In this document: piece after piece, positions 1 through 19,417 of the stretch
Layout of the letters: each line of letters begins with the position of its first letter
How positions within the stretch are numbered: position 1 is the first letter of the stretch
Origin: a virus
Virus genome (UHGV): UHGV-1532611
Length of the DNA stretch: 19,417 nt
Reading direction: 5' to 3' (one strand)
Made by a program: the position numbers and the translations under genes
The notes under the pieces: generated by a model
Told to the model about the DNA's origin: nothing
Seen by the model: only the letters and a program-made list of their open reading frames with translations
Database searches by the model: none

Positions 1-91
1 AAATTGAGCCACAGGACGTCGATAAAGGACGGTTTGGGGCGTCATATCGGGAGCTGCGGACCACTTAATCGCAACTTCCTTAGAAGTAACC

Positions 92-817
92 TTGATGGGT
101 CACAACGAACGAACCGTTTATATTCTTGCACATCGTAGCTTTATGACAATGAACGCTGAGGTTATCGATTCCCCTGCTTATAAAGAACTTCTTGCATACG
201 TTAAAGCACCGTTCAGAACAGCTTTGGGAAGAAAGGTTCCTTTAGCGTGGGTGAACGTCGATAGCTCAAACGGTCGAGCAACTAAAACAATCTATCGTTT
301 CTGCTCTCAGTGGACAAACCTGAAAGCAATTAAAGGTGCCAGCTCTGTTGATGCCCCTTATGTTCCAACGAAAATCACGAAAACCGGTGGTTATGAACTT
401 TATATGATTGGTGTAAACCAAGGAAAAAACTTAGTTCGTGAACTGCTAAACAGAAGCGTGAAATCTGGAAATACACCAGTCAGAGTCGAAATCTCTGATG
501 ATGTTCCAGATGATTACTGCGAACAGCTTATGTCCGAAGAATTAAAACGCTCTGGTAATACTGTTAGATGGGTTATTAAACAAGGCGGTGTTCGTAACGA
601 AGGTCTTGACTGCTTTAACTACGGTTATTGCGCGCGTCTGCAAGTTCTAGAGAAAATCAAATTTCACGAGTGGAGGAAACTCGCTGCTAAATCTGATATT
701 GAAATGCCAGAAGAACAAAACGAAACAAATTCTCCTGTTATTCAAACTCATGAACCTCGTCGAAACATTATCAAACGAAACAGACCAGTTAATAAGCCTC
801 GTGGTTTCGGATTATAA
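92..817 (+). CDS. Large terminase subunit, C-terminal region (GpA-like); 5' end is frame-disrupted or cut by the window edge
   Basis: Sits directly upstream of a W-position gene and a lambda-family portal. The C-terminal segment VRNEGLDCFNYGY resembles the conserved RNEALDC-type motif near the C-terminus of GpA-family terminases (recalled from memory, not searched). The first in-frame start is TTG 92 / ATG 95 with no clear SD; in-frame stops lie at 5-7 and 23-25. Confidence 0.6.
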   Translation: MMGHNERTVYILAHRSFMTMNAEVIDSPAYKELLAYVKAPFRTALGRKVPLAWVNVDSSNGRATKTIYRFCSQWTNLKAIKGASSVDAPYVPTKITKTGGYELYMIGVNQGKNLVRELLNRSVKSGNTPVRVEISDDVPDDYCEQLMSEELKRSGNTVRWVIKQGGVRNEGLDCFNYGYCARLQVLEKIKFHEWRKLAAKSDIEMPEEQNETNSPVIQTHEPRRNIIKRNRPVNKPRGFGL

Positions 818-820
818 ATA
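813..820 (+). promoter_or_regulatory. Promoter-like TATAAATA box overlapping the terminase stop, upstream of the 838 gene
   Basis: Exact TATAAATA, 17 nt before ATG 838; member of the recurrent cTAAATAaAg motif family. Confidence 0.3.
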
Positions 821-837
821 TAAGAAAGGAGAACTCA

Positions 838-1332
838 ATGCAAAAATCAAATTCAGAAATTTACATCGGTGAAAAACTCGCTGTTTATAATCCTGAAGGT
901 GCAACAGTCTCCATAGGCTCAACTGAAACTAAATTGTTTTCTCAAACTGATTGTCCAGCGAATATCTCGGTGGACACATCAGATTTTATCGAAGGAACTT
1001 TTTCTGTTGTTGTTCTCTATGAAGGTGCGCTTATCAGTAACAGCATTATCAAAGTGAAATCACCATTCGTTTCAAAAACGAAAAGAGAACAACTCAGAGA
1101 AATGATTAACGATATCGATACAGTTATTCAGTATCGTCTGACAAGTAACGAAGAAGCTATTCAACAAATGAGTATTAACGGTAAATCATTCGTTTATGAA
1201 ACGCTTGATTCGCTGCTTATGGCTCGAAAACGACTTTTAGCTAACTTAGCAAATCTGATTAAGTCAGAACAAATGGCAAACGGTAAATCTCCGATTGTTA
1301 CTATTAAAGCGAGGTTCACGAATCCATCATGA
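838..1332 (+). CDS. Hypothetical protein at the gpW (head-tail joining) position; function uncertain
   Basis: 164-aa ORF with a strong SD (aaaggag, 825-831) before ATG 838. Stop overlaps the portal start (ATGA at 1329-1332). Lies between terminase and portal as gpW does in lambda; the C-terminal half has a loosely gpW-like pattern. The W-like call is weak. Confidence 0.5.
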   Translation: MQKSNSEIYIGEKLAVYNPEGATVSIGSTETKLFSQTDCPANISVDTSDFIEGTFSVVVLYEGALISNSIIKVKSPFVSKTKREQLREMINDIDTVIQYRLTSNEEAIQQMSINGKSFVYETLDSLLMARKRLLANLANLIKSEQMANGKSPIVTIKARFTNPS

Positions 1333-2879
1333 GTATTAGAGATTTTTTCACATTTAAAAAAGCAGAACCGAAAACACGTAAACAGAAACAGAAACTGGTA
1401 ATTGATAACGAGCAAGCATATGGCTCACAGTTACAGCGTATTCTTGGTCCTCGAACTGACCGTTTAGATGGCGACTTTCAAGAGAACCTGATTACGACTG
1501 CAACGATTAATAACGAGATTCGAACTTATGCCGATGGCATTCGTAATATGTCTCGAACTCTTTCGATTAATACACCAGTTGGTAAACGTGCTGTTCAATA
1601 TCAAGTTGATAACGTTATCGGTGAAGGTATTAACCCACAATTGCGTATTCTGGGAACAAACGGAAAGCCAAGCAAGAAACTGAACTCTATGATTATGGAC
1701 CAGTTCAGCTATTGGTCAAGTTCAGCAAAACGTTTCAGTAAAAATGAAAGAATGAACTGGCGCAGATTTCAAGAACTCGTTGAACGTTCAAGATTTGTTG
1801 ACGGCGAGGTTTTTATTCGTATTCACGAATCTGATACTGAATTTAAGCTTGAAATTATCGAAGCTTCACGCTGTAAATTTGGCGACAGAGAAACCTCCGA
1901 CAACGGTTATGTTCTTGATGGTATCGAATATAATAACGATGATGTTCCAGTTCGTTACTGGTTTAACACAATAAGCAAAGCAACACAGACTTCATCTGGT
2001 AAATCTGAAGGTATCGACGCTGAAAATATTATTCACTATTACAGAGAATTGTTCCCTGATCAACGCAGAGGCATTCCTGAATGTGTAGCGAATATTGATG
2101 TTATGAACCAATATGATGCTTTCACAAAAGCAACGTTGATTCAGAAACGCGCCGCAGCAAGCTCTATGGGTTTCATCACTCAAGACAAAGACGGTCAAGA
2201 TAATATCGAAATTGATAGCGATAACGAAGGCATTGAAGAATCTCCTGATGTTATTCAAAACTTTGAATCAGGGACAATTCATAAACTTCCTGCTGGTTAC
2301 GATATAAAGCAGTTTAGCTCTACTCAGGGCGGTGACGACTTTATGAACTTCACGAATCGTCTGGAAGACCTGCTTGCTATGGGTTACGGTTTTTACAAAC
2401 AAGGTTGGAAAGGTGACACAGCAAATATTAACTATTCTGCTGCCCGCTTCGGTGATCTTGCACAACGCGTAATGTTTAAATCAGTTCAGCGTAATATTAA
2501 AGAACAGGTTTTTGATGTTATTTTTGAACGTTGGTTACAATGGTCAATTATCAGAGAAACCGTTAATTTGAAAATGACAACTATTCCTTCAGTTCTTCGT
2601 CAGACTGTTTGGACATATCCTCAATGGCAAAGTATCGACCCAATTAAAGATACTCAGAAGGATATTTTTGATGTTGAAAACGGATTCAAATCTGCTTCTG
2701 ATATTATTATTGCTCGCGGTGAAGACCCGGATATTGTATTTGCTCAGGTTGAACAAGAAAGAACTCGTTATGTTCCGAAATACGATAATCAAATTAAAGT
2801 TGCTGCTGCACCTGCTGCATTAACGGCTGATGCTCAAGTGGAAGTTGCTGAAATTAATTCGGATAACTCGGTGGAATAA
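1329..2879 (+). CDS. Portal protein (lambda gpB family)
   Basis: 516 aa, immediately after the terminase/W-position genes. Several blocks align in pattern with lambda gpB as remembered (for example RFQELVERSRFVDGEVFIRI and GDDFMNFTNRLEDLLAMGYGF). The size fits the family. Confidence 0.85.
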   Translation: MSIRDFFTFKKAEPKTRKQKQKLVIDNEQAYGSQLQRILGPRTDRLDGDFQENLITTATINNEIRTYADGIRNMSRTLSINTPVGKRAVQYQVDNVIGEGINPQLRILGTNGKPSKKLNSMIMDQFSYWSSSAKRFSKNERMNWRRFQELVERSRFVDGEVFIRIHESDTEFKLEIIEASRCKFGDRETSDNGYVLDGIEYNNDDVPVRYWFNTISKATQTSSGKSEGIDAENIIHYYRELFPDQRRGIPECVANIDVMNQYDAFTKATLIQKRAAASSMGFITQDKDGQDNIEIDSDNEGIEESPDVIQNFESGTIHKLPAGYDIKQFSSTQGGDDFMNFTNRLEDLLAMGYGFYKQGWKGDTANINYSAARFGDLAQRVMFKSVQRNIKEQVFDVIFERWLQWSIIRETVNLKMTTIPSVLRQTVWTYPQWQSIDPIKDTQKDIFDVENGFKSASDIIIARGEDPDIVFAQVEQERTRYVPKYDNQIKVAAAPAALTADAQVEVAEINSDNSVE

Positions 2880-2880
2880 C

Positions 2881-2890
2881 ACTAAATACA
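2881..2890 (+). promoter_or_regulatory. Promoter-like motif actaaataca upstream of the capsid fusion gene
   Basis: Member of the recurrent intergenic motif family; the same 10-mer recurs inside the gene at 3427-3436. Confidence 0.3.
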
Positions 2891-2904
2891 TTCAGAAAAA
2901 CAAA

Positions 2905-2922
2905 GAGCGTCGAAAGACGCTC
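2905..2922 (+). promoter_or_regulatory. Stable GNRA hairpin in the 5' leader of the capsid fusion gene (not a terminator)
   Basis: gagcgtc-gaaa-gacgctc: perfect 7-bp stem with a GAAA loop, 16 nt upstream of ATG 2939, with no following U-tract. Confidence 0.35.
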
Positions 2923-2938
2923 CAACAGAGGACTGGTA

Positions 2939-4843
2939 ATGCTAAAACTTAAGCGCGATTACACAGTTCAGGGTATTGATTCTGTTGATGGTGTTTTTGA
3001 AATTGCGTTCAGTTCTGAAACTCCTGTTGAAAGACAGATTCAGGATGAATACGGTCAAAACATTACTGTTAATGAAATTCTCGTTCATGACGGCTCACAT
3101 AACGCTGACTTGACCCGAATTAATAACGGTGCTGCTTTGCTGTTTAACCATGATTTTGATAAACACTTGGGAATCGTTATTCCTGATTCTGTTCGAATCG
3201 ATGAAGACAAAATAGGACGAGCAAAAGTCCAATTCAGTCAACACGGTGAATTAGCTAAAGAAATCGGTGCAAAAGTTCAAGAAGGAACAATTAGTAAAAT
3301 CTCTTTCGGATATGACATTAATGAATATCACTTAGAAGGCGACAATCTTATTGTTACGAAATGGGCACCATATGAAATTTCTTTCGTCACTGTTCCTGCT
3401 GACGATAAAGTCGGTTTGGGAAGACTACTAAATACAGATACAACAAACAAACTTAACAAAGGTACTCGAATGAAACGTATTGATGAAATGACTAAAGATG
3501 AACTGGCAGAAATGACTATCGATGAAATTGAAATGCTGTCCGATGAAGATCGTGCAAAGCGTGAAGAAATTCTGGAAGAAGTAGTCGTTGAAAATGAAAA
3601 CGCTGGTGATTCTGCTGTTGAAAAAACTGATGACGCTCCTGCTGCTGTTCCTGCTGGTGACGAACTGACAGAAGAAGAACGCGAAGAAGAAGCGGAAGAA
3701 ATTCTTGAAATCGCACAACGCTACAAAGTAGCACAGAAAGACGTTGCAAGCGCTATCGCTAAAGGCATGACCGCACGTCAATTCAAACGCTCTATTAAAC
3801 CTAATAAATCTGCAACGGTGATTCGCAACATGACTAAAGATACTAAACAAACTCTGGAAAATAAATTCGACCTTGGCGATGCTGTTCGCTCTATGATGAA
3901 TGGTAAAGCTGTTCGCGGTGCTGCTGCTGAATATACTCAAGAAATGTCCCGTAAGCGTCTGATGCGCGGTGCTAACGTTTCTCAAGGTATCTATATGCCA
4001 GTTAGTGCTCTGCAAGGCAAACGCGCTATTAACACTGTATCAACTGTTTCCGCAGTACAAGAAACTGTTCAGCGTTATGATTCATTCGTTGAAATGCTGT
4101 TGAAAGACACTGTTGCTGATAAGCTGGGAGTTAACTTCCTGACTGGTCTGACTACTCCGATTTCTGTTCCTAAGCAGACAAAATCAAGTGTTGATGCATT
4201 CGGTTTCGTTGATGAAAACGGTGAATCTCCAGAAGGCGAAAGCAAATTCGAAAACATTCAGTTTATGCCTAAGACATTTACTGGTGGTAACCCGATTTCT
4301 CGTCAAGCTCTGTTGACTCTGCCTAATCTGGGTGCGTTCATTTCTGACCATATCGTGAATTTCTCACGCGCTAAACTGGAAGGTCTGATGTTCGGTTCTA
4401 TTACCGACGCAAAAGCTCCTCAGTCTATCGTTGCTCAGTTAGTAGCAAAACAGATGGGAATGACCTACAAAGAATTCGTTGTTGAAGCTGCTAAAGCTAA
4501 AGGCGACGGCGTAGCAATGGACAAGTTCAAATATTTGATGGCTGCTGCTCTTGAAGGTGATTTGAAAACCACTCTGCGTGACGCTGGTGTTGCTGGTTAT
4601 ATCATCGACGACCTGAACAAACTGGGCGGACATGATGTTATCGGTTCCGGTCTTGTTAAAGAAGGTCAGGTTATCTCTGGTGACTTCTCTGCTGTAACCG
4701 TAGCTGAGTGGGAAGGTCTTGCTCTTGACCTAGACGACACAACTTACCGTAACAAAGGCGCTATCGTTCCTCGCGTTTGGGCTGATATCGATTGGAAAGT
4801 TTGTGCTGATGATCGTCTGTTCCTGCACGAAAAACAAGCCTAA
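2939..4843 (+). CDS. Prohead protease - scaffold (delta-like) - major capsid protein fusion
   Basis: 634-aa continuous ORF. Residues 1-170 have the HK97-type prohead protease (S78/U35) pattern (NHDFDKHLG, ISFGYD, EISFVTVPADD). Residues about 175-290 are acidic and helical (EEEREEEAEEILE), like a scaffold or delta domain. The C-terminal ~350 aa are of major-capsid size and composition. A terminator follows the gene. Confidence 0.8.
   Translation: MLKLKRDYTVQGIDSVDGVFEIAFSSETPVERQIQDEYGQNITVNEILVHDGSHNADLTRINNGAALLFNHDFDKHLGIVIPDSVRIDEDKIGRAKVQFSQHGELAKEIGAKVQEGTISKISFGYDINEYHLEGDNLIVTKWAPYEISFVTVPADDKVGLGRLLNTDTTNKLNKGTRMKRIDEMTKDELAEMTIDEIEMLSDEDRAKREEILEEVVVENENAGDSAVEKTDDAPAAVPAGDELTEEEREEEAEEILEIAQRYKVAQKDVASAIAKGMTARQFKRSIKPNKSATVIRNMTKDTKQTLENKFDLGDAVRSMMNGKAVRGAAAEYTQEMSRKRLMRGANVSQGIYMPVSALQGKRAINTVSTVSAVQETVQRYDSFVEMLLKDTVADKLGVNFLTGLTTPISVPKQTKSSVDAFGFVDENGESPEGESKFENIQFMPKTFTGGNPISRQALLTLPNLGAFISDHIVNFSRAKLEGLMFGSITDAKAPQSIVAQLVAKQMGMTYKEFVVEAAKAKGDGVAMDKFKYLMAAALEGDLKTTLRDAGVAGYIIDDLNKLGGHDVIGSGLVKEGQVISGDFSAVTVAEWEGLALDLDDTTYRNKGAIVPRVWADIDWKVCADDRLFLHEKQA
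3427..3436 (+). promoter_or_regulatory. Internal copy of actaaataca, 33 nt upstream of the in-frame ATG at 3470
   Basis: Identical 10-mer to 2881-2890; followed by an SD-like aaaggta (3457-3463) and ATG 3470 (Met178 of the fusion ORF). Confidence 0.3.
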
Positions 4844-4844
4844 G

Positions 4845-4874
4845 AAAAGCAAAAGCAAAAGCGAAAGCGAAAGC
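4845..4874 (+). repeat. Tandem hexanucleotide repeat (RAAAGC x5) just after the capsid gene stop
   Basis: aaaagc aaaagc aaaagc gaaagc gaaagc, starting 2 nt after the TAA at 4841-4843 and ending 20 nt before the terminator. Confidence 0.6.
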
Positions 4875-4894
4875 TGAAACTGCTGAATAATCAG

Positions 4895-4920
4895 AGGACT
4901 CCTTCGGGAGTCCTTTTTTC
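4895..4920 (+). terminator. Intrinsic terminator after the capsid gene
   Basis: 8-bp stem aggactcc / ggagtcct around a UUCG tetraloop, followed by a run of six T. Confidence 0.75.
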
Positions 4921-4929
4921 GTTTCTGGA

Positions 4930-4940
4930 CTAAATATAAT
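4930..4940 (+). promoter_or_regulatory. Promoter-like motif ctaaatataat upstream of the 4955 gene
   Basis: Immediately downstream of the capsid terminator; also contains a TATAAT hexamer. Confidence 0.3.
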
Positions 4941-4954
4941 AAAAAGGAGACAAC

Positions 4955-5251
4955 ATGATTTTTCCATATTCAGAAAAACAAAAACAGTCTTTCTTAACTC
5001 GTTTCGGACAGAAAATCAAAATTAACGATTCTGATGAACTCGGTATTGTTGAAATTGAGATTAACAACGATAACGGACAAGTAAGCGAGACAATCTATAT
5101 AACCGCTGATATCAATAAAGTTAAGCAAGAAGATGAAGTTCTATTAAACGAGATTCTGTATACCATTGCGTATCTTGTTAATGATGGTTCAGGACTTGCT
5201 AATTGTTATCTGGCATTTAAAGGCGAACAGGAGACATCATTCTATGACTAA
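4955..5251 (+). CDS. Hypothetical protein at the head-tail connector / head completion position
   Basis: 98-aa ORF with a strong SD (aaaaaggaga, 4941-4950). Lies between the capsid gene and the U-like gene. Function assigned from position only. Confidence 0.55.
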   Translation: MIFPYSEKQKQSFLTRFGQKIKINDSDELGIVEIEINNDNGQVSETIYITADINKVKQEDEVLLNEILYTIAYLVNDGSGLANCYLAFKGEQETSFYD

Positions 5252-5642
5252 TCTGCCACGTTTAGGAATTAAACGCGCTCTGGAAGAAATAATCGTTAAA
5301 GAACTTAATCTGAAATACGTCAAAAACGCTTTCACAACTGGTGTTAAAGAACCTGTTCAAGTAATGATTCCAGGAATGACAGAAGAATATACGCGAATCG
5401 GTTTGCAATCGAAACTTGCAAGTGTTCTTAGTATTACGATTGATATTTTCTCAGAGAAAAGCGAAACAGGCGTTCACAAAGCCGTTTACGACTTAATTTC
5501 TATTAAAGCTAATCATGAAAAACTTATCCCATTTAAAATCGATAAGATTTATCCAAGTTCGAGCTTCACTGATTATGATAGTGAAGCATCAAATGGTCAT
5601 GTTAGCGCACAAATAATTTTAACTTTCGAATACTTAATGTGA
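5244..5642 (+). CDS. Tail terminator protein (lambda gpU-like)
   Basis: Start chosen at ATG 5244 (SD aggaga at 5229-5234), which overlaps the stop of the upstream gene (ATGACTAA); the ORF track begins this frame at 5166. The product is 132 aa, like gpU (131 aa), and its C-terminus ILTFEYLM resembles gpU's VITYEM. Confidence 0.65.
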   Translation: MTNLPRLGIKRALEEIIVKELNLKYVKNAFTTGVKEPVQVMIPGMTEEYTRIGLQSKLASVLSITIDIFSEKSETGVHKAVYDLISIKANHEKLIPFKIDKIYPSSSFTDYDSEASNGHVSAQIILTFEYLM

Positions 5643-5649
5643 GACTAAA

Positions 5650-6675
5650 ATGACAAACGATATTTTTGTAGGAAATAACGTCAGAGTTTCAGTTAATCCG
5701 CTAATCGTTGAAATCCCAGGATATAACGACCCAGGTTATGTAAGCACTGATAAACTGGCTGCATTCCCTGTTATCGGATTTAGAAAAGAAGTTCAGACAC
5801 TAGAAGATTACAGAACCGATTTCACAACGAAACTTTCAGGTGACGTAACAATTAACGACACTTCAATAAGCTTATTTGAAGACAGTTCTGACCCAGTTTA
5901 TCAGTTGCTTGATGAAGCTCTTATGGAAAAGAAACTCCTTAGATTCAGAAGTCTTTATGTTATCGATGGAGAAACAAAGAAAGATAATGATGCTGGTCTT
6001 TATCATATTTTTAATGCTTATGTAACGAAGAAAGAAACATCAGGTTCGGCTAACTCAGTCGTTACAACAACTTTTAATCTTTCTCCTGATGGTCAGTTGT
6101 TTACAGGTTTTGCTGAATTCTCAGTTCCGTTAAACGTTGGCGATTATGGTATTGGTGCTGGTACAGAAGAAATCGCAGGCGTTAAAGACTTAGGATTATT
6201 AACTGGTAACAGATGTGTAACAGTCGATGCAACAAACAGCGATAACCCTTATAACTCTGGCACGTCTGCTATGGCTATTCAGCATCCTGATGGTCAAGGT
6301 TGGGAGCTTATTGGTTCGTCAGTCGGTAATCCAAGCATCAGAATCAGAAACAAACAACAAAGCGGTGAAACTGTTACTGAATCTCCGTGGGTCAAAGTCT
6401 ATACAGAACTTGAACGTCCAACTCCTGAAGATATTAATGCTTTGCCTATTACTGGTGGAGAACTCAAAGGATCTTTGACTATTCAGGAATATCTGAACGT
6501 TCGTAAAAAGATTTCTGCGCCACAAGGTGAAATCTTGGCTCTAAATAGTAATGAAATTAACTCAACTTCTGTCAAGGTCAAAGGCAAAGAAGTCTATTCT
6601 CCAAGTAATAAACCAACGCCATTAGAGATTAATTGTGTAGCGTTAGGAGAAACCTTAGACGCAGGAGTATTTTAA
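5650..6675 (+). CDS. Major tail (tube) protein, gpV-like N-domain plus a ~180-aa C-terminal extension
   Basis: Directly follows the U-like gene as V does in lambda. The N-terminal ~160 aa are paralogous to the 9833-10309 product (AFP..G..EV.T......KL.G......D shared). The C-terminal half is Ser/Thr/Gly-rich, consistent with an Ig-like decoration domain as in gpV. Confidence 0.65.
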   Translation: MTNDIFVGNNVRVSVNPLIVEIPGYNDPGYVSTDKLAAFPVIGFRKEVQTLEDYRTDFTTKLSGDVTINDTSISLFEDSSDPVYQLLDEALMEKKLLRFRSLYVIDGETKKDNDAGLYHIFNAYVTKKETSGSANSVVTTTFNLSPDGQLFTGFAEFSVPLNVGDYGIGAGTEEIAGVKDLGLLTGNRCVTVDATNSDNPYNSGTSAMAIQHPDGQGWELIGSSVGNPSIRIRNKQQSGETVTESPWVKVYTELERPTPEDINALPITGGELKGSLTIQEYLNVRKKISAPQGEILALNSNEINSTSVKVKGKEVYSPSNKPTPLEINCVALGETLDAGVF

Positions 6676-6687
6676 CGGATAAAGAAA

Positions 6688-9600
6688 ATGGCAAATAATA
6701 AAGTTAAACATTATAGAACAGACGTCGCCGGAAGAAAGCCAGAAGCGAAAAACATGCTTGATGGTGAAATCGCTATTAACTTAGCCGATAAAAAGATTTT
6801 TACTAAATTCGGTGACGCTGTTATTAACATCGGTAATGGTGCTGATGCTGTTGTTGAAGGCGGTCAGACCTTTACTGGAAAAATTAAAGCAAGTGATATT
6901 GAATCCGATTCTAATCTGACTTTAAAAAATCTTGATAAAAGCGATATTGTTTTTGCTGATGAACACGACAAAGCAAAAGCACGTATTAGTTCTCCTGCTC
7001 AGACAGACTCTAAAGGTGAACTTCGTGTTACGGTAGCGAAAGGAAAAGGTACAGGAGAGAGTTCTGACTTCGTGCTTAACGGTAATGGTCAGTTATCTTT
7101 GCCTGCTGCTCCTGTTGCTCCTGATAGCGCTACGCGTAAAGATTACGTTGATTCTGAAATCAGCAAAGTTCAAACAGGTTCAAGTGCTGACCTGACGAAA
7201 CTCGAACAGAAAGTTGATGCTAACGACGCTGCTATTAACACTCGCGTTGATAATCTGAATTCAAAAGTTGACCAGAACGACACGGCTATTAATACGAAAG
7301 TTGATGCGAATAAAGCTGATGCTGACGAAAAGATTAAAGCAGTTAATGACCGTTTGACTGTTGATAATCAGACTCTGAAAGACATGATTGACACCAAAGT
7401 TAATAAAGCTGGCGACACGATGACTGGCGACTTAACTGTTCCTTCTGTTCATGCTGCTGGTAATGTATACGCAGGAACTTTGAAAGTTACACCTGCTGGT
7501 AATAACGGTGATGTTCTGAGTATTGAAAACCACGGCAGAACTTCAAAGACTATTCATCAAATTGCATACGCAACGGATACGGATGATCGACTGTTATTTC
7601 GTCGTGATGCTAACGAAGGAACCGACGCATTAGATCTAATGACCATGACTTGGGGAAAAACAGGCAGAGGAATGTCAATTGATATTTCAGGTCAAGCTAG
7701 AATCACTGATGCAGTAACAACTCCTTTAATGTCCGTTGCAAGCAACTTTGCCGTTGGAAATTCACTGGGTTTAAACTCTATCGCGATTGGTGATTCCGAC
7801 ACTGGTTTTAAATGGAGAGAAGACGGATGGTTAAACTTCTATTCAAATAACGTTGTAACAGCTTCTATTGCAGGATCTGAAAACTACTTTAATAGAAAAA
7901 CTCATTTCCGTTTCAGAAGTGATGATGGTGATTCGAATCTGATGGCTCCTGAAGGTTATTCATTAATTAATATCGATACGACAACCGACGGTAATAACAT
8001 TGGTGACGCCACGACTTATTTCGGATTAGTTAATGGTGGAAAATATAATCATTATCTGAGAGGTTCAGGCAGAACTTATATTGATACTAAAGAAGGTCTT
8101 GGTGTTGCTGGCCCTGCAAGTTTCTATAAAACGATTTATAATAATAAGCCTTACGGATGGTATGACTCGGAAAGCTTACCCGACTGGAACACTCCTGAGC
8201 AACAATCAAATCATTTAAGAAAAGTTAGAGCCGTTGGTGCTGGATCCATTTATCATGAGTTGGCAATGGCTAATCATCCTGACGATAGGCTGGATAACTC
8301 TATATGTTGGTTTCATGGTGATACTCCTGAATATTGGATGGGTTCATTAAACACCAATGGTCGATTGAATCTTGCAAGTGGTGTTTCTGTCAACGGCGAA
8401 TCTAATGCTATTCAGTTGAATATTCCTGCGTCGAATCAGGCAAGTTATATGTCTGGCAATATGGACGGTCGCAATAATACCTGGATTCTTGGCAAGACAA
8501 GTGAGAATCTCGATATTGTCTGGTCTCAGAATATGAGAAATGATTTCTCTACGTCATCTGGTGTTACTCTTAGAACTAACGGATCCGTGACGGTTCAGAC
8601 TGGTACTAATACCGCGATGGATATTCAGCATAATACAATTCAAATTGATGGTGCAAGATGGGCAGCAACCAATGATCATGCTTACGCTAATCAATGGAGA
8701 CAAAATGCTCCTATGCAGATTAACTTCGGAGCAGTTGCTGGTGAAAGTGATTATTATCCCGGATATTCGATGAACTCTGTTTCCGTAGGACACGGATTCT
8801 CTACTGTTGTTGAATTAGGAACTATTAGAGGACCAGCTAATTCATGGGGCAAAGGAATTCTTCGTGTTGGGACGAAAGAAGAATCGACGTTCGGTAAAAT
8901 GGCTAATTATGAATTTGATATCGATGGTCGTTTTGCTGTTCCTGGAAAAATTAATACTCCTTCTGTTGAAACAAATCGTTTAACAAGTTTTGGTATTAAC
9001 ACGGACAACGTACTAGGTGGAAACTCAATCGCGTTTGGTGATAACGATACAGGTATTCGACAAGTTACGGACGGAAACTTAAGCATTTTTACTAATGGTA
9101 TTCAAATCGCAACCTTTAACACAGCTGGTTTGACAATTGATCGGTCAATTACGATTAACACCCATAATGAGTCTCGCGGTGTTTATGTTGGAAACGTTAG
9201 AACCGGGGCAAGCAATGCGATGATTCAAGGTGTCGTTGACGGTTGGCCGCAGTGGTCAGCGTGGCGTGATCGTCCTGCGGGAATGATTGTTGAAGCTCAG
9301 ACTCGTGATAAATGTATTAATATCTGGAAACATGTTCATTGGGGCACAGAATACGGTGCTGCGATGGACATTTATAATCCGGGTAGTTCTGCTCCCGAGG
9401 CTGCACTTCACATTGGTGGTGCAGACTATCTATTCCTCGGTAATGGAACAGCAAATGCGATCCAATGGGTTAGCACTTCTGATAAACGTCTGAAATCGAA
9501 CTTTGAAGAAATTGAAAACGCAGTTGATAAAGTCGAGAAACTTACTGGTTACGTATACGATAAGAAATCTGATTTAGTCAAAACTGAATATTCATTCGAA

Positions 9601-9771
9601 GTTCGTGAAGCAGGTATTATTGCTCAAGAACTGAAAGAAGTATTACCAGAAGCTGTTAGTTCTTTCGGACCTGACGAAATTCTTGGTGTTAACTCTGCTG
9701 CTGTAAACGCGTTGCTGGTTAATGCTATCAAGGAATTAAGTGCTCGCGTTAAAGAACTTGAAGCTAAATAA
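6688..9771 (+). CDS. Tail fiber protein with C-terminal S74-type intramolecular chaperone (auto-cleaving) domain
   Basis: 1027 aa. Contains the KAGDTMTGDLTV phage-fiber repeat motif, a helical repeat region (DANDAAINTRVDNLNSKVDQNDTAINTKVD), two copies of an LG.NSIA.GD.DTG motif, and the C-terminal SDKRLKS...GIIAQEL...AIKEL domain that closely resembles the T5 pb1 / K1F endosialidase chaperone domain. Confidence 0.88.
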   Translation: MANNKVKHYRTDVAGRKPEAKNMLDGEIAINLADKKIFTKFGDAVINIGNGADAVVEGGQTFTGKIKASDIESDSNLTLKNLDKSDIVFADEHDKAKARISSPAQTDSKGELRVTVAKGKGTGESSDFVLNGNGQLSLPAAPVAPDSATRKDYVDSEISKVQTGSSADLTKLEQKVDANDAAINTRVDNLNSKVDQNDTAINTKVDANKADADEKIKAVNDRLTVDNQTLKDMIDTKVNKAGDTMTGDLTVPSVHAAGNVYAGTLKVTPAGNNGDVLSIENHGRTSKTIHQIAYATDTDDRLLFRRDANEGTDALDLMTMTWGKTGRGMSIDISGQARITDAVTTPLMSVASNFAVGNSLGLNSIAIGDSDTGFKWREDGWLNFYSNNVVTASIAGSENYFNRKTHFRFRSDDGDSNLMAPEGYSLINIDTTTDGNNIGDATTYFGLVNGGKYNHYLRGSGRTYIDTKEGLGVAGPASFYKTIYNNKPYGWYDSESLPDWNTPEQQSNHLRKVRAVGAGSIYHELAMANHPDDRLDNSICWFHGDTPEYWMGSLNTNGRLNLASGVSVNGESNAIQLNIPASNQASYMSGNMDGRNNTWILGKTSENLDIVWSQNMRNDFSTSSGVTLRTNGSVTVQTGTNTAMDIQHNTIQIDGARWAATNDHAYANQWRQNAPMQINFGAVAGESDYYPGYSMNSVSVGHGFSTVVELGTIRGPANSWGKGILRVGTKEESTFGKMANYEFDIDGRFAVPGKINTPSVETNRLTSFGINTDNVLGGNSIAFGDNDTGIRQVTDGNLSIFTNGIQIATFNTAGLTIDRSITINTHNESRGVYVGNVRTGASNAMIQGVVDGWPQWSAWRDRPAGMIVEAQTRDKCINIWKHVHWGTEYGAAMDIYNPGSSAPEAALHIGGADYLFLGNGTANAIQWVSTSDKRLKSNFEEIENAVDKVEKLTGYVYDKKSDLVKTEYSFEVREAGIIAQELKEVLPEAVSSFGPDEILGVNSAAVNALLVNAIKELSARVKELEAK
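9478..9768 (+). other. Region of the tail fiber gene encoding the S74 intramolecular chaperone domain (aa 931-1027)
   Basis: The SDKRLK motif begins at codon 9478-9480, followed by the conserved GxxAQELKEVLPE and AIKEL...ELEAK segments; released by autocleavage in known homologs. Confidence 0.75.
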
Positions 9772-9774
9772 CAA

Positions 9775-9794
9775 AAAGGGGAGAAATCCCCTTT
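9775..9794 (+). terminator. Hairpin / weak terminator after the tail fiber gene
   Basis: aaagggga-gaaa-tccccttt: GC stem with a GNRA loop; the U-tract is short (three T, part of the stem). Confidence 0.5.
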
Positions 9795-9795
9795 G

Positions 9796-9805
9796 CTAAA
9801 TAAAC
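9796..9805 (+). promoter_or_regulatory. Promoter-like motif ctaaataaac upstream of the 9833 gene
   Basis: Directly after the 9775-9794 hairpin. A near copy (ctaaataac, 9764-9772) overlaps the fiber stop codon. Confidence 0.3.
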
Positions 9806-9832
9806 TATATTAACTCAAATAGGAAATTAAAA

Positions 9833-10309
9833 ATGGCAGACAAATTTGATATTTTTGCTGGCTCTTACGTCAGTGTGTTCTATAACTCAGAAATTGCAAA
9901 CACCGATCTGAATTCAGAAAAGTTTGTTGAAATTCCTGAAACTGGTGCATTCCCTTCTACGGGTATTGAACGCGAAGTTATTACAGCTCCTAACTTCTCT
10001 CACAAATACTCCCGTAAACTGGTTGGTCGTGGCTCTGTTCCTGATATCGACTTGACCGTTAACTATATTCCAGAAAGCGTTCATGATGTTCTGATTAAGC
10101 TTGCGGAAGATGGTAAACGTGGTCAGTTTAAAATCGTTTATTGGATTGATGCTACTAAAAAACTGGGTGTTGCAAAAGTTTATAACGGCTTCTTGTCAAG
10201 CGCTGTTCATAATGGCGGTGAATCAGAAGTTCAAGGTCTGACAATGACACTGAGTGTTGATGGTGGTCCTGTTGTTTCTGGTGTTGTTGATTTGACATCA
10301 AGTGATTAA
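9833..10309 (+). CDS. Tail-tube-fold protein: second gpV-like paralog, or a distal tail (M/Dit-like) ring protein
   Basis: 158 aa. Aligns by eye with the N-domain of the 5650-6675 product, and its C-terminal pattern (KIVYWID...VYNGFLSSAV) resembles the gpV N-domain as remembered. Preceded by a terminator and promoter-like motif, followed by a terminator. Confidence 0.6.
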   Translation: MADKFDIFAGSYVSVFYNSEIANTDLNSEKFVEIPETGAFPSTGIEREVITAPNFSHKYSRKLVGRGSVPDIDLTVNYIPESVHDVLIKLAEDGKRGQFKIVYWIDATKKLGVAKVYNGFLSSAVHNGGESEVQGLTMTLSVDGGPVVSGVVDLTSSD

Positions 10310-10313
10310 TTAA

Positions 10314-10337
10314 AAAGACTCCGCAAGGGGTCTTTTT
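10314..10337 (+). terminator. Intrinsic terminator after the second tail-tube paralog
   Basis: agactcc-gcaa-ggggtct (7-bp stem with one G-U pair, GNRA loop) followed by seven T. Confidence 0.7.
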
Positions 10338-10341
10338 TTGG

Positions 10342-10351
10342 CTCTAAATAA
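10342..10351 (+). promoter_or_regulatory. Promoter-like motif ctaaataaag upstream of the 10367 gene
   Basis: Exact 10-mer shared with 14477-14486 and 15967-15976; sits just after the 10314-10337 terminator. Confidence 0.35.
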
Positions 10352-10366
10352 AGTCAGAGGTGAAAC

Positions 10367-10783
10367 ATGTTTAAATTTCAAGCTGACTTATCAAAATTAC
10401 TTAACCGCTATATCAATCAGCAACACGTTTTCGGTCAAAACGACTGTAATATCCTTGTTGCTGAATATATCGACCTTGTTTGTGCTACTGAATACACAGA
10501 CAAATTAAAAGACAAATACACGAGTATTCCTGAAGGTCTCAAGATTTGCAAAGAGCTAACTGGTTTTAATAACGTTCTCGAAGCGTGTGAAACGCATCTT
10601 GAGAAATCAGAAACTATAGAAACAGGCTCGGTTATCTTAATTAAGAAAAAACATAAAAACCGTGTCTATTACGTTGCATCTATCGTTTTTAATAATAGAG
10701 CATTAGTTGAACATGAAAATAAATATCAACTGATAAACGTCAACGATTTTAATTTTGAATTAATTTTTAACAGGAGAAAATAA
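10367..10783 (+). CDS. NlpC/P60-like tail tip protein (gpK C-terminal domain homolog, no MPN/JAB domain)
   Basis: 138 aa. HVFGQNDCNILVAEY matches the Cys motif of the gpK NlpC/P60 domain (HGVTDCYTLF) and GSVILIKKKHKNRVYYVASIVFNNRALVEH matches GDVLL...NHAAIY.GDGELLHH. Stop overlaps the start of the J-like gene (TAATG). Confidence 0.5.
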   Translation: MFKFQADLSKLLNRYINQQHVFGQNDCNILVAEYIDLVCATEYTDKLKDKYTSIPEGLKICKELTGFNNVLEACETHLEKSETIETGSVILIKKKHKNRVYYVASIVFNNRALVEHENKYQLINVNDFNFELIFNRRK

Positions 10784-13700
10784 TGGCTATTGTAGCTATT
10801 GGTGCAATTATCGCAGGTGCTTCCGCGGCTGCTGCTGCTTACGCTGCGGGTGCTGCTCTTGCTTTGGCAATTGGTATTGGTGTCGCTGTTGCTGCTGTTT
10901 CTGCTTTGATGTCAACTCAGATGGCGCAGAACGTTCCCCGATTTAACAGCACAGACACAGCAACGACATTAGGAACAACGTCAGATCCATCAAGTGTTAT
11001 TCCTATTATCTATGGTGAACAGCGTACAGGTACGATTAACGTTTGGAAAGCTGTTGGCGTTGATACGACATATTTGGTTCAGATCTTTGCAATCTGTGAA
11101 GGTGAAGTTGATAGCTTCAAAAACCTTTATATGGATAATCAGAAAATCTTACTTGATGGCGTTTATAAAGACGGTGTTCTTCCGAAAGGTTCAATCGCTG
11201 CTGAATATCAGCAATATGTTGAAGTTGAATTCTCAACTGGTAAGCCATACGGTCACGTTTTTACTCTTGCTCAGAAATATCTAGGAAATTCAGATGCTGG
11301 CTGGCCTGATTCTGCTACTGGTAATAACATCGCTGCTTGTTGTGTTGTTATGCGCAAACGTAACTCAGACCTTCAAAACCAAGCTGATATCCTGCAACCT
11401 AACAGTCAAGTATCTGTTGACGTTAGAGGACGTTTGATTACAGATCTGAACACAGGAGAACGCGTTTCCTCGAACAACGGTCCGAGTCAGATTGTTGATT
11501 ATCTAACAAATGATAGATACGGTCTTGGAATTCAGATTGATAAAATCGACCTTGATAGTTTTAAAGAAGCTGCTCGATATGCAAAACTGAACAGTTTATT
11601 TTCTGATGGTGCAACTGACCCGAACGGTTCATTCAAAGAAAACTTAACTCAGCTTGCAGGTGCATTTAACGGTATTATCACAGAGACTTTCGGTAAAGTA
11701 ACATGCAGAATCGATGGACCTGATGTTGTTCAATATGACTTCAACGAAGATAATATTAACGCTGGTACTGTTAGCTTAAACGATGGCGGTTCTGAGAATT
11801 ATTACAATACTCTGAACGTGAAATATCAAGATCCGTCGATTGACTATTCTGACCAAGTTCTGCGTTATCCGTCTGACGTAACAAATGATGGAACAATCGC
11901 GAAAGATAAACGTATTATCGCTAAAGATATCAGTTACAGATTCGTGAAATCAAAATCTCAGTTGGATAAAATTGCTTCAATCGAACGTAACAAATCTCTG
12001 TTAAAGCAAGTTATTAGTTTTTCAACTGCTGATGCTTATACCGCACAGGTCTGGGATGTTATCAGAGTTAATTTCTCTGAACTGGAACTTGTGAATTCAT
12101 TATGGCGTATTACTAATATCGATCGTTCGATGAATAAAGGTGCTGCTGGTATCGTTACTATTACTGCTTCTGAATATATCGAAGAAGTTTATACCAATCT
12201 TGACTACGCGAAAGACCCTGATAACACAGGAAGCAACATTCCTAATAAATCTGTTCTGATTGCTCCTAAGAATCTGACAGTTAAAGCAGTTGCTGAAACA
12301 GCTTTAGGAAGAACTCTGAAAGTTCAATGGACGTCTGAACCTGATTATAATCGCGCAGGTTATTATATTCAGTATAGTCTTGCTGGTAAGAACTCTTGGA
12401 TTCAAGCAGGTTTCACATCAGGCGATTATTTCTTGATTATGAGTCTTGACCCTAATCAGAAATTTGATATTCGTGTTTGTGCTTCTGGTGTTGTGTATCG
12501 TTCAGATTGGGTTTATGTCAATAACGTTAACCCTGAGGTTATGTATAACTTACCAGTCGTTACAGGACTGCACCTAGTGAACGCAGTTGAAAATCAATAC
12601 ACCACTAACAAGACTCAATTTGAATTCGCCTGGGACGACCAGAGCGCACAGAAATTCTATGTTGACGACACGTTACAGACATTCGGTGAAGTTTTTCAAT
12701 ATTACGAAATCAAAATTGAAGGTCAGCGTCCTGTAATTTACAAGACTAAAGACTTAGGTTTTGTATATGACTTTAATATGAACTTGGGTAATGGTCTGAG
12801 TCGTGAATTGAAAGTTTCTGTTACTGCATACGGTCACGCTGGTATGAAGTCAGATCCTGCTGTTATTACTGTTAAGAACAATCAAGCTCCTGCTATTCAA
12901 GGTTTCACAGCTTCGAATGGTCCTGGAATGCTGATGTGCTCTTGGAATGACCCACGCGATAATAAGCCTGAAGTTCCTGACTTCAAAGGCACAATCGTTC
13001 ATATTGCGAAAGACCAGAGTTTTAATGAAATTGTTCACGTTTATTCAAGTTCAAGTCCGTTCTTAGATAATTTTCCATTAGAAGATGGTCAATTCTATGT
13101 TCGTTCAGCTTGGTATGACGTATTCGGACAAGACCAGATTACTTGGTCAGAATCGAAGTTTATCGATATGAAATGGGATATTCCGTGGACTGACGATATG
13201 AAAGAACAGTTAAACGATTTGCTTGATTTGGATAAACGTGTTGATGGTGCTATCGATGAAGCATTAGACCTCGCTAACAAATACACTGATACGAAAGTTA
13301 CAGCATCCGAGCAAAAAGTTACTACTGAATTAAATCAGACTATCACGACGAAAAACACCGAACTTCATACTCAGATTACTAATGAAACTAATGGCGCTAT
13401 CAATCAGGCTATCAGTATTCAAGAATCTAACTTTGATGGAAAACTTAACTCGGCTATTACGAAAGTTGAAAAAACTCAAGCTGATGATAGACAAGCAACC
13501 GCAAGTTCAATTAATCAATTGAAAGCTGAAACAAACACAGCTATTGCAACAGTTAGTCAAGAATCAAAAGCAAGCGTTGACGACTTAACAGGAACGATTA
13601 ATAGCAAATGGGCAGTTCAGACTAATGCCGACGGTGTTGTTGCTGGTATCAGTATGCTGGCTAATAAGAATCCTGACGGTTCAAAACAGTCTAGTATTGT

Positions 13701-14472
13701 TTTTAACGCTGATAAAATCGCTATAACGAATAACAATACTCCTGCGGGTGCTGTTGCTCCGTTTATGGTCGCTGATAACAGAGTTTATATGGATTCTGCA
13801 ATGATTCGTAATGCTTCTATCGGTTCAGCACAGATTGCAGATGCTTCTATTAACAACGCTAAGATTCAAAACGGTGCTATTAACAACGCGAAGATTGAAA
13901 ACGGTGCGATTACTACTGCGAAAATTGGTAATGCTCAGATCGGTTCAGCACAGATTGCTTATGAAATATCTTCTGATAACTGGTTCCCTTCCGGTGGTAC
14001 TCAAGGTTGGACAATCAGAAAAGACGGTTGGGCTTCTTTCCAAAACGTTAATATCAGAGGTAACATTCAAGCAGATTCTGGTTATTTCGCAGGTGAAATC
14101 AGAGGCGGTTCAGGTTATTTCACAGGAACTGTATACGCTGACAGAATTGAAGGTGACGTTATCAAAATGGGTCATATAGATCCGTGGACAACAGTTCATA
14201 TTCCTGCTGTTAACTGGAACAGAGTAATTTCTATTCCAAACCTTTCGATTTCAGGCAGAACTTATTCCGGTGGTGCTTGGGGCTACGGAACTGCATGGAT
14301 TAATATGTCGAACGGTCAAGAAATCGTAAGAACAGTTACCAGTGCAATGAGTGGTTCAAACGGTGGTACAGGCATTATCTATGCGGGACAAGCTGTTGAT
14401 TTGAGTTACGGTGCTGACTTGAATCATGCGACCGCAGCAAGAGCAGTTTACTTTATCAGTAAACAACAATAA
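10783..14472 (+). CDS. Tail tip / host specificity protein (gpJ-like) with gpI-like N-terminal segment
   Basis: 1229 aa. The N-terminal Gly/Ala-rich hydrophobic stretch followed by VIPIIYGEQRTGTINV resembles the gpI C-terminus (VLPVLYGEMRVGSRVV). IVDYLTNDRYGLG matches the gpJ LTHPRYGMG region. Two FN3-like segments, a helical region and NAKIxNGAI-type repeats are present, and WAVQTNADGVVAGISM...FNADKIAI resembles gpJ [20 protein letters not shown]...VAANRIAF. The C-terminal ~170 aa are the likely receptor-binding domain. Confidence 0.85.
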   Translation: MAIVAIGAIIAGASAAAAAYAAGAALALAIGIGVAVAAVSALMSTQMAQNVPRFNSTDTATTLGTTSDPSSVIPIIYGEQRTGTINVWKAVGVDTTYLVQIFAICEGEVDSFKNLYMDNQKILLDGVYKDGVLPKGSIAAEYQQYVEVEFSTGKPYGHVFTLAQKYLGNSDAGWPDSATGNNIAACCVVMRKRNSDLQNQADILQPNSQVSVDVRGRLITDLNTGERVSSNNGPSQIVDYLTNDRYGLGIQIDKIDLDSFKEAARYAKLNSLFSDGATDPNGSFKENLTQLAGAFNGIITETFGKVTCRIDGPDVVQYDFNEDNINAGTVSLNDGGSENYYNTLNVKYQDPSIDYSDQVLRYPSDVTNDGTIAKDKRIIAKDISYRFVKSKSQLDKIASIERNKSLLKQVISFSTADAYTAQVWDVIRVNFSELELVNSLWRITNIDRSMNKGAAGIVTITASEYIEEVYTNLDYAKDPDNTGSNIPNKSVLIAPKNLTVKAVAETALGRTLKVQWTSEPDYNRAGYYIQYSLAGKNSWIQAGFTSGDYFLIMSLDPNQKFDIRVCASGVVYRSDWVYVNNVNPEVMYNLPVVTGLHLVNAVENQYTTNKTQFEFAWDDQSAQKFYVDDTLQTFGEVFQYYEIKIEGQRPVIYKTKDLGFVYDFNMNLGNGLSRELKVSVTAYGHAGMKSDPAVITVKNNQAPAIQGFTASNGPGMLMCSWNDPRDNKPEVPDFKGTIVHIAKDQSFNEIVHVYSSSSPFLDNFPLEDGQFYVRSAWYDVFGQDQITWSESKFIDMKWDIPWTDDMKEQLNDLLDLDKRVDGAIDEALDLANKYTDTKVTASEQKVTTELNQTITTKNTELHTQITNETNGAINQAISIQESNFDGKLNSAITKVEKTQADDRQATASSINQLKAETNTAIATVSQESKASVDDLTGTINSKWAVQTNADGVVAGISMLANKNPDGSKQSSIVFNADKIAITNNNTPAGAVAPFMVADNRVYMDSAMIRNASIGSAQIADASINNAKIQNGAINNAKIENGAITTAKIGNAQIGSAQIAYEISSDNWFPSGGTQGWTIRKDGWASFQNVNIRGNIQADSGYFAGEIRGGSGYFTGTVYADRIEGDVIKMGHIDPWTTVHIPAVNWNRVISIPNLSISGRTYSGGAWGYGTAWINMSNGQEIVRTVTSAMSGSNGGTGIIYAGQAVDLSYGADLNHATAARAVYFISKQQ

Positions 14473-14476
14473 CGTT

Positions 14477-14486
14477 CTAAATAAAG
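14477..14486 (+). promoter_or_regulatory. Promoter-like motif ctaaataaag upstream of the 14518 gene
   Basis: Exact 10-mer, 4 nt after the J-like stop and 31 nt before ATG 14518. Confidence 0.35.
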
Positions 14487-14517
14487 ACAAGGAGGTCTTT
14501 TAAAAAGGAGATTCAAG

Positions 14518-14802
14518 ATGGTCGATATAGCACTGATCATTTCCATCTTGGGTGCTCTAGGAGGTTTCTTGGCTTGGGTTTATGCCGAAATTAAATCAAA
14601 CAATGAAAAACGAATTGACCTTGAGAAACGTTTCTCAGACATCGAAAAAAGCATAGCCGTTAATGACGCAAAAGATGCTTCGCTTATAAGCGATATAACA
14701 CGACAACAGGATGAATTTCGAGAGGTCAAATCTGATTTGAAGAATTTAGAAGGAAGAACAGCAAAGCTAGATATCGACCTAGCAGTTCTAAGAGGAAAAT
14801 GA
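14518..14802 (+). CDS. Small membrane-anchored coiled-coil protein (one N-terminal TM helix); function unknown
   Basis: 94 aa with two SD-like elements upstream (aaggagg 14489-14495, aaggag 14505-14510). IALIISILGALGGFLAWVYA is a predicted TM helix, followed by a charged helical region. Stop overlaps the next start (ATGA). No cysteine, so not a lipoprotein. Confidence 0.6.
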   Translation: MVDIALIISILGALGGFLAWVYAEIKSNNEKRIDLEKRFSDIEKSIAVNDAKDASLISDITRQQDEFREVKSDLKNLEGRTAKLDIDLAVLRGK

Positions 14803-15275
14803 AAAGAAAAGAGATTCCGATTTATAAGCAAGAACTCTTTCAAAAGCAAAAAGGTCTTTGTGCTTTAACTGGCATAAAGATTCATGAAGTTAATAAAGCC
14901 CATCTTGACCATGACCATATATTAACAGGCTCTAACGCAGGCAGATGCAGAGGATTATTAATCGCTCAAGCAAACGTCCTAGAGGGCAGAATAAAACATC
15001 AGTTTAAACGTTCGGGTCTCGATGGGAAAATTGACTACATCGAGTTTTTGAAGAATCTTGTTCAGTATCTTGAAAAAGACTACTCAGACAATCCTACGCA
15101 TCCACAACTTATTCCTGATTTAAAGAAGGCGTTCTCTCGAAAAAATCTTTCTGAGATGAAAGCTATTACAGGTTCAAACCTTAAAACGAAAAAGGAGCTT
15201 GAAAAAGTCTACTCAAACCAAATAAAGGTGAAATATGAAAATGAAATATCTCCAAGCATTGGCAAAACACGCTAA
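14799..15275 (+). CDS. T4 endonuclease VII (gp49)-like junction-resolving / HNH-fold nuclease
   Basis: 158 aa (T4 endo VII is 157 aa). HLDHDH, GRCRGLL, N..EG and KHQFKRSGL.G..DYIEFL.NL..YL..DYS.N..HP are collinear with T4 endo VII as remembered. The catalytic Asp/His/His/Asn/Glu equivalents are present. Confidence 0.8.
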   Translation: MKRKEIPIYKQELFQKQKGLCALTGIKIHEVNKAHLDHDHILTGSNAGRCRGLLIAQANVLEGRIKHQFKRSGLDGKIDYIEFLKNLVQYLEKDYSDNPTHPQLIPDLKKAFSRKNLSEMKAITGSNLKTKKELEKVYSNQIKVKYENEISPSIGKTR

Positions 15276-15432
15276 AGATTATCTTATTGTTCTATTTCTC
15301 GTTACTATAACTTATAACACTGTTGCTGTTCCTGTTCTGCAAGCTTTCGATATTAAAGCACCTAAAATGATTCTTATCAGCGAAGAACAGATAAAAACAT
15401 TTGGGACGCTTCTGATGTCAGGAGTGAACTAA
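15235..15432 (+). CDS. Small single-pass membrane protein, hypothetical
   Basis: 65 aa with SD aaggtga (15222-15228) before ATG 15235. Predicted TM helix YLIVLFLVTITYNTVAVPVL. Overlaps the 3' end of the endo VII-like gene by 41 nt in another frame, and its stop overlaps the next start (TAATG), so the call is tentative. Confidence 0.4.
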   Translation: MKMKYLQALAKHAKDYLIVLFLVTITYNTVAVPVLQAFDIKAPKMILISEEQIKTFGTLLMSGVN

Positions 15433-15974
15433 TGGCAAAAGCAAAAGATGTTATGAAAGACCTTGAAAAATGGCGAATCAAAGAATCTGACGTGTTCAGT
15501 AAGAAAGTAACCAAAGCGTCTAAACTCGCTTCTGTTGAGTTGCAAAGAAAAATCAACAGACGAGTCGATGGACCAGTTAATTTCACTAAGAACGCAGTAG
15601 GTTTCAGTTTCAGATACGATCAGAACGGGTCACGAAATAGAATATTCATCAAAGACAAGCAGGCTGATTATCTTGCTCCGTTAATTGATGATAACAAAGG
15701 AATTAACAAGTTTGTTCCAACTGGTGTAAGAGGTTCAAAGAACAAATTCGGTAACATTCCTAACTTGAAATCAAGAAATAATCTTGAAGCTGTCAAGCAA
15801 AAAAAAGATGGCGTAACTCGAACGATCCTCATTAAAACTAACGTTAAAAAGCAAGACCGTCGTTTAATTGCTGTATTCAAGAAAAATCAACACAGAAGAA
15901 AAACTCTGGGTTCATGGAATCAAATCTCTGACGATATATTCAAAACCGTTAAGCGTGTTGCGGGTACTAAATAA
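15432..15974 (+). CDS. Lys/Arg-rich basic protein, hypothetical
   Basis: 180 aa, strongly basic, no cysteine. SD ggagtga (15421-15427). No recognisable family by eye. Confidence 0.6.
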   Translation: MAKAKDVMKDLEKWRIKESDVFSKKVTKASKLASVELQRKINRRVDGPVNFTKNAVGFSFRYDQNGSRNRIFIKDKQADYLAPLIDDNKGINKFVPTGVRGSKNKFGNIPNLKSRNNLEAVKQKKDGVTRTILIKTNVKKQDRRLIAVFKKNQHRRKTLGSWNQISDDIFKTVKRVAGTK

Positions 15975-15976
15975 AG
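15967..15976 (+). promoter_or_regulatory. Promoter-like motif ctaaataaag upstream of the 15992 gene
   Basis: Exact 10-mer overlapping the stop codon of the 180-aa gene, 15 nt before ATG 15992. Confidence 0.35.
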
Positions 15977-15991
15977 TCAAAAGGAGAACAA

Positions 15992-16309
15992 ATGAACATT
16001 CACGATTTTGATACTTACAGATTAGACGAACTTGCCGACATCTACGTTAACGAGATTAATCCCGAGTCAATGACTGTTCCTTACGGTTGCGAACACATCA
16101 AAGATAAGCGAATTAAAAAATATCTGTTCAACGATAAGAACGTTTTTATTGTTTCAACACAGAAGAAAAAACCTAATTGTCATTTCAAATTAGGACAGAC
16201 AGTTCGACTGCAAGGTCCATTTTTTGAGACCGAAGCGAAGAACTTAGGAATGATTGAATATATCCACAAAGGTTTCAGAATGTACGGATATTTCTTTCAA
16301 TGGAAATAA
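15992..16309 (+). CDS. Hypothetical small protein (moron-like unit)
   Basis: 105 aa with a strong SD (aaaaggaga, 15977-15985). A promoter-like motif lies upstream (15967-15976) and a terminator hairpin immediately downstream (16311-16336). Contains two Cys and several His. Confidence 0.65.
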   Translation: MNIHDFDTYRLDELADIYVNEINPESMTVPYGCEHIKDKRIKKYLFNDKNVFIVSTQKKKPNCHFKLGQTVRLQGPFFETEAKNLGMIEYIHKGFRMYGYFFQWK

Positions 16310-16310
16310 C

Positions 16311-16336
16311 AAAAGGGAGCCTCGCGCTCCCTTTTT
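16311..16336 (+). terminator. Intrinsic terminator after the 105-aa gene
   Basis: gggagc-ctcgc-gctccc stem-loop flanked by aaaa upstream and ttttt downstream. Confidence 0.7.
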
Positions 16337-16348
16337 CATAAATAAAAG
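16337..16348 (+). promoter_or_regulatory. Promoter-like motif cataaataaaag upstream of the G-like chaperone gene
   Basis: Directly after the 16311-16336 terminator, 24 nt before ATG 16373. Confidence 0.3.
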
Positions 16349-16372
16349 AAAACTCAACAAAGGGAAACAAAA

Positions 16373-16681
16373 ATGAATTTCGATGAAATGTTAGCAAGTC
16401 TTTCGCCTTCTCGCGAACCAGTAGAAATCAACGGCTTTAAATTCTATGCTCGTCCTATGACCGTATCTGAATTCGGTGAATTCTATTTCAAAAATGAAAA
16501 CACAGAAGAACGTAACGACCGAATGATTCTGAATTGTATTCAACACGAAGACGGAACTCCTGTTTTTAAAGAAATCGCTCAAGTTCAGAAACTTTATACC
16601 ACTGTTCGTTCAACTCTTGCTAGTGCTGTTTCTACTGCCAGTATTCTCAGTAAGAAATCAGACGTTCTGGAAAAGAACTAA
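16373..16681 (+). CDS. Tail assembly chaperone (gpG-like)
   Basis: 102 aa immediately upstream of the tape measure gene. EINGFKFYARPMTVSEF resembles gpG FEHNGVTVTLSELSALQ. Its 3' end overlaps an open -1 frame (the T-like frame). Confidence 0.6.
   Translation: MNFDEMLASLSPSREPVEINGFKFYARPMTVSEFGEFYFKNENTEERNDRMILNCIQHEDGTPVFKEIAQVQKLYTTVRSTLASAVSTASILSKKSDVLEKN
16669..16675 (+). other. Candidate -1 ribosomal frameshift site (G GAA AAG) for a G-T fusion
   Basis: GGAAAAG lies in the G-frame 2 codons before the G stop, inside the G/T overlap. It differs by one base from the lambda G-T slippery site G GGA AAG; the A-site AAG to AAA slip is canonical. Confidence 0.35.
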
Positions 16682-16716
16682 GACAGAACTGGGCTAAATC
16701 ATTTCAGTATAGAACA

Positions 16717-17079
16717 ATGCTACGTCGCGGATTATCTAACGATGAAATTCAACAGATGTCCGTGATGATGTATTACGAACTATGGTTTTTCGACTCGTTT
16801 ATTGAACCTCAAGGTCCTGTCTATAACGATTTCTATCAAGCACGTTTGGTCCACACTATCGAAGCTAATAATCCTAATCTTACAAAAGAATATAGGAAAA
16901 AGCTCAACATGAAAGATCACCTGCTTATTAAAGATTCTGTGTTTAAGTCTCAAGAGGAAATCGAAAAAGAGAAAGAGCAACAGGAGCTTAAACGCAAGAA
17001 AGCTGTTGAATCGATGTTCGACCCTGCTCTGTTAGACAAAGTTAGACTGAAACAACAAAAAAAGGTGAATAATGGCTAA
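16717..17079 (+). CDS. Tail assembly chaperone T-like segment, probably made as a G-T fusion by -1 frameshift
   Basis: The frame is open from 16624 and overlaps the 3' end of the G-like ORF in the -1 frame. ATG 16717 has no SD. Stop overlaps the tape measure start. Coordinates are those of the ATG-initiated ORF; the fusion product would begin at 16373. Confidence 0.5.
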   Translation: MLRRGLSNDEIQQMSVMMYYELWFFDSFIEPQGPVYNDFYQARLVHTIEANNPNLTKEYRKKLNMKDHLLIKDSVFKSQEEIEKEKEQQELKRKKAVESMFDPALLDKVRLKQQKKVNNG

Positions 17080-19417
17080 ATCACGTTATGACGTCGAGAT
17101 TAACGGAGATAACAAAGGCCTATCAATTTCTATTGACAAGTCCATGAAGAAACTGAATGAACTCGATTCAGTAGCTAATGGACTTTTTAGTAATATGACA
17201 GGACCGTTGAATAATCTCAACAACGGAATCTCAGGTATTGCAGGAATGTCCAAGGGTATGCAAGCTCTGGGGATTGCAGGAATGGCAGCAGGTGCAGGTG
17301 TAGCTGTTCTTAATACCGCGTTAGAAAAAACGAGAGAACTCAATCAACTCTCTACATCAACTGGTCTTTCAGTTGAATATCTGCAACAACTTAAAAATGA
17401 ATTTCGCGAAACAGGTATGGAGATTGACCGTTTCGGAGATTTAAACAAAGACACATTAGATAAACTTGGCGATTCATTCAGAGAAGGTCATGGCGGTATT
17501 GCAGACGACCTCAAAGAATGGGGTATTGGTCTTGAACAGTACACACAATACGTCAACGATGCCCAAGGCGGTATTAAAGCGCTTGTTCAGACTTATTATG
17601 ACCTGAAAGCTGCTGGTGCAAGTCAAGCTGAAATCGTGAACGGAATGGAGTCAATGGCTTCTGATGCTTCACATTTGATTTCAACTCTTGAAAAATACGG
17701 TTCAACTCAAGACGCATTAAACGCTATTAACAATCGTTCTGTTGATATCACAAACGAAACAGCAAAAGAATATAAAGAATTCGACGAAAACATGAAAACG
17801 TTAACCGTCAATCTGGATAATCTAACTGTTAACGTTATGAGTCCGTTAGTTAAGAAAATGAACGACCTGTTCGAAATTGCTAATAAAGATTGGACAGCAA
17901 GTAACTTTTTAGACTTCATGGGAACATTAAGCACGTTGCGTCCTGATGCTGCTCTTTCTGATTGGGCTGCCGAAGCGACTGTTAACAAAATGGGCGAATG
18001 GATGCCTAATGCGGGTTTTGCTAAACGTAGAAAAGCAATTGCAGATGAAGAAAAGTTTCAGAAAGATATTGCCGCAGCAAGAATCAAAGCTGATGAAAAT
18101 CTTCGTTTACAGCAAGCAAATGCTAAAACTGCCGCAGATCTGAAAAGAAAAAAAGATGCATTAGCTGCCGAAGACGCTAAGAAAGAAGCTGAAAAAGCTA
18201 AACGCGAAGCTGACAAAATAGCAAGAGAAGCTAAAGCTGCTTATGATAAGATGATGCAAGAGCGTCAGACAGCGTTACAGAATCTTTCCAGTCTTGATGC
18301 TGCAATTCTCAGTCAAGAAGGCAGAACTATTTCTAGTCAAGTCAGTAAAGTTAGAGAAGCTGTTGAAACAATCGACGAACTTGAAAAGAAAGGAATAATC
18401 AGCGCTACACAGGCAAATCAACGTCGTAAAATGCTTTTTGAGAATTCAAACAAAGAATTCAAACAAACTCTTATGGCAAGTCCTGAAGAAATCGGTGCTA
18501 TTACGTCGAGTCTTGAAATCGTATATCAACAACAACTTGAACAACTCGAAGCTAAGAAAGCCCAATCGCTTATCGGTCAGAAAGAATATAATTCTCAGTT
18601 AGAAGCTATTCAGAAAGACCATCAGCAACGTCTTGAAGCAATTAAAGCGACTGCTGGCGATGGTAATATGTCTAATCTTAAAAATCTTGATGCTATCGGT
18701 TTTGCAACTGATGAAGAAAAAATGGCTATTCAACAGAAAATGTTGGAAGAACAATTTCAGAAGATGCAAGAACAGAACCAAAAGCTATATGACGGACAAT
18801 TGATTTCTTATGAAGATTATCTCAAACAGAAACAGCGTCTTGAGCAAGCTTATGCGGTTAAATCGAAAGCAATTACTTTCACTGAGATTCAGACAAAACT
18901 CCAGATGTATAACGGTTTTGCTTCTGGTATGGGTGCAGTTATAGCCGGTATTTCTGGTGAAAACTCTAAAGCTGCTCAAGCAATGTTTGCAGTTGAAAAA
19001 GGAACAGCAATCGCAAGCGGTATGTTAAACGCTTATGAATCAGCAACTGCTTCAATGGCAAAATATCCTGGTCCTTTAGGTTACGCTCTGGCTGCTTCAA
19101 GTTATGCAAGAGTTATCGGACAAGTCATGCAGATGAAATCAGTGAATCTTACTGGTATGGCTCACGATGGTATTTCTAATGTTCCAAGAGAAGGGACATG
19201 GCTGCTTGATGGTGGCGAACGTGTCGTTGATGAAAGAACAAACGGCGACTTGAAAGACTTCTTAGATAATCAGAAAACAGGAGGCGAAACAAAAATCGAC
19301 GCAAGTATTCACGTTTCAGGGAATGTTACTGATCAGCGTTGGTTTGCTGAACAATTAAAACGTCAGCAACAGAACATCGCGGCTATTGTTCAAGACAGCA
19401 ACAGACGCAAGATGTAA
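17072..19417 (+). CDS. Tail tape measure protein
   Basis: 781 aa, largely helical and Ala/Gln/Lys/Glu-rich, with Gly/Ala-rich hydrophobic segments near both ends (GIAGMAAGAGVAVL; GMGAVIAGISG), directly after the G/T-like chaperone pair. Using the lambda rule of about 0.15 nm per residue this predicts a tail of roughly 115-120 nm. Confidence 0.8.
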   Translation: MAKSRYDVEINGDNKGLSISIDKSMKKLNELDSVANGLFSNMTGPLNNLNNGISGIAGMSKGMQALGIAGMAAGAGVAVLNTALEKTRELNQLSTSTGLSVEYLQQLKNEFRETGMEIDRFGDLNKDTLDKLGDSFREGHGGIADDLKEWGIGLEQYTQYVNDAQGGIKALVQTYYDLKAAGASQAEIVNGMESMASDASHLISTLEKYGSTQDALNAINNRSVDITNETAKEYKEFDENMKTLTVNLDNLTVNVMSPLVKKMNDLFEIANKDWTASNFLDFMGTLSTLRPDAALSDWAAEATVNKMGEWMPNAGFAKRRKAIADEEKFQKDIAAARIKADENLRLQQANAKTAADLKRKKDALAAEDAKKEAEKAKREADKIAREAKAAYDKMMQERQTALQNLSSLDAAILSQEGRTISSQVSKVREAVETIDELEKKGIISATQANQRRKMLFENSNKEFKQTLMASPEEIGAITSSLEIVYQQQLEQLEAKKAQSLIGQKEYNSQLEAIQKDHQQRLEAIKATAGDGNMSNLKNLDAIGFATDEEKMAIQQKMLEEQFQKMQEQNQKLYDGQLISYEDYLKQKQRLEQAYAVKSKAITFTEIQTKLQMYNGFASGMGAVIAGISGENSKAAQAMFAVEKGTAIASGMLNAYESATASMAKYPGPLGYALAASSYARVIGQVMQMKSVNLTGMAHDGISNVPREGTWLLDGGERVVDERTNGDLKDFLDNQKTGGETKIDASIHVSGNVTDQRWFAEQLKRQQQNIAAIVQDSNRRKM

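Follow-up and report, generated by a model that had tools for sequence, protein, structure and literature searches.

Candidate gp55-type late promoters in an integrated siphovirus-type element of Escherichia coli MS 115-1

Gene content of the element

The window, the whole stretch of 19,417 nucleotides that was analysed (virus genome UHGV-1532611), is the right arm of an integrated element of ~34 kb located between ybiT and ldtB in E. coli MS 115-1. Among the genes of the element are those for a serine integrase, endonuclease VII, lysis and defence, together with a complete particle module of the siphovirus type. Elements of this kind look temperate: they encode a serine integrase and a regulator (GntR-like or Rha-like) and carry defence cargo. 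The window begins with the end of an IS3-family insertion (1..91), which splits the large terminase gene; positions 1-79 match scattered sites across many E. coli genomes and positions 80-91 are the rest, up to the resumed terminase ORF at 92. With its large terminase gene split in this way, the MS 115-1 copy is probably packaging-defective. IS insertions are present in several copies of the element, that of MS 115-1 included, and some copies are therefore decaying. The endonuclease VII gene (14799..15275, + strand) encodes a full-length homologue of T4 gp49 (PHROG 423; E = 2e-27 to T4 endonuclease VII, 1e7d/1en7). The GC content of the element family is 39%, as against 51% in the host flanks, and is in this respect like that of T-even DNA. 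The family also carries T-even gp36/gp37/gp38 fibre modules and NUMOD3 homing endonucleases.

Boxes, hairpins and gene junctions

All features described in this section for the window lie on the + strand. A TAAATA-centred motif was placed at eight gene junctions by the initial annotation, and every one of these coordinates holds on re-check; the eight boxes are located 17-51 nt upstream of the starts at 838, 2939, 4955, 9833, 10367, 14518, 15992 and 16373. The first putative late-promoter box (TATAAATA, 813..820, positions -13 to -6 if numbered as in T4) overlaps the stop codon of the terminase gene and is 17 nt from the start (838) of a 164-aa head-tail joining gene; at this junction the TAAATA core is retained in lineages L016, L017, L020 and L022-L026, with differing flanks. 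The second (aCTAAATA, 2881..2888) precedes the protease-capsid fusion gene (2939) by 51 nt, and its core is retained in all 10 lineages compared, as TATAAATA in the DCP80 companion. Between this box and the capsid start codon is a hairpin without a T-run (2904..2923), presumed to be a 5' UTR stem-loop of the capsid mRNA; a hairpin is found at this position in every lineage, with different stem sequences. An intrinsic terminator (10-bp stem, UUCG loop, T-run; 4893..4924) follows the capsid gene, and T4-like phages (YUEEL01 and others) contain a stretch that matches 47 nt of this site at 92% identity. The next candidate box (aCTAAATA, 4929..4936) is 19 nt from a 98-aa gene (4955).

Downstream of the fibre gene, a hairpin with a weak T-run (9775..9794) is flanked by two boxes. 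One (gCTAAATA, 9763..9770) lies on the fibre stop codon just 5' of the hairpin and is also found in L016, L017, L020, L022 and L025; it is of uncertain function, since any transcript from it would start at the hairpin. The other (gCTAAATA, 9795..9802), a putative late promoter with a core retained in all lineages, is 31 nt from the 158-aa tail-tube gene (9833). The tube gene is followed by a terminator hairpin with seven consecutive T (10317..10339), identified by reading the sequence, and by a candidate box (tCTAAATA, 10343..10350) 17 nt from the DUF6950 gene (10367), the unit of which also includes the tail-tip J gene. The core of this box is retained in all lineages, as tATTAAATA in L022-L026 and TATAAATA in L001. 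A further putative promoter (tCTAAATA, 14476..14483; retained in L016 and L017) is 35 nt from a 94-aa membrane protein gene (14518), in a unit with endonuclease VII and a minor tail protein gene. The box at 15966..15973 (aCTAAATA), likewise a candidate promoter, overlaps the stop codon of a 180-aa gene and is 19 nt from a 105-aa gene (15992). The last terminator hairpin with T-run (16315..16336) is supported by sequence reading and by a hairpin scan, which put the same stem on the opposite strand; the putative late-promoter box behind it (CATAAATA, 16337..16344; retained in L016 and L017) is 29 nt from the tail assembly chaperone gene (16373), and its unit continues into the tape-measure gene. 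Four copies thus lie just 3' of terminator hairpins (4893-4924, 9775-9794, 10317-10339 and 16315-16336), and the exact 10-mer ctaaataaag occurs three times (10344, 14477 and 15967), both as previously described. In the left arm of the element, box copies precede terS and terL, and a back-to-back pair occupies the spacer of 45 nt that separates the divergent genes for Dit and lysozyme. Over the element as a whole, almost all genes for building the particle have the motif in front of them.

Weaker copies inside genes were also proposed as internal promoters. These copies are real (3428, 6541 and 10719, plus a fourth at 9764 on the fibre stop codon), and differ in conservation: 3428 is kept in all lineages, 6541 in some of them, and 10719 is not conserved. 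The first of them, a putative internal late-promoter box (aCTAAATA, 3427..3434), is positioned at the protease/scaffold boundary of the protease-capsid gene. Its nucleotides xTA-AAT-Axx are retained in all lineages despite changes of neighbouring residues (LLNT, LINT, TLNI, SINN), and the bases upstream are those of the variant typical of the lineage concerned, giving exact TATAAATA in the DCP80 companion. It is followed by a conserved AAAGG Shine-Dalgarno-like word and in-frame ATG (3453..3472; ATG at 3470-3472, Met178). At 35-60 nt past the internal box, the window, L016, L022, L025 and L026 share a conserved NKG(T/N)(S)RMK segment with its ATG; an in-frame ATG after the box is also present in L017, L001 and L028, and the compared segment of L024 stops short of any such ATG. 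Met178 is presumed to be a nested start, giving scaffold and capsid protein without the protease domain. The box at 6540..6547 (tCTAAATA), inside the 3' part of a 341-aa tail gene and 141 nt from the tail-fibre gene (6688), is a candidate fibre promoter. In the lineage comparison it is retained in the window, L017 and L024, shifted in L016, and absent from L025, L026 and L001; L016 and L022 have another copy closer to the fibre start. The AATAAATA copy at 10718..10725, inside the DUF6950 gene and 58 nt from J, has no conserved counterpart in relatives and is probably a chance occurrence.

Distribution and conservation of the motif

TAAATA occurs 12 times in the window, always on the + (gene) strand. 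As was noted earlier, the hexamer is not over-represented overall (12 vs 16.8 +/- 4.2 expected, both strands); CTAAATA is present in 9 copies vs 3.5 +/- 1.9 expected. The signal was attributed to intergenic placement, and this is confirmed: seven of the nine intergenic regions of at least 15 nt (543 nt including the upstream stop codon) contain TAAATA, vs a mean of 0.54 and a maximum of 5 in dinucleotide shuffles, none of 5000 reaching 7. It is the most widespread 6-mer in these nine regions, above Shine-Dalgarno words, and its density is 12.9 per kb in intergenic and 0.16 per kb in coding DNA. To this is added its absence from the antisense strand of genes (0 vs 7.8 +/- 2.4 expected from synonymous-codon shuffles, 0 of 1000 being that low); 14 other hexamers of the same composition have 4-14 minus-strand copies each. 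Sense copies inside genes number 3 vs 6.9 expected by the same procedure (P = 0.046). A Shine-Dalgarno-like word and an ORF start (at least 50 aa) follow within 8-70 nt in 11 of the 12 copies, compared with 13% for control hexamers. Directly 3' of the motif is an A-rich segment. No conserved base was found upstream of position -13/-12, nor a -35 element or TG extension, and a sigma-70 consensus scan gave fewer sites than chance and none at any junction.

The TAAATA core is invariant at eight syntenic junctions and two intragenic sites among lineages with 40-75% portal identity; flanks and terminator stems have diverged among the lineages that share it. The two bases 5' of the core differ by lineage, with (a/g/t)CTAAATA in the window, NATAAATA in others, and exact TATAAATA in the DCP80 companion, a relative of about 30.6-30.7 kb. 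No non-structural protein or regulator is common to all lineages, although the core is. Late promoters of T4 have the consensus TATAAATA, in which -13 varies, and lack a -35; those of Aeh1 are (a/g)CTAAATA (PMC2988020; PMC1524935). Judged by sequence, the lineage variants are the variants of gp55-type late promoters published for T4, Aeh1 and other T4-like phages. The ViI-like phages encode gp55, gp33 and gp45 (PMC3184105). In E. coli phage CBA120, the present analysis found boxes resembling gp55-type variants at late genes: candidate aCTAAATA/gCTAAATA copies lie 23-40 nt 5' of the genes for the scaffold, orf192 (which closely precedes portal), the sheath, head closure, tail and baseplate wedge, and the genes for the tail tube and baseplate hub have TATAAATA in front of them. 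By variant, the CTAAATA boxes would fit Kuttervirus/ViI-like or Aeh1-like phages, and the TATAAATA boxes of the DCP80 companion T-even phages. The resemblance to T4 late promoters suggested at the outset is upheld in that the boxes are -10-only, gene-oriented, purged from the antisense strand, conserved at syntenic junctions and variable in the manner published.

Candidate readers of the boxes

The idea of a phage running its own T4-style late scheme, as first envisaged, is not supported. The window belongs to an integrated element of ~34 kb rather than a T4-like genome, and the proposed search of the remaining genome for a late sigma factor or co-activator was negative across the whole known element. 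Sequence-family searches of the element detected no gp55, gp33, gp45, other sigma factor or recognisable replication gene. PHROG/Pfam scans, which covered the proteins of the L015 element except the annotated terminase, portal, TIR, retron RT and IS3 transposase genes, gave no such reader in that element, the L016 early region or selected ORFs of the DCP80 companion, and phmmer --max, with T-even gp55, gp33 and gp45 as queries and the six-frame translations of four elements as targets, returned nothing better than E = 0.2. The reader is therefore external to the element or an unrecognised protein. Among the proteins of unassigned function (246 aa and 59 aa; 243 aa in the DCP80 companion) there could be an initiator, or a promoter-specificity factor of a new kind, that sequence searches miss. 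The negative control was Arya, a temperate phage that is autonomous and shares this type of head module; it has a repressor, helicase, primase, SSB and late activator, and lacks the TAAATA pattern.

The contig of the DCP80 companion is circularly closed, its first and last 111 nt being identical, and has 16 exact TATAAATA copies, two MotA-type middle promoters, no sigma-70-like sites (0 vs 6.2 expected), no integrase and no detectable replication genes. It was deposited with 22 T-even contigs under a single accession. The helper link comes from this one GenBank record, which is of poor quality, and two unrelated phages in one lysate would give rise to the same record.

The explanation put forward here, with moderate confidence, is that the boxes are gp55-type late promoters and that a T4-like or ViI-like phage, on superinfection, provides their reader in trans. 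Their identity as promoters is well supported by the pattern of the motif; their activity and start sites, the dependence on a helper phage, gp55-RNA polymerase as reader, and replication and packaging of the element during helper infection are what we infer. Somewhat doubtful, yet the strongest competitor, is the reading of these elements as self-sufficient temperate phages, in which host core RNA polymerase with an element-encoded factor lacking detectable gp55 similarity reads the boxes, host machinery with an unrecognised initiator replicates the DNA, and the likeness to T4 reflects convergence or an old shared origin. It agrees with the integrase, the regulator divergent from terL, the sigma-70-like promoters of regulatory genes, and conserved proteins without assigned function (246 aa, 59 aa and an FmdB-like zinc ribbon), the last being similar to CBA120 orf085, a neighbour of a gp33 homologue. 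A temperate phage can also couple late transcription to a sliding clamp, as is reported for Mu (PMC12867686). However, no non-structural protein occurs in all lineages sharing the core, the DCP80 companion and L028 being without the GntR-like, 59-aa and 246-aa proteins; the zinc-ribbon protein is missing from the window's own element, as is the complete gene set of the autonomous relative Arya from these elements; and the lineage variants coincide with known gp55 variants, the TATAAATA type being the one co-deposited with T-even phages.

Reading by a host holoenzyme (sigma-70, sigma-S or another E. coli sigma factor, perhaps with a host or element activator), the boxes being unusual -10 elements, is improbable. 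TATAAA within TATAAATA matches the sigma-70 -10 hexamer at 5/6 positions, and a C just 5' of the -10 hexamer recalls sigma-S promoters, but no register of CTAAATA places A at -11 together with T at -7, unrelated terminator stems occupy the would-be position of the missing -35, there is no TG extension, and sigma-70 sites are below chance and absent from junctions. Constitutive reading would moreover express lysis and virion genes in the lysogen, and strong antisense purging fits a minimal promoter needing nothing else. Least probable of all is a motif that is no promoter but an RNA processing or stability site, a translation signal, or a by-product of TAA stops and AT-rich spacers. Three copies do overlap stop codons (815, 9765 and 15968) and many adjoin hairpins; five intergenic copies are nevertheless free of any stop codon, the shuffles never reach the observed count, an RNA signal in the sense transcript leaves the antisense purging unexplained, the distance to the start codon (17 to 51 nt) is unlike that of a translation signal, and the back-to-back pair in the divergent spacer fits promoters.

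Under the proposed trans-reading by a helper phage, the element would possess about ten gp55-type late promoters, each an 8-bp, -10-only box N(C/A)TAAATA without a -35 element. Each would drive a short transcription unit with genes for the head, tail, fibre, lysis or endonuclease VII, and many of these units end at an intrinsic terminator just before the next box; the box inside the protease-capsid gene, with the conserved in-frame start, would yield capsid protein without protease. Since the sequence-family searches turned up no sigma factor, co-activator, sliding clamp or replication protein, the boxes would be silent in the lysogen until host core RNA polymerase receives gp55, along with gp33 and the gp45 clamp, from a lytic phage that superinfects the cell. 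T-even phages degrade cytosine DNA, and Alc blocks late transcription of such DNA; a chromosomal copy would need to escape both or undergo replication beforehand, which speaks against the proposal. No paper on such a satellite was found in a literature survey of incomplete coverage. The element family may be a satellite or hyperparasite that makes its own virion and borrows the late transcription of its helper, probably its replication too. If this is true, the particle genes of an integrated element would be expressed only upon infection by a T4-like phage.

Placement and orientation of the TAAATA box

The TAAATA-centred motif, which the initial annotation had proposed at gene junctions as a candidate late promoter of the T4 style, is present in the window at every site listed for it. 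The bare hexamer is not over-represented, as had been stated (12 copies versus 16.8 ± 4.2 by chance, both strands together), and the signal lies, again in agreement with that annotation, in its placement. Seven of the nine intergenic regions of at least 15 nt (543 nt in total) contain TAAATA, the shuffle mean being 0.54, and none of 5000 dinucleotide-preserving shuffles reaches seven. TAAATA is the most widespread 6-mer of these nine regions, with ribosome-binding words ranking behind it. At an eighth junction (15968) the motif spans the stop codon of the upstream gene. Of the 12 copies, 11 have within the next 8-70 nt a Shine-Dalgarno-like word and the beginning of an ORF that is 50 aa or longer; the same figure for 14 other hexamers of equal composition, used as a control, is 13%.

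All 12 copies lie on the plus strand. Antisense copies are absent from the whole window, where 7.8 ± 2.4 are expected from synonymous-codon shuffling within each gene, and none of 1000 such shuffles was free of them; other A4T2 hexamers have 4-14 copies each on the minus strand. Sense copies within genes number three versus 6.9 expected (P = 0.046). Purging of TAAATA from the wrong strand is the pattern expected if the six-base word alone suffices to start transcription. An origin of the motif as a by-product of TAA stop codons or of AT-rich spacers was ruled out by the shuffles and by the strand asymmetry.

Every box of the window stands ahead of a unit for head, tail, fibre, lysis or endonuclease VII. 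The virion module contains about ten boxes and four terminators, a box often following just after a terminator. In the left arm of the same element, a 45-nt spacer between the divergent distal-tail and lysozyme genes has one TAAATA per strand, each pointing toward its own gene, and more copies are found ahead of terS and terL. On this sequence evidence the boxes very probably function as promoters.

The carrier element and its relatives

Positions 80-19417 of the window are 100% identical to the chromosome of Escherichia coli MS 115-1 (NZ_CP146665.1, record 3149620-3169011). The element to which the window belongs is an insertion of ~34 kb between ybiT and ldtB, the window being its right-hand 19.4 kb, and has a GC content of 38.9% versus 50.7% in the host flanks. 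The left end, adjoining ybiT, encodes a large serine recombinase and a 245-aa protein of no assigned function; a baseplate-hub fragment and the distal tail protein follow on the opposite strand, and then, in this order, a T4-lysozyme-type hydrolase, a YuaX/TIR pair, the small terminase and a retron reverse transcriptase annotated as 'Ec67 family'. Genes for 246-aa and 59-aa proteins and for a GntR-like 144-aa regulator lie between the retron reverse transcriptase and the large terminase (gpA type, split by IS3). From the large terminase onward the genes lie on the plus strand; after it come the head-tail joining protein, a portal of the lambda type, a protease-capsid fusion of the HK97 type and two small head/neck proteins. 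Next are a tail protein of 341 aa, a fibre of 1027 aa that bears an S74 chaperone domain, the tail tube protein, DUF6950 and a tip protein of the J type, followed by a membrane protein of 94 aa, endonuclease VII, a minor tail protein, the chaperones and the tape measure. No gene of the window is on the other strand. A full virion set is therefore encoded (terminase, portal, capsid, tail, fibres, tape measure and lysis).

The end of an IS3-family element occupies window positions 1-91 and interrupts terL of the MS 115-1 copy, which is thus probably unable to package at present; positions 1-79 match scattered sites in many E. coli genomes. IS insertions are also found in other copies, in the capsid gene or elsewhere (loci L006 and L017), so that several copies appear to be decaying. 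The defence cargo, consisting of the YuaX/TIR pair and the 'Ec67 family' reverse transcriptase, is located at positions 11641-15944 of the complete element (L015), in the interval between terS and the regulatory genes. A link to retron Ec67 as part of a 34 kb element at the same map position was considered and dropped: the classical Ec67 retron sits in a 186-related prophage (PMC6868368), and the element of the window is thus a different carrier. A gene-free stretch of 1.1 kb (L015 17131-18250), between the genes for the 246-aa and 59-aa proteins, contains the GC-rich short repeats gcgaagcg, gcatcgat and cctgcttc and is a candidate cos or origin region. Two ORFs ahead of the tape measure (window 16373-17079), of 102 aa and of 104 or 120 aa, occupy the position of the G/GT tail chaperone pair. 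The sole match of an Rfam search of the whole element is an IS frameshift element.

The exact portal protein occurs in 304 blocks of the contig collection; of the ten places listed, nine are chromosome-sized contigs and the tenth is a 243 kb metagenome scaffold. Portal homologues with 40-75% identity were found in E. coli, Citrobacter, Klebsiella, Pantoea and Serratia. A portal-profile scan of the GTDB species representatives gave no matches, and a metagenome scan recovered five loci only, all of them close relatives. For the comparison of gene junctions the window was set against ten loci. Two are E. coli prophages occupying its own insertion site, with DNA identities of 76% and 87%, and six are IMG/VR viral contigs; the last two, each with 40% portal identity, are a prophage at a different site (L028) and contig 1 of GenBank record PQ671644.

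The TAAATA core is invariant across the ten loci at eight syntenic junctions, namely terminase/head-tail joining, portal/capsid, capsid/98-aa gene, fibre/tube, tube/DUF6950, J/94-aa gene, 180-aa/105-aa gene and 105-aa gene/chaperone. The spacers around the boxes, terminator stems included, diverge between lineages, and junctions at which genes abut or overlap are motif-free in every lineage. The strand bias of TAAATA recurs in the relatives (8:0 in L026, 11:1 in L025, 20:3 in L041 and 17:4 in L038). A hairpin without a T-run (window 2904-2923), between the box and the start of the capsid gene, occupies its position in every lineage with a stem sequence that differs each time; it may be a stem-loop of the 5' UTR that acts in mRNA stability or in the control of translation. 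In L041 an AbiJ-like defence gene and its neighbour are also preceded by CTAAATA, 23 and 50 nt upstream (2462-2490 and 1299-1354), and the expression of cargo and virion genes may share one trigger.

The initial annotation had also regarded weaker copies inside genes as possible internal promoters. Two of these are conserved; the third, at 10718, is not conserved in the relatives and is probably due to chance. The copy at 3427-3434 lies at the end of the protease domain of the protease-capsid gene, where the nucleotides xTA-AAT-Axx are fixed in all lineages despite changing residues (LLNT, LINT, TLNI, SINN). An in-frame ATG follows ~35-60 nt past this box in every lineage for which the compared segment is long enough (3470 in the window, Met178), and it is preceded in most lineages by a conserved AAAGG word. 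The region 3427-3472 looks like a nested promoter and start, from which scaffold plus capsid protein minus the protease would be made in excess over the fusion. The second conserved copy (6540-6547), 141 nt upstream of the fibre gene, is retained in most lineages.

Box type and the search for its reader

The core of the box is constant, and the two bases preceding it (-13 and -12, by analogy to T4) are specific to the lineage. The window and L016, L017, L020, L024 and L028 mostly have (a/g/t)C, giving CTAAATA; in L022, L023, L025 and L026 the bases are NA, for NATAAATA, one junction having tAT instead; L041 has both C-type and A-type boxes; and contig 1 of PQ671644 has TA at nearly all sites, i.e. 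the exact TATAAATA of T4, with 16 copies in 30.7 kb. Of the 12 boxes in the window nine are CTAAATA and one is TATAAATA; the remaining two are other ATAAATA boxes, of which one is probably there by chance. In a position matrix of 16 sites no base is conserved from -10 to -3 relative to the box; the region upstream of the boxes consists of unrelated terminator stems in different lineages, and there is no -35 element. A is the commonest base at seven of the ten positions 3' of the box, a weak criterion in DNA of 39% GC.

Late promoters of T4 consist of TATAAATA at -13 to -6, with no -35 element, A/T-rich downstream sequence and A frequent at -13; in Aeromonas phage Aeh1, a/gC replaces TA at -13/-12 (PMC2988020, PMC1524935). 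The boxes described here share with T4 an 8-bp, -10-only element, an A/T-rich downstream region and a scattered distribution before virion and lysis genes in either orientation, often after a terminator, and differ from T4 by the C at -12 in most boxes of the window. The (a/g)CTAAATA form is that of Aeh1. A regulatory motif reported for the Ackermannviridae is CTAAATAcCcc (PMC7283392), whereas the boxes of the window continue with A-rich sequence (aag, taa). In 150 kb of the E. coli Kuttervirus CBA120, examined directly, aCTAAATA or gCTAAATA is found 23-40 nt upstream of six genes, namely those for scaffold, tail sheath, head closure, a large tail protein and baseplate wedge and orf192, a small ORF that immediately precedes the portal gene; TATAAATA is found ahead of two others, for tail tube and baseplate hub. 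Within its composition class TAAATA is the least frequent hexamer of CBA120 and the one most often ahead of ORFs. The mixture of box variants in the window thus matches the mixture used by a coliphage that encodes gp55, the late sigma factor of T4. Taken together, the family has TATAAATA or a documented variant of this 8-bp box (A at -13, or a/gC at -13/-12), no -35 element, A/T-rich downstream sequence and a late-gene orientation, and the boxes are likely, if less surely than they are promoters, to be of the gp55 type. Promoters of that type are used by core RNA polymerase carrying gp55, which initiates 6-7 nt past the box and is enhanced by gp33 and DNA-loaded gp45.

Readers of a host or lambdoid kind fit the boxes poorly. 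A simple sigma-70 scan of the window gave 35 sites versus 47.8 ± 8.4 expected, none of them at a plus-strand junction. Sigma-70 promoters consist of TTGACA, a 16-18 nt spacer and TATAAT, and CTAAATA fits their -10 hexamer (A at -11, T at -7) in no register. Late regulation of the lambdoid type, from a single late promoter with an antiterminator, was rejected in view of the number of boxes and terminators inside the virion module and because no Q-like protein was found among the element proteins scanned. As an external control, Enterobacter phage Arya (Jilinvirus) shares with the element the gene order terminase (gpA type), head-tail joining protein, portal (lambda type), protease-capsid fusion; TAAATA occurs in it eight times on the plus and nine times on the minus strand, with 3 of the 17 copies before ORFs and no oriented pattern. 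Arya is an autonomous temperate phage of 54% GC with a CI-like repressor, helicase, primase, SSB, exonuclease and late activator.

The initial annotation had suggested a search for gp55 or its co-activator gp33 in the remainder of the genome. The remainder of the element is now fully known, and neither was found in it. PHROG and Pfam scans of the element proteins other than the already annotated terminase, portal, TIR, retron reverse transcriptase and IS3 transposase detected no gp55, gp33, sliding clamp (gp45) or sigma factor of any kind; the proteins scanned belong to the virion, lysis, integration and defence, together with endonuclease VII, a wHTH regulator and a few proteins of no assigned function. 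With phmmer --max, T-even gp55, gp33 and gp45 searched against all stop-to-stop segments of at least 35 aa in four elements gave a best E value of 0.2. No replication proteins are recognisable in the elements. As an integrated, siphovirus-like carrier of ~34 kb with a lambda-type terminase and portal, an HK97-type capsid and no gp55, gp33 or gp45, the element of the window is not a T4-family phage. It differs in the same respect from Aeh1 and the ViI-like phages, which encode these factors themselves (for the ViI-like phages PMC3184105, and also by genome annotation). L016, with a larger early region, additionally encodes a homing endonuclease and proteins of the YadA-like and FmdB-like zinc-ribbon kinds, besides small uncharacterised ones. 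The zinc ribbon (69 aa; L016 8832-9041, L027 43094-43339) is present in several relatives and absent from the element of the window; it is 37% identical over 46 aa to orf085 of CBA120, which adjoins the gp33 homologue of that phage.

A new factor encoded by the elements could be hidden among their uncharacterised proteins, and with an integrase and a regulator the elements do look temperate. No non-structural protein is common to all lineages. Only close relatives of the window have the GntR-like regulator, the 59-aa protein and the 246-aa protein; L028 has a different protein of 130 aa, contig 1 of PQ671644 has none of the three, and its 243-aa protein shows no similarity to the 246-aa protein of the prophages. 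Because the promoter core is family-wide and no candidate reader is common to the family, the comparison points to a reader encoded outside the elements. The promoter type itself is already known. In the literature searched, no case turned up of an integrated non-T4 element that uses it while lacking the cognate sigma factor, and nothing relevant was found there on satellites or prophages using T4 late promoters, on satellites of T-even phages or on phage DCP80.

Ties to T4-like phages and a possible helper

Other features connect the family to T4-like phages. The endonuclease VII is homologous to T4 gp49 over its full length (E = 2e-27), and the fibre of the window (6688-9771) matches the PHROG family of long-tail-fibre distal subunits. 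Fibres of relatives have gp36 and gp37 domains (e.g. L029 6788-9085 and L038 15446-19017), and in L038 and L039 a gene for the adhesin gp38, the receptor-binding tip of T-even phages, lies directly 3' of the fibre gene. NUMOD3 homing endonucleases are frequent in the family. At the capsid terminator, 47 nt (window 4878-4924) are 92% identical to the T4-like phages YUEEL01, TOPO13 and 215Ecol030PP, where the counterpart is annotated near soc or capsid genes. The GC content of the element is that of T-even contigs. The ties of fibre, endonuclease VII, homing endonucleases, terminator and GC content point to repeated recombination with T4-like genomes, and hence to presence in the same cell at the same time.

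GenBank record PQ671644 is entitled 'Escherichia phage DCP80, complete genome', is filed under Tevenvirinae and consists of 23 contigs joined by N-runs, the longest first. Contigs 2-23 have T-even annotations, some of them duplicated, and the one stretch searched directly (30721-35789) matches T-even phages, among them TH44 and UPEC01, at 95-98% identity; the taxonomy line (Gaprivervirus) fits these contigs only. Contig 1 (30,710 nt) is the companion genome related to the window. Its first 111 nt equal its last 111 nt, so that the assembly is circularly closed and the genome of ~30.6 kb is complete. It encodes terS, terL, portal, protease-capsid, tail, fibre, tape measure, hub and J, together with endonuclease VII, an endolysin, an HNH endonuclease and about a dozen small uncharacterised ORFs on the other strand. 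An annotated integrase and a sigma factor are lacking, and outside the virion module no protein exceeds 243 aa. A non-coding, repeat-rich stretch of 1.25 kb (L001 1-1260) contains two tandem perfect MotA-type middle promoters (minus strand, starts at 977 and 829), which are directed into the cluster of small ORFs. The pattern of MotA-dependent middle promoters, (a/t)(a/t)TGCTT(t/c)A-N12-TATAAT, has three matches in the whole companion genome versus 0.4 expected, and the loose sigma-70 pattern TTGAC-N17-19-TAnnnT has none versus 6.2 expected. MotA-type middle promoters were found in the companion only and in none of the E. coli prophage forms. The stretch L001 1-1260 could be an origin in the style of T4, i.e. 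a middle promoter with an unwinding element. The companion type is absent from 5426 complete E. coli genomes and is thus not a common E. coli prophage.

Only one family member was found outside a chromosome. Its genome is complete, the only signals in it are middle and late ones of the T-even type, and it comes from the preparation that also yielded a T-even phage; this co-occurrence is seen in PQ671644 alone, a record of poor quality. The same record would arise from a lysate in which two independent phages were mixed, but the gene content of the companion makes an independent life hard to picture. The reading preferred here is that the boxes are read through factors supplied by a helper phage. 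In the lysogen the boxes would be silent, the host holoenzymes not using them. Upon superinfection, gp55 of the incoming phage, with gp33 and the DNA-loaded gp45 clamp, would redirect the host core polymerase to the boxes, and the element would be expressed on the late schedule of the helper. The machinery of the helper would replicate the element, for which endonuclease VII would fit a branched, recombination-driven mode, and the element's own terminase would package it into its own siphovirus-type particles. The box variant would indicate the helper: Kuttervirus-like phages for CTAAATA (the lineage of the window) and T-even phages for TATAAATA (the companion). A difficulty for the helper reading is that T-even phages attack and silence DNA containing cytosine. 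The whole chain, from gp55-type promoters through to helper dependence, is in our estimate evenly poised between right and wrong.

The closest analogue is provided by the virophages, such as Sputnik, which have their own capsid genes, no transcription apparatus and, before each gene, the late promoter of the giant virus that they parasitise. The likeness is one of logic, and dependence in the present family is inferred; the virophages belong to another domain of life and have unrelated proteins, whereas integration here is chromosomal and by a serine recombinase. Like P4, PICI/SaPI, capsid-forming PICI and PLE, the elements are integrated, with their own integrase and with defence cargo (the companion being without integrase). 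P4, PICI and PLE stay silent until a helper infects and then use its functions, as would be presumed for this family. They take all or part of the helper virion and usually have their own replication initiator; this family has a complete virion and would instead take transcription, and probably replication, from the helper.

A tentative extension, which we hold to be somewhat less probable than the helper chain itself, is that the family are hyperparasites of T4-like and ViI-like lytic phages, with their own virion, the late transcription and replication of the helper, and boxes matched to its variant. The family would comprise the forms found in the chromosomes of E. coli, Citrobacter, Klebsiella, Pantoea and Serratia and at least one form that does not integrate. 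The gp36/gp37/gp38 fibre tips of some members would aim at the hosts of the helper, and members with a T-even helper would pair TATAAATA boxes with MotA-type middle promoters.

On a conservative reading too, the family offers a clean natural set of gp55-type variants on a non-T4 background and a conserved case of a promoter nested in a protease-capsid gene. T4-like and Kuttervirus phages serve in phage therapy and biocontrol. A resident element firing on the late program of such a phage could cut phage yield and spread retron, TIR and Abi defence genes, and it could contaminate phage stocks and genome records, the DCP80 entry being an example. T4 is among the best-studied viruses, yet no account of a satellite or hyperparasite of T4-like phages was found in the literature searched; if the gp55 of a helper is the trigger, these would be the first known mobile elements to use the late sigma factor of another phage. 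The promoter variant would then predict the helper phage of a given element, and the usual bargain of satellites would be inverted, the virion being kept and transcription and replication borrowed. The family would thereby represent a new sort of phage parasite, the bacterial counterpart of the virophages.

Follow-up and report, generated by a model that had tools for sequence, protein, structure and literature searches.

The window analysed here (the whole stretch of 19,417 nt from virus genome UHGV-1532611) contains an ORF in which a prohead protease precedes a scaffold-like segment and the major capsid protein, raising the question of whether this gene gives a single chain only or also a shorter capsid precursor that lacks the protease. 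The ORF is a genuine prohead protease–scaffold–major capsid protein fusion, and comparison among homologues indicates that a protease-free scaffold–capsid protein is probably made as well, from a promoter-like signal, a ribosome site, and a start codon that are conserved inside the gene. With a conserved nested start, fusion genes of this kind would specify two assembly proteins, which would explain how protease dosage can stay below capsid dosage.

The fusion gene and its domains

The original prediction that protease, scaffold, and capsid protein are encoded in a single 634-aa ORF was borne out by the ORF itself and by Pfam matches to Peptidase_S78 and Phage_capsid (Table 1). The Peptidase_S78 match (PF04586; MEROPS S78, formerly U35) spans aa 63–156 (E = 1.4e-10) and, with 41.9 bits against a curated threshold of 21, places the N-terminal part in this family; AlphaFold2 modelled the protease block (aa 1–150) with block-mean pLDDT values of 76–89. 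Six His and Ser residues (His50, His71, His76, Ser100, Ser122, and Ser148) are invariant among 19 sequences and are candidates for the catalytic residues. The linker that follows was modelled with pLDDT < 50 and differs in length and sequence between homologues, while the scaffold-like segment is predicted to be helical (H186–342). The C-terminal part matched Phage_capsid (PF05065; aa 380–623, E = 1.3e-6, 28.5 bits versus a cutoff of 24.2), and both profile and fold assign it to the HK97 fold; Foldseek matched the R4C capsid structure 8GTA (1e-16; the best structural match) and HK97 1OHG (1e-11), and a PDB profile search matched 8gta_A at 1.4e-31. The R4C capsid chain (268 aa) aligns with profile positions 382–636, and this solved chain represents only the C-terminal ~268 aa of the R4C protein; aa ~383–634 probably approximate the extent of the mature capsid protein here.

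Table 1. Features of the fusion gene and its surroundings (window positions).
Feature	Position	Strand	Details
Late-promoter-like CTAAATA, within the upstream 10-mer (2881–2890)	2882–2888	+	57 nt upstream of the full-length start codon
GC-rich GAAA-tetraloop hairpin in the 5′ leader, between motif and Shine-Dalgarno sequence	2904–2923	+	hairpin prediction and homologues
Shine-Dalgarno sequence AGAGGA of the full-length gene	2927–2932	+	−5.8 kcal/mol
Full-length ORF (protease, linker, scaffold, and major capsid protein in a single chain)	2939–4843	+	634 aa; ATG start
S78 HK97-type prohead protease domain	2939–3388	+	aa 1–150; Pfam PF04586, AlphaFold2
Disordered linker with internal motif, leader, Shine-Dalgarno-like sequence, and Met178	3395–3475	+	aa 153–179
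Internal late-promoter-like motif CTAAATA	3428–3434	+	42 nt upstream of ATG 3470; codons Leu164-Asn165-Thr166
Shine-Dalgarno-like AAAGG	3458–3462	+	7 nt ahead of ATG 3470; AAGGA in homologues
Nested in-frame ORF, Met178 to stop (scaffold and capsid protein)	3470–4843	+	457 aa
Acidic helical scaffold-like (delta-like) segment	3479–3973	+	aa 181–345
HK97-fold major capsid domain	4085–4840	+	aa ~383–634; Pfam PF05065, Foldseek
Intrinsic terminator (UUCG hairpin, then T-run) ending the capsid transcription unit	4893–4926	+	
Next CTAAATA motif	4930–4936	+	25 nt ahead of the next gene (4955)

The fused ORF could be an artefact if separate protease and capsid genes had been joined by a sequencing error that erased the intervening stop codon. 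This explanation is refuted and has practically no probability left: an identical sequence is carried by two complete E. coli genomes; the capsid gene organisation of relatives, a comparison proposed with the original prediction, is an intact fusion at the DNA level in 13 diverged homologous loci; both Pfam domains are present in 120 of 120 database proteins among the matches listed; and isolated phages, too, have annotated fusion genes. The 13 homologues share a minimum pairwise identity of 40%; a scan of genome contigs gave only distant relatives (≤48% identity over the best segment), and close ones were obtained through contigs that encode homologues.

Signals in the linker and at other gene starts

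The 10-mer ACTAAATACA is found at 2881–2890, ahead of the gene, and at 3427–3436, in the linker, exactly where it had been reported. Chance alone should give ~180 exact 10-mer pairs in a sequence of 19.4 kb (our own arithmetic), so that this repeat by itself says little. The CTAAATA that it contains is present in nine copies in the window, all on the + strand; seven of these are located 15–80 nt upstream of gene starts, a zone that represents 6% of the window (binomial p = 1e-7), and CTAAATA ranks first of all 7-mers within this zone. The shorter TAAATA presents 12 copies on the + strand and none on the − strand, with 10 of the 12 at 15–80 nt before gene starts, and is depleted in gene interiors (two copies, as compared to 6.2 ± 1.9 expected from synonymous-codon shuffles; P = 0.03). 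Seven related loci contain 92 motif copies, 58 of which are 15–110 nt upstream of starts, with motif-to-start distances of 17–108 nt (median 39.5 nt). The window's gene is part of a larger island (see below), and in the structural region of the whole island the motif is likewise confined to one strand, with 14 copies on the + strand and none on the − strand; a divergent gene pair in the island has one motif per strand, each facing its own gene. No sigma-70 promoter was found at or near the upstream (2882) or the internal (3428) motif, and no Rfam family matched anywhere in the window. The proposition that each island uses one motif variant, matched by its internal copy, was only partly true, as variants are mixed within islands; two loci (L008 and L048) carry the rare TTAAATA as internal copy.

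Late promoters of the T4 family (TATAAATA) are 8-bp elements that lack a −35 box and are recognised by gp55 together with gp33 and gp45. The motif described here fits this consensus and its variant NCTAAATA: it is part of a TATAAATA-like 8-mer without a −35 element, oriented with the genes and located upstream of late genes. As in T4-family late promoters, the variants include AATAAATA and (A/G)CTAAATA, orientation is strict, and the sequence after the element is AT-rich; UUCG-tetraloop hairpins between genes are also shared with the T4 family. These variants lie within the published spectrum, which includes A at −13 and, in phage Aeh1, a/gC at −13/−12 (PMC2988020). Unlike in the T4 family, the motif here occurs in a chromosomal island whose portal is of the lambda type and whose head is of the HK97 type, and which has no gp55, gp33, or gp45 of its own. 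The identity of the repeated 10-mer as a late-promoter motif of the T4 type makes a separate transcript of the nested gene probable.

The internal copy of the motif is present in the same alignment column in all 13 homologues, as compared to no more than 2 of 13 for any other column of the gene. The codon before Asn165 is CTA, ATA, or TTA in every homologue, with CTA and TTA together representing 19% of Leu codons and ATA 2.6% of Ile codons; the codon for Asn165 is AAT in 13 of 13, despite roughly equal use of AAT and AAC, and a single codon is kept at just 8 of 44 invariant two-fold-degenerate columns. Distant fusions without the motif also have a hydrophobic residue and then D or N at the corresponding site (GRSLD, GRSID, and GRAFD), suggesting that part of the conservation of the internal site may be at the protein level.

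Downstream of this motif, ATG 3470 is in frame with the full-length start ((3470 − 2939)/3 = 177) and thus corresponds to Met178 of a 457-aa nested ORF, in agreement with the original arithmetic; the SD-like aaaggta is also present, but at 3458–3464 rather than 3457–3463, i.e., one base from the position first given. The Shine-Dalgarno (SD) sequence at ATG 3470 is moderate to weak (−3.9 kcal/mol, in the top 11% among in-frame internal ATGs); the 21 codons after Met178 include three Met codons, all without an SD. All 13 homologues have an in-frame start with an SD 39–72 nt downstream of the internal motif, the start codon being ATG in 12 and GTG in one (L054), so that a conserved in-frame internal start with a ribosome-binding site, as known for lambda C/Nu3, is found throughout this set. 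The SDs are of the AAGGA type, match the full-length-start SD in strength (−3.9 to −8.4 kcal/mol), and fall in three codon phases (encoding K-G, K-E, or R-K), suggestive of nucleotide-level conservation. The proposed internal initiation at 3470, and with it the predicted 457-aa scaffold–capsid product, is well supported by this comparison. Beyond these homologues, five distant fusion phages carry a strong SD and ATG directly after the protease domain; among the in-frame ATGs of the respective ORFs, it ranks first in R4C (Met189, −9.5 kcal/mol), VP882 (Met185), Persinger (Met216), and phiHAP-1 (Met152) and second in Bas97 (Met217). Several prophage-type fusions (L010, L012, L013, L015, L016, and L024) have no linker start, indicating that a nested product is not obligatory.

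Upstream of the full-length gene, the motif is found at −52 to −58 in 10 of 13 homologues. The leader hairpin is also kept in 10 of 13, at the same position and with differing stem sequences; in the window it is not followed by a T-run on the + strand, while a T-run follows it in some homologues, where the combination could cause transcription attenuation.

Proposed expression of the nested gene and comparison with known systems

We consider it rather likely that the linker harbours a conserved expression cassette (i.e., a T4-family late-promoter motif, an A-rich leader, an SD, and ATG 3470) that would provide scaffold–capsid protein in excess. The anatomy, its conservation, and the strict association of the motif with gene starts are observations, from which we infer promoter activity, use of ATG 3470, the product ratio, and cleavage, as follows. 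Internal transcripts would start ~6–7 nt past the motif, ~28 nt upstream of ATG 3470, and would allow translation of the 457-aa protein only; transcripts from the upstream motif would traverse the leader hairpin and give the 634-aa protease-bearing chain, with internal initiation on these long transcripts possibly adding to the short form. The procapsid would then consist mostly of scaffold–capsid subunits, with a minority of full-length chains bringing the protease inside covalently, and the protease would trim everything N-terminal of the mature ~270-aa capsid domain.

Nesting might instead be purely translational, as in lambda C/Nu3, with ATG 3470 used on the full-length mRNA and no promoter at the internal CTAAATA. 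We regard this as unlikely, although the conserved SD and ATG agree with it, and distant fusion phages that lack the T4-type motif share the SD and ATG layout, which makes translational nesting look ancestral. It is the motif itself that argues for the cassette with its own promoter: rare codons preserve it in 13 of 13 homologues, it is elsewhere almost exclusively located upstream of genes and depleted inside them, and its distance to the nested ATG falls within the range observed for other genes.

About equally unlikely, or marginally more so, is that no nested product exists and the gene yields a 1:1 fusion processed by self-cleavage only, the motif and Met being kept for protein reasons (a cleavage site or a domain cap) or as a relic of two formerly separate genes. 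Homologous fusions without a linker start are consistent with this, as is the recurrence of the hydrophobic residue and D or N in distant homologues, and our own arithmetic indicates that the capsid interior could fit one 38-kDa N-terminal part per subunit; the stoichiometric objection to a strict 1:1 fusion, from which the original prediction departed, is not compelling given the fusions that lack a linker start. However, a protein constraint cannot account for xTA and AAT codons in all 13 homologues or for an SD that is conserved across three reading phases with different encoded residues, and a relic would not outlast divergence to 40% identity with a motif-to-start spacer that varies freely in length and sequence.

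In herpesviruses, the protease-bearing long ORF UL26 holds an in-frame, 3′-coterminal shorter gene, UL26.5, with its own internal promoter; the assembly protein without protease is thereby produced in surplus and carries the attached protease into the procapsid. Lambda C/Nu3 relies on internal translation initiation on a single mRNA, with a separate capsid protein (gpE) and a protease of another family. The parallel originally drawn with lambda C/Nu3, to which Mu I/Z can be added, holds for the in-frame nesting, i.e., a scaffold gene that ends at the same C-terminus as the protease gene and starts internally from a ribosome site there; the gene described here differs by its added internal promoter-like motif and its fused capsid protein, and this motif makes UL26/UL26.5 (assemblin protease–scaffold) the closer analogue. 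A 3′-coterminal nested gene with an internal promoter is a candidate here at the sequence level, marked by a conserved codon-biased motif and by a terminator after the gene. Unlike in herpesviruses, which have a separate major capsid gene, the capsid domain would be part of both products, and the promoter-like motif is of the T4 late type. One published account describes the UL26/UL26.5 strategy as conserved (PMC11565193). Resemblance to HK97 gp4 and gp5 includes the protease family (S78) and the capsid fold, and the predicted 457-aa product, with a scaffold-like domain N-terminal to the capsid protein, is laid out like gp5 with its delta domain (cf. T5 pb8); whereas HK97 incorporates the product of a separate protease gene non-covalently, the protease here would be covalently present on a subset of subunits.

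Phages and prophages commonly carry protease–capsid fusions, which routine annotation names as a lone "major capsid protein". Fusion genes of phages (the R4C/Cronusvirus group, phiHAP-1, VP882, ECO1230-10, Arya, Bas97, Persinger, and S-CBS1) are homologous to the present gene over its full length (26–31% identity) and, unlike it, lack the T4-type motif; ClpP–gpT fusions of Paracoccus prophages represent further protease–capsid fusions (PMC6536676). A nested product is annotated in none of the compared phage fusion records, the R4C structure and proteomics papers are silent on the protease/scaffold part of the fusion, and we found no account of nested starts in protease–capsid fusions in the literature searched, an absence that is no proof of novelty. 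A nested start would alter the annotation of such genes and their expression for structural work, and would extend the nested-gene solution of lambda and herpesviruses to fused capsid genes.

The E. coli island and its possible helper

The gene is located in a ~34-kb E. coli island, with late genes that seem connected to the transcription machinery of T4-like phages. The island encodes terminase, portal, head, tail tube, tape measure, hub, tip, and fibre proteins, as well as a serine recombinase, a weak GntR-like match (below the Pfam cutoff), a lysozyme, and, in the present island, defence cargo (a TIR protein and retron Ec67). Neither replication genes nor late-gene activators were detected in it, and tblastn of gp55, gp33, and gp45 from T4 and DCP80 against all island loci gave no homologue (best E = 0.7). 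The island thus differs from an autonomous temperate prophage, which has its own replication, lysis–lysogeny regulation, and late activator, and also from known satellites, which have few or no virion genes and hijack those of a helper; it should not belong with the P4-like, PICI, capsid-forming PICI, PLE, or PICMI satellites. Identification as a phage-plasmid was rejected, as the plasmid search matched only the end of an IS element.

The combination of missing replication genes and missing gp55 suggests dependence on a T4-like helper phage, as the promoters would be silent without gp55, gp33, and gp45. We tentatively propose, with somewhat less than even confidence, that this ~34-kb island, together with many related ones in Enterobacteriaceae, represents a new kind of phage-dependent element driven by T4-like phages. 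Such an element would encode a complete siphovirus-like virion, with a T4-family late promoter on every structural gene, the nested capsid gene included, and would be expressed, and probably replicated, only upon superinfection by a T4-like phage that supplies gp55, gp33, and gp45; this superinfecting phage would serve the promoters because the element encodes no gp55-like factor. Classical satellites borrow virion proteins, and the proposed element would do the reverse. Hints in favour of the proposal, besides the motif statistics and the lack of gp55, gp33, and gp45 homologues, are a T4-type endonuclease VII with the T4 dimerisation domain, tail fibres with gp34, gp36, and gp37 domains, the best matches of which are all in T4-like phages, and the DCP80 record described below. 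T-even phages destroy cytosine-containing DNA and block its transcription, which counts against a helper of this kind. No T4-dependent island that encodes a virion was found in the literature searched, which does not prove novelty. If the proposal is true, a class of elements that depend on T4-like phages has gone unrecognised in E. coli, Klebsiella, Enterobacter, Salmonella, and Serratia. Defence systems are also borne by these elements.

The phage record DCP80 (141 kb) contains the complete structural module of a relative, which uses perfect TATAAATA, co-assembled with T4-like DNA. Its reading as a large phage relative was rejected; the record is a mixed or chimeric assembly, with 94–98% identical duplicates of T4-like regions plus T4 gp23, gp21, and gp22, and the related module is represented by the first ~25 kb only. 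An assignment of window positions 1–97 to an IS3 of strain MS 115-1 was likewise rejected, these positions being the end of an IS5-like element that is missing from MS 115-1. The terminase gene, which is uninterrupted in IMG/VR contig 3300045988_152555, is broken by an IS element in the present copy of the island, and this copy may be defunct.

A putative nested start in the protease–capsid fusion gene

The prediction of a single gene for protease and capsid was confirmed; the positive-strand ORF is 634 aa long and matches both families above curated Pfam thresholds (see table). An AlphaFold2 model of the chain, computed from a 19-sequence alignment, had a mean pLDDT of 70. The roseophage R4C capsid (8GTA) was the top Foldseek match to this model (E = 1e-16), with HK97 next. 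Because the 268-aa R4C capsid chain aligned to profile positions 382–636 of the fusion protein, and the R4C capsid gene is itself a 629-aa fusion homologous to the window's ORF, the mature R4C shell resolves just the C-terminal ~270 aa, which fits removal of protease and scaffold at maturation. Immediately 3′ of the capsid stop codon, upstream of the terminator and in the capsid frame, are five tandem AAAGCN copies (two aaagca, two aaagcg and one aaagct, in that order); relatives carry short C-terminal extensions rich in Lys/Ala in their place.

Features of the fusion gene and associated elements in the window
Feature	Window position (nt)	Residues (aa)	Basis or remark
Upstream motif, CTAAATA	2882–2888		
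Leader tetraloop hairpin	2904–2923		Between upstream motif and SD of full-length gene
Fusion ORF	2939–4843	1–634	
Protease domain		1–150	AlphaFold2, confidently modelled
Caudovirus prohead serine protease, PF04586		63–156	Pfam
Disordered linker		153–179	AlphaFold2; contains motif codons and Met178
Internal motif copy	3428–3434		
Internal SD-like AAAGGTA	3458–3464		
Internal ATG	3470	178	
Acidic helical segment		181–345	AlphaFold2
Second conserved in-frame Met	3830	298	VIR[KNT]M
HK97-type Phage_capsid family, PF05065		380–623	Pfam
HK97 fold		from ~383	AlphaFold2
AAAGCN repeats	4846–4875		
Strong terminator	4893–4926		Ends capsid transcription unit
Other intragenic CTAAATA	6541–6547		In 341-aa tail gene
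gp37-like fibre gene	6688–9771	1027 in total	

The original prediction also proposed a nested start at Met178; this ATG is indeed in frame and would give a product of 457 aa, and the predicted SD-like AAAGGTA is present, one base downstream of where it was first placed (3457–3463). Comparison with 13 diverged homologues (minimum pairwise identity 40%), obtained from IMG/VR, the phage DCP80 record and genome assemblies retrieved by exact protein sequence, supported this interpretation, with motif, SD and in-frame start kept in 13/13. NTAAATA occupies one shared alignment column in all 13, directly following the conserved protease end, ...VPADDxVGLGR, and is found at any other column of the fusion gene in at most two. 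The codon preceding the invariant Asn165 is CTA in nine homologues, ATA in two and TTA in two; in these genes, CTA and TTA together account for just 19% of Leu codons and ATA for just 2.6% of Ile codons. Asn165 itself is always AAT, though AAT and AAC are about equally used, and a single codon is kept at only 8 of the 44 invariant two-fold-degenerate columns. Read this way, the alignments show nucleotide-level conservation of the internal motif copy. The start lies 39–72 nt from the motif, after a spacer variable in length and sequence, with an AAGGA-type SD and ATG in 12 homologues and GAGGA and GTG in the exception, locus L054. SD energies (−3.9 to −8.4 kcal/mol) span the same range as those of the full-length start; the SD falls in three codon phases, encoding K-G, K-E/E-G or R-K, which argues against a protein-level explanation of its conservation. 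Within this range, the window's own internal SD stands at the weak end (−3.9 kcal/mol), ranking in the top 11% of in-frame internal ATGs; no SD was found at the three further Met codons within 21 codons past Met178. Comparative evidence for the putative nested start at ATG 3470 is thus strong.

A gene-upstream motif and proposed two-product expression

The predicted recurrence of the 10-mer ACTAAATACA was found at 2881–2890 and 3427–3436; by itself this repeat is uninformative, since by our own arithmetic a 19.4-kb sequence should contain ~180 exact 10-mer pairs by chance alone. Its core is the element's dominant gene-upstream motif. All nine CTAAATA copies in the window are on the coding strand, and seven lie in the zone 15–80 nt before gene starts, whose share of the window is 6% (binomial p = 1e-7) and in which CTAAATA ranks first among all 7-mers; the order terminator hairpin, motif, SD and ATG recurs at gene junctions. 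The hexamer TAAATA is confined to the positive strand (12 copies, against none on the negative) and is rarer in gene interiors than expected from synonymous-codon shuffles (2 observed vs 6.2 ± 1.9). Across seven related loci, motif copies stood 15–110 nt before starts in 58/92 cases (median distance 39.5 nt). The structural region of the complete island, the ~34-kb E. coli chromosomal element that includes the window sequence, holds 14 copies on the positive strand and none on the negative, and each gene of the island's divergent pair is faced by one copy. No sigma-70-type promoter was found at the upstream or internal copy. CTAAATA and its variants TATAAATA, AATAAATA and NCTAAATA agree with the published T4-family late-promoter consensus, the spectrum of which takes in A at −13, with a/gC at −13/−12 in phage Aeh1 (PMC2988020). 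The only other intragenic CTAAATA, 147 nt upstream of the gp37-like fibre gene, is probably the promoter of that gene; related locus L046 has a copy at the equivalent position.

We infer that two 3′-coterminal mRNAs, one from each motif, would be produced, with the 634-aa protease–scaffold–capsid chain as the minor product and the 457-aa scaffold–capsid chain as the major one; the two chains would assemble together, after which cleavage by the tethered protease would leave only the mature capsid domain of each. The leader hairpin, maintained in 10/13 homologues with differing stem sequences and followed by a T-run in some, may attenuate the full-length transcript; here the motif precedes the hairpin, the reverse of the order at other junctions. 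The leader after the internal motif is A-rich and unstructured. Such a scheme would carry the logic of herpesvirus UL26/UL26.5 and lambda C/Nu3 over to a gene that additionally contains the capsid protein; a conserved nested cassette in a protease–capsid fusion, with a probable internal T4-type promoter, would represent a known strategy in a new form.

Other protease–capsid fusions

The fusion architecture is already known; full-length homologues (26–31% identity) occur in at least 25 phage records, including phiHAP-1, VP882, ECO1230-10, Arya, Bas97, Persinger and the RcCronus and R4C groups, and Paracoccus prophages are reported to carry ClpP-gpT fusions (PMC6536676). No nested product is annotated in the five fusion-phage database records examined. 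A strong SD with ATG follows the protease domain at Met189 of R4C (−9.5 kcal/mol, exceeding the gene's own SD), Met185 of VP882 (−7.1), Met216 of Persinger (−6.1), Met152 of phiHAP-1 (−5.9) and Met217 of Bas97 (−6.1); it ranks second among the ORF's in-frame ATGs in Bas97 and first in the other four, so that, judging from these genes, the fusion family seems to have had translational nesting ancestrally, with the internal promoter motif apparently added in the clade using T4-type promoters. The Met178-type product is not universal, since the linker start is absent in the prophage-type fusions L010, L012, L013, L015, L016 and L024. At the position of Met298, near the scaffold–capsid boundary, L010, L012, L015, L016, L024 and L025–L027 have an ATG with AAGGA 8–11 nt upstream, which suggests an alternative nested start in distant lineages without the linker start; the window's SD there is weak (−3.0 kcal/mol).

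Island context and a possible T4-like helper

From position 80 on, the window is 100% identical to the island of E. coli MS 115-1 (locus L023, 2639–36533, between ybiT and ldtB), apart from one tape-measure indel of 33 nt (11 codons), one repeat unit, at window 18221–18241; the capsid-gene query is also 100% identical in E. coli strain 2021CK-01361. The island encodes a large serine recombinase, a TIR protein, retron Ec67, a lysozyme, T4-type endonuclease VII and a complete siphovirus-type virion set (terminase, head-tail joining protein, lambda-type portal, fusion gene, tail tube, tape measure, distal tail protein, hub, J-like tip and gp37-like fibre); neither replication genes nor homologues of gp55, gp33 or gp45 were found in it. 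Klebsiella, Enterobacter, Serratia and Salmonella relatives share the identical minimal layout, with gp34, gp36 or gp37 domains in their fibres. The window's fibre protein hits phrog_1699, the family of the T4 long-tail-fibre distal subunit (E = 1.4e-114), and its top phage-database matches listed are exclusively T4-like phages (165–183 kb, 34–40% identity).

In the phage database, just one relative of the capsid gene exceeds ~31% identity, and it lies in the first ~25 kb of GenBank PQ671644 (Escherichia phage DCP80; loci L001 and L020–L022), labelled a complete Gaprivervirus genome. This record is a scrambled mix of T4-like genomes with duplicates 94–98% identical (three rIIA copies; primase, gp46/47 and other regions repeated) and also holds an unrelated ~25-kb siphovirus-type module, single-copy and colinear; it appears to be a chimeric assembly. 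Perfect TATAAATA occurs ten times on the positive strand of the module and never on the negative, and also lies upstream of gp22, soc and the sheath gene of DCP80 itself. This shared motif, the T4-like fibre matches and the lack of replication genes, gp55, gp33 and gp45 suggest that the island relies on T4-like helpers for late transcription. Lacking replication genes and gp55 but with T4-family late-promoter motifs at its structural genes, the island may be a helper-dependent yet virion-encoding element of T4-like phages. T-even functions destroy or silence cytosine-containing DNA, which is a difficulty for reliance on a T4-like helper.

Window positions 1–85 (to ~97) are 96–100% identical to more than 140 unrelated Enterobacterales plasmids, in one of which the match lies directly after the transposase gene of IS5-like ISEc68; as the MS 115-1 alignment begins only at position 80, an IS5-like element interrupts the window's large-terminase gene. 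The MS 115-1 terminase is cut at another place, by IS3, an insertion absent from IMG/VR contigs L002 and L009; the two disruptions are independent events.

Follow-up and report, generated by a model that had tools for sequence, protein, structure and literature searches.

We found that the tail genes of a prophage in E. coli MS 115-1 lie in a non-canonical order, and we consider it probable, at roughly 0.7, that this order arose from canonical-order ancestors whose tail genes were re-ordered as intact blocks, each an autonomous late unit. The window, by which we mean the whole stretch of 19,417 nucleotides that was analysed, is part of a ~34-kb prophage inserted between ybiT and ldtB, and it represents the late region of a temperate siphovirus that is defective. 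Tail-gene order is among the most conserved features of long-tailed phages, and the cause of this conservation is debated, with co-transcription, assembly and ease of module exchange all proposed. The present group offers a natural experiment on this question, in that some orthologous sister lineages retain the classical order, whereas others display the same intact blocks in at least five different arrangements.

Gene content of the window

The features of the window are collected in Table 1. Bases 1 to ~90 match many unrelated E. coli loci, and in the RefSeq annotation the two halves of the terminase flank an IS3 transposase; because this element splits the large terminase gene, the MS 115-1 copy of the prophage is defective. 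In relatives the protease and capsid proteins match Pfam Peptidase_S78 and Phage_capsid. The p98 protein gave no family match in PHROG and Pfam searches. An integrase at the prophage end matches Resolvase (PF00239, 3.8e-20) and Recombinase (PF07508, 3.7e-14) in Pfam, and the prophage is integrated by a large serine recombinase; a comparison of the two attachment junctions for long direct repeats found no common word of 8 nt or more.

Table 1. Features of the window, in order of position
Feature	Coordinates	Strand	Remarks
IS3-family element, right end	1..82	.	splits large terminase gene
Large terminase, C-terminal part, gpA-like	92..817	+	phrog_15 1.4e-30; RefSeq annotation
Head genes, whole group	838..4843	+	PHROG matches
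Head-tail joining protein	838-1332	+	PHROG match
Portal	1329-2879	+	PHROG match
Prohead protease fused to major capsid protein	2939-4843	+	PHROG match
UUCG-tetraloop hairpin with T-run	4893..4916	+	after capsid gene
CTAAATAT	4930-4937	+	25 nt before p98 start
p98, conserved head-tail connector candidate	4955..5251	+	position kept in relatives
Tail terminator, lambda gpU-like	5244..5642	+	AF2 model and Foldseek
Tube paralogue 1, lambda V position	5650..6675	+	phrog_158 1e-5 (weak)
Side tail fibre	6688..9771	+	phrog_1699 1e-114
Hairpin GGGGA-GAAA-TCCCC	9778..9803 region	+	between fibre and tube2
CTAAATAA	9796-9803	+	37 nt before tube2 start
Tube paralogue 2 (tube2), tube domain only	9833..10309	+	phrog_158 5e-16
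Breakpoint 1	10310..10366	+	canonical relatives: G after tube2
Intrinsic-terminator-like hairpin at breakpoint 1	stem 10317-10332, T7 run to 10339	+	before DUF6950
CTAAATAA	10344-10351	+	23 nt before DUF6950 start
DUF6950 protein, lambda K position	10367..10783	+	PF22262 1.6e-10
J-like central tail tip/fibre protein	10783..14472	+	phrog_31 5.7e-61; PF09327 (Phage_Tail_Tip) 2e-23
CTAAATAA	14477..14484	+	41 nt before p94 start
Accessory block	14518..16309	+	trails J in all relatives, canonical ones included
CTAAATAA	15967-15974	+	before p105
Breakpoint 2	16310..16372	+	canonical relatives: lysozyme region after p105
Hairpin GGGAGC-CTCGC-GCTCCC with T5	16315-16336	+	breakpoint 2
CATAAATAA	16337-16345	+	36 nt before G start
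Tail assembly chaperone, G-like	16373..16681	+	phrog_344 1.2e-6; PF16459 weak
T-like extension ORF, -1 frame	16654..17079	+	overlaps G end by 25 nt
Tape measure protein (TMP), complete	17072..19417	+	phrog_13674 1.1e-69, profile positions 10-759 of 764

The preliminary description had reported a departure from the lambda order, and with gene identities checked this was borne out: tube2 is followed by DUF6950, J, the accessory block, G, T and TMP. The AF2 model of the tail terminator (pLDDT 83) retrieved 8iyd_K from the PDB with Foldseek (E=4.7e-8) as well as 3fzb (gpU), placing a gpU-fold terminator just upstream of the tube gene. Tube paralogue 1 consists of a tube domain (residues 1-148) and an Ig-like/fibre-like C-terminal part, and shares 28% identity with tube2 along 145 aa (E=1e-10); more distant homologues of tube2 match Pfam PF16461/PF16460, and a sequence search of the PDB gave no match. 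The fibre gene between them is mosaic and highly variable, with 33-77% identity among otherwise close relatives. In T5, the distal tube paralogue p140 is associated with the collar and side fibres. The second tube-domain gene of the prophage, which adjoins a side-fibre gene, presumably resembles it, and by analogy this suggests a specialised tube ring that anchors the fibres.

At the K position, the DUF6950 protein carries an N-D-C motif that is conserved in the alignment; its profile found no PDB match and its AF2 model was unusable (pLDDT 45.6). No K protein (MPN plus NlpC/P60) was recognisable in the element, in which the DUF6950 protein alone takes this position as a positional counterpart, and no I homologue was detected among the element's proteins. 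The J-like protein matches J-like gp24 (6e-6) and lambda J in the PDB. The accessory block behind it encodes p94 (an N-terminal TM helix and a coiled coil), endonuclease VII (14799-15275), p65 (a TM helix), a basic p180 and p105. The T-like ORF is placed by a weak match to PF06223 (Phage_tail_T) in a relative, and a candidate slippery site, G GAA AAG, lies at 16669-16675 near the G stop. This overlap layout in the -1 frame is found in 11/11 loci where both genes could be located, two relatives having A AAA AAG at the overlap, and the G/T pair, which directly precedes the tape measure gene, is thus a candidate for a predicted -1 frameshift. The assignment of 17072-19417 as the tape measure gene held in a full-length profile match to phrog_13674.

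Two breakpoints in the window and a displaced distal-tail pair

TMP is the last gene of the prophage, and host ldtB starts 300 nt downstream of it, past the attachment junction. M and L homologues, which the preliminary description would have sought beyond the window, are therefore not downstream; their equivalents, Dit (phrog_1302, 2.5e-22) and a hub protein (N-domain PF09931; phrog_2048, 9.5e-20), are encoded on the minus strand ~30 kb upstream, at the far end of the prophage (L002 2928-4138) and beyond the serine integrase. This pair diverges from the lysozyme gene across a gap of 45 bp. Relative to the canonical order, the moved units are [DUF6950...p105] with respect to [G,T,TMP] and [Dit,hub], with the two breakpoints of Table 1 and a third just past 19417. 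One of the junctions proposed earlier, 16310-16370, is thus a true breakpoint (16310-16372), while those near 6680 and at 9780-9830 are not, since their adjacencies are kept in all arrangement types. Nor are the fibre and tube2 displaced: the gpU-like terminator, tube with Ig-like part, fibre and tube2 adjoin one another in every relative of both kinds.

Compared with the lambda-type module (U-V-G-T-H-M-L-K-I-J) of lambdoid and HK97-like siphoviruses, the prophage has in common the terminator, a V-like tube with an Ig-like C-terminus, a G/T chaperone pair with a predicted -1 frameshift upstream of TMP, a distal tail protein, a hub, a side fibre and a J-like tip that carries a Phage_Tail_Tip domain. 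Unlike in that module, the tip genes precede G/T/TMP and the order is not colinear; Dit and hub do not follow TMP but lie past the attachment site on the opposite strand; a second tube paralogue and the fibre stand between the V-position gene and the remaining tail genes; and a DUF6950 protein takes the place of recognisable K and I. The tip also resembles that of the RcGTA/phiJL001 type (Dit, DUF2163 hub, peptidase, host-specificity protein), with which it shares the PF09931 domain (DUF2163, phiJL001 Gp84 N-terminal) in the hub and a small protein between hub and large J-like protein. In that type the four tip genes form one uninterrupted run after the tape measure gene, whereas in the prophage they are split into two units. 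Synteny-based annotation, in which Dit and Tal are sought after TMP, and prophage-boundary tools will mis-call such elements.

The order is shared across genera and probably derived within one lineage

Short repeated hairpin sequences at the junctions could in principle mislead an assembler, and beyond this nothing was found in favour of mis-joins near 10.3 kb and 16.3 kb in a single assembly. The finished MS 115-1 chromosome is colinear and identical, five or more further complete E. coli genomes are colinear at 76-87% nucleotide identity, and the order recurs in E. hormaechei, in isolate contigs, in IMG/VR and Logan contigs and in metagenome contigs from unrelated projects, as well as in diverged relatives with 58-85% protein identity, PSS-15 (59-85%) included. 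With at least 10 independent assemblies in agreement, among them E. coli, Enterobacter and metagenomic ones, misassembly is excluded.

The canonical order tube2-G-T-TMP-Dit-hub-DUF6950-J is kept, on one strand, in orthologous sister lineages: Hafniaceae (L017), Edwardsiella (L019), Atlantibacter (L018), one or two E. coli lineages (L027) and the first 26 kb of the GenBank record PQ671644 ('DCP80'). The proteins of these sisters are orthologous to those of the prophage throughout, at 24-68% identity; the sisters also have a tube paralogue on either side of the fibre, the accessory block after J and the serine recombinase, the gene for which, where seen, lies on the minus strand after the lysis genes. 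The rearranged order is the norm across an Escherichia, Enterobacter, Citrobacter and Pantoea-like sub-clade with Klebsiella variants and no isolated event of this strain. In K. pneumoniae, P. ananatis and two Logan contigs the same blocks are combined in at least four additional ways. A conserved order among relatives would have made this a lineage norm rather than a rearrangement; it proves to be both, the norm of a sub-clade and yet a derived rearrangement.

That the window's order is instead ancestral, with the lambda-like order of the sisters secondary, is conceivable insofar as the trees are unrooted or midpoint-rooted and polarity comes through outgroup reasoning only. Nonetheless, the canonical order is common to essentially all other long-tailed non-contractile phages and occupies four or five deep branches of the group, while the non-canonical genomes form one clade with several mutually different arrangements, as derived states would show; we therefore regard the reverse polarity as very improbable. 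The TMP-Dit-Tal triad has been described as conserved (PMC7291167).

The preliminary description also suggested a rearrangement or module exchange, and of these two the rearrangement proved genuine. Import of a tape-measure or tip block from an unrelated phage would be in keeping with the mosaicism common in phages, with the mosaic fibre gene and with a head-gene tree that is itself mosaic and incongruent with the tail-gene trees. However, G, T, TMP, Dit, hub, DUF6950 and J all have their nearest relatives in the same phage group, and no second, displaced copy of any block is left. In neighbour-joining trees (midpoint-rooted, without bootstrap), all rearranged genomes fall into one clade for Dit+hub and for DUF6950+J, as they do for G+T+TMP except for L022, which groups with the canonical genomes, and the relative divergence of the blocks is similar. 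These comparisons argue that blocks moved inside the lineage, and they argue against import of a foreign module, which we consider quite unlikely.

Intact blocks and selection on the tail genes

Should the prophages be dead remnants, their order could have been scrambled by IS elements and random recombination and would have no functional meaning. The IS3 in the MS 115-1 terminase, an IS2 and a broken fibre gene in PSS-15, and an IS-bounded deletion remnant in one K. pneumoniae copy are in line with decay, as is the result of protein family searches of the element, which recognised no replication module. Against this, no IS stands at the MS 115-1 breakpoints, which coincide exactly with intergenic cassettes and so interrupt none of the blocks, with the G/T frameshift pair still joined to TMP, Dit overlapping hub and DUF6950 overlapping J, and the order is common to several genera. 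A comparison of two prophages with the rearranged order in common gave dN/dS values of 0.06-0.37 for every tail gene, with dS saturated, and purifying selection acts on all of them; TMP is parted from its distal-tail and hub partners by integration site and strand, and yet this selection persists. A hub protein 100% identical to that of MS 115-1, named from Citrobacter portucalensis and present on 177 contigs, points to recent transfer between genera and speaks for recent mobility. Scrambling by decay is thus unlikely, and we infer that intact members of the rearranged clade form working virions.

Intergenic cassettes may define autonomous late units

A strand-specific NNTAAATA stands 20-60 nt ahead of the first start codon of each block, and at the end of most blocks there is a GC hairpin followed by a T-run; a hairpin nearly identical to that of breakpoint 2 follows the TMP stop just outside the window. 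The sense strand of the late region carries 14 copies of TAAATA and the antisense strand 0, with 7 copies within the 712 intergenic nt (Fisher p = 1e-7). Of 16 C[AT]?TAAATA sites, 11 are found 20-60 nt ahead of a start codon, among them a divergent pair inside the Dit|lysozyme gap. The motif occupies homologous junctions in nearly all relatives of every arrangement type, and the canonical sisters share the combined hairpin and TAAATA cassettes, which a few junctions lack (in L017, for example, the one that follows tube2). Unit boundaries marked by terminators and promoter-like motifs, as proposed earlier, are thus upheld as to terminator-like hairpins and a recurrent promoter-like motif, albeit one that is not sigma-70-like: a scan for sigma-70-type promoters stayed below chance, with 25 sites found against 36 expected. 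From their position and conservation, NNTAAATA is a putative late promoter and the hairpins are putative terminators.

In the account that we favour, the ancestral order would have been terminator, tube+Ig, fibre, tube2, G, T, TMP, Dit, hub, DUF6950, J, accessory/lysis genes and lysozyme. In MS 115-1, the tip block [DUF6950...p105] would have come to lie directly after tube2, [G,T,TMP] after p105, ending at the attachment site, and [Dit,hub] on the opposite strand past the integrase. The change calls for at least one block transposition, one inversion and a relocation of the integrase, in a series of steps that has no unique reconstruction. If the motifs are promoters and the hairpins terminators, each block would be an autonomous late transcription unit, and gene order could therefore change: virion assembly would depend on the proteins only and not on the order of their genes, and recombination in the repeated intergenic cassettes, which may have served as recombination sites, would move or flip whole units harmlessly. 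Should the cassettes indeed delimit autonomous late units, it would be transcriptional architecture that normally fixes gene order.

The motif resembles the late promoters of the T4 type (TATAAATA; in cyanomyoviruses NATAAATA), which are likewise 8-nt AT-rich motifs with an invariant TAAATA core and without a -35 element, strand-specific and placed shortly before late structural genes. NNTAAATA precedes at least 10 late genes and matches the T4 late consensus at 6-8 of 8 positions, and the prophage CATAAATA fits the cyanomyovirus NATAAATA. The prophage differs from the T4 type in that many sites read NCTAAATA, and it is a temperate siphovirus and not a T4-like myovirus. It is possible, although somewhat doubtful, that the group has a late factor of its own and that a design of one promoter per cassette frees gene order. 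That NNTAAATA sites are genuine T4-type late promoters, and that the group borrows gp55, gp33 and clamp from an infecting T-even phage as a helper-dependent or parasitic temperate siphovirus with no sigma factor of its own, we hold to be highly unlikely. Searches of the element against PHROGs and Pfam, which remote homologues could escape, found no homologue of gp55, gp33 or gp45. Three observations fit such borrowing without establishing it: the UUCG hairpin after the capsid gene, of a kind also known from T4 terminators, shares ~29 identical nt with the terminator of soc in a T4-like phage; endonuclease VII and fibre domains are T4-like; and the DCP80 record joins a member of the group to a T4-like genome.

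Tail gene order in the window

The gene order of the preliminary description, with the fibre, a second tube gene and the J-like gene ahead of the G-like, T-like and tape measure genes, is borne out by the ORF list and profile searches, and its assignment of the last gene as a tape measure protein (TMP) also holds. The 132-aa protein p132 has no sequence-family match, and the AlphaFold model predicted from 18 homologues (pLDDT 83) aligns with PDB structures of the lambda tail terminator gpU (8iyd_K, E=4.7e-8; 3fzb). Pfam scans of the families of p132 and of a second window protein, p180, gave nothing useful, PDB sequence and profile searches with these two proteins, tube2 and the DUF6950 protein returned no match, and a single-sequence structure model of the DUF6950 protein was set aside (pLDDT 45.6). 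The two tube paralogues share 28% identity across the whole tube domain (E=1e-10), and lambda tube Pfam families are present in more distant homologues of tube2. The G/T-type pair carries a G GAA AAG site in the window, and the G/T overlap with an equivalent A-AAG site recurs in all 11 of the 11 loci in which both genes could be located.

Tail genes of the window, with window coordinates and basis of assignment
Feature	Coordinates	Basis
U-like tail terminator (p132, 132 aa)	5244-5642	AlphaFold model and PDB structure match
tube+Ig (tube paralogue 1)	5650-6675	paralogue of tube2
Fibre	6688-9771	
tube2 (tube paralogue 2)	9833-10309	paralogue of tube+Ig
DUF6950 protein (position of lambda K)	10367-10783	
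J-like protein	10783-14472	
G-like ORF	16373-16681	
T-like ORF, -1 frame	open from 16654	
TMP	17072-19417	tape-measure PHROG matched end to end, 1e-69

The tube paralogues bracket the side-fibre gene in every group member, and the first of them varies from 278 to 699 aa by added Ig-like or fibre-like parts. In phage T5, p140 is a specialised ring anchoring the fibres; by analogy, one of the tube paralogues may be such a ring.

Block arrangements among relatives

Orthologues were placed by tblastn in 25 loci and grouped into blocks A (p98, U-like, tube+Ig, fibre, tube2), B (G, T, TMP), C (Dit and hub, the equivalents of lambda M and L), D (DUF6950, J, p94, endonuclease VII, p65, p180, p105) and E (lysozyme). 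The A-D-B order of the window is present in the finished genome of E. coli MS 115-1 (NZ_CP146665.1), whose chromosome matches the window at 100% identity by megablast, in four complete E. coli genomes at ~87% nucleotide identity, in PSS-15 (76% nucleotide and 59-85% protein identity), in Enterobacter hormaechei (GCA_016428325), where the flank is likewise of the ldtB type, and in IMG/VR and Logan contigs. Misassembly of the junctions, an early worry, is excluded, since a finished genome and diverged relatives carry the identical order. A scan of genome contigs with the hub alignment returned one locus only, and the Klebsiella-type contigs gave no megablast match in E. coli genomes. The hub and p132 proteins are themselves recorded on hundreds of contigs.

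Block arrangements in the loci compared
Arrangement	Genomes
A-B-C-D-E on one strand (canonical)	Hafniaceae scaffold, Edwardsiella-type contig, Atlantibacter hermannii (truncated); widespread second E. coli lineage; first 26 kb of GenBank PQ671644
A-D-B, att, integrase, inverted C, E	MS 115-1 and relatives
A-D-B type with the divergent lysozyme/Dit-hub cassette flipped	Pantoea ananatis
D-B, two genes, inverted lysozyme, C, integrase; tail genes all co-oriented	two Logan contigs
A-D up to attachment site or minus-strand integrase; B after lysozyme gene, adjoining inverted C	Klebsiella pneumoniae and related contigs

The order of U-like, tube+Ig, fibre and tube2 is invariant across the relatives, so the fibre and tube2 lie outside the moved part: the rearrangement proposed earlier is real, and its inclusion of these two genes is not. 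Of the junctions then proposed, near 6680, 9780-9830 and 16310-16370, only the last is a true breakpoint (16310-16372); the other breakpoints lie at 10310-10366 and just past 19417.

Within block D (window 14518-15432), p94 (a transmembrane helix at the N-terminus, then a coiled coil) and p65 (a single transmembrane helix) flank a T4-type endonuclease VII gene and look like lysis proteins, holin- or spanin-like. In canonical relatives, this p94-endonuclease VII-p65 block continues to the lysozyme gene.

Displaced Dit and hub genes and polarity of the change

The preliminary description proposed a search for homologues of lambda M and L downstream of the window, where we found nothing phage-like: the last base of the TMP gene is the last base of the window, and 300 nt on lies the start of host ldtB. 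The Dit gene (phrog_1302, 2.5e-22) and that of a hub N-domain protein (PF09931/DUF2163; phrog_2048, 9.5e-20) lie instead on the minus strand at the left prophage end, diverging from the lysozyme gene and separated from TMP by the attachment junction, the integrase and one further gene. We considered the Dit-hub cassette as an invertible segment and rejected this, there being no meaningful inverted repeats around it.

The TMP-Dit-Tal triad has been described as conserved (PMC7291167). Because the canonical order is common to other siphoviruses, the window order is best read as derived rather than ancestral, and the reverse polarity, in which the window order would be the older, fits less well. 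Neighbour-joining trees (without bootstrap support) of Dit plus hub and of DUF6950 plus J group all non-canonical genomes as a single clade that excludes the canonical ones; a midpoint-rooted tree of G, T and TMP recovers the same clade minus one relative locus (L022), which groups with the canonical genomes, and the head-gene tree is mosaic. Since the tail-gene trees recover this clade, the blocks were probably relocated within the lineage, and import of a foreign module fits less well with these trees. Getting from the canonical to the observed order takes a minimum of one block transposition and one inversion, and the integrase cassette must also have been relocated; several paths are equally short, so the stepwise path is not uniquely derivable.

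Hairpins and a recurrent motif at unit boundaries

Both internal breakpoints have the same layout, in which a stop codon is followed by a GC hairpin with a T-run, the motif C(A)TAAATAA and, after ~20-35 nt, the next start codon. This cassette is also present 3' of the capsid and fibre genes, and the motif alone stands 5' of the large terminase, capsid, p98, p94, p105, lysozyme and Dit genes. The 45-bp gap between Dit and lysozyme holds two divergent copies, a pair also found in a relative with the cassette flipped. Across the late region TAAATA occurs 14 times in sense and never in antisense, with seven copies within 712 intergenic nt (Fisher p = 1e-7), and the nominally coding copies sit mostly at gene ends, shortly 5' of the next start. 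At homologous junctions, where the sequence around it has diverged, the motif is retained in nearly all relatives of each arrangement type. It resembles the late promoters of T4 (TATAAATA) and of cyanomyoviruses (NATAAATA); no gp55- or gp33-like protein was detected. Of the boundary marks described earlier, the terminator-like hairpins and the recurrent promoter-like motif stand, but a generic sigma-70 scan gave no support to ordinary promoters there (25 sites vs 36 expected by chance).

Block B in MS 115-1 is bracketed by near-identical hairpins of the form GGGAGC(C/A)TCGCGCTCCCTTTT, namely GGGAGCCTCGCGCTCCCTTTT and GGGAGCATCGCGCTCCCTTTT, at window 16315-16336 and at 34398-34419 of the MS 115-1 prophage locus (L002), 6-27 nt beyond the window end. 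They may be the footprint of the recombination that placed the block, a weak hint of recombination at such elements given the small hairpin vocabulary. The post-capsid hairpin GGACTCCTTCGGGAGTCCTTTTTTCGTTT (window 4895-4924) is identical over ~29 nt to the soc terminator of T4-like phages such as YUEEL01. Either horizontal transfer or convergence towards a UUCG tetraloop hairpin might account for this.

Taken together, we infer promoter and terminator activity and a recombination mechanism, and the best-supported reading is that the late region is built of short autonomous units, each with a late promoter-like motif and usually its own terminator, so that co-expression would be independent of gene order. 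Recombination in the repeated intergenic cassettes would move or flip whole units, sparing the obligate pairs (G/T with TMP, Dit with hub, DUF6950 with J). The group consists of lambda-like temperate siphoviruses with shuffled tail cassettes and offers a natural way of asking what keeps gene order conserved in phages.

A defective copy of a probably mobile phage type

The MS 115-1 prophage (~34 kb by the annotated region) is inserted between ybiT and ldtB. At its left end lies the gene for a large serine recombinase (Resolvase and Recombinase domains). No common word of at least 8 nt was found at both prophage junctions, as expected with a serine integrase and hence uninformative on the boundaries. 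The large terminase gene is broken by an IS3-family element (L002 13671-14791; window 1-82 is its end), which leaves this copy defective and unable to package DNA. The small terminase gene (phrog_57, 6e-21; L002 6543-7064) is displaced 5.5 kb upstream of the large one (L002 12630), with a minus-strand early region and a retron between them, and no replication module is recognisable across the element.

Scrambling by decay would suit such a copy, but MS 115-1 and PSS-15, two genomes with the same rearranged order, give dN/dS values of 0.06-0.37 at saturated dS (Dit, hub, both tube paralogues, DUF6950, J, p180, p105, G, TMP, portal and integrase). The hub of MS 115-1 also has a 100% identical counterpart, named from Citrobacter portucalensis and listed on 177 contigs. 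Both comparisons speak for a rearranged genome type that works as a mobile phage, or did so recently, though individual copies like this one are dead; decay fits less well.

Several of the 87%-identical relatives likewise have an IS3-family transposase. NZ_CP107720.1 (E. coli 2021CK-01361) is 100% identical to window 1-11774, IS end included; the match ends within the J-like gene, with 17 matching places in the record, a pattern suggestive of another IS-associated truncation in 2021CK-01361. In K. pneumoniae UJNE01000001.1, positions 3085-12114 are a prophage remnant that keeps only TMP-T-G, lysozyme, Dit and hub, with small terminase through p105 gone and an IS adjoining a 25-aa integrase fragment; in another K. 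pneumoniae genome it is the opposite end of the prophage that meets this host junction.

Outside the window, the stretch that separates lysozyme from the early region (L002 5022-9325) encodes defence-type cargo, namely a TIR-domain protein alongside a small ORF, and a reverse transcriptase/endonuclease of the retron Ec67 family. Klebsiella-type relatives have G-T-TMP in this position after lysozyme, and others a PIN-domain gene. A link to a 34-kb element with retron Ec67 at the same map position was considered and dropped, as the literature puts classical Ec67 in a 186-like prophage.

The cultured-phage collection gave no relative apart from PQ671644.1 ('Escherichia phage DCP80'), a 141-kb record classed under Straboviridae. 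Its positions 1 to ~26260 are a siphovirus of the present group, terminase to lysozyme in canonical tail order, and the record looks like a chimeric assembly or a lysate with two phages.

Follow-up and report, generated by a model that had tools for sequence, protein, structure and literature searches.

The DNA analysed here is a stretch of 19,417 nucleotides from the virus genome UHGV-1532611 (referred to below as the window), and it is best read as the structural module of a lambda-like siphovirus prophage from Enterobacterales; a related E. coli PSS-15 prophage is ~34 kb long. All of the features described below are given on the + strand. A fused protease/major-capsid gene (2939-4843) is followed by an intrinsic terminator (4893..4916; a 10-bp GC-rich hairpin and a T-run), which closes a high-copy unit, and then by the motif CTAAATATA (4930..4938), a candidate late promoter, which opens a unit encoding a 98-aa protein, a tail terminator protein, a 341-aa product (5650-6675) and a 1027-aa fibre (6688..9771). 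After these come the genes for a 158-aa product (9833-10309), a DUF6950 protein and a J-like tip protein. The 341-aa and 158-aa products are referred to as LONG and SHORT; their reading frames, and their placement on the two sides of the fibre gene, are as given in the original prediction. The lineage of the window is rearranged, in that DUF6950 and J, and not the chaperones, come after SHORT. The 98-aa protein (4955..5251) is tentatively a head-tail joining protein of the gpFII type, based on its slot and on a weak match of its counterpart in the relative L012 to PF05354 (Phage_attach); this L012 protein shows no BLAST match to the protein from the window, which itself had no direct family match in Pfam and PHROG profile searches, and the proteins in the same slot of the relatives L006 and L008 are 37% and 29% identical to it. 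The next product (5244..5642), of 132 aa, is a gpU-like tail terminator protein. Its start is likely the ATG at 5244 and not the TTG at 5166, because its homologs are also 132 aa long. No sequence-profile match was found for this protein; its AF2 model (pLDDT 82.4) has as top Foldseek matches lambda gpU (8iyd_K, 2.7e-7; 3fzb), the NF5 neck and T5 p142. Both the fold of this protein and the position of its gene, between those for head-tail joining and for the tube, are as expected of gpU, and the earlier recognition of a U-like gene upstream of LONG was thus correct, as its model matches the terminators of lambda (gpU) and T5 (p142).

The proposal that LONG and SHORT are paralogous proteins with a tail-tube fold was originally made from an alignment by eye. 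In a formal pairwise alignment by BLASTP, residues 4-148 of LONG and 6-144 of SHORT share 40 identities over 145 positions (28%; E=1e-10), and when the alignments of the two families are compared profile to profile with hhalign, the probability is 99.3% and E=2.5e-20 over 159 columns. The similarity is significant in both cases and its extent agrees with the ~160 aa first suggested, as residues 1-148 of LONG align with SHORT. An N-terminal DIFxG motif and an AFP motif are common to the two proteins in both kinds of alignment, both proteins match phrog_158 'major tail protein' (5.3e-16 for SHORT, 1e-5 for LONG), and in all of the relatives examined the same pair can be detected (E values of 1e-7 to 1e-14). 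The similarity is far beyond that expected by chance and, as judged from these alignments, the two proteins are true paralogs. The tail-tube fold of the N-terminal domain of LONG (residues 1-150; 5650..6099) is seen in its AF2 model, in which the core has a pLDDT of about 76-91 and the loops 46-65 and 108-111 are of low confidence. In a Foldseek comparison with the PDB, this domain matches lambda gpV (8k36_A, E=1.2e-6) and also 80alpha, NF5, SPP1 and Hcp; the neighbours with E <= 1e-4 (ranks 1-17) are all ring-forming tube proteins and the later ones are mostly tube/Hcp proteins. By its homology to this modelled domain, SHORT would have the same fold.

The remainder of LONG is of a different kind. 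Beyond residue 155 the model is poor (pLDDT 32-69) and the middle domain and tip are without a fold assignment. The middle domain (residues 155-270; 6112..6459) is the best-conserved part of the family, holding most of the invariant columns in the family alignments, with the pattern GDYGxGAGT...GNRW...QHP..GW.LIG...IRIRNK...W.KVYTE.EKPT. It is followed by a short fibre shaft and a conserved C-terminal tip (...VYSPSNKPTPLEINCVALGETLDAGVF; residues 271-341; 6460..6675), as delineated from the family alignments. The shaft is variable, the whole protein ranging from 277 to 699 aa among relatives, and the C-terminal end has the form NKPTP..I.AV....(I/L)D(F/A/L)G.(F/Y/L) in every copy. Residues 219-335 match tail-fibre PHROGs, the matches at 219-285 bearing on the middle domain, and PF03903 (T4 gp36) is present in the C-terminal part of 2 of 20 LONG homologs (E=3.8e-22); the LONG protein of the window has no Pfam match, including to PF03903, and its one gp36-type match is a faint one to phrog_1425 (E=0.0076). 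Due to the matches to fibre PHROGs, the combination of variable length with a conserved tip, and the homologs carrying PF03903, LONG is best read as a part of a fibre, in which a tube-like domain and a conserved middle domain are followed by a variable shaft and, at the C-terminus, a conserved tip.

The fibre gene starts 12 nt 3' of the LONG stop codon, with no terminator or promoter motif in the gap. Its product is a gp37-like distal fibre, which matches phrog_1699 (1.4e-114) and phrog_5667 (gp37-like) and contains, at residues 931-990 (9478-9657), a Peptidase_S74 intramolecular chaperone (PF13884, E=2.1e-14). Residues 1-100 (6688-6987) form a conserved N-terminal domain, recognised by comparison of relatives: over the first 50-100 aa, relatives with divergent distal parts still show 50% identity. 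A fibre gene with this conserved N-terminus lies directly after LONG in every one of the about 40 two-piece loci surveyed. In three other relatives, a single gene (encoding 927, 1136 and 1233 aa) combines a tube-like N-domain, a fibre and S74, and it occupies the slot of LONG and the fibre, between the tail terminator and tube genes. The N-terminus of the fibre found no match by BLAST among cluster representatives, and the one-piece fibres lack both the LONG-tip and the fibre-N-terminus motifs. Due to the lack of both joint motifs, the one-piece genes point to a functional equivalence of the slot and not to a simple fission of one gene into two. The three clades of tube-like sequences (viz. 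the tube protein, the LONG N-domain and the N-domain of the one-piece fibres) share only about 25% identity with one another.

SHORT (9833..10309), in turn, is best read as the ordinary major tail tube protein, similar to lambda gpV, which reverses the assignment made in the original prediction, where LONG was taken as the true tube protein. This reading rests on the tube-protein Pfams of its homologs, on the position of its gene and on its better conservation. Members of the SHORT family match the lambda-like tube families PF16460 (10/24), PF16461 (9/24) and PF08813 (4/24), whereas none of 20 LONG family members matches a tube Pfam; SHORT of the window itself has no Pfam match at E<=0.01. In relatives with the canonical gene order (L006, L007, L012, L013, L030-L051, L053, L054 and DCP80), the SHORT gene is directly 5' of the chaperones G and T and the tape measure. 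Its identity to three relatives is 64/52/57%, as compared to 44/35/36% for LONG in the same three. In its homolog profiles, its gene order in relatives and its expression signals SHORT belongs with the gpV-type tube proteins, but unlike lambda gpV it is without the C-terminal Ig-like domain. The N-domain of LONG also has the gpV fold, but LONG carries a fibre in place of the decoration domain and, in addition to its fibre-type C-terminal part and the fibre gene that is always next to it, LONG has neither the family profiles nor the position before the chaperones and tape measure that mark a major tube protein. Some relatives have tube proteins extended to 251-267 aa.

The two genes also differ in their expression signals. 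Five CTAAATAWA sites, of which CTAAATATA at 4930..4938 is one, are present in the window, all on the + strand and all intergenic, where 0.68 would be expected and none of 200 shuffles reaches five. One example of this motif, CTAAATAAA (9796..9804), is a candidate late promoter located 29 nt 5' of the SHORT start codon, and an intrinsic terminator (AAAGACTCC-GCAA-GGGGTCTTT and a T7 run; 10314..10339) lies directly 3' of SHORT, after which a second CTAAATAAA motif (10344..10352) opens the next unit, DUF6950 and the J-like tip protein. A scan of the spacer between the fibre gene and SHORT for the sigma-70 consensus gave nothing significant. The hairpin GGGGA-GAAA-TCCCC after the fibre gene (9775..9794) has a weak T-tail, with TTTGCT following on the + strand, and the terminator scan scored it as a terminator on the minus strand only. 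Hence, of the promoter-like motif and the terminators on both sides that had been proposed for SHORT, the motif and the 3' terminator hold up but the 5' hairpin is weak; with a motif before it and a terminator after it, SHORT is nonetheless supported as a separately punctuated expression unit. Of 42 related loci, at least 31 have a hairpin with a T-run, differing in sequence, after SHORT, and a TAAATA element is found 5' of SHORT in most of 42 loci, but 5' of LONG in only 1 of 41. Between the tail terminator gene, LONG and the fibre gene, neither a promoter motif nor a terminator is seen. LONG would thus be co-transcribed with low-copy neck proteins and the fibre. SHORT would form its own unit, bounded by a late-promoter-like motif and a terminator, as would be fitting for a protein required in some 200 copies; these two signals suggest that SHORT is abundant.

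Taking these features together, LONG is probably the proximal one of two pieces that make up a side tail fibre, with SHORT as the tube protein and the LONG N-domain anchoring the fibre in the tail. The N-terminal 150 residues of LONG would be an old duplicate of the tube protein, forming a ring or part-ring within the axial tube stack, by which the fibre would be covalently fixed to the tail; this placement would follow the rule that tube-fold domains of known position are part of the axial stack. The middle domain and short shaft would point outward, and the C-terminal tip may dock the N-terminal domain of the 1027-aa fibre, whose gp37-like chain would bear the receptor-binding end and the self-cleaving S74 chaperone. 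By analogy with T5 p140, the fibre is more likely to be placed at the distal tube/Dit junction than at the neck end. A site close to the neck would fit equally well with the location of the LONG gene between the tail terminator and tube genes. As regards copy number, a LONG hexamer would give two trimeric fibres; a hexameric ring and trimeric fibres present a 6:3 mismatch. LONG itself can be neither the tail terminator nor Dit, because both are encoded separately. A Dit of 184-199 aa follows the tape measure in relatives, with a weak match to PF21430 (the pb9 B-domain), a likeness to T5, and an E. coli prophage of the lineage of the window has a 56%-identical Dit homolog. An identification of LONG as Dit was considered and rejected, as this separate Dit gene lies after the tape measure in relatives and LONG is upstream of the tube gene. 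The original prediction allowed that one of the two proteins is a specialised tube-fold protein and not the bulk tube subunit, and this is supported; its alternative, a ring protein of this fold in the distal tail, comes near to the present arrangement, but not as regards Dit.

In phage T5, p140 (T5.144), the 'base plate tail tube protein', is a tube paralog encoded next to the tube gene, and it has a double tube-domain fold. As part of the tip complex, p140 is a trimer; its ring touches, by way of outer loops, both the pb1 fibre and p132, the separate 12-mer collar that holds this fibre (PMC11313276). With p132 and the L-shaped fibre pb1, p140 is the closest analogue, as a dedicated ring whose outer face supports the attachment of side fibres. 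Like p140, LONG is a paralog of its own tube protein, adjacent to the tube gene except for the intervening fibre gene; however, its single tube domain is fused to a fibre polypeptide, and by architecture it should not be placed in the p140 family. The window showed no recognisable collar gene. The N-termini of lambda Stf form an external 12-mer collar at the gpV/gpM junction, which carries four trimers (PMC12617516). As in Ur-lambda Stf, which attaches near the tube/Dit junction by its own N-terminal region (PMC12617516), the side fibre described here is gp37-like and would be attached by an N-terminal region of its own, but this region is of the tube fold and is encoded between the tail terminator and tube genes, unlike Ur-lambda Stf, which is encoded after J. 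The joining of two polypeptides end to end, of which the distal one is gp37-like (phrog_1699, phrog_5667), is similar to that of T4 gp36-gp37 and DT57C LtfA/LtfB; in T4, however, the fibres are attached to the baseplate via gp34, without a tube-fold domain.

Other interpretations of LONG should also be considered. It is quite unlikely that LONG is a minor tube subunit co-polymerising with SHORT along the whole tail and decorating it with short fibres, while the 1027-aa fibre is located elsewhere, e.g. at the tip, an arrangement which would be analogous to SPP1 gp17.1* and to tube proteins with C-terminal decoration domains. The LONG N-domain does retain the full tube fold, with a loop region that aligns with that of SHORT, and the extended tube proteins (251-267 aa) of some relatives can be cited in its support, as can tube proteins with outward C-terminal domains in general, which are well established (e.g. 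the Ig domain of lambda gpV). However, LONG is located in the unit of low-copy neck proteins and is without the promoter motif of SHORT, its conserved C-terminus and invariant adjacency to the fibre gene point to a specific joint, and the one-piece versions would then place receptor-binding fibres of 900-1400 aa along the whole tail. The earlier assignment, with LONG as the true major tube protein and SHORT as a specialised ring or second tube subunit, is very improbable: the position of LONG directly after the tail terminator gene is the usual place of a tube gene and no chaperones follow SHORT in the window, but the tube Pfams match the SHORT family only, it is SHORT that precedes G, T and the tape measure in relatives of canonical gene order, SHORT is better conserved and its signals are those of a high-expression unit, and relatives replace LONG by fibre proteins of 927-1233 aa.

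It is also possible, but unlikely, that the tube-like domain of LONG lies outside the axial stack, as an oligomerisation or adaptor module on the exterior of the tail, at Dit or at the tip, in the manner of the Stf and p132 collars. Against this, the structural neighbours at ranks 1-17 (E <= 1e-4) are without exception ring-forming tube proteins, LONG has the DIFxG and AFP motifs in common with the real tube protein, and the lumen of a tube-fold ring is not wide enough for such a ring to surround a tube. It is favoured by the fact that the known side-fibre anchors are external collars, viz. those of lambda Stf (PMC12617516) and T5 p132 (PMC11313276), and with the three clades only about 25% identical, the surfaces by which tubes stack may have diverged. 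Returning to LONG as the anchor of a side fibre, a search of the literature and curated families found none describing a fibre architecture anchored by a tube paralog. We put forward, as a tentative proposal that may well prove wrong, that a fibre whose N-domain duplicates the tube protein and polymerises as a dedicated tube ring constitutes a previously undescribed mounting of side fibres in siphoviruses.

Side fibres determine the adsorption rate and host range of phages, and their fastening to a non-contractile tail is known in few models, viz. the collar of lambda Stf and the p132/p140 collar of T5. If the above proposal is correct, the tube-paralog anchor would be a third solution, in which the fibre is a part of the tube lattice instead of being clipped on via a collar, and tube assembly itself would set the level and number of the fibres; it would be a signature of a lambda-like family of Enterobacterales prophages with one-piece or two-piece fibres. 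Further, it would correct the likely mis-annotation of LONG-type proteins as 'major tail protein', as phrog_158 spans both proteins, and the first ~270 residues together with the joint between the tip and the fibre N-terminus would provide a defined, conserved anchor module with which receptor-binding fibres could be exchanged in phage engineering. If LONG is merely an ordinary decorated tube subunit, the value of these results would be limited to better annotation. The proposal would also account for many unannotated proteins that go under the names 'hypothetical' or 'tail fiber domain-containing' in prophages of E. coli, Klebsiella, Enterobacter, Citrobacter, Serratia and Pantoea. Among the best 150 cluster representatives, the tube-like domain is N-terminal in 94, and 72 of these 94 are longer than 700 aa. 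The architecture of a tube-like domain followed by a fibre is thus found in at least 94 protein clusters (50% identity), which are from Enterobacterales prophages wherever the source is named.

The two ORFs encoding the proteins considered here, viz. a 341-aa product (LONG; 5650-6675, + strand) and a 158-aa product (SHORT; 9833-10309, + strand), flank, as originally predicted, a gp37-like fibre gene (6688-9771, + strand; 1027 aa; phrog_1699, 1.4e-114), whose product carries a Peptidase_S74 intramolecular chaperone at residues 931-990 (PF13884, 2.1e-14). The further proposal that the N-terminus of LONG and SHORT are paralogs is borne out by formal alignment. Pairwise comparison of residues 4-148 of LONG with residues 6-144 of SHORT gives 28% identity (E=1e-10), and profile-profile comparison with hhalign of the family alignments (20 LONG and 24 SHORT sequences) gives a probability of 99.3% (E=2.5e-20) over 159 columns. 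Further, both proteins match phrog_158 ('major tail protein'), and their resemblance was found again in every related genome examined. Judged from these comparisons, the similarity is one of true homology. Tube proteins, LONG-type N-domains and the N-domains of one-piece relatives (in which a tube-like domain, fibre and S74 chaperone are encoded by a single gene) form three clusters with about 25% identity between any two of them, and thus the duplication is old.

The original prediction regarded LONG, as the longer protein directly after the gpU-like gene, as the probable true tube protein. The upstream gene is indeed of this kind, since the AF2 model of its 132-aa product (5244-5642; pLDDT 82) matches lambda gpU, T5 p142 and other tail terminators, and PHROGs places the N-domain of LONG under 'major tail protein'. 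However, this natural reading is corrected here as wrong, only a very slight likelihood being left to LONG as the major tube protein, as it is contradicted by profiles, gene order, conservation, transcription terminators and a promoter-like motif, all five of which favour SHORT as the tube protein. Among the 24 members of the SHORT family, PF16460 was matched in 10, PF16461 in 9 and PF08813 in 4, all of them families of lambda-like tail tube proteins, and none of the 20 LONG members matched any of the three. In the canonical relatives (loci L006, L007, L012, L013, L030, L053 and L054, Escherichia phage DCP80 and many IMG/VR contigs), the tail terminator gene is followed in order by LONG/fibre, SHORT, G, T, tape measure, Dit, a ~215-aa protein, DUF6950 and J, and SHORT therefore occupies the position of the tube gene; this was obscured in the original reading because the tail module of the window lineage is rearranged. 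Compared with three relatives, SHORT of the window is 64, 52 and 57% identical, and LONG is 44, 35 and 36% identical. LONG is also not the tail terminator, as a separate gpU-fold protein is encoded upstream, and a role as Dit is ruled out by a separately encoded Dit: in the relatives, the gene after the tape measure encodes a Dit (184-199 aa; weak match to the T5 pb9 B-domain), and an E. coli prophage belonging to the same lineage as the window possesses a Dit homolog (56% identical). Being neither of these, LONG is an extra tube-fold component.

An intrinsic transcription terminator (hairpin and T-run; 10314-10339, + strand) lies directly 3' of SHORT, and at least 31 of 42 loci have a hairpin with T-run, differing in sequence, at this place. 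Elsewhere in the region, a strong terminator is present only after the capsid gene. Five copies of the motif CTAAATAWA are present in the window against 0.68 expected, a count of five being reached in 0 of 200 shuffles. Its copies (4930-4938, 9796-9804, 10344-10352, 14477-14485 and 15967-15975, all + strand) are within or adjoining gene junctions, in many cases directly downstream of a hairpin, and are kept at the same junctions in relatives; one of them precedes SHORT, and the shorter form TAAATAWA is seen at 815-822 and 16339-16346. CTAAATAWA resembles TATAAATA, the late promoter of T4, and DCP80 carries TATAAATA at the same junction; the motif is a candidate phage-specific late promoter. 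Upstream of LONG such a motif is rare (1 of 41 loci), and in the window none of the CTAAATAWA type lies between the tail terminator gene, LONG and the fibre gene. Based on this placement of motif and terminator, SHORT would constitute a monocistronic high-output unit, with LONG co-transcribed with the low-copy neck proteins and the fibre. The promoter-like motif earlier assigned to SHORT is better explained as the CTAAATAWA element. Promoter-like sites of sigma-70 type were fewer in the window than in shuffled sequence, and the spacer between the fibre gene and SHORT has none.

The AF2 model of LONG is confident at residues 10-155 only, and due to this its middle domain and tip are without a fold. 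In Foldseek searches, residues 10-155 matched lambda gpV (8k36_A, E=1.2e-6) and also the tubes of 80alpha, NF5 and SPP1 and Hcp; all neighbours at E <= 1e-4 are ring-forming tube proteins, the weaker matches are mostly tube/Hcp, and the search against BFVD gave generic tube proteins only. The tube-like domain (residues 1-150) is followed by a very conserved middle domain (residues 155-270) with most of the invariant residues of the family alignment, by a shaft of variable length (whole proteins span 277-699 aa) and by a conserved C-terminal tip (...NKPTP..I.AV....(I/L)D(F/A/L)G.(F/Y/L)). Pfam and NCBIfam have no model over the N-domain or the middle domain; tail-fibre PHROGs, inclusive of gp36- and gp37-type families, match residues 219-335, and PF03903 (T4 gp36 domain) is found in two LONG homologs. 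As the extreme C-terminus is conserved despite the variable fibre length, this argues for the tip being a putative dock for a conserved partner rather than a receptor binder. The product of the gene after LONG always has a conserved domain at its N-terminus ((K/R)R(T/S)..G..P....L..GE.A.N..D..(I/L)(Y/F)TK), which is ~50% identical in relatives with unrelated distal fibre parts, and among 46 surveyed loci all those of LONG type have the order tail terminator, LONG, fibre with conserved N-terminus, SHORT. In some relatives, T4 gp38-like adhesin/chaperone genes (PF05268, PF21721) lie between the distal fibre and the tube (L054, 8154-8924; L010, 13460-13744); due to such insertions, the fibre cassette is seen to be modular and to swap parts with T-even-type fibres.

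In some relatives, a single gene lies between the tail terminator and tube genes (1233 aa in L012, E. coli GCA_019839345; 1136 aa in L013, which is metagenomic; 927 aa in L053), each combining a tube-like N-domain with a fibre body and an S74 chaperone, and the N-domain in L053 is 28% identical to the tube protein of the same locus (E=6e-14). These one-piece genes identify the slot as one for a fibre whose anchor is tube-like. The joint motifs of the LONG tip and fibre N-terminus were looked for in the one-piece proteins and are absent, and their N-domains fall into another clade than those of the two-piece fibres; hence, an origin of the two-piece fibre of the window by simple gene fission is unsupported. 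An exhaustive profile search gave 509 cluster representatives at E<=1e-3, and among the best 150 of these the tube-like domain is at the very N-terminus in 94 (lengths 206-1438 aa), 72 of which exceed 700 aa. Among the named carriers are Pantoea, Serratia, Rahnella, Citrobacter and E. coli, where the proteins are labelled 'tail fiber (domain-containing) protein' or 'hypothetical'. A scan of species-representative genomes with the LONG alignment gave only 3 loci, and an alignment of the diverse N-domains is too variable for such a scan. A literature search gave no description of tube-domain-fused fibres; the fibre-attachment design identified here is widespread and unannotated, and it would overturn nothing.

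The tube-fold domains of known tails lie in the axial stack (viz. tube, Dit belt, terminator, T4 gp48/gp54 and T5 p140), and from this placement, together with the ring-forming structural neighbours, the N-domain of LONG would be a dedicated ring, or part of one, within the tube. The fibre part would then exit at the outer surface, where the C-termini of tube proteins emerge, the Ig domain of gpV being an example. Set beside the same neighbours, the explanation that the tube-like domain of LONG is an external adaptor is unlikely. Slightly less likely still is that LONG, the paralog of the tube protein and presumably transcribed with low-copy proteins, is a decorated subunit that co-polymerises in minor amount over the length of the tube. 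For the proposed ring the closest precedent is T5, where the tube paralog p140 is encoded beside the tube gene and forms a ring in the tip complex, with outer loops touching the p132 collar and the pb1 fibre (PMC11313276). In Ur-lambda, the collar is made up of the N-termini of Stf themselves, as a 12-mer located where gpV meets gpM (PMC12617516). The present family would merge both, with the anchor within the fibre polypeptide as in lambda and the anchor being a tube paralog as in T5. A hexameric LONG ring would give two fibre trimers, which is a mismatch. As to where along the tail the ring would lie, the distal junction is more plausible on functional grounds for an adhesin fibre, although the place of the gene beside the tail terminator gene means that anchoring may be at the neck end. 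With the usual tail length of 0.15 nm per tape-measure residue, the tape measure of ~790 aa corresponds to an estimated tail of ~120 nm, which is probably too long for a fibre of ~1,200 residues anchored at the neck to extend to the tip. Side-fibre anchoring by a tube paralog is computationally well supported as an architecture, but as a mechanism it is unproven.

The window starts with a gpA-type large terminase (C-terminal part only), a gpW-like protein and a lambda-type portal, followed by a 634-aa ORF (2939-4843; phrog_617, 1e-78) in which a prohead protease (Peptidase_S78) is fused to an HK97-type major capsid protein; this fusion is kept in nearly all relatives, with separate genes in one Atlantibacter copy (L008). 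A 98-aa and then the 132-aa protein lie between the capsid fusion and LONG. From the tube gene to the window end (9833-19417), the order in this lineage is SHORT, DUF6950 (10367-10783; PF22262, 1.6e-10), J-like tip protein (1229 aa), a 94-aa protein, endonuclease VII (14799-15275; phrog_423, 4e-36), which is thus inside the tail gene cluster, proteins of 65, 180 and 105 aa, the G- and T-like chaperones and the first part of the tape measure, and it departs from the canonical order in which G, T, tape measure, Dit and the ~215-aa protein separate tube from DUF6950 and J. In the related prophage of E. coli PSS-15 (L005; NZ_AP027709, 3.347-3.381 Mb; ~34 kb, between ybiT and ldtB; regions 3911-5124 and 33901-36279), the tape measure is the final gene before host ldtB, and the Dit and 217-aa tip genes are on the opposite strand, beside a serine recombinase at the other prophage end. 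In several relatives, the endonuclease VII gene is instead upstream of the terminase, and homologs of the neighbouring 180- and 105-aa proteins are present only in the rearranged lineage and DCP80 and in none of the canonical-order relatives. The DUF6950 gene is directly upstream of and abutting the J-like tip gene in all relatives, and this constant adjacency suggests a conserved role in tail-tip assembly or structure. At L037-L042, L044, L014 and L031 the tube gene is not followed by a terminator, and the DNA 3' of it can be read as Pro/Glu-rich coding sequence, and at L032 and L049-L051 the tube ORF is of 251-267 aa; these could be C-terminal extensions by frameshift/read-through, or a fused decoration domain.

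Pfam gave no match for LONG, SHORT or the 132-, 98-, 180- and 105-aa proteins of the window, none of nine proteins matched NCBIfam, and profile searches of PDB sequences with the LONG, SHORT and 132-aa alignments gave nothing meaningful. Across LONG, IMG/VR contig UViG_3300045988_134013 is 100% identical, and a Citrobacter freundii protein is 99% identical to it. A DNA search with 5000-10800 of the window gave no match in 50,697 phage records, and in protein searches of these deposited genomes the LONG/SHORT module was found only in Escherichia phage DCP80 (PQ671644.1), on which a literature search gave nothing relevant. This 141-kb record is assigned to Straboviridae/Gaprivervirus and has T4-like genes such as motA, with a lambda-like siphovirus structural module at 1.7-24.5 kb; it may be mislabelled or chimerically assembled, or the phage may be an unusual mosaic. 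Its Dit and DUF6950 ORFs are unannotated and lie in the gaps 16877-17462 and 18124-18679.

Follow-up and report, generated by a model that had tools for sequence, protein, structure and literature searches.

A likely trimeric side tail fiber of a siphovirus-type Escherichia coli prophage combines gp37-like and T5-like parts and carries a C-terminal S74 chaperone

The window, which is the whole 19,417-nt stretch of the viral genome UHGV-1532611 that was analyzed, contains an intact, real open reading frame encoding a tail fiber of 1027 amino acids. The features of this gene and of its two neighbors are listed below with their positions in the window.

5650..6675, + strand, upstream gene for a 341-aa protein, tail-tube-like in its N-terminal half and fiber-like in its C-terminal extension
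6688..9771, + strand, tail fiber gene, stop codon included (1027-aa, 111-kDa precursor; ORF list and translation)
6688..6861, + strand, N-terminal gp37-type domain, aa 1-58 (BLASTP against CF1 gp37)
7135..7416, + strand, alpha-helical stalk of coiled-coil type, aa ~150-243 (AlphaFold and DNA repeats)
7417..9198, + strand, gp37-type shaft, aa 244-837 (36% identity to CF1 gp37)
7729..7923, + strand, copy 1 of a duplicated module, aa 348-412 (motif LGLNSIAIGDSDTGFKWREDGWL at nt 7765-7833; module HMM i-Evalue 2.6e-31)
8971..9171, + strand, copy 2 of the module, aa 762-828 (motif LGGNSIAFGDNDTGIRQVTDGNL at nt 9013-9081), equivalent to the distal S16 gp37 piece of known structure
9199..9477, + strand, tip domain of siphovirus lateral-fiber type, aa 838-930, ~100 aa (40-45% identity to T5-like ends)
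9475..9480, + strand, predicted autocleavage site Thr930/Ser931 (alignment with the S16 site)
9478..9768, + strand, intramolecular chaperone (Peptidase S74) domain, aa 931-1027, 10.7 kDa (Pfam PF13884)
9775..9794, no strand assigned, GC-rich hairpin AAAGGGGAGAAATCCCCTTT just 3' of the stop codon (terminator-like scan and sequence)
9833..10309, + strand, downstream gene for a 158-aa tail-tube-like protein

All families matched by the fiber in the PHROG search were tail-fiber families, with phrog_1699 as the best match (E = 1.4e-114). The protein is WP_001325354.1 of E. coli MS 115-1, annotated as "tail fiber domain-containing protein", and it was 100% identical in the E. coli strains MS 115-1 and 2021CK-01361. 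Protein calls for a fiber orthologue were restricted to its last 135 residues in two RefSeq genomes. The tblastn search of the fiber matched 1648 phage records, the matches listed being T-even gp37 genes, and the shaft matched 169 representative clusters at E<=1e-3. The gene had no megablast match in phages or plasmids, the whole window gave only trivial matches to phages at the DNA level, and the NCBIfam search gave no match for the fiber or the neighboring proteins. Few sequences were added by word-index homologue searches that started from the central region or from a mixed gp37/lateral-fiber alignment, and the alignment of the shaft therefore remained shallow.

The neighborhood of the gene was of the siphovirus type, with a tape measure protein, a J-like tip protein, tube-like proteins and an assembly chaperone. 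The terminase of the prophage was a lambda-type gpA, and no gp34, gp35 or gp36 gene was found in the prophage. In MS 115-1, an IS3 element interrupts the large terminase gene, owing to which this prophage may be inactive and its copy of the fiber may never have been assembled into particles. Neither a strong promoter nor a classical terminator was found around the fiber gene, the only such element being the hairpin after the stop codon, which is without a U-tract. Apart from a 46-nt motif pair with 78% identity, neither long DNA repeats nor a target of a diversity-generating retroelement was found within the gene.

The 341-aa protein matched phrog_158 at aa 25-149 and had weak tail-fiber matches at aa 219-333. 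In its N-terminal half it is paralogous to the downstream 158-aa protein, which matched phrog_158 (E = 5e-16), had no Pfam GP38 match, and is encoded at the place where T-even phages and one sister prophage have gp38. The gene of the 341-aa protein lay directly upstream of the fiber gene in all sister loci, and its product is a candidate docking partner of the fiber. The assignment of the same protein as a gp36 homologue was also considered and was set aside as unproven (BLASTP E of 7e-4 and 0.67 over 44 residues, hhalign probability of 13%).

BLASTP analysis showed that the gp37 protein of the Citrobacter Moonvirus CF1 aligned collinearly with the fiber, covering aa 5-58, 244-837 and 931-1025 in the same order. 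The first segment was 31% identical to aa 6-66 of CF1 gp37 (E = 2e-8), and the domain of aa 1-58, presumably the virion-attachment end, was the most conserved part of the fiber among orthologues, with a mean pairwise identity of 80-97%. The shaft, aa 244-837, was 36% identical to CF1 gp37 over 611 columns (E = 4e-103). Between these two parts lies an insertion of aa 59-243, which is missing in CF1 gp37 and contains the stalk, with helices predicted by AlphaFold at aa 150-162 and 169-240 (pLDDT ~66-76) and with short VD.N..AINT.VD repeats, whose spacing at the DNA level was 54 and 33 nt. The full-length AlphaFold monomer model, calculated from a 23-sequence alignment, had a mean pLDDT of 49 with no residue reaching 90, which was too poor for the folds of the shaft. 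In this low-confidence model the central region was rich in beta strands, and aa 610-750 were the best-predicted beta part, with pLDDT 60-77. No solved structure spanning the shaft was found in the PDB profile search, the matches being 6f45, 7dc3, 8jov and noise.

The two copies of the LG.NSIA.GD.DTG module lie within the shaft. The pattern LG.NSIA.GD.DTG.....DG.L had been reported twice by the sequence-only reading, and exactly two matches were found, at aa 360-382 and aa 776-798; apart from the starts of nt 7769 and 9019, which were late by 4 and 6 nt, the coordinates given earlier were right. The residues G361, S364, I365, G368, D369, D371, T372, G373, D379 and G380 of copy 1 were invariant. 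The repeat unit, of ~65-77 aa, was longer than the motif and its similarity was well above chance, as aa ~334-412 and ~752-828 aligned over 77 columns by profile-profile comparison (hhalign probability of 99.3%, E = 3.8e-20) and the Smith-Waterman score between the copies had a z of 11.4 against 1000 shuffles. When all six reading frames of the window were scanned with the module HMM, no further copy was detected. The duplication proposed earlier is therefore real, but not local to the gene. Because the gp37 proteins of T2, G8, CF1, Ci1 and CGG4-1 carry both copies, it is ancient, an old feature of the gp37 fiber lineage rather than a local event in one gene. The T5-like and Tls-like lateral fibers had one copy of the module.

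An S74 chaperone had also been proposed for the C-terminal ~97 residues of the fiber, and our results agreed with this proposal. With SDKRLKSNFEEIE beginning at aa 931, the C-terminal part is exactly 97 residues long, and PF13884 (Peptidase_S74) matched aa 931-990 with an E-value of 2.1e-14 and a score of 54 bits, well over the cut-off of 22 bits. The same Pfam family was matched in 23 of 23 relatives, in all of which S931, D932, R934 and K936 were invariant, and the S-D-x-R-x-K motif was present in T2, G8, CF1, Ci1, CGG4-1, S124 orf22 and the Stevie fiber as well. The PDB profile search matched this part to 6f45_A (E = 1.4e-36). In a model of aa 741-1027, with a mean pLDDT of 77, the chaperone was predicted at 88-95 and its fold was like those of the solved chaperones. 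The assignment of a C-terminal S74 intramolecular chaperone is thus supported by the agreement of the sequence, the invariant Ser/Lys pair and the predicted fold.

The cleavage site of the fiber was placed by alignment to that of S16, DLNVS^SDRRIKK (PMC7917993). Judging from the family, folding would begin with trimerization of the three C-terminal chaperone domains, which would serve as a template for the intertwined distal fiber, and the Ser931-Lys936 dyad would then cut the Thr930-Ser931 bond, by which a 10.7-kDa fragment would be freed and a mature chain of 100.3 kDa would be left. Cleavage and trimerization, as well as the binding of a receptor, are in this way predicted for the fiber from homology. 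It is plausible that no separate assembly chaperone is needed by the fiber, with which the lack of a tail-fiber assembly gene and of a gp38 gene in the window fits.

Upstream of the cleavage site, the shaft is followed by the tip domain, which T-even gp37 does not have. The tip was 40-45% identical to the ends of T5-like L-shaped or lateral fibers, with 426 phage records matching, and both the orf22 protein of Salmonella phage S124 (LtfB position) and the fiber of Escherichia phage Stevie_ev116 aligned across it. Over aa 741-1027, the fiber was 40% identical to S124 orf22 (286 columns, E = 2e-55) and 42% identical to a Tlsvirus fiber (277 columns, E = 3e-52). Module copy 2 and the cleavage site are ~103 aa apart in the fiber, and the corresponding spacing was 107-108 aa in the S124 orf22 and Tlsvirus fibers, as against just 8-19 aa in the examined gp37 proteins of T-even phages. 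Residues 850-930 were predicted at pLDDT 66-84, and structure comparison of the tip model gave no significant match. The tip was missing in the orthologues P0010, P0021-P0023 and P0028. After cleavage, it would be exposed as the distal end of the mature fiber. Parts of the T2/T4 type and of the T5 type of phage are combined in one fiber, and we consider it likely that the protein is a trimeric side (lateral) tail fiber of a rare siphovirus-type E. coli prophage, assembled as a mosaic of modules known in other phages.

Since the tip is present and no gp38 gene follows the fiber gene, direct binding of the mature fiber to its receptor is most likely. If the T5-like lateral fibers are a guide, this receptor is probably O-antigen, LPS or another polysaccharide of the cell surface, which would be bound reversibly and without cutting; LtfA and LtfB of DT57C, which are T5-like fibers bearing S74, recognize O-antigen types (PMC4728585). 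Among the 16 tip-bearing orthologues, aa 561-660, 381-420 and 801-820 of the shaft varied most, with a mean pairwise identity of 40-55% at aa 561-660 compared with 76-78% at aa 841-900 of the tip. With a fairly conserved tip and a variable shaft, the tip may not set specificity: either the determinant may be located in the shaft or the receptor bound by the tip may be a conserved one. From the same variability it could be argued that lateral binding by a variable shaft segment, either aa ~560-660 or the block 261-340 that is present or absent, accounts for most of the receptor recognition, and that the tip is only a structural cap or a folding nucleus. The better-predicted aa 610-750 may indicate a compact domain, and the specificity determinant of DT57C LtfA was narrower than its divergent C-terminal region (PMC4728585). 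However, the relatives with solved structures or genetic data, which are T4 gp37, the S16 gp37-gp38 complex and T5 pb1, bind at the distal end (PMC7917993 and general knowledge of these phages), the tip domain and gp38 replace one another in most cases across loci, and the high variability of the shaft may reflect weak constraint alone. We regard binding mainly by the shaft as unlikely and prefer direct binding by the distal end of the mature fiber.

The replacement of the tip by gp38 was seen by comparison of related loci. The gp38 gene was found downstream of the fiber gene in CF1, G8, T2, CGG4-1, Ci1, P0023 and P0028, and no GP38 or Gp38_N match (Pfam) was found among the window ORFs scanned. 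The tip-less fibers of P0022, P0023 and P0028 were each followed by a full gp38 gene and that of P0010 by a Gp38_N remnant, and no gp38 followed the fiber gene in the tip-bearing P0017. The alternation was imperfect, as the tip-less orthologue P0021 had no gp38 gene. The absence of gp38 here, the gp37 homology and the T5-type tip cassette were missed by the sequence-only reading. Alternatively, the cleaved tip might dock a separate adhesin whose gene lies elsewhere in the prophage or in the host, as T2/S16 gp37 does with gp38. The piece of S16 gp37 that docks gp38 has its homologue in the shaft and in copy 2 of the module, one sister prophage has gp38, and several small ORFs in the window had no assigned function. 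Besides the negative GP38/Gp38_N scan, the ~100 extra residues before the cleavage site argue against such an adhesin, as they are shared with the T5-like/Tls-like fibers examined, whose loci had no annotated gp38, and mean that the S16 gp38-docking surface is not terminal in the fiber. The docking of a separate adhesin is therefore considered highly unlikely, in favor of a tip that is itself the receptor-binding end.

The DNA identity to the sister prophages was 88-95% up to nt 7253, 7443 or 8331, was then lost, and was back at nt 9754-9818; the hairpin is the 3' edge of an exchangeable cassette. Related prophages exchange the distal portion of the gene, with variable 5' breakpoints on one side and the hairpin as the limit on the other. 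In one sister prophage (locus L014), the alternative cassette consisted of a short tip, a T-even-type chaperone and a full gp38 adhesin gene. The gp38 adhesin system is usually described as specific to the Straboviridae. We tentatively propose, being less than half convinced of it, that one conserved scaffold alternates between a self-sufficient T5-type tip and a short tip with gp38 (as in L014), that the ~70-aa LG.NSIA.GD.DTG module is a common junction for distal cassettes between the long tail fibers of myoviruses and the lateral fibers of siphoviruses, and that the gp38 system is portable to temperate siphoviruses.

The central region between stalk and chaperone is ~600 aa in size, as stated earlier, and had been taken as large enough for a beta-helical or depolymerase domain; read in this way, the whole protein would be a tailspike-like enzyme on a fiber stalk, whose central region would be a beta-helical glycan-degrading or sialidase-like domain. 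The S74 chaperones were first described on endosialidases and occur on tailspikes too, the central region is long with many beta strands, and the monomer model was too poor to exclude any fold outright. However, the region was collinear with and 36% identical to the T-even gp37 shafts, themselves without a detected enzyme family, and Pfam analysis of the 23 relatives gave only S74 and weak gp37_trimer matches, with no pectate-lyase, beta-helix, sialidase or other enzyme family, as the PHROG search gave none other than tail-fiber families. Beta-helical depolymerases usually model confidently, even as monomers. The structure prediction that had been suggested as a check gave no confident beta-helix, with no residue at pLDDT 90, and Foldseek found no enzyme and nothing at E<=1e-3 with the low-confidence full-length model, which is weak evidence alone. 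A depolymerase in the central region is accordingly unsupported and highly unlikely.

With these results, a role was assigned to a badly annotated prophage gene, the tempting reading of an S74 fiber as a depolymerase was corrected as unsupported, and a temperate E. coli phage was seen to mix fiber parts of the T-even and T5 types. Fiber chimeras for host-range engineering could be designed with this natural pair of cassettes, the self-sufficient tip and the short tip with gp38, as a guide. Both the chaperone mechanism and the mosaicism of fibers are already well established, and the fiber is of an ordinary, well-supported kind; the principles of fiber assembly are unchanged, and the value of the analysis lies mainly in annotation and as a case study.

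Compared with the known systems, the fiber shared with gp37 of the T2/S16 type (PDB 6F45) the N-terminal domain, the collinear shaft, both copies of the module, the S74 chaperone and the S-D-x-R-x-K motif. It differed from this gp37 in its siphovirus-type prophage without gp34, gp35 and gp36, which is not a T4-like contractile-tail phage, in the added helical-stalk insertion of aa 59-243, in the ~100 extra residues from module copy 2 to the cleavage site, and in the lack of a gp38 adhesin gene after the fiber. With the lateral (L-shaped) fibers of the T5-like and T1/Tls-like phages, for which S124 orf22, Stevie_ev116 and DT57C LtfA/LtfB were the comparators, it shared the C-terminal 285 aa (one module copy, tip and S74) at 40-42% identity, the spacing from module to cleavage site, the siphovirus context, and the absence of an annotated gp38 in the loci examined. 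With the wider S74 family, represented by the K1F endosialidase (3GW6), GA-1 gp12 (3GUD), T5 pb1 (4UW8) and the MyRF ICA domain (7DC3), it shared the Pfam match, the C-terminal place, the predicted fold and the invariant Ser/Lys pair five residues apart; in contrast to the K1F endosialidase, the chaperone is here carried on a fiber and not on an enzyme, and its autocleavage is predicted.

The region matched the chromosomes of E. coli MS 115-1 and 2021CK-01361 at 100% identity; of 5426 complete E. coli genomes, only 7 contained related copies. The prophage adjoins ldtB/ybiR, encodes a serine recombinase, a retron Ec67-type reverse transcriptase and a TIR protein, and carries an IS3 element within its large terminase gene. 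The genes of the window constitute a siphovirus-type virion module, in the following order:

gene 1: gpA-type terminase, C-terminal part
gene 2: portal protein
gene 3: protease-capsid fusion
then two small proteins
5650-6675: 341-aa protein, tail-tube-like in its N-terminal half
6688-9771, + strand: fibre
9775-9794: GC-rich hairpin 3' of the fibre stop codon
9833-10309: 158-aa tail-tube-like paralogue
then DUF6950 protein
then J-like tip protein, 1229 aa
14799-15275: endonuclease VII (phrog_423, E 4e-36)
then tail assembly chaperone
then tape measure protein, last in the listed order

The fibre gene is sound and ordinary, with an intact ORF that starts 12 nt past the stop of the upstream gene and encodes a side fibre of 1027 aa. 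Orthologous ORFs of 943 aa in NZ_AP027790 (L003, 4092-6923) and 949 aa in NZ_AP027709 (L004, 5973-8822) are also intact; RefSeq annotates no more than the final 135 aa of each and so misses about 2.4 kb of coding sequence. The endonuclease VII gene lies inside the tail block, between the J-like and minor tail/chaperone genes, a position kept in the sister loci. The MS 115-1 prophage itself (L001, NZ_CP146665.1 3135140-3179940) extends beyond the window and contains the retron Ec67-type reverse transcriptase/endonuclease. Its tail genes are unusually ordered: those for the distal tail protein and a DUF2163 tail protein are encoded on the opposite strand, at the far end, and the tape measure gene comes last, beside ldtB. 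This prophage is possibly defective. The gene order of the structural module is shared by positions 1-25000 of Escherichia phage DCP80 (L017, PQ671644.1; portal 40% and 341-aa homologue 36% identical), a 141-kb record labelled Gaprivervirus that has T4-type genes such as motA beyond its first ~25 kb and represents a chimeric assembly or else an unusual hybrid.

Comparison by BLASTP with gp37 of Citrobacter Moonvirus CF1 (784 aa) showed three collinear stretches, listed here with the two occurrences of the motif LG.NSIA.GD.DTG.....DG.L:

aa 5-58: N-terminus aligned to CF1 gp37
aa 244-837: shaft aligned to CF1 gp37 (36% identity, 611 columns, E 4e-103)
aa 360-382 (nt 7765-7833): motif, first occurrence
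aa 776-798 (nt 9013-9081): motif, second occurrence
aa 931-1025: chaperone aligned to CF1 gp37

In tblastn, 1648 phage records were matched, those listed being T-even gp37 genes, and a scan of a complete library of 1.84 billion representative proteins yielded 169 shaft relatives at E<=1e-3. The sequence-only reading had raised a possible enzymatic central region, perhaps a depolymerase. No enzyme family was detected in 23 relatives or in PHROGs, no β-helix was seen in the low-confidence full-length monomer model, and Foldseek with this model gave zero matches at E<=1e-3; the depolymerase idea is therefore unsupported, and the collinearity of the shaft with CF1 gp37 speaks against it as well. 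The model is poor (mean pLDDT 49, zero residues >=90) and is a weak test alone; its best non-significant Foldseek matches include several other phage fibres. A block of ~85 aa in the proximal shaft (7468-7707, aa 261-340) behaves as a present/absent domain, being found in the fibre, its homologues P0002-P0004 and P0010, and T-even gp37, and missing from most prophage orthologues (P0005-P0019).

The motif occurs exactly twice in the fibre, as the sequence-only reading had noted with nt starts 4-6 nt late and coordinates otherwise right, and forms the core of a longer module with only two copies in the window. The internal duplication is borne out by profile-profile alignment of aa ~334-412 with ~752-828 (probability 99.3%, E 3.8e-20, 77 columns) and by a Smith-Waterman z of 11.4. 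The module HMM found two copies each in gp37 of T2, G8, CF1, Ci1 and CGG4-1, and a single significant copy each in the T5-like S124 and Tlsvirus Stevie_ev116 lateral fibres; copy 2, the distal one, is the counterpart of the S16 gp37 segment solved in PDB 6F45. The duplication is real, but it is old within the gp37 lineage and not specific to this fibre gene.

The stretch opening with SDKRLKSNFEEIE starts at residue 931 and comprises exactly 97 C-terminal residues, which had been read as an S74 chaperone. This assignment holds: Pfam Peptidase_S74 matched aa 931-990 (E 2.1e-14, 54 bits, cut-off 22) and was present in 23/23 aligned relatives, and S931, D932, R934 and K936 of the predicted cleavage motif were invariant. 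The predicted fold matched the MyRF ICA domain (7dc3, 9.1), T5 pb1 with its chaperone (4uw8, 6.7), the K1F endosialidase chaperone (3gw6, 6.3) and the GA-1 neck appendage (3gud, 6.1), and Foldseek concurred (7dc3, E 6e-5). Alignment to the S16 gp37 site, DLNVS^SDRRIKK (PMC7917993), places the predicted cut at the Thr930-Ser931 bond, which would yield products of 100.3 and 10.7 kDa. By analogy with the family, trimerisation of the chaperone domains would template the distal fold, the Ser931/Lys936 pair would cut the chain, and the exposed tip (aa 838-930), or a nearby shaft segment, may reversibly bind a surface glycan; T5-like lateral fibres bind O-antigen (PMC4728585). Among 16 orthologues, the tip was better conserved than shaft residues 561-660 (77% vs 40-55% mean pairwise identity), so that specificity may reside in either. 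The N-terminus was the most conserved part of the fibre. A candidate virion-attachment partner is the conserved 341-aa protein encoded next to the fibre; its similarity to gp36 was not significant, and homology to gp36 was rejected as unproven. The two tail-tube-like paralogues flanking the fibre gene share 28% identity (E 1e-10) and both match phrog_158; either may be the true tube protein, and that at 5650-6675, extended at its C-terminus by 190 aa bearing fibre-like motifs, may anchor the fibre.

DNA identity to sister loci was 88-95% as far as nt 7253, 7443 or 8331, was then lost, and returned at nt 9754-9818, a pattern that marks the distal cassette as exchanged. The 5' breakpoints fell at aa ~189, ~252 (GDTMTGDLTV motif) and ~548, and the 3' breakpoint always coincided with the stop codon/hairpin (9775-9794). 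Among sister prophages that share this backbone, the distal ends differ as follows:

L013: fibre with tip, without gp38
L014, Logan ERR10017058 contig: tip-less fibre, then bona fide gp38 (9774-10577; PF05268, E 2.4e-64, and Gp38_N)
L015: tip-less fibre, then 67-aa Gp38_N remnant (6827-7030)
L016: tip-less fibre, without gp38 or Gp38_N remnant

Gp38 is commonly regarded as belonging to Straboviridae. It is absent from the window, where the gene after the fibre is tail-tube-like, without a GP38 match; in contrast, all T-even relatives examined have a gp38 adhesin gene directly 3' of gp37. Compared with CF1 gp37, the fibre has extra aa 59-243, including a helical stalk (aa ~150-243), and extra aa ~838-930. 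For aa 820-935, 426 phage records were matched, with T5-like phages scoring best, and aa 741-1027 shared 40% identity with the L-shaped tail fibre S124 orf22 (E 2e-55) and 42% with that of Stevie_ev116 (E 3e-52). Module copy 2 lies ~103 aa from the predicted cleavage site in the fibre and 107-108 aa from the site in S124 orf22 and Stevie_ev116, against 8-19 aa in the T-even gp37 proteins examined, a sharp divide between the two fibre types. Two features are worth keeping: the joining of a gp37 shaft to a T5-type tip, and the gp37-gp38 cassette found elsewhere on the same siphovirus-type prophage backbone.

Follow-up and report, generated by a model that had tools for sequence, protein, structure and literature searches.

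A gpI-like hydrophobic N-terminal module on the J-like tail-tip protein of an Escherichia coli prophage

Main finding

In the J-like tail-tip protein described here, residues 1 to ~91 are homologous, with a probability which we put at about 80%, to the structural domain of lambda gpI that stays in the virion (gpI ~102–209), and they are carried in one chain with a hub of the gpJ/pb3 type. The gpI likeness of this N-terminus is a real homology, and the one-chain layout fits the existing knowledge of tail tips. Judged from the sequence, the module is only the structural half of gpI, with equivalents of H1/H2, of the plug and of the beta-strand. The protein belongs to the siphophage baseplate hub or central tail fibre J family (PHROG 31) and combines this module with a hub like that of gpJ and pb3, FNIII-like repeats and a tip-fibre domain.

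The gene comes from an E. coli prophage and bears the RefSeq label 'phage tail tip fiber protein'. The whole stretch of DNA that was analyzed (virus genome UHGV-1532611, 19,417 nucleotides) is called the window, and the coordinates of the features within it are given in Table 1.

Table 1. Features of the tail-tip region, with window coordinates, strand and supporting evidence
Feature	Coordinates	Strand	Evidence and remarks
Tail-tube-fold-like protein, 158 aa, M/L position	9833..10309	+	phrog_158 E 5.3e-16; weak Pfam Phage_TTP_12 match
DUF6950 protein, 138 aa, lambda K position	10367..10783	+	Pfam DUF6950 E 1.6e-10
AGGAG ribosome-binding site	10772..10776	+	6 nt ahead of the start codon at 10783
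J-like tail-tip hub / central fibre gene	10783..14472	+	1229 aa; phrog_31, Pfam Phage_Tail_Tip, PDB profile, Foldseek
Uncharged Ala/Gly-rich hydrophobic segment, residues 1–44	10783..10914	+	Positional equivalent of gpI H1/H2 (gpI about 102–156); hydropathy, composition, HMM alignment
Plug-equivalent and linker TQMAQNVPRFNSTDTATTLGTTSDPSS, residues 45–71	10915..10995	+	Equivalent to gpI 156–188 including plug 159–175; BLASTP, hhalign, PDB search
Beta-strand motif VIPIIYGEQRTGTINVWKAV, residues 72–91	10996..11055	+	Equivalent to gpI 188–207 (VLPVLYGEMRVGSRVVSQEI) and T5 pb3 262–281
Start of J-proper part YLVQIFAICEGEVDSFKNLYMDN, residues 92–126	11056..11160	+	Contiguous with the strand motif, as in T5 pb3 282–315

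Homology to lambda gpI

A family profile of residues 1–126 was searched against all PDB sequences with hmmsearch. Its best match is lambda gpI (8iyk_I, E 1.8e-5, query 6–95 = gpI 119–212) and its second is T5 pb3 (E 4e-4, query 71–119 = pb3 262–311). A longer profile of 516 positions matched pb3 at 6.7e-37 in two collinear stretches, the T1 tail fibre at 8e-25, gpJ at 4e-9 and gpI at 5.2e-6. In this profile lambda gpI falls at query 7–99 and lambda gpJ at query 227–431, so the alignment with both families that an earlier note on this DNA had suggested as a check came out in the right order. Alignment by hhalign against the gpI family gave 94% probability (E 1.2e-7), rising to 95% (E 3e-8) with a module profile of 53 sequences, and pairwise BLASTP of the J-like N-terminus with gpI gave E 5e-5. 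The gpI family of PHROGs (PHROG 32) matches the query at E 0.006–0.0075 over profile positions 103–188 of 203.

At the level of motifs, residues 1–44 (MAIVAIGAIIAGASAAAAAYAAGAALALAIGIGVAVAAVSALMS) are followed by VPRFNSTD and then by VIPIIYGEQRTG. The earlier note had pointed to a resemblance between this last motif and the C-terminus of gpI; the lambda gpI record indeed has GNVLPVLYGEMRVGSRVVSQE near its C-terminus and the query has VIPIIYGEQRTGTINV at residues 72–87, which confirms the gpI sequence given in the note. The Pfam model of the gpI ubiquitin-like domain (Lambda_tail_I, PF06805) found no match on the query at E up to 1. This is no argument against homology, because the model spans only gpI 14–97; the first residue of the J-like protein corresponds to gpI ~102. 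The proposal of the earlier note that the protein is an I-J fusion, or carries an I-like module on J, is thus upheld by the profiles for the gpI relation and has to be narrowed for its extent, as the ubiquitin-like domain is absent and only the structural half is present.

The whole resemblance might instead have arisen by convergence, the hydrophobic segment and the YG..R.G strand being native to a J subfamily without a common origin with gpI, and we regard this as unlikely. Several observations speak for it or tell against the homology reading. Hundreds of J-like clusters have the module as a conserved part of their N-terminus; significant similarity to gpI extends over only about 30–50 residues or columns round the plug and strand; and the hydrophobic part, which is of low complexity, is aligned with gpI by position only. 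The reciprocal search, with a narrow HMM of the C-terminal half built from lambda gpI only and run against six frames of the window, placed the J N-terminus first and in the right register at a non-significant E of 1.1. Against convergence stand the rank of gpI as top match in the whole PDB and the identical order of hydrophobic segment, PRxxxTD and (V/L)P..YGE.R.G in gpI and query. In PHROG 31 coordinates gpI occupies 132–276, the query N-terminus 180–310 and the lambda J start 263, so that the end of gpI and the start of lambda J fall exactly at the point where the query runs on; residues 92–126 lie where lambda J begins. In T5 pb3 also the strand and the J start are contiguous, with the plug just ahead. 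Single-chain I-J proteins that retain the N-domain of gpI exist as well: the metagenome proteins P0272 (1360 aa) and P0232 bridge the two layouts by joining an N-domain like that of gpI to the hydrophobic segment, the motif and J, and P0272 matches phrog_32 at E 1e-21 over residues 70–192.

Spread of the one-chain layout

A first word-indexed search for homologues gave 6 matches, and an exhaustive search of representatives gave 422 clusters (50% identity) matching the module profile. Among the 150 of these clusters that were listed, nearly all match at the N-terminus and most of these are long proteins. The arrangement of the gpI structural half and J in one chain (called here I'-J) is common among phages, not rare, and the PHROG 31 profile already includes the gpI-like module. 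The earlier note had opposed a relation to gpI to the segment being a conserved part of J-family proteins; the segment is conserved in J-like proteins (the 422 clusters), yet it is related to gpI.

No phage genome was matched by megablast of the region. A tblastn search with the N-terminus, in which the low-complexity filter masked residues 1–44, returned Escherichia phage DCP80 and T5-like Vibrio phages only. No explicit description of an 'I-J fusion' was found in the literature search.

Composition of the hydrophobic segment

The hydrophobic Gly/Ala-rich start claimed in the earlier note, which had marked 10783–11085 (residues 1–101), is seen plainly in the composition. Residues 1–44 have no charged residue and 57% Ala+Gly (20 Ala, 5 Gly), and the Kyte-Doolittle mean is at least 1.6 in all 19-residue windows starting at residues 1–30, with a maximum of 2.42. 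In hydropathy and composition the segment is like gpI 102–156, which is also uncharged and G/A-rich. Its description as glycine-zipper-like stands only in a loose sense: patterns of the type small-xxx-small-xxx-small (Ala, Gly, Ser) are enriched in residues 1–44 (14 such triples where the composition predicts 8.9; p about 0.02 by shuffling), but the segment has no GxxxG and so no GxxxGxxxG zipper. In the same N-terminal region of the gene only weak tandem repeats are seen, at the codon level; scans of the region for promoters, terminators and tandem repeats gave nothing bearing on the gpI-like module.

Being N-terminal, strongly hydrophobic and uncharged, such a segment could also be read not as a virion plug or insertion device but as a signal peptide of the Sec type or an anchor in the inner membrane, which would direct the protein to the host membrane or keep it there while it is made or assembled. 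We consider this improbable, more so than convergence. A positively charged n-region is missing, and 44 uncharged residues far exceed the length of an h-region. Tail proteins assemble in the cytoplasm. The homology to gpI also argues against this reading, as the hydrophobic helices of gpI are resolved within the assembled tail tip, with density that is lost in the open state and with membrane insertion proposed (PMC11101478).

A two-helix hairpin at residues 1–44 is putative, drawn from homology and hydropathy, and finds no support in AF2. In an AF2 monomer model of residues 1–520 (alignment of 11 sequences), residues 1–71 have pLDDT about 24 and show no helices, and strands are placed at residues 79–83 and 85–91 with pLDDT about 79.

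Translation of the N-terminus

The hydrophobic segment is, by its sequence signals, truly translated, because it has a ribosome-binding site, a start codon overlapping the stop of the upstream gene, an excess of synonymous changes and a conserved protein N-terminus. The ATG at 10783 overlaps the TAA of the preceding gene (TAATG), and the ribosome-binding site and ATG are kept in related loci. In codons 1–44 synonymous against non-synonymous differences number 16 against 5 and 15 against 4 in the closest relatives. The hydrophobic N-terminus is present in all 46 of the related viral loci and is retained in homologues as distant as 44% identity. A miscalled start, with the true one downstream (e.g. 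Met43 or Met47) and the hydrophobic stretch untranslated, has only internal Met codons in its favour and can be set aside in view of the AGGAG 6 nt upstream, the TAATG overlap, the synonymous excess and an N-terminus conserved at the protein level also across the 422 clusters.

The J hub and the rest of the protein

The whole J-like protein matches phrog_31 at E 5.7e-61, and Pfam Phage_Tail_Tip / DUF1983 (PF09327) matches residues 926–1021 at E 2.2e-23. The AF2 model has pLDDT mostly above 75 across residues 72–470, bar a few lower blocks of 10 residues. Foldseek with this model gave T5 pb3 as best match (E 1.3e-25, TM 0.62), lambda gpJ at 6e-19 and further hub matches in T1, JBD30, Chi and RcGTA. 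The fold of the hub domains HDII, HDIII and HDIV is confirmed at the level of the predicted model.

The element that carries the gene is interrupted by insertion sequences in some hosts: IS3 breaks its terminase in one and IS5 breaks the J-like gene in another. The prophage element may be defective, and therefore the working of this J-like copy in a live virion is not guaranteed.

Neighbouring genes

In 44 of the 46 related loci, the DUF6950 gene adjoins the J-like ORF. Its product has no Pfam match to Prok-JAB or NLPC_P60, and no JAB domain was matched in those ORFs of the window that were run against Pfam; for the terminase fragment, the portal and the protease/capsid ORFs the scan used PHROGs alone. 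Compared with lambda K, BLASTP found nothing, and hhalign lines up the Cys motif at a probability of only 0.5%. It has no match among PDB sequences, and its AF2 single-sequence model (pLDDT 45.6) is too poor to use.

The 158-aa tail-tube-fold-like protein is a candidate source of the hub domain HDI, which is absent from the J-like protein. PDB sequence searches with this protein and a 180-aa neighbour, for L-like/HDI and Dit pieces, gave nothing significant. The surroundings of the gene, with tail-tube-like, chaperone and tape-measure-like genes, are consistent with a predicted siphophage tail-tip trimer.

Comparison with known systems

Lambda gpI (8IYK chain I, 8XCG, 9E7M) shares with the query the uncharged Ala/Gly-rich stretch, PRxx(S/T)TD and (V/L)P(V/I)(L/I)YGE.R.G, and both modules are encoded directly ahead of the J hub sequence. 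The query differs in having no ubiquitin-like N-domain and in being joined to J in one ORF, whereas gpI is a separate polypeptide. The hydrophobic stretch of the query is shorter and richer in Ala (44 residues against about 55 in gpI), and the query lacks some 40 residues of the junction between I-tail and J-head in lambda. Lambda gpI is described as having H1/H2, a plug (159–175) and strands, the strands threading the gpJ hub domains (PMC11101478). Lambda gpJ resembles the query in hub domains, FNIII repeats and tip-fibre domain, but begins about 90 residues 'later' (PHROG 31 position 263 against 180) and receives plug and strand in trans from gpI, where the query has them in cis. The JAB and NlpC/P60 partner of lambda, gpK, is without a detected JAB-containing counterpart in the query. 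According to a 2025 conference report, as summarised in PMC12908700, lambda appears to free the structural domain through cleavage of the ubiquitin-like domain by gpK.

T5 pb3 (7ZHJ, 7ZQB, 7ZQP) and the T5-like pb3 of Vibrio phage JSF10 have the strand motif and the J-type hub contiguous, as in the query (pb3 262–315 = query 73–126; pb3 402–748 = query 173–502). The pb3 plug lies just N-terminal of the strand, and residues 45–71 of the query sit at this very position, directly before pb3 residue 262. Unlike the query, pb3 has a gpL-like HDI region of about 260 residues ahead of the motif, which makes its plug internal; this plug has only a short hydrophobic tip (LFGL), which takes the form of a beta-hairpin on refolding, and it has neither long hydrophobic helices nor a free N-terminus. 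The single chain of pb3 corresponds to gpL and gpI together with gpJ's N-terminal part (PMC10721106), and its plug takes on a new fold and enters the membrane (PMC10038345). P0272 and P0232 show the same order of modules in one chain as the query, but keep the gpI-like N-domain ahead of the hydrophobic segment with which the query opens.

The hub of the element would be made of two pieces (a separate L-like part and I'-J), intermediate between lambda with its three (L, I, J) and T5 with its one (pb3). The word 'fusion' in the earlier note may give the wrong direction of change, because T5 pb3 has all parts in one chain.

Proposed mechanism

The module is made in one chain with the gpJ/pb3-type hub and begins at the initiator Met. 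If the tip works as the structures of lambda and T5 suggest, in the closed tail three copies of the beta-strand motif would be built into the hub domains, the three plug segments would shut the tube and touch the C-terminus of the tape-measure protein, and the hydrophobic N-termini would be housed in the cone's lumen. Receptor binding would make the hub domains swing out and free the plug, and the N-termini might then drop onto the outer membrane and insert, either anchoring the open tube or forming part of the outer-membrane passage. Membrane insertion of the J-like N-terminus is thus suggested by the lambda and T5 structures; for gpI H1/H2 it is a published hypothesis (PMC11101478, PMC12617516).

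Tentatively, it may also be that the proteolytic checkpoint of lambda (ubiquitin-like N-domain of gpI and JAB of gpK) is dispensable in this prophage family, although we hold this to be the less probable case. The hydrophobic N-terminus would be free from the start codon, its delivery would be by the covalent link to J, and the DUF6950 protein in the K position is without a detected JAB; the hub would then carry a tethered outer-membrane insertion device of six helices (3 x 2).

Value of the finding

The data provide a demonstration at the sequence level that the structural half of gpI belongs with gpJ as the two parts of a single hub subunit, as structural papers had proposed from lambda and T5, and they show how widely I' and J occur in one chain (422 clusters at 50% identity).

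In annotation, many proteins labelled 'J' or 'tail fibre' which have an N-terminal 'TM helix' are better taken as carriers of the gpI plug/insertion module than as membrane proteins. Pfam Lambda_tail_I is blind to the plug module, because only the ubiquitin-like domain is modelled.

The family is also a natural construct, with its predicted hydrophobic helices fixed to the hub and no ubiquitin-like/JAB processing, and it is usable for probing whether such helices insert into the outer membrane.

The J-like protein and its N-terminal segment

The body of the J-like protein is a tail-tip hub of the lambda-J/T5-pb3 type with a central fibre. PHROG 31 ("central tail fiber J") was matched with an E value of 5.7e-61, Pfam Phage_Tail_Tip was located at residues 926-1021, and in the PDB the 516-position family profile matched T5 pb3 (6.7e-37), the T1 tail fibre protein (8e-25), the F2-pyocin fibre and lambda gpJ (4e-9). 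When residues 1-520 were modelled with AF2, pLDDT lay above 75 over most of the stretch between residue 72 and about 470, with a few lower blocks; Foldseek placed T5 pb3 first among the structural matches of the model (E 1.3e-25, TM 0.62), ahead of lambda gpJ and of the T1, JBD30, Chi and RcGTA hubs.

The N-terminus obtained by translation consists, in order, of MAIVAIGAIIAGASAAAAAYAAGAALALAIGIGVAVAAVSALMS, TQMAQNVPRFNSTDTATTLGTTSDPSS and VIPIIYGEQRTGTINVWKAV, exactly as the earlier note had read it, and the lambda gpI C-terminus which it gave (...GNVLPVLYGEMRVGSRVVSQE...) agrees with the lambda record. Residues 1-44 contain no charged residue and 57% Ala+Gly (20 Ala, 5 Gly), and the Kyte-Doolittle mean exceeds 1.6 for all 19-residue windows starting at 1-30; lambda gpI 102-156 is likewise uncharged, with 45% Gly+Ala. 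The term "glycine zipper" is loose for this segment: small-xxx-small spacing is modestly enriched (p about 0.02), but there is no true GxxxG. Residues 1-44 are translated. The ATG, which shares bases with the stop of the upstream gene, is separated by 6 nt from an upstream AGGAG; synonymous differences from the closest relatives outnumber non-synonymous ones in codons 1-44 (16 vs 5 and 15 vs 4); and the hydrophobic N-terminus is retained among homologues down to 44% identity and in 46/46 related IMG/VR loci.

Relation to lambda gpI

The most telling test was an hmmsearch of a 126-position N-terminal profile against all 177,635 distinct PDB sequences, in which lambda "tail tip assembly protein I" was the best match (E 1.8e-5; query 6-95 to gpI 119-212) and T5 pb3 the second (E 4e-4; query 71-119 to pb3 262-311). 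The 516-position profile matched gpI at query 7-99 and gpJ at query 227-431, separate chains in the correct order, and it matched T5 pb3 as two collinear stretches. By hhalign, a six-member alignment of the N-terminus matched a 12-member gpI alignment with 94% probability (E 1.2e-7; query 46-93 to gpI 156-209), and a 53-sequence module alignment matched the gpI family with 95% (E 3e-8). In a single pairwise BLASTP comparison, query 50-84 matched gpI 160-200 with E 5e-5.

In the coordinates of PHROG 31, lambda J 1-300 maps to 263-562, lambda gpI 54-209 to 132-276 (E 3.5e-8), the query N-terminus (3-119) to 180-310 and T5-like pb3 to 55-1056; thus the C-terminal half of gpI and the query N-terminus share one stretch, immediately ahead of the lambda J start. 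The query N-terminus also matched PHROG 32, the gpI family, in its C-terminal part (positions 103-188 of 203; E 0.006-0.0075). Two metagenomic proteins, P0272 (1360 aa; E 1e-21 to PHROG 32) and P0232 (352 aa), carry in one chain a gpI-like N-domain, a hydrophobic stretch, the plug/strand motif and J; they are complete I-J fusions which link lambda gpI with the architecture of the query. Significant similarity between query and gpI extends over a short region around plug and strand; the alignment of the hydrophobic part is positional only. In the reciprocal search with a narrow lambda-only HMM of the gpI C-terminal half, the J ORF was the top match and in the correct register, yet with E 1.1. 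The observation of the earlier note is confirmed, and its I-J interpretation is supported by the PDB-wide search, hhalign, the PHROG 31 coordinates and the bridging proteins, with fusion or fission as possible directions; what is joined to J corresponds to the structural half of gpI (hydrophobic helices H1/H2, plug and beta-strand), not the ubiquitin-like half.

Components of gpI, gpK and pb3

Pfam Lambda_tail_I (PF06805) spans only gpI 14-97, the ubiquitin-like domain (lambda gene I, 4774-5442 of the lambda locus L003), and gave no match on the query; this silence means that the ubiquitin-like domain is absent and says nothing against the structural half. The first residue of the query corresponds to gpI ~102, right behind the ...AGAKSGG which closes the gpI ubiquitin-like region, and this coincides with the start of gpI in the closed lambda tail, resolved "from position 101 onward" by Ge & Wang (PMC11101478). 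For lambda gpI, whose ubiquitin-like domain gpK is reported to remove (2025 conference report, summarised in PMC12908700), we infer GG as the cleavage point. Of gpI, the query contains the structural half alone, the virion-resident part, for which Pfam offers no model; its copies, fused or stand-alone, therefore remain unannotated.

The K position is occupied by a DUF6950 gene, paired with I'-J (gpI structural half on J) in 44/46 related loci. Pfam found neither JAB nor NlpC/P60 in its product, and neither JAB nor a ubiquitin-like domain in the remaining window ORFs scanned; comparisons of DUF6950 with gpK gave no significant link. The DUF6950 protein has a conserved G-x-N-D-C-N motif resembling the catalytic-Cys region of NlpC/P60. 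T5 pb3 has ~260 residues before the motif (the gpL-like HDI region of the hub), whereas the J-like protein lacks them, and HDI must therefore be supplied by another gene, for which the 158-aa tail-tube-like ORF is only a candidate.

Genomic context

Features of the window, in order of position
Feature	Coordinates	Strand	Remarks
634-aa ORF	2939-4843		prohead-protease-like N-part and major-capsid-like part; PHROG 617, 4523, 80
Tail-tube-like gene	5650-6675		fibre-like C-terminus
Tail fibre	6688-9771		S74 intramolecular chaperone
Second tail-tube-like gene	9833-10309		158 aa
DUF6950 gene	10367-10783		138 aa; K position; stop overlaps J start
J-like ORF (I'-J)	10783-14472	+	1229 aa, from translation
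94-aa ORF			between I'-J and endonuclease VII
Endonuclease VII	14799-15275
Assembly chaperone	16373-16681
Tape-measure-like ORF	17072 to window end

The window represents a prophage-like element in the E. coli chromosome. Over the queried tail-tip stretch (9800-14500) it is 100% identical to E. coli MS 115-1, where a DUF6950 gene comes before the J-like gene and the latter carries the annotation "phage tail tip fiber protein". The order of the tail genes across 5650-19417 places J ahead of the tape measure and is unusual. RefSeq names the 634-aa ORF "HK97 family phage prohead protease". The spacer that separates the tail-fibre gene from the 158-aa ORF contains a perfect 8-bp hairpin (AAAGGGGA TTTC TCCCCTTT; 9775-9794), which a terminator scan marked as terminator-like on the minus strand.

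In MS 115-1 (NZ_CP146665.1 3139340-3184040) an IS3 splits the large-terminase gene (window 92-817), the left flank carries a retron-Ec67-type reverse transcriptase and a TIR-domain protein, and the element, probably a defective prophage with defence genes, ends at ldtB, straight after a 799-aa tape-measure-like ORF. In E. coli 2021CK-01361 (NZ_CP107720.1 3270458-3276359) ISEc68 (IS5-like) interrupts the J-like gene, which accounts for the 100% identical 339-aa database protein P0001. Among phage genomes, the nearest relative of the J-like N-terminus, with about 55% identity, is encoded by Escherichia phage DCP80 (PQ671644.1, gene 8866-12624; 141 kb), where endonuclease VII (13146-13613) again lies 3' of the J-like gene and a long tape-measure-sized ORF 5'; the Straboviridae/Tevenvirinae classification of DCP80 looks odd for a phage whose tip protein is of the lambda-J type.

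Proposed mechanism

In the closed lambda tail the gpI trimer plugs the tube, holds up the C-terminal coiled coil of the tape measure and is joined to gpJ through beta-sheet augmentation; once LamB is bound, the hub domains move outwards, the plug becomes loose and the density of H1/H2 disappears, and entry of H1/H2 into the outer membrane has been proposed (PMC11101478, PMC10721106). The T5 pb3 plug, directly before residue 262, refolds into membrane-inserting beta-hairpin legs (PMC10038345). AF2 predicts strands confidently at residues 72-91 and no structure for 1-71. By homology and position, residues 72-91 would form the hub-integrated strand and 45-71 the plug, and residues 1-44 may be a hydrophobic element which is stored in the lumen and released towards the outer membrane.

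Distribution and value

With a cut-off of E 1e-3, an exhaustive HMMER search of the N-terminal profile against 1.84 billion cluster representatives matched 422 clusters. Of the 150 listed, almost every one aligns with the whole profile at its extreme N-terminus, 95 have a length of 600 aa or more and 92 have the [VIL]P..YG..R.G motif (median position 77), preceded in 81/92 by a strongly hydrophobic stretch. The I'-J arrangement is common; by this survey it is a standard hub variant, which the PHROG 31 profile already includes. The literature equates gpL, gpI and gpJ(N) with T5 pb3 (PMC10721106), and our literature search found no paper explicitly describing the two-piece I'-J form. The main value of I'-J lies in annotation and in its being a natural construct without the ubiquitin-like/JAB processing step.

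Follow-up and report, generated by a model that had tools for sequence, protein, structure and literature searches.

The DNA repeats in the distal part of a lambda-J-like tail fibre gene are probably the image, at the level of nucleotides, of a structural protein repeat, and the array that they form is likely both to turn over unit by unit and to host crossovers that exchange the end of the fibre. The gene lies in the window, by which we mean the whole 19,417-nucleotide stretch of the virus genome UHGV-1532611 that was analysed. Because neighbouring units are alike at the DNA level, the array most probably turns over through unequal homologous recombination or slipped mispairing, always in frame and by exactly 30 nt, and units are thereby duplicated, deleted and homogenised. 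The pentads at the two ends of the array (IGSAQ/IGNAQ-IA) probably serve in turn as homology patches for crossovers, because they are conserved among diverged phages, and crossovers at these places join the fibre shaft of one phage to the receptor-binding end of another.

A pentad array in a lambda-J-like fibre protein

The protein clearly belongs to the PF09327/lambda-J family, in agreement with the initial annotation, which had called the gene J-like. PF09327 (Phage_Tail_Tip, the J central straight fibre domain) scores 83 bits against a cutoff of 22 over residues 926-1021, and among the matches listed it is present in 120 of the 120 homologues that include this region. The profile phrog_31 ('central tail fiber J') covers residues 209-1121 with an E-value of 5.7e-61, and a Foldseek search with an AlphaFold2 (AF2) model of the distal part returns lambda gpJ (8xcj_F, E 4.8e-13; 8xck_F, E 4.8e-10) and 9wca_F (E 1e-9), at TM-scores that are low (~0.3) because the chain is elongated. 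PF13550 (Phage-tail_3) stays under its cutoff of 23 with 19.8 bits, and NCBIfam gave no match.

A protein with 100% identity is annotated as 'phage tail tip fiber protein' in Citrobacter chromosomes and in E. coli, and the members of the 90% cluster come from E. coli, Citrobacter and Enterobacter. The chromosomes of E. coli MS 115-1 and 2021CK-01361 carry the final 1290 nt of the gene (13183-14472) at 100% identity, and the element there ends beside ldtB and thus represents a prophage. The genes around the fibre gene encode a terminase, a portal, a protease-capsid fusion, a Peptidase_S74 tail fibre, a DUF6950 protein and an endonuclease VII. When 50,697 phage records were searched by megablast, the gene found no match and the whole window found short or 76% matches only; among deposited phages Escherichia phage DCP80 comes nearest, but at 44.6% amino acid identity it is too distant for DNA comparison. 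Scans of genome contigs yielded no relative in a first round and, in a second, only two Atlantibacter loci at 42-43% identity.

The repeat region had initially been delimited as 13800-13960. It is real, but its extent proved to be slightly wider, since the whole array comprises twelve pentads (Table 1), which read in order MDSAM IRNAS IGSAQ IADAS INNAK IQNGA INNAK IENGA ITTAK IGNAQ IGSAQ IAYEI. Two types of pentad alternate and together make up a decapeptide, I-x-[DN]-[AG]-[SA]-I-x-[NT]-A-K, so that the true unit is ten residues or 30 nt long. Across 27 diverse homologues, the I and A positions show little or no variation. The motif itself is very common: with residues 926-1120 as the query, 1.84 billion representative proteins yielded 6604 matches at E-values up to 1e-3, most of them via the pentads alone, and the arrays range from 4 to 59 pentads in the best 150 of these 6604 matches.

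Table 1. Features of the fibre gene and its repeat array (window coordinates)
Feature	Position	Strand	Basis or remarks
Lambda-J-like central tail fibre / tail tip protein gene	10783..14472	+	1229 aa; PF09327, phrog_31
PF09327 core, beta-strand region before the array, aa 926-1002	13558..13788	+	Pfam, AF2
12-pentad array I-x-x-A-x, aa 1003-1062	13789..13968	+	Translation, family conservation
Alternate-frame ORF, 122 aa, not a gene	13811..14179	+	Frame +1 relative to J
20-mer copy 1	13819..13838	+	Pentad 3 and start of pentad 4, IGSAQIA
30-nt tandem unit A (INNAK IQNGA)	13849..13878	+	Paralogous to unit B
30-nt tandem unit B (INNAK IENGA)	13879..13908	+	A or B deleted in L092
20-mer copy 2	13939..13958	+	Pentad 11 and start of pentad 12, IGSAQIA
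Conserved post-array module, aa 1063-1124	13969..14154	+	phmmer, conservation profile
C-terminal receptor-binding domain, beta-sandwich, aa ~1125-1229	14155..14469	+	Conservation, AF2, Foldseek

How might such an array be built into the fibre? In the AF2 monomer model of residues 940-1229 (mean pLDDT 81.5), beta strands at residues 941-1003 are followed by the array, a short conserved module and a beta-sandwich. The PF09327 core, with predicted strands at residues 941-975 and 994-1003, aligns to residues 1074-1174 of the F2 pyocin fibre and to gp24 of 23gd. From the architectures described in PMC12874032 and PMC11101478, we infer that this core corresponds to the non-switching beta-prism strands of the lambda CSF and of the F-pyocin central fibre protein. 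On the other side of the array, the conserved module (SDNW...GW.I.K.G.A.F.NV, then 11-residue repeats) is homologous to lambda J residues ~933-1001, as judged by phmmer alignment to 8xcj, 8iyk and 23gd.

Past residue 1121 the identity to relatives drops to 10-30%, and the receptor-binding domain is thus hypervariable; AF2 predicts it as all-beta (pLDDT ~90), with a confident beta-sandwich from about residue 1127. Foldseek matches for this C-terminal domain are the lambda and A8 gpJ fibres and TNF/C1q-like jelly rolls. The repeats had been described as lying just upstream of the receptor-binding domain. Upstream they are, but the variable domain starts only ~60 residues further on, at about residue 1125.

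The array itself is modelled in the AF2 monomer with a pLDDT of 81-87, yet with no intrachain strand pairing and with no strand or bridge assigned. Judging from this monomer model and from a mapping of residues to the F7/F2 pyocin structures, which is approximate, the array in the trimer most likely adopts an intertwined three-chain beta-helix. The F7 pyocin fibre has been described to proceed from a coiled coil through a beta-prism and a 'short intertwined beta-helix' to a narrower beta-prism (PMC12874032). A stalk of this kind would sit between the beta-prism part on one side and the distal module with the receptor-binding domain on the other, and each decapeptide would add about 1 nm to its length. 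Among PDB chains, SU10 gp16 (7z4b) alone has a long array, but that region was modelled with AlphaFold and does not count as experimental evidence.

The open reading frame at 13811-14179 had been put down as a spurious product of the repeats. We also reject it as a gene: the frame is interrupted by stop codons in five relatives (L003, L005, L009, L014 and L016; homologous genes and their proteins are referred to by L and P numbers), and it has no RefSeq annotation. When the gene is shuffled among synonymous codons, however, an alternate frame stays open for 123 codons or more in 69% of cases, and the repeats are accordingly not what specifically creates it.

Turnover of the 30-nt units

At the DNA level, the most conspicuous element within the array is the 20-mer ATCGGTTCAGCACAGATTGC, of which a search of the window finds two exact copies on the + strand, each encoding IGSAQIA in the frame of ORF 10783-14472. 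There is no third copy in the window, even with three mismatches allowed, and the 20-mer occurs in 0 of 200 dinucleotide shuffles. Similarity continues around the two copies, such that 13796-13843 and 13916-13963 are alike at 81% over 48 nt. The 20-mers flank a tandem array of period 30, which Tandem Repeats Finder places at 13832-13927 (3.2 copies, 80% matches, score 99), and the peptides NAKIQNGAI, NAKIENGAI and TAKIGNAQI are found in the translation. The direct repeats, the heptapeptide and the tandem peptides of the initial annotation are thereby all confirmed.

Given the same heptapeptide twice, the probability that all six degenerate codons are identical is 0.005-0.007 at the codon usage of the window, so that the DNA identity of the 20-mers exceeds what is predicted from the protein repeat alone. 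Over all in-register pentad pairs, 65 identical codons are observed versus 56.5 expected. Both copies persist in L003; the 20 nt contain a single synonymous difference (ATT vs ATC in the first codon), and a second one falls at the base just after. A deletion between the 20-mers would take out 120 nt, and what would remain, MDSAM IRNAS IGSAQ IAYEI, is the four-pentad core of solved homologues; this four-pentad product was found in none of ~190 relatives. We suggest that the two 20-mers represent the homologous ends of an eight-pentad expansion of a core of about four pentads. Their exact identity could reflect retained ancestry together with selection, and a recombination between the two copies is hypothetical.

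Gain or loss of units, as envisaged in the initial annotation, is apparent when related phages are compared for repeat copy number, the check that had been proposed. The array consists of 8, 10 or 12 pentads in ~190 full-length relatives and always changes by two. About four pentads are present in the F2 pyocin fibre, in T1 gp33 (the C-terminus of which is unresolved in the structure) and in gp24 of 23gd, and about two in lambda J. A clean natural example of repeat-unit turnover is offered by L092 (a C. freundii prophage, GCA_033099035.1), which differs from the window gene by three SNPs in 3690 nt and by one clean deletion of 30 nt; the gap falls within 13868-13897 and fuses units A and B, which are identical at 27 of 30 positions. 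In another lineage, L094 has independently lost 30 nt relative to L004, here between exact 15-nt repeats. These deletions are seen in draft assemblies, in which collapse of a repeat of two 30-nt copies with three mismatches is unlikely. L093 carries three point changes, one of which (G13897C) makes unit B match unit A, and L003, whose protein is 84% identical, has an array that is one unit shorter.

The relationships among the units point in the same direction. The unit formed by pentads 5-6 of the window (unit A) is by unit comparison a paralogue of the unit formed by pentads 7-8: it shares 27, 27 and 24 of 30 positions with unit 7-8 of L002, L004 and L005, respectively, versus 23, 20 and 19 of 30 with their unit 5-6. 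L004 possesses a lineage-specific 27/30 unit pair of its own at a different position, and L002 contains a perfect 15-nt tandem encoding IGNAQ IGNAQ. Taken together, L092, L093, L094, L003, the paralogous units and the L002 tandem show, at the level of the alignments, that the 30-nt units undergo ongoing duplication, deletion and conversion. Among ~60 near-identical full-length sequences there are only about two length variants. One and the same receptor-binding domain is found with arrays of both 10 and 12 pentads (P0278 vs P0001).

Junctions between shaft and receptor-binding end

The window gene and L003 are ~96% identical from 13198 into the array (93-100% in 60-nt windows). The end of this tract falls within 13839-13883 and shifts with the placement of the 30-nt gap; past it the identity is 66% and finally ~35% in a different receptor-binding domain. 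With L002, the gene is ~80% identical up to 13950 and 98.3% identical from 13951 to 14469, at the stop codon (9 differences in 519 nt). By these identity tracts, the window gene is a mosaic of an L003-like shaft and an L002-like distal end, and the interior of its array is close to neither relative. The L003 junction lies at or just past the first 20-mer, and the L002 junction (13951) inside the second. In a Klebsiella pair, L096 and L097, the junction of a replaced patch is located in pentad 7, and the arrays have 10 and 8 pentads, respectively. Junctions inside the array in three lineage pairs thus bear out the idea that recombination here swaps the receptor-binding end.

Statistically, the notion of the array as a hotspot for such junctions is weakly supported, and the effect would be moderate at most. 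When the window gene is compared with its relatives at the DNA level, 2 of 8 tract endpoints lie in the array, which makes up 4.9% of the gene. Among 62 distinct endpoints in the protein comparisons, 7 map to residues 1001-1060 (3 of 62 bins), where ~3 would be expected, although the pairs are non-independent and tract ends are biased towards conserved segments. Other junctions map to the coiled-coil region, to the edge of the receptor-binding domain and to further places in the distal third of the gene. A strict scan of 14 relatives for DNA tracts of high identity returned tracts for window/L002 and window/L003 only. Several apparent protein-level junctions, such as P0001/P0006 at residue 1041, were discarded because they reflect conservation and not recent exchange.

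Exchange between shaft and receptor-binding domain is hereby documented in temperate Enterobacteriaceae phages. A natural splice point that tolerates in-frame changes, combined with a length-adjustable spacer in a J-like fibre, would be useful for the construction of chimeric receptor-binding proteins, and the array would also be of use for annotating PF09327 proteins. Because E. coli MS 115-1 carries the same prophage gene, experiments are accessible.

Alternative readings and known fibre systems

Could the repeat be a matter of the protein alone? Conceivably, the identity of its DNA is a coincidence of codon usage combined with shared ancestry, and the repeats play no role in recombination or length. 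Identical codons are indeed barely above expectation when all pentad pairs are considered, the 120-nt deletion is absent from the relatives, and junctions occur outside the array as well. We nevertheless regard this explanation as unlikely, because it has to accommodate the low probability of six identical codons (~0.005), two independent clean 30-nt deletions in near-identical relatives, adjacent units that match at 27/30 in a lineage-specific manner and are paralogous rather than orthologous, and three DNA-level junctions inside the array. Far less probable still is a programmed hypervariation, in which the array would be a slipped-strand contingency locus or the target of a diversity-generating retroelement and specificity would switch frequently. 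Tandem units near the receptor-binding end and the presence of a length polymorphism would fit such a device, but the 30-nt units are only 80-90% alike (3.2 copies at 80% in the period-30 array), every change is in frame, and length variants are as rare among near-identical sequences as stated above. Moreover, Pfam detected no reverse transcriptase domain in the 18 window ORFs scanned, and the 48-nt copies differ from one another by several types of mismatch that are not adenine-specific. On these grounds we reject both a diversity-generating retroelement and a phase-variation device, and favour an array that turns over as a structural repeat.

A different question is raised by the fold, since the motif, when written as A-x-I-x-x, resembles the A(D/N)LXX of pentapeptide-repeat proteins. 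Each chain might then form a monomeric, four-sided beta-helix of the Rfr type, as in Qnr or MfpA. Consistent with this, phmmer matches designed pentapeptide-repeat proteins (E 0.004-0.09), and relatives with long arrays pass PF13599 (Pentapeptide_4; 92.5 bits for P0125 and 46.9 bits for P0146 against a cutoff of 38) and match Np275/276, All3740 and DotG. The window protein, however, has no Pfam pentapeptide match at E-values up to 1, its AF2 model displays no intrachain ladder (which for a monomer is not decisive), and the best 50 Foldseek matches to this model include no pentapeptide-repeat protein. Length steps of two pentads would correspond to half an Rfr coil, and in the F7 pyocin fibre a trimeric beta structure occupies the homologous position. 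We thus judge a monomeric fold to be quite improbable and retain the intertwined three-chain stalk as the preferred model.

A more far-reaching version of this model would have the pentad array, which is found across thousands of protein families with 4 to 59 pentads, be a widespread, length-tunable module of intertwined beta-helix in phage fibres, possibly a trimeric relative of the pentapeptide-repeat fold, with a copy number that is adaptive. We offer it tentatively and consider it rather doubtful. If it were true, the length of the array in J-like central fibres would set, in 30-nt steps, how far the receptor-binding domain projects and how the receptor-binding signal passes to the fold-switching shaft, and an adaptive copy number would reflect how thick the surface layer of the host is.

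Of the characterised fibres, the central tail fibre of lambda, gpJ, is composed of FNIII domains, an alpha-helical segment, the central straight fibre and a receptor-binding domain (8iyk, 8xcj, 8xck; PMC11101478). It shares with the window protein the C-terminal architecture, PF09327, the post-array module at J 933-1001 and a similar receptor-binding beta-sandwich. It differs in having ~2 pentads instead of 12, at 15-20% identity, and the window protein has an N-terminus with a hydrophobic Ala/Gly-rich segment. F-type pyocin central fibres resemble the window protein in their order of parts, from coiled coil and beta-prism to intertwined beta-helix and narrower beta-prism (F7, PMC12874032), and the F2 fibre (PDB 25vf) aligns over PF09327 into the first pentads (IKNAL IQDGA IDNAK IGNVI); the mapping of beta-helix residues onto the pentads is approximate. 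In contrast to the window protein, these fibres have ~4 pentads and do without a lambda-like receptor-binding domain, using the accessory proteins PyoF11 and PyoF12.

With the pentapeptide-repeat proteins (PF00805, PF13599; Qnr, MfpA, Np275/276), the array has in common a period of five residues, a small residue at i-2 and a hydrophobic one at i, as well as sequence matches that are weak but real. It is set apart from them by its presumably trimeric fibre context, by the lack of predicted intrachain coils and by scores below the Pfam thresholds. The triple-stranded beta-helices of phage fibres and spikes, such as T4 gp5, T4 gp12 and the stalks of endosialidases, are built from repeats that are irregular or ~8 residues long. 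There too, short repeats make up an intertwined trimer whose length scales with repeat number, but the five-residue unit of the window array would give a much narrower prism.

From an evolutionary perspective, the closest parallel might be found in T-even phages. Mosaic fibre genes, crossovers at internal motifs and host-range change driven by duplication are classical for T-even gp37/gp38 and for P2-like fibres. Tetart and colleagues, in 1996 and 1998, and Sandmeier, in 1994, are said to have identified conserved motifs of gp37/gp38 as recombination sites and small duplications as expanding the host range. In both systems, short conserved repeats are the crossover points at which specificity domains are swapped, and small units are duplicated or deleted in frame; the junctions described here likewise coincide with conserved internal motifs (13839-13883, 13951 and pentad 7), at a modest enrichment. 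The motifs themselves (His boxes and Gly-rich motifs in the T-even proteins), the fold and the type of phage are different, and the effect on host range has been shown experimentally for T4, whereas for the window gene such an effect is hypothetical. Mosaicism and repeat-mediated change of fibre genes are already well established, and nothing in them is overturned by the array of the window gene, which adds an unusually clean case.

A second repeat family and mosaicism of the tail fibres

Shortly beyond the pentads of the J-like protein lies a second family of repeats, whose units in the window read GNIQADSGYFA, GEIRGGSGYFT and GTVYADRIEGD. Of two relatives in Klebsiella, L096 and L097, one has an 11-residue unit more than the other, so the copy number of this repeat is variable too. 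The side-fibre module is mosaic as well, since a locus carrying a related J-like gene (L003) harbours an additional Gp38-like adhesin gene (1150-1953 of that locus) downstream of its side tail fibre gene.

Features by nucleotide position in the window
Feature	Position	Description
Protease-capsid ORF	2939-4843	single ORF, 634 aa; prohead protease domain (Peptidase_S78) and HK97-type capsid domain
Hexanucleotide tandem repeat	4845-4874	AAAAGC x5, directly 3' of capsid gene stop codon
Side tail fibre gene	6688-9771	large; upstream of J-like gene; C-terminal Peptidase_S74 chaperone domain
Coiled-coil-like segment, J-like protein	13183-13557 (aa ~801-925)	weak coiled-coil Pfam matches
Second repeat family	~14056-14154	11-residue units, G-x-[IV]-x-A-x-x-G-x-F-x
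Endonuclease VII gene	14799-15275	a short way downstream of fibre gene
Last gene of window	17072-19417	large ORF, at least 781 aa

Spread and integrity of the fibre gene

The prophage crosses genus boundaries. Two E. coli chromosomes carry the distal 1290 nt of its fibre gene (13183-14472) at 100% identity, while Citrobacter and Enterobacter genomes encode the same J-like protein or one more than 90% identical. In E. coli MS 115-1, the end of the prophage adjoins ldtB. All close relatives have the endonuclease VII gene at this place, a short way downstream of the fibre gene. At another locus (L010, IMGVR_UViG_3300011906_000012), the tblastn match of the J homologue spans 4540 nt (1501-6040), yet the longest ORF amounts to only 828 aa, which suggests that this homologue is interrupted by an insertion or a frameshift.

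A candidate tape measure

Where might the tape measure be encoded? The large gene upstream of the J-like gene does not encode it; its product is a side tail fibre that ends in a chaperone domain. The last ORF of the window, for which no Pfam match was found, may be the tape measure, and the gene preceding it is weakly tail-assembly-chaperone-like. If this assignment were true, then the gene order would be unusual in the integrated prophage.

Coiled-coil-like and hydrophobic segments of the fibre protein

The coiled-coil-like segment occupies the same place as the alpha-helical segment of lambda and as the coiled coil of the F7 pyocin fibre, which switches to a beta-prism. At the start of the protein, residues 1-48 (10783-10926) are hydrophobic and rich in Ala, Gly and Ile (MAIVAIGAIIAGASAAAAAYAAGAALALAIGIGVAVAAVSALM), and this N-terminus is nearly invariant among the 27 homologues compared. 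Lambda J has no counterpart of it. It may represent a fused segment that inserts into a membrane, in the manner of the hydrophobic helices found in lambda gpI or in the F-pyocin THIP.

Follow-up and report, generated by a model that had tools for sequence, protein, structure and literature searches.

A prophage-encoded homologue of T4 endonuclease VII lacking three of the four zinc-ligand cysteines

T4 endonuclease VII is the textbook junction-resolving enzyme, a domain-swapped homodimer that cuts four-way junctions and further kinds of branched DNA. As gp49, it debranches DNA before packaging (PMC10956419, PMC5714182), and its residue Arg74 is involved in junction stacking (PMC10956419). The zinc site of endo VII has hitherto been treated as essential and highly conserved. 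In a survey of 313 proteins with the endo VII motif, the CX2-4C...CX2C pairs were highly conserved (PMC6083498). As far as the mutagenesis of the T4 enzyme is summarised in the same source, which cites Giraud-Panis 1995, the exchanges C23S and C61S abolished activity and DNA binding; C26S and C58S were tolerated singly. Hpy99I and F-CphI, the 'DHHRN' enzymes, share the endo VII-type beta-beta-alpha-metal catalytic domain and carry separate recognition modules together with CX2C...CX2C zinc (PMC2699513, PMC6083498). At the superfamily level, many His-Me fingers have no zinc knuckle, and P1 Ref and other knuckle-less members provide a precedent for a beta-beta-alpha-metal core that is stable without treble-clef zinc (PMC5714182). 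For a zinc-less enzyme of the gp49 type, no paper was found in our literature search, the coverage of which was incomplete.

In this study, we analysed a gene in a stretch of viral DNA of 19,417 nucleotides (UHGV virus genome UHGV-1532611), which as a whole is referred to as the window. An initial annotation had described the gene product as a homologue of T4 endonuclease VII that is collinear with the T4 enzyme and has conserved catalytic residues, while most of the zinc-ligand cysteines are replaced. Both parts of this description held. The sequence places the protein in the Endonuclease_7 family, yet it differs from a canonical, zinc-containing endo VII. In contrast to Hpy99I and F-CphI, it has the gp49 architecture and no zinc site, and unlike in P1 Ref and the other knuckle-less His-Me fingers, which belong to other families and bear other decorations, the loss is found here inside a conserved gp49-type scaffold. 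The features of the locus are listed in Table 1.

Table 1. Features of the endo VII locus, with positions counted from the first nucleotide of the window.
Feature	Position	Strand	Remarks
Tail-tip gene (J-like, Phage_Tail_Tip)	10783..14472	+	Immediately upstream of the block
Upstream 94-aa ORF, PHROG 1009 (function unknown)	14518..14802	+	N-terminal hydrophobic helix and coiled coil
Shine-Dalgarno AAGAGGA (14790-14796), then ATGA	14790..14802	+	Read from the sequence
Endo VII gene	14799..15275	+	158 aa, ATG start, stop codon included; from the ORF list
Zinc-knuckle remnant C21-A-L-T24 (T4 C23-L-I-C26)	14859..14870	+	First ligand kept, second replaced by Thr
Catalytic H35-L-D37-H38-D-H40 (T4 H38-L-D40-H41-D-H43)	14901..14918	+	Metal-ligand Asp and general-base His, assigned by alignments
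I55-A-Q-A58-N59-V-L-E62 (T4 C58-N-L-C61-N62-A-A-E65)	14961..14984	+	Ligands 3 and 4 replaced by Ile and Ala; Asn and Glu kept
Downstream 63-aa ORF	15241..15432	+	One hydrophobic helix, VVYNxVxVP...IDEA motif; overlaps the endo VII 3' end
180-aa conserved gene	15432..15974	+	Weak match to PHROG 1924 'minor tail protein'; synteny anchor
Possible terminator, GGGAGC/GCTCCC hairpin followed by TTTTTC	16314..16337	+	Just after the 105-aa gene; presumably read on the + strand

With phmmer against all PDB sequences, residues 10-122 of the query were aligned with residues 12-126 of T4 endonuclease VII (1en7/1e7d; E 2.1e-27). The N62D and H43N mutants of the T4 enzyme followed at E 1e-26 and the next match had an E value of 0.17, T4 endonuclease VII being the sole protein found by this search. 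The Pfam profile Endonuclease_7 (PF02945) gave 41.6 bits vs a cutoff of 23.6, and PHROG 423 'endonuclease VII' was matched with an E value of 4e-36. Using hhalign, a profile of the close homologues described below (the clade) was aligned with T4 over 150 columns up to T4 residue 154 of 157 (99.9 %, E 9e-35). By the Pfam, PHROG, and hhalign results, the similarity to endo VII is far beyond chance. For the C-terminal dimerisation domain, the PF09124 profile gave 18.1 bits, which is below its cutoff of 22; several clade members carry precomputed PF09124 matches. The AF2 model of the 158-aa protein (pLDDT 88) has an HNH-superfamily fold with helices predicted at residues 104-147, and T4 endo VII is its only significant fold match. 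The confidence of the AlphaFold model is no proof of metal independence.

In comparison with T4 gp49 (1EN7, 1E7D, 2QNC), the query is collinear from end to end, with approximately 38-39 % identity and a length of 158 vs 157 aa. Both proteins share the motifs 'RSGL', 'Y(L/I)..L..L..YL..DY', and 'HP' as well as a helical C-terminal region. Every motif quoted in the initial annotation (LCALTG, HLDHDH, GRCRG, LLIAQAN, and N..EG) is present, and HLDHDH and N..EG indeed align with T4 D40/H41/H43 and N62/E65. The full D/H/H/R/N/E set of the active site is identical in both enzymes, i.e. D37, H38, H40, R51, N59, and E62 of the query correspond to D40, H41, H43, R54, N62, and E65 of T4, and Arg71 aligns with the T4 junction-stacking residue Arg74. 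Across 168 family sequences the catalytic D, H, and H are invariant, and within the 23-member clade all catalytic residues are.

Unlike T4 gp49, the query lacks three of the four zinc ligands. The T4 positions C23, C26, C58, and C61 correspond to C21, T24, I55, and A58, so that C21 is the sole ligand kept and the CX2C...CX2C pattern of the structural zinc site of endo VII is missing; thereby, the alignment with T4 confirmed the loss as described. The statement that only two Cys remain in this region was also correct and applies to the whole protein, which contains exactly two Cys (21 and 50) and six His (29, 35, 38, 40, 67, and 101). Because of these only two Cys, a Cys4 site at shifted positions is impossible.

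The replacement of the zinc ligands is not restricted to the query. A word-indexed search yielded 24 proteins, 23 of them full-length or nearly so, with 52-98 % identity, from E. coli, Enterobacter hormaechei, Klebsiella aerogenes, Pantoea, and metagenomes. Loss of the zinc site is common to 23/23 homologues, all of which keep C21 and are encoded at the equivalent place among the tail genes. Throughout the clade, position 24 is T or S and position 58 is A or V, while position 55 is mostly L/I/V/T, with C in two Klebsiella proteins and H in two Pantoea proteins, so that these members keep two ligands. This pattern partly matches the T4 mutagenesis: the tolerance of C26S and C58S and the intolerance of C23S fit the clade, whereas the intolerance of C61S does not and speaks against the reading preferred below. 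We infer that the clade has some compensation, which would be needed because the equivalent of C61 is lost and T4 C61S is, according to the summarised mutagenesis, inactive. As a further observation, the strict retention of the first ligand cysteine stands out against the loss of the other three.

The possibility had been raised that a metal site is rebuilt via His29 or Cys50. Conservation makes this unlikely, since position 29 is occupied by T/E/K/S and other residues in the clade, and Cys50 is replaced by I or T in three clade members and also occurs in 23 % of the zinc-containing relatives. A site rebuilt from these two residues or from any clade-specific Cys or His was rejected on conservation. 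Alternatively, the metal site could be altered and not lost, with Cys21 and His35 (joined by Cys or His55 in some members) or another set of residues binding a structural or regulatory ion. The conservation of these two residues would fit such a site: C21 is invariant in the clade and, among the zinc-less relatives outside it, kept in 74 % and replaced by Asp in 24 %, and H35 is invariant in the clade vs 32 % in zinc-containing relatives. In addition, position 55 is C or H in the Klebsiella and Pantoea members, and by strand pairing T4 residue 38 should lie near residues 57/58. However, most members offer at most two conserved candidate ligands, neither H29 nor C50 is invariant and the latter is common in zinc-containing relatives too, and T4 shares the other invariant His without using them as zinc ligands. 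Furthermore, 51/95 zinc-less sequences of the family have two Cys or fewer. We therefore regard an altered site as unlikely, although the invariant C21 and the conserved H35 may leave room for a residual metal or another role.

The explanation that we prefer, with moderate confidence, is that the protein is an active, zinc-independent branched-DNA resolvase of the gp49 type, which is made late and debranches DNA before packaging. From the alignments and the gene context, we infer a dimeric beta-beta-alpha-metal nuclease that would recognise and cut branched DNA. As in T4, the catalytic divalent ion would be bound by Asp37 and Asn59, with His38 as the general base and His40, Arg51, and Glu62 in assisting roles. 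In place of the treble-clef zinc knuckle, small and hydrophobic side chains (T24, I26, I55, A58, V60, and L61) may pack against each other, and given this presumed packing at the former knuckle the protein would fold without structural zinc. The clade-specific residues T24, L/I/V26, I/L55, A58, V60, and L61 are consistent with such a replacement; at position 26, the zinc-containing relatives have R/K/E instead of L/I/V.

The window matches the E. coli chromosomes of MS 115-1 and 2021CK-01361 at 100 % identity, four other complete genomes of this species at 93 %, and one more at approximately 74 %. Of 5426 genomes, 7 carry the region, and all 7 of these E. coli genomes contain the endo VII gene. 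In MS 115-1, the element is a low-GC prophage of approximately 34 kb that extends from a large serine recombinase by ybiT to the tape-measure gene by ldtB. It encodes a lambda-type portal, a protease-capsid fusion, a tail fibre, DUF6950, and a J-like tail tip, and it carries a TIR-domain protein and a retron-type reverse transcriptase as cargo. A megablast of positions 13000-17000 against GenBank phages gave no match, so no sequenced phage is closely related to the element. No replication or recombination module was recognisable in the prophage, which would make endo VII its only DNA-processing enzyme besides terminase and integrase.

IS3 interrupts the terminase of MS 115-1 just to the left of the window, and with this disruption the endo VII enzyme may currently be without purpose in this strain. 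The nuclease could accordingly be viewed as a remnant that decays, or is catalytically dead, within a defective prophage, to which the inactivity of the T4 C23 and C61 single mutants, as reported in the mutagenesis summary cited above, would also fit. Such decay is highly improbable, however, since the pairwise dN/dS was 0.024 for the closest (99 %-identical) pair and 0.10-0.20 for unsaturated distant pairs, the reading frame is intact in every copy from four genera, and the catalytic residues are invariant. From the dN/dS values of 0.02-0.2 we conclude that the zinc-less protein is maintained by selection. The prophage lineage has dispensed with ligands of the endo VII zinc site, and the gp49 architecture and active site are kept under purifying selection.

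The location in a tail gene cluster, as given in the initial annotation, was confirmed: the J-like tail tip lies upstream of the endo VII block, and the 180-aa gene, a tail assembly chaperone, and then the tape measure follow downstream. The GC content is 35-43 % throughout without a break at the nuclease gene, no sigma-70-like promoter was found on the + strand in 14300-16400, and the hairpin behind the 105-aa gene is a possible end of the transcription unit containing the endo VII gene. Taken together, these observations assign the gene to the late structural transcription unit. In the ATGA sequence, the endo VII ATG overlaps the TGA of the upstream 94-aa ORF, and judged by this overlap the gene is translationally coupled to that ORF. 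Owing to this coupling and the location in the late tail operon, the enzyme would be made when DNA is packaged. At that stage, its most likely task would be to resolve branches such as Holliday junctions in phage DNA that is replicating, concatemeric, or recombining, before the lambda-type terminase fills the heads. In this respect the query would resemble T4 gp49, as both are probably made late and plausibly linked to packaging, but it is encoded in the tail operon of a small temperate prophage, whereas the T4 gene lies beside nrdD in a 170-kb lytic genome.

Late expression and the HNH-superfamily fold would also be expected of an HNH partner of the terminase for cos cleavage, comparable to HK97 gp74. 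Such a function is scarcely credible for a gene that is located approximately 14 kb downstream of the terminase among tail genes, and not beside terminase and portal; moreover, the terminase bears its own GpA nuclease domain, and by family the protein is an endo VII rather than an HNH protein of the PF01844 type.

The gene order around endo VII is conserved. It consists of the tail tip, a 90-105 aa membrane-helix/coiled-coil protein, endo VII, a 57-70 aa membrane protein, and proteins of approximately 180 and 105 aa, and was found in Enterobacter (L003), Pantoea (L006), a Logan contig (L007), and E. coli PSS-15 and L3Cip3 (L009, L010) as well as in 12 IMG/VR contigs, which are 14.8-35 kb long. 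With the 180-aa neighbour serving as anchor, we detected four more IMG/VR contigs (L050, L051, L052, and L054); a scan of genome contigs with the alignment of this neighbour gave 155 pattern matches, none of which was confirmed. Presence and absence of the gene were judged from the IMG/VR contigs and E. coli genomes only, and 12/16 IMG/VR contigs bearing the 180-aa neighbour contain the gene. In L051, an endo VII gene occupies the same slot in the same orientation. In L050 and L052, an endo VII gene of the CCCC type directly precedes the small membrane gene but is encoded on the other strand, and in L054 endo VII is absent and the coiled-coil gene abuts the small membrane gene. The gene is accordingly dispensable or replaceable in some relatives, being absent in one and reversed in two, and this counts against the debranching role.

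With regard to the neighbouring genes, the initial annotation had described endo VII as coupled to small membrane proteins. Two flanking ORFs with hydrophobic segments do exist, but their functional coupling to the nuclease is doubtful in view of L054 and L050/L052. The architecture of the upstream ORF is shared with L003, L006, L007, L008, L009, L051, and L054. The downstream small ORF, which is PGAP-annotated in L3Cip3 and PSS-15 and whose motif is supported by the family alignment, is by these sequence comparisons a real, conserved gene. In the Pfam search, the 94-aa ORF showed no more than coiled-coil noise and the 65-, 180-, and 105-aa ORFs had no match; NCBIfam gave nothing for the nuclease or its neighbours. 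Because the two membrane proteins occur together without the nuclease in L054, they are probably mere neighbours; the 94-aa ORF in particular is probably a conserved neighbour with no functional tie to the nuclease.

These data also bear on a role in conflict, in which the nuclease would attack the DNA of competing phages or of the host, perhaps in concert with the membrane proteins on either side. The position in an accessory-gene slot between structural genes, the two small membrane proteins alongside, and the TIR protein and the retron-type reverse transcriptase in the same prophage would be in line with it. Yet PADLOC assigned no known defence family and gave only a sub-significant PtuB match (E 0.005), the membrane pair is found without the nuclease in L054, and no signal peptide or membrane segment was found in the 158-aa protein. 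Likewise, the marks of a moron that were sought (own promoter, terminator, and GC break) were not found for the gene. A role in conflict is thus very unlikely.

The different states of the slot are of importance for another alternative, a free-standing homing-type endonuclease, which had been proposed in the initial annotation. Such a selfish enzyme on an endo VII scaffold would spread by cutting the slot in its empty state, where the coiled-coil gene meets the small membrane gene. Related elements in which the same slot is occupied, empty (L054), or occupied in reverse (L050/L052) are as expected for such an enzyme, gp49 genes from unrelated T4-like phages are closest in sequence, which implies horizontal transfer, and with F-CphI a homing enzyme with the endo VII motif exists (PMC6083498). 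In F-CphI, however, the endo VII domain (residues 71-129) is C-terminal and follows an extra N-terminal region (PMC6083498), whereas the collinearity of the query with gp49 starts at residue 1, without any added recognition domain. In addition, all seven E. coli genomes carrying the region and 12 of the 16 contigs contain the gene, its divergence roughly tracks that of the flanking genes, and there is no compositional break. Homing is therefore less likely than a resolvase, and we give it little weight. A more far-reaching idea, and an improbable one, is that Cys21/His35, rather than being a relic, might form a new functional element (such as a two-ligand metal or redox switch) of a zinc-independent resolvase scaffold, or that the gp49 scaffold might have been turned into a site-specific mobile nuclease. 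If the lineage were a mobile nuclease targeting the junction of the coiled-coil and small-membrane genes, the filled, empty, and reverse-filled states of the slot would be explained.

Relatives with a complete zinc site in the same slot were used to trace the loss. The endo VII of L051 is 46 % identical to the query and has the ligand set CCHC ('CPLC ... LLHAQCN'), with the 'LL-x-AQ-x-N' spacing shared with the query. The first 25 kb of GenBank PQ671644 ('phage DCP80', L008) are a relative of the element with a CCCC endo VII in the same slot; endo VII, the J-like protein, and the 180-aa protein are 42 %, 46 %, and 53 % identical to those of the query element, respectively. L051 and DCP80 thus agree with the query element in slot order, with 46-60 % identity of the flanking proteins and 42-46 % of the nuclease, but differ from it by having all four zinc ligands. 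Together, the sequences from this one slot form a series from CCCC (DCP80/L008) and CCHC (L051) via C-T-C-A (Klebsiella aerogenes P0004/P0006) and C-T-H-V (Pantoea P0022/P0023) to C-T-[ILV]-A. The genes of L051 and DCP80 either preserve the condition from which the loss started or were acquired independently as zinc-containing genes.

For the phylogenetic position of the clade, a neighbour-joining tree was calculated with the four ligand columns masked. In this rough tree, which was lightly tested by column resampling and has a parsimony count of 17 state changes, the clade forms a monophyletic group embedded in CCCC/CCHC sequences, T4 and DCP80 among them. In 100 column resamplings, a mean of 9.3 of the 10 nearest outgroups of the clade contained the zinc site. 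From the tree and the parsimony count, we take no more than that the closest relatives of the clade are zinc-containing. As far as this rough tree can tell, the zinc loss of the clade appears to be independent of that in other zinc-less groups.

Across the family, the zinc-less state turned out to be common. A phmmer search of 1.84 billion cluster representatives detected 267 proteins at E <= 1e-3, of which the best 150 were aligned with the clade and T4. Among the 168 scorable sequences of this set, CC[C/H]C is present in 73 and absent in 95, the latter comprising the 23 clade members and 72 others from the best 150 of the 267 representatives. In these 72 sequences, the four positions are typically occupied by C or D, then L/T, then D/S/H/Q, and then A/V, and the zinc-less sequences have a median of two Cys. 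Zinc-less representatives from metagenomes and genomes, such as P0038, P0044, and P0049, resemble the clade in belonging to the same family, in usually keeping the first ligand (C or D), and in having intact catalytic residues; however, they are only 30-41 % identical and are not its closest relatives. When P0038 and P0049 were searched against cultured phages, only distant matches were obtained, and the two matches inspected (a Klebsiella Molineuxvirinae phage and Pseudoalteromonas phage HP1) both have the zinc site. Hence, a large share of the best-scoring endo VII-like representatives is zinc-less and loss is frequent among them, which lowers the novelty of the loss in the clade.

The protein described here is a zinc-less variant of a known enzyme that implies no new mechanism or system, and the consequences are incremental. 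The relatives with a full site or two ligands provide a ready series for studying how a treble-clef zinc knuckle is exchanged for protein packing, and the enzyme is a possible route to a metal-independent, more oxidation-tolerant nuclease for mismatch or heteroduplex detection. The closest relatives in cultured phages are the gp49 proteins of T4-like Aeromonas and Klebsiella phages with 46.7 % identity, the genes of which lie beside nrdD. In the NCBI records, the homologues are named 'endonuclease VII' or 'endonuclease domain-containing protein'.

The window (1-19417) forms the right part of a prophage of about 34 kb in E. coli MS 115-1. The gene layout of this prophage is odd, as the chaperone and tape-measure genes come after the tail-tip gene, while at the opposite end, beside a large serine recombinase gene, the DUF2163 tail gene and a 187-aa tail gene lie in inverted orientation. 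No recognisable replication module was found in the ~34 kb, and a retron-type reverse transcriptase and a TIR-domain protein are carried as cargo. An IS3-family element interrupts the gene for the large terminase; therefore, this prophage copy has probably lost the ability to package DNA.

Features of the MS 115-1 prophage and its relatives
Feature	Location	Remarks
Prophage, ~34 kb	NZ_CP146665.1 3135117-3169011	E. coli MS 115-1 (L001/L002)
IS3-family element	L001 5751-6871	directly left of window position 1
Terminase fragment	window 92-817	C-terminal
Tail-fibre protein, 1027 aa	window 6688-9771	Peptidase_S74 domain
Tail-tip protein, J-like, 1229 aa	window 10783-10920	N-terminus
94-aa protein	window 14518-14802	membrane helix and coiled coil (PHROG 1009)
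63-aa protein	window 15241-15432	VVYNxVxVP...IDEA motif
GC-rich hairpin	window 16314-16337	GGGAGC ctcgc GCTCCC, then TTTTTC; directly 3' of 105-aa gene stop
Serine recombinase gene	L007 11792-13306	minus strand
Serine recombinase gene	L051 3805-5334	minus strand
Serine recombinase gene	L054 4739-6250	minus strand

In several relatives, namely a Logan contig (L007) and two IMG/VR contigs (L051, L054), a gene of ~104 aa is followed by a serine recombinase gene in the opposite orientation, with an endolysin-sized gene in between in L051 and L054, whereas the MS 115-1 prophage has its chaperone and tape-measure genes at this position. This difference suggests a rearrangement, or differing positions of the attachment site, within this phage group. 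Downstream of the 105-aa gene of MS 115-1, a hairpin was flagged by the terminator scan on the minus strand only; it may serve as a plus-strand terminator or attenuator that sets the chaperone and tape-measure genes apart from the tail-tip/endonuclease VII block.

The endonuclease VII gene is flanked by genes for two conserved small membrane proteins (94 and 63 aa), which may act in lysis or tail assembly, and this pair is still found together in L054, where the nuclease is absent.

The J-like tail-tip protein opens with an Ala/Gly-rich hydrophobic stretch of ~45 residues (MAIVAIGAIIAGASAAAAAYAAGAALALAIGIGVAVAAVSAL), which is unusual in a tail-tip protein and is also kept in the homologue from the 'Escherichia phage DCP80' record (PQ671644.1; 141 kb; L008 = 1-45000). 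This record, which is assigned to Straboviridae/Gaprivervirus, looks like a chimera: the initial ~25 kb are related to the MS 115-1 prophage type (identities of 64% for the capsid, 46% for the tail tip and 53% for the 180-aa protein), and the remainder carries the T4-like genes motA, ndd, and rIIA.

The C-terminus of the tail-fibre protein is an intramolecular chaperone domain of the Peptidase_S74 type. In the Enterobacter relatives (L003/L005), the tail-fibre slot is filled by T4 gp36/gp37-like fibres and a gp38-type adhesin, showing host-range module swapping.

Follow-up and report, generated by a model that had tools for sequence, protein, structure and literature searches.

In phage lambda, the tail assembly chaperones gpG and gpGT arise through a programmed -1 frameshift at G_GGA_AAG (Levin 1993, Xu 2004, as reviewed in PMC5009743), and about 1 GT is required per 30 G (PMC5009743). 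E. coli decodes both AAA and AAG with one tRNA-Lys (Atkins 2016, PMC5009743), and it is because of this single tRNA that A_AAG is prone to shifting there; among -1 tetramers in E. coli it is the most shift-prone (Sharma 2014, PMC4066793). In reporters, A_AAG shifted at ~0.15% without a stimulator, barely over background, and at 5.6% only with a pseudoknot (PMC4066793). Other -1 sites of the form NNA_AAG include G_CGA_AAG of IS1222 and A_CGA_AAG of the Bacillus subtilis cdd gene; how efficiently such sites shift depends on the wobble behavior of their P-site tRNA, and an inosine-containing tRNA is involved in the IS1222 case (PMC5009743). The A_AAA_AAG site of E. coli dnaX, which has a Shine-Dalgarno (SD)-like element upstream of it and a stem-loop downstream, attains a shift frequency of 50 to 80% (PMC6787027). 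For the tail assembly chaperones of actinophages, the PRFect work proposed non-canonical "twofour" and "fivetwo" slippery motifs, and re-pairing of tRNA-Glu from GAA to GGA through G.U was proposed for the actinophage motif GGGGGAA (PMC10885494).

The DNA under study is a 19,417-nt stretch from a viral genome (hereafter, the window) with 100% identity to the E. coli MS 115-1 chromosome (NZ_CP146665.1, 3149620-3169011), where it lies in a prophage adjoining ldtB. Two of its ORFs, termed G (16373-16681) and T (ending at 17079), occur on the same strand immediately upstream of the tape measure gene. Judged from sequence, G and T very probably constitute the tail assembly chaperone pair of a siphovirus-type E. 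coli prophage, connected by a -1 frameshift at G_GAA_AAG. The arrangement is almost certainly an unannotated member of the known G/GT class, i.e., a known phage trick, and would stand out only through its non-canonical P-site half and a motif whose type and position appear to drift while A_AAG stays fixed. In RefSeq, the MS 115-1 entries for G (WP_001008297.1), T (WP_000990408.1) and the tape measure gene (WP_001140113.1; 799 aa) are all designated "hypothetical protein". T is entered there as a stand-alone 104-aa ORF from a later ATG (position 16765 of the window), with no frameshift annotated. The prophage of E. coli EN-1077, whose DNA is 87% identical, is annotated likewise, with hypothetical proteins, the later T start and no frameshift. 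The features of the locus are as follows.

16373..16681, + strand: G-like tail assembly chaperone ORF, the zero-frame product, 102 aa, with TAA at 16679-16681 (from the ORF list and translation)
16651..16653, + strand: TAA in the T frame (-1), the 5' limit of the productive shift interval (from translation of 16621-17079)
16654..16678, + strand: permitted shift interval of 25 nt, with the -1 frame open and the zero frame unterminated (from sequence and translation)
16669..16675, + strand: predicted shift site G_GAA_AAG, containing the sole in-frame A_AAG of G (from sequence)
16675..17079, + strand: T part in the -1 frame, from GAA 16675-16677 to TAA 17077-17079 (fusion aligned with 13 relatives)
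16717..16719, + strand: first T-frame ATG, not a credible independent start (from anti-SD energy and comparison with relatives)
17072..19417, + strand: tape measure protein gene, extending beyond the end of the window (phrog_13674, E 1.1e-69)

The likeness to lambda is extensive. In both, the tape measure gene is directly preceded by two overlapping ORFs, the second of which is in the -1 frame and lacks start signals of its own, the putative A_AAG slip falls a few codons before the G stop, and a stimulatory structure is not evident. Even the overlap between the T stop and the tape measure ATG (17072) is the same, at 8 nt (in lambda, 10549 is the end of T and 10542 the start of H). The two systems differ in size, G having 102 aa versus 140 aa in lambda and the predicted GT 235 aa versus 279 aa, and in the P-site half of the site, which is GGA in lambda but GAA in the window, where only near-cognate re-pairing through G.U would be available. 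With IS1222 and cdd, the window has in common an A_AAG Lys slip behind a non-repetitive P-site codon; that codon is GAA (in relatives also GTA) rather than CGA, and the genes served are phage assembly genes with no stimulator found, as opposed to the transposase of IS1222. The slip of tRNA-Lys from AAG to AAA that is predicted here would be shared with dnaX in the same host, and a dnaX-type A_AAA_AAG is present exactly at the site in distant relatives of the chaperone (L068, L081-L084). The window itself lacks the first AAA of dnaX, and neither the SD-like element nor the stem-loop was found. Its GGAAAA fits the two-then-four pattern of PRFect. The PRFect motifs were inferred from the annotation of high-GC actinophages, whereas the family described here displays phase-specific conservation in enterobacterial prophages.

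A first-pass annotation of this DNA had proposed the frameshift, and several of the particulars that it gave are borne out. GGAAAAG is present at 16669-16675, it differs from lambda's G_GGA_AAG by one base when the lambda sequence is read, the T-like ORF (ATG 16717 to 17079) is in the -1 frame relative to G, and the next gene downstream, from 17072, encodes a tape measure protein. The site that it named is the right one, and only its extent of the overlap had to be revised. The T frame had been taken to be open from 16624 and to overlap the last 19 codons of G; translation of 16621-17079, which reads stop, CCFYCQYSQ, stop, EIRRSGKELRQNW..., reveals a second in-frame stop after nine codons (TAA, 16651-16653). 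The T frame is open only from 16654, which leaves an overlap of 25 nt (8 sense codons ahead of the G stop) that still takes in the heptamer. Codon-by-codon inspection of 16654-16678 for alternative slip sites found none that permits re-pairing.

The last codons of G are CTG GAA AAG AAC TAA, and the heptamer is read in the zero frame as ctG GAA AAG aac TAA, i.e., G_GAA_AAG. This does not conform to the canonical X_XXY_YYZ, its slippery half being A_AAG only; the canonical form is customary in the G/GT class but not obligatory. An A_AAG slip whose P-site half is near-cognate (GAA to GGA) is a better description of the heptamer than a near-canonical X_XXY_YYZ. A_AAG is found in frame at 23 of the 5637 codons of the window's remaining genes, and only 3.3% of 8-codon spans and 1.6% of 4-codon spans contain one; Lys is encoded there by 323 AAA and 79 AAG codons (20% AAG). 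The lone A_AAG of the window is only suggestive by itself, and its weight comes from the relatives.

Relatives were collected by querying with the G protein, the T protein and alignments of their fusion; this yielded 47 IMG/VR loci and one MAG contig, together with 24 metagenome loci and one GenBank phage record, Escherichia phage DCP80. The comparative set comprised the 71 loci with a readable junction and an intact T frame, plus the window, and contained 37 distinct 90-nt junctions. All 71 loci were found to possess a short G ORF, a zero-frame A_AAG within the permitted interval and then a long -1 ORF. The heptamers of the 37 distinct junctions were GGTAAAG (19), GGAAAAG (6), AAAAAAG (5), AGAAAAG (4), AGTAAAG (2) and TTTAAAG (1), corresponding to the classes N_GAA_AAG, N_GTA_AAG, T_TTA_AAG and A_AAA_AAG. 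Textbook canonical heptamers thus occur among the distant relatives, namely T_TTA_AAG in DCP80 and A_AAA_AAG in L068 and L081-L084. The Lys codon of the site is AAG in every relative, despite AAG being the minority Lys codon, and the base before it is A throughout, the preceding codon being Glu GAA, Val GTA, Leu TTA or Lys AAA. The permitted interval is just 13 nt in 19 of the 37 distinct junctions and 7 nt in L068 (GTT GAA AAA AAG TAA); the latter leaves nothing except A_AAG, and the site is therefore pinned. Its position shifts by up to 3 codons among relatives, and the distance from the shift point to a conserved T-frame Asn is 5 codons in the window's clade, 4 in the A_AAA_AAG members and 2 in the GTA AAG clade and DCP80. 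When fusions were built with a -1 step after AAG, those of the window and 13 relatives aligned collinearly through the junction. One further relative, L079, which lies outside the 71 loci with an intact T frame, has kept A_AAG although its T frame is truncated.

The mechanism that we infer from these data would operate as follows. Most ribosomes would translate G and terminate at TAA 16679 to produce the 102-aa chaperone, and a small fraction would move back by one base at G_GAA_AAG (16669-16675). The zero-frame A_AAG is located in a host with a single tRNA-Lys(UUU), the host being E. coli by the identity of the window. This tRNA-Lys (mnm5s2UUU), which pairs poorly with AAG (16673-16675), would re-pair perfectly with AAA (16672-16674), and in the P site tRNA-Glu would pass from GAA to GGA, forming G:C, middle G.U and A:U pairs, as deduced from the anticodons known for E. 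coli; mismatches in the P site are tolerated in vitro (Bock 2019, PMC6787027). Translation in the T frame would then run from GAA 16675 to 17079, giving a predicted GT fusion, join(16373..16675,16675..17079), of 235 aa (101 + 134), from which Asp-N would release the junction peptide DVLEKELRQNWAKSFQYRTMLRRGLSN. By analogy with lambda gpG/gpGT, G may coat the tape measure protein and T may recruit the tail tube protein, and a low slip frequency would set the G:GT ratio.

The same protein would be produced if a single tRNA slipped, with AAG in the P site and a slow codon following it (a "shifty stop" or hungry codon), in place of a two-tRNA slip during translocation. Such a route would be a version of the main explanation, identical in its product and different in its kinetics. 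It would accord with the zero-frame stop found directly after AAG (A_AAG_TAA) in 23 of the 37 distinct junctions and one codon later in 9 more, and with the poor re-pairing of GAA and GTA before AAG. The next codon in the window, however, is AAC, which is common and not a stop, and the zero-frame stop lies 4 to 11 codons past AAG in L052, DCP80, L045, L081 and L083. In addition, in vitro data for dnaX put the slip at translocation, after Lys has been decoded (PMC6787027). We regard the single-tRNA route as possible but rather unlikely, and slow termination as a partial explanation at most because the window has AAC after AAG.

A search for elements that might stimulate the shift, for which the first-pass annotation had recommended looking downstream, disclosed no structure near the site in 17 lineages. 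The 42 nt after the site (+4 to +45) had a folding z of +0.5 in the window, i.e., they were not structured beyond shuffled sequences, and z ranged from +0.08 to +1.9 across the 17 lineages, none of which was structured. An Rfam search returned no match to a frameshift element. The only strong hairpin, at 16716-16774, does not qualify as a stimulator: it begins 41 nt downstream of the site, its pairing is weakened in the EN-1077 prophage with no compensatory substitutions, and more distant relatives lack it. An SD-like stimulator upstream of the site was likewise rejected, there being none in the window (anti-SD -1.4 kcal/mol) and none conserved across relatives; L011 and L012 carry AAGGA at about the right distance upstream, and some GTA AAG members carry an adjacent GAGG. 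Because neither a stimulatory RNA structure nor an SD-like element is conserved, the efficiency of the shift is probably low, as in lambda, and could be very low in view of the reporter data for A_AAG; a low frequency would fit a lambda-like need for ~1 GT per 30 G.

A different view is that no frameshift takes place and that T is a separate protein, translated from ATG 16717 or ATG 16765 through independent initiation or termination-reinitiation. An ATG is available 35 nt past the G stop (16717), RefSeq has its stand-alone ORF from 16765, and the weakness of A_AAG in reporters without a stimulator would also favor this view. Gene calls point the same way: a scan of 1.84 billion representative proteins turned up only 15 clusters of T homologues, all called as separate ORFs of 86-130 aa. 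A search of a phage collection with the DNA of 15900-17500 gave only a weak tape-measure match, and a homologous-protein search with the fused protein as query gave no match; the G/T family is small, and its fusion is annotated by nobody.

The start signals argue against a separate T. As noted in the first-pass annotation, ATG 16717 has no SD: its best anti-SD duplex is +0.2 kcal/mol, compared with -2.7 to -8.7 kcal/mol at 15 other gene starts of the window. ATG 16765 is without an SD as well (+0.1 kcal/mol), and G is preceded by an SD-like AAGGGA (-5.3 kcal/mol). ATG 16717 is, moreover, buried in the predicted hairpin at 16716-16774 (-21 kcal/mol). The homologous codon is ATT or CTT in L014, L015, L016, L020 and DCP80, and the first T-frame ATG falls anywhere from 5 to 78 codons past the site across relatives, so the start is not conserved. 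Gene callers, too, begin the T homologues of the protein scan at widely varying residues, and no native in-frame G-T fusion occurs among those homologues.

What is conserved is the peptide upstream of it. The linker between the site and ATG 16717 (16675-16716, 14 codons), which includes the T-frame peptides QNWAK and SFQYR, is open in the T frame in every locus. Its pairwise differences by codon position are 119/99/153, with the third-position excess in the T frame, and its mean amino acid identity is 0.50 in that frame versus 0.32 and 0.28 in the other two; the linker of the GTA AAG clade has the same coding pattern. The linker therefore behaves as T-frame coding sequence, and the RefSeq start at 16765 omits 30 conserved T-frame codons (16675-16764). 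With A_AAG invariant in addition, we consider separate synthesis of T improbable. The -1 frameshift is strongly supported by the presence of A_AAG in 71 of 71 loci, the conserved T-frame linker, the lack of a T start signal and the family matches of G and of the relatives' T described below.

Slippage of RNA polymerase on the A run, yielding an mRNA one A short, is very hard to credit as the source of the fusion: there is an A run at the site (seven A in distant relatives, GAAAAAAAG), but it comprises only four A in the window, for which reason this possibility was rejected, and three in the GTA AAG clade, well short of the roughly 8 to 9 identical residues at which bacterial transcription is known to slip (PMC5009743), and the invariant is the codon phase of A_AAG, which is relevant to tRNA re-pairing and not to polymerase.

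Protein family comparisons were in keeping with a chaperone pair. G of the window matched phrog_344, "tail assembly chaperone" (E 1.2e-6), and scored 19.7 bits against Pfam Phage_TAC_13 (PF16459), under its cutoff of 28.8. When 14 diverse members of the family were compared, phrog_344 matched 13 and Phage_TAC_13 matched 12, the latter below threshold. T of the window reached no family in Pfam or PHROG, an hhalign comparison of the family profile with lambda gpGT was not significant (E 0.2), and a PDB sequence profile search gave only a chance-level match (E 0.16). A single-sequence AlphaFold model of G had a pLDDT of 55 and was judged too poor for fold comparison. Pfam Phage_tail_T (PF06223), the lambda gpT family, matched 7 of the 14 members, always with one and the same segment of T (about 142-214, aligned to model positions 14-72). 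L021 was the sole member above the gathering score (27.3 bits versus 25.9). T of the window is a candidate member of the gpT family through its homology to the relatives that match Phage_tail_T.

As a consequence, three consecutive "hypothetical protein" genes can be given names: tail assembly chaperone G, its probable frameshift extension GT and the tape measure protein. What is known of tail assembly is confirmed rather than extended. With regard to frameshifting, we suggest only tentatively that A_AAG by itself, behind a P-site codon that is not slippery and in the absence of an RNA stimulator, might be enough for a productive programmed shift. If true, stimulator-free shifting at a tetranucleotide would be productive in phage genes, which is not predicted from the near-background reporter data. 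On the same reading, it is conceivable, if doubtful, that the -1 sites of this prophage family, spread over three positions along four codons, represent a natural allelic series. The P-site codon and the adjacent stop that most members have could possibly tune the G:GT ratio along the series A_AAA_AAG, T_TTA_AAG, N_GTA_AAG and N_GAA_AAG, a suggestion that we offer with equal reserve. Frameshift finders restricted to X_XXY_YYZ would miss chaperone sites whose sole invariant is a phase-locked A_AAG. With four natural variants of the motif at a single functional site, the family makes up a compact test set for the relation of P-site identity and adjacent stop to shift efficiency.

Two minor observations concern the surroundings of the locus. 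The order of tail genes in the window differs from that of lambda in having a J-like tip fibre gene upstream of G, which is unusual, and a major-tail-like gene (9833-10309) lies away from G and T, making the wider gene order atypical. The terminase gene is intact in the EN-1077 prophage, but in that of MS 115-1 an IS3 element interrupts it; since the gene is split there, the G/T slip site is possibly out of use in MS 115-1.

Two hairpins were noted in the region that holds the slip site (G_GAA_AAG, 16669-16675), at which a -1 frameshift is proposed to join the tail assembly chaperone ORFs G and T.

16716-16774, strong hairpin predicted at -21 kcal/mol (z about -5)
16311-16335, GC-rich hairpin (GGGAGC-CTCGC-GCTCCC) with runs of A and T on its flanks

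The first of these starts at ATG 16717, 41 nt downstream of the slip site, and would occlude the supposed start of T at that codon. The hairpin is probably incidental, because it was weakened without compensating changes in relatives of 87-92% identity and was absent from distant relatives. The GC-rich hairpin is placed between the ORF at 15992-16309 and the start of G, and looks like a bidirectional intrinsic terminator that closely precedes the genes for the chaperone and the tape measure. In the closest relatives of the window (loci L011 and L012, around 2770-2790), we found an AAGGA approximately 12 nt before the heptamer; the window reads AAGAAA at this position. This AAGGA is possibly a Shine-Dalgarno-like frameshift stimulator that was lost in the window.

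In contig IMGVR_UViG_3300045988_134013 (loci L003 and L013; 3001-3324), codons 1-83 of G were 100% identical to those of the window, after which unrelated sequence (ctgcgcggaatagtagatcactgaaaggg...) cut G short. This reflects either an insertion or rearrangement within the gene or a chimeric assembly of the contig. The record of Escherichia phage DCP80 (PQ671644.1; 141 kb) is classified as a T4-like Gaprivervirus and was found to hold, at 13777-16877, a siphovirus-type G, T, and tape-measure module with a canonical T_TTA_AAG site, annotated throughout as 'hypothetical', with the annotated T start 23 codons downstream of the slip site. The DCP80 record may be a chimeric assembly.

An unusual tail gene order was also observed in the window (9833-19417) and in loci L060 (E. 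coli MS 115-1) and L086.

9833-19417, in order: major-tail-like gene, DUF6950, 1229-aa J-like tip fibre, endonuclease VII, minor tail gene, G, T, tape measure

G, T, and the tape-measure gene stand at the far right of the prophage, adjoining ldtB, and a baseplate-hub (DUF2163) gene lies at the left end on the opposite strand. The layout was identical in the related prophage of E. coli strain EN-1077.

One further ORF was noted.

2939-4843, 634-aa ORF

Its annotation differs between two strains ('HK97 family phage prohead protease' and 'phage major capsid protein'), and it is probably a protease-capsid fusion gene. At the left end, approximately the first 90 bases of the window (1-90) showed 96-100% identity to many enterobacterial plasmids and chromosomes, and in E. 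coli MS 115-1 they form the end of an IS3-family element. Since this element interrupts the terminase large-subunit gene, the MS 115-1 prophage is probably defective. Upstream of the window (L060, 2309-6325), the same prophage carries what looks like cargo for anti-phage defence: a protein with a TIR domain and a reverse transcriptase/endonuclease of the retron Ec67 family.
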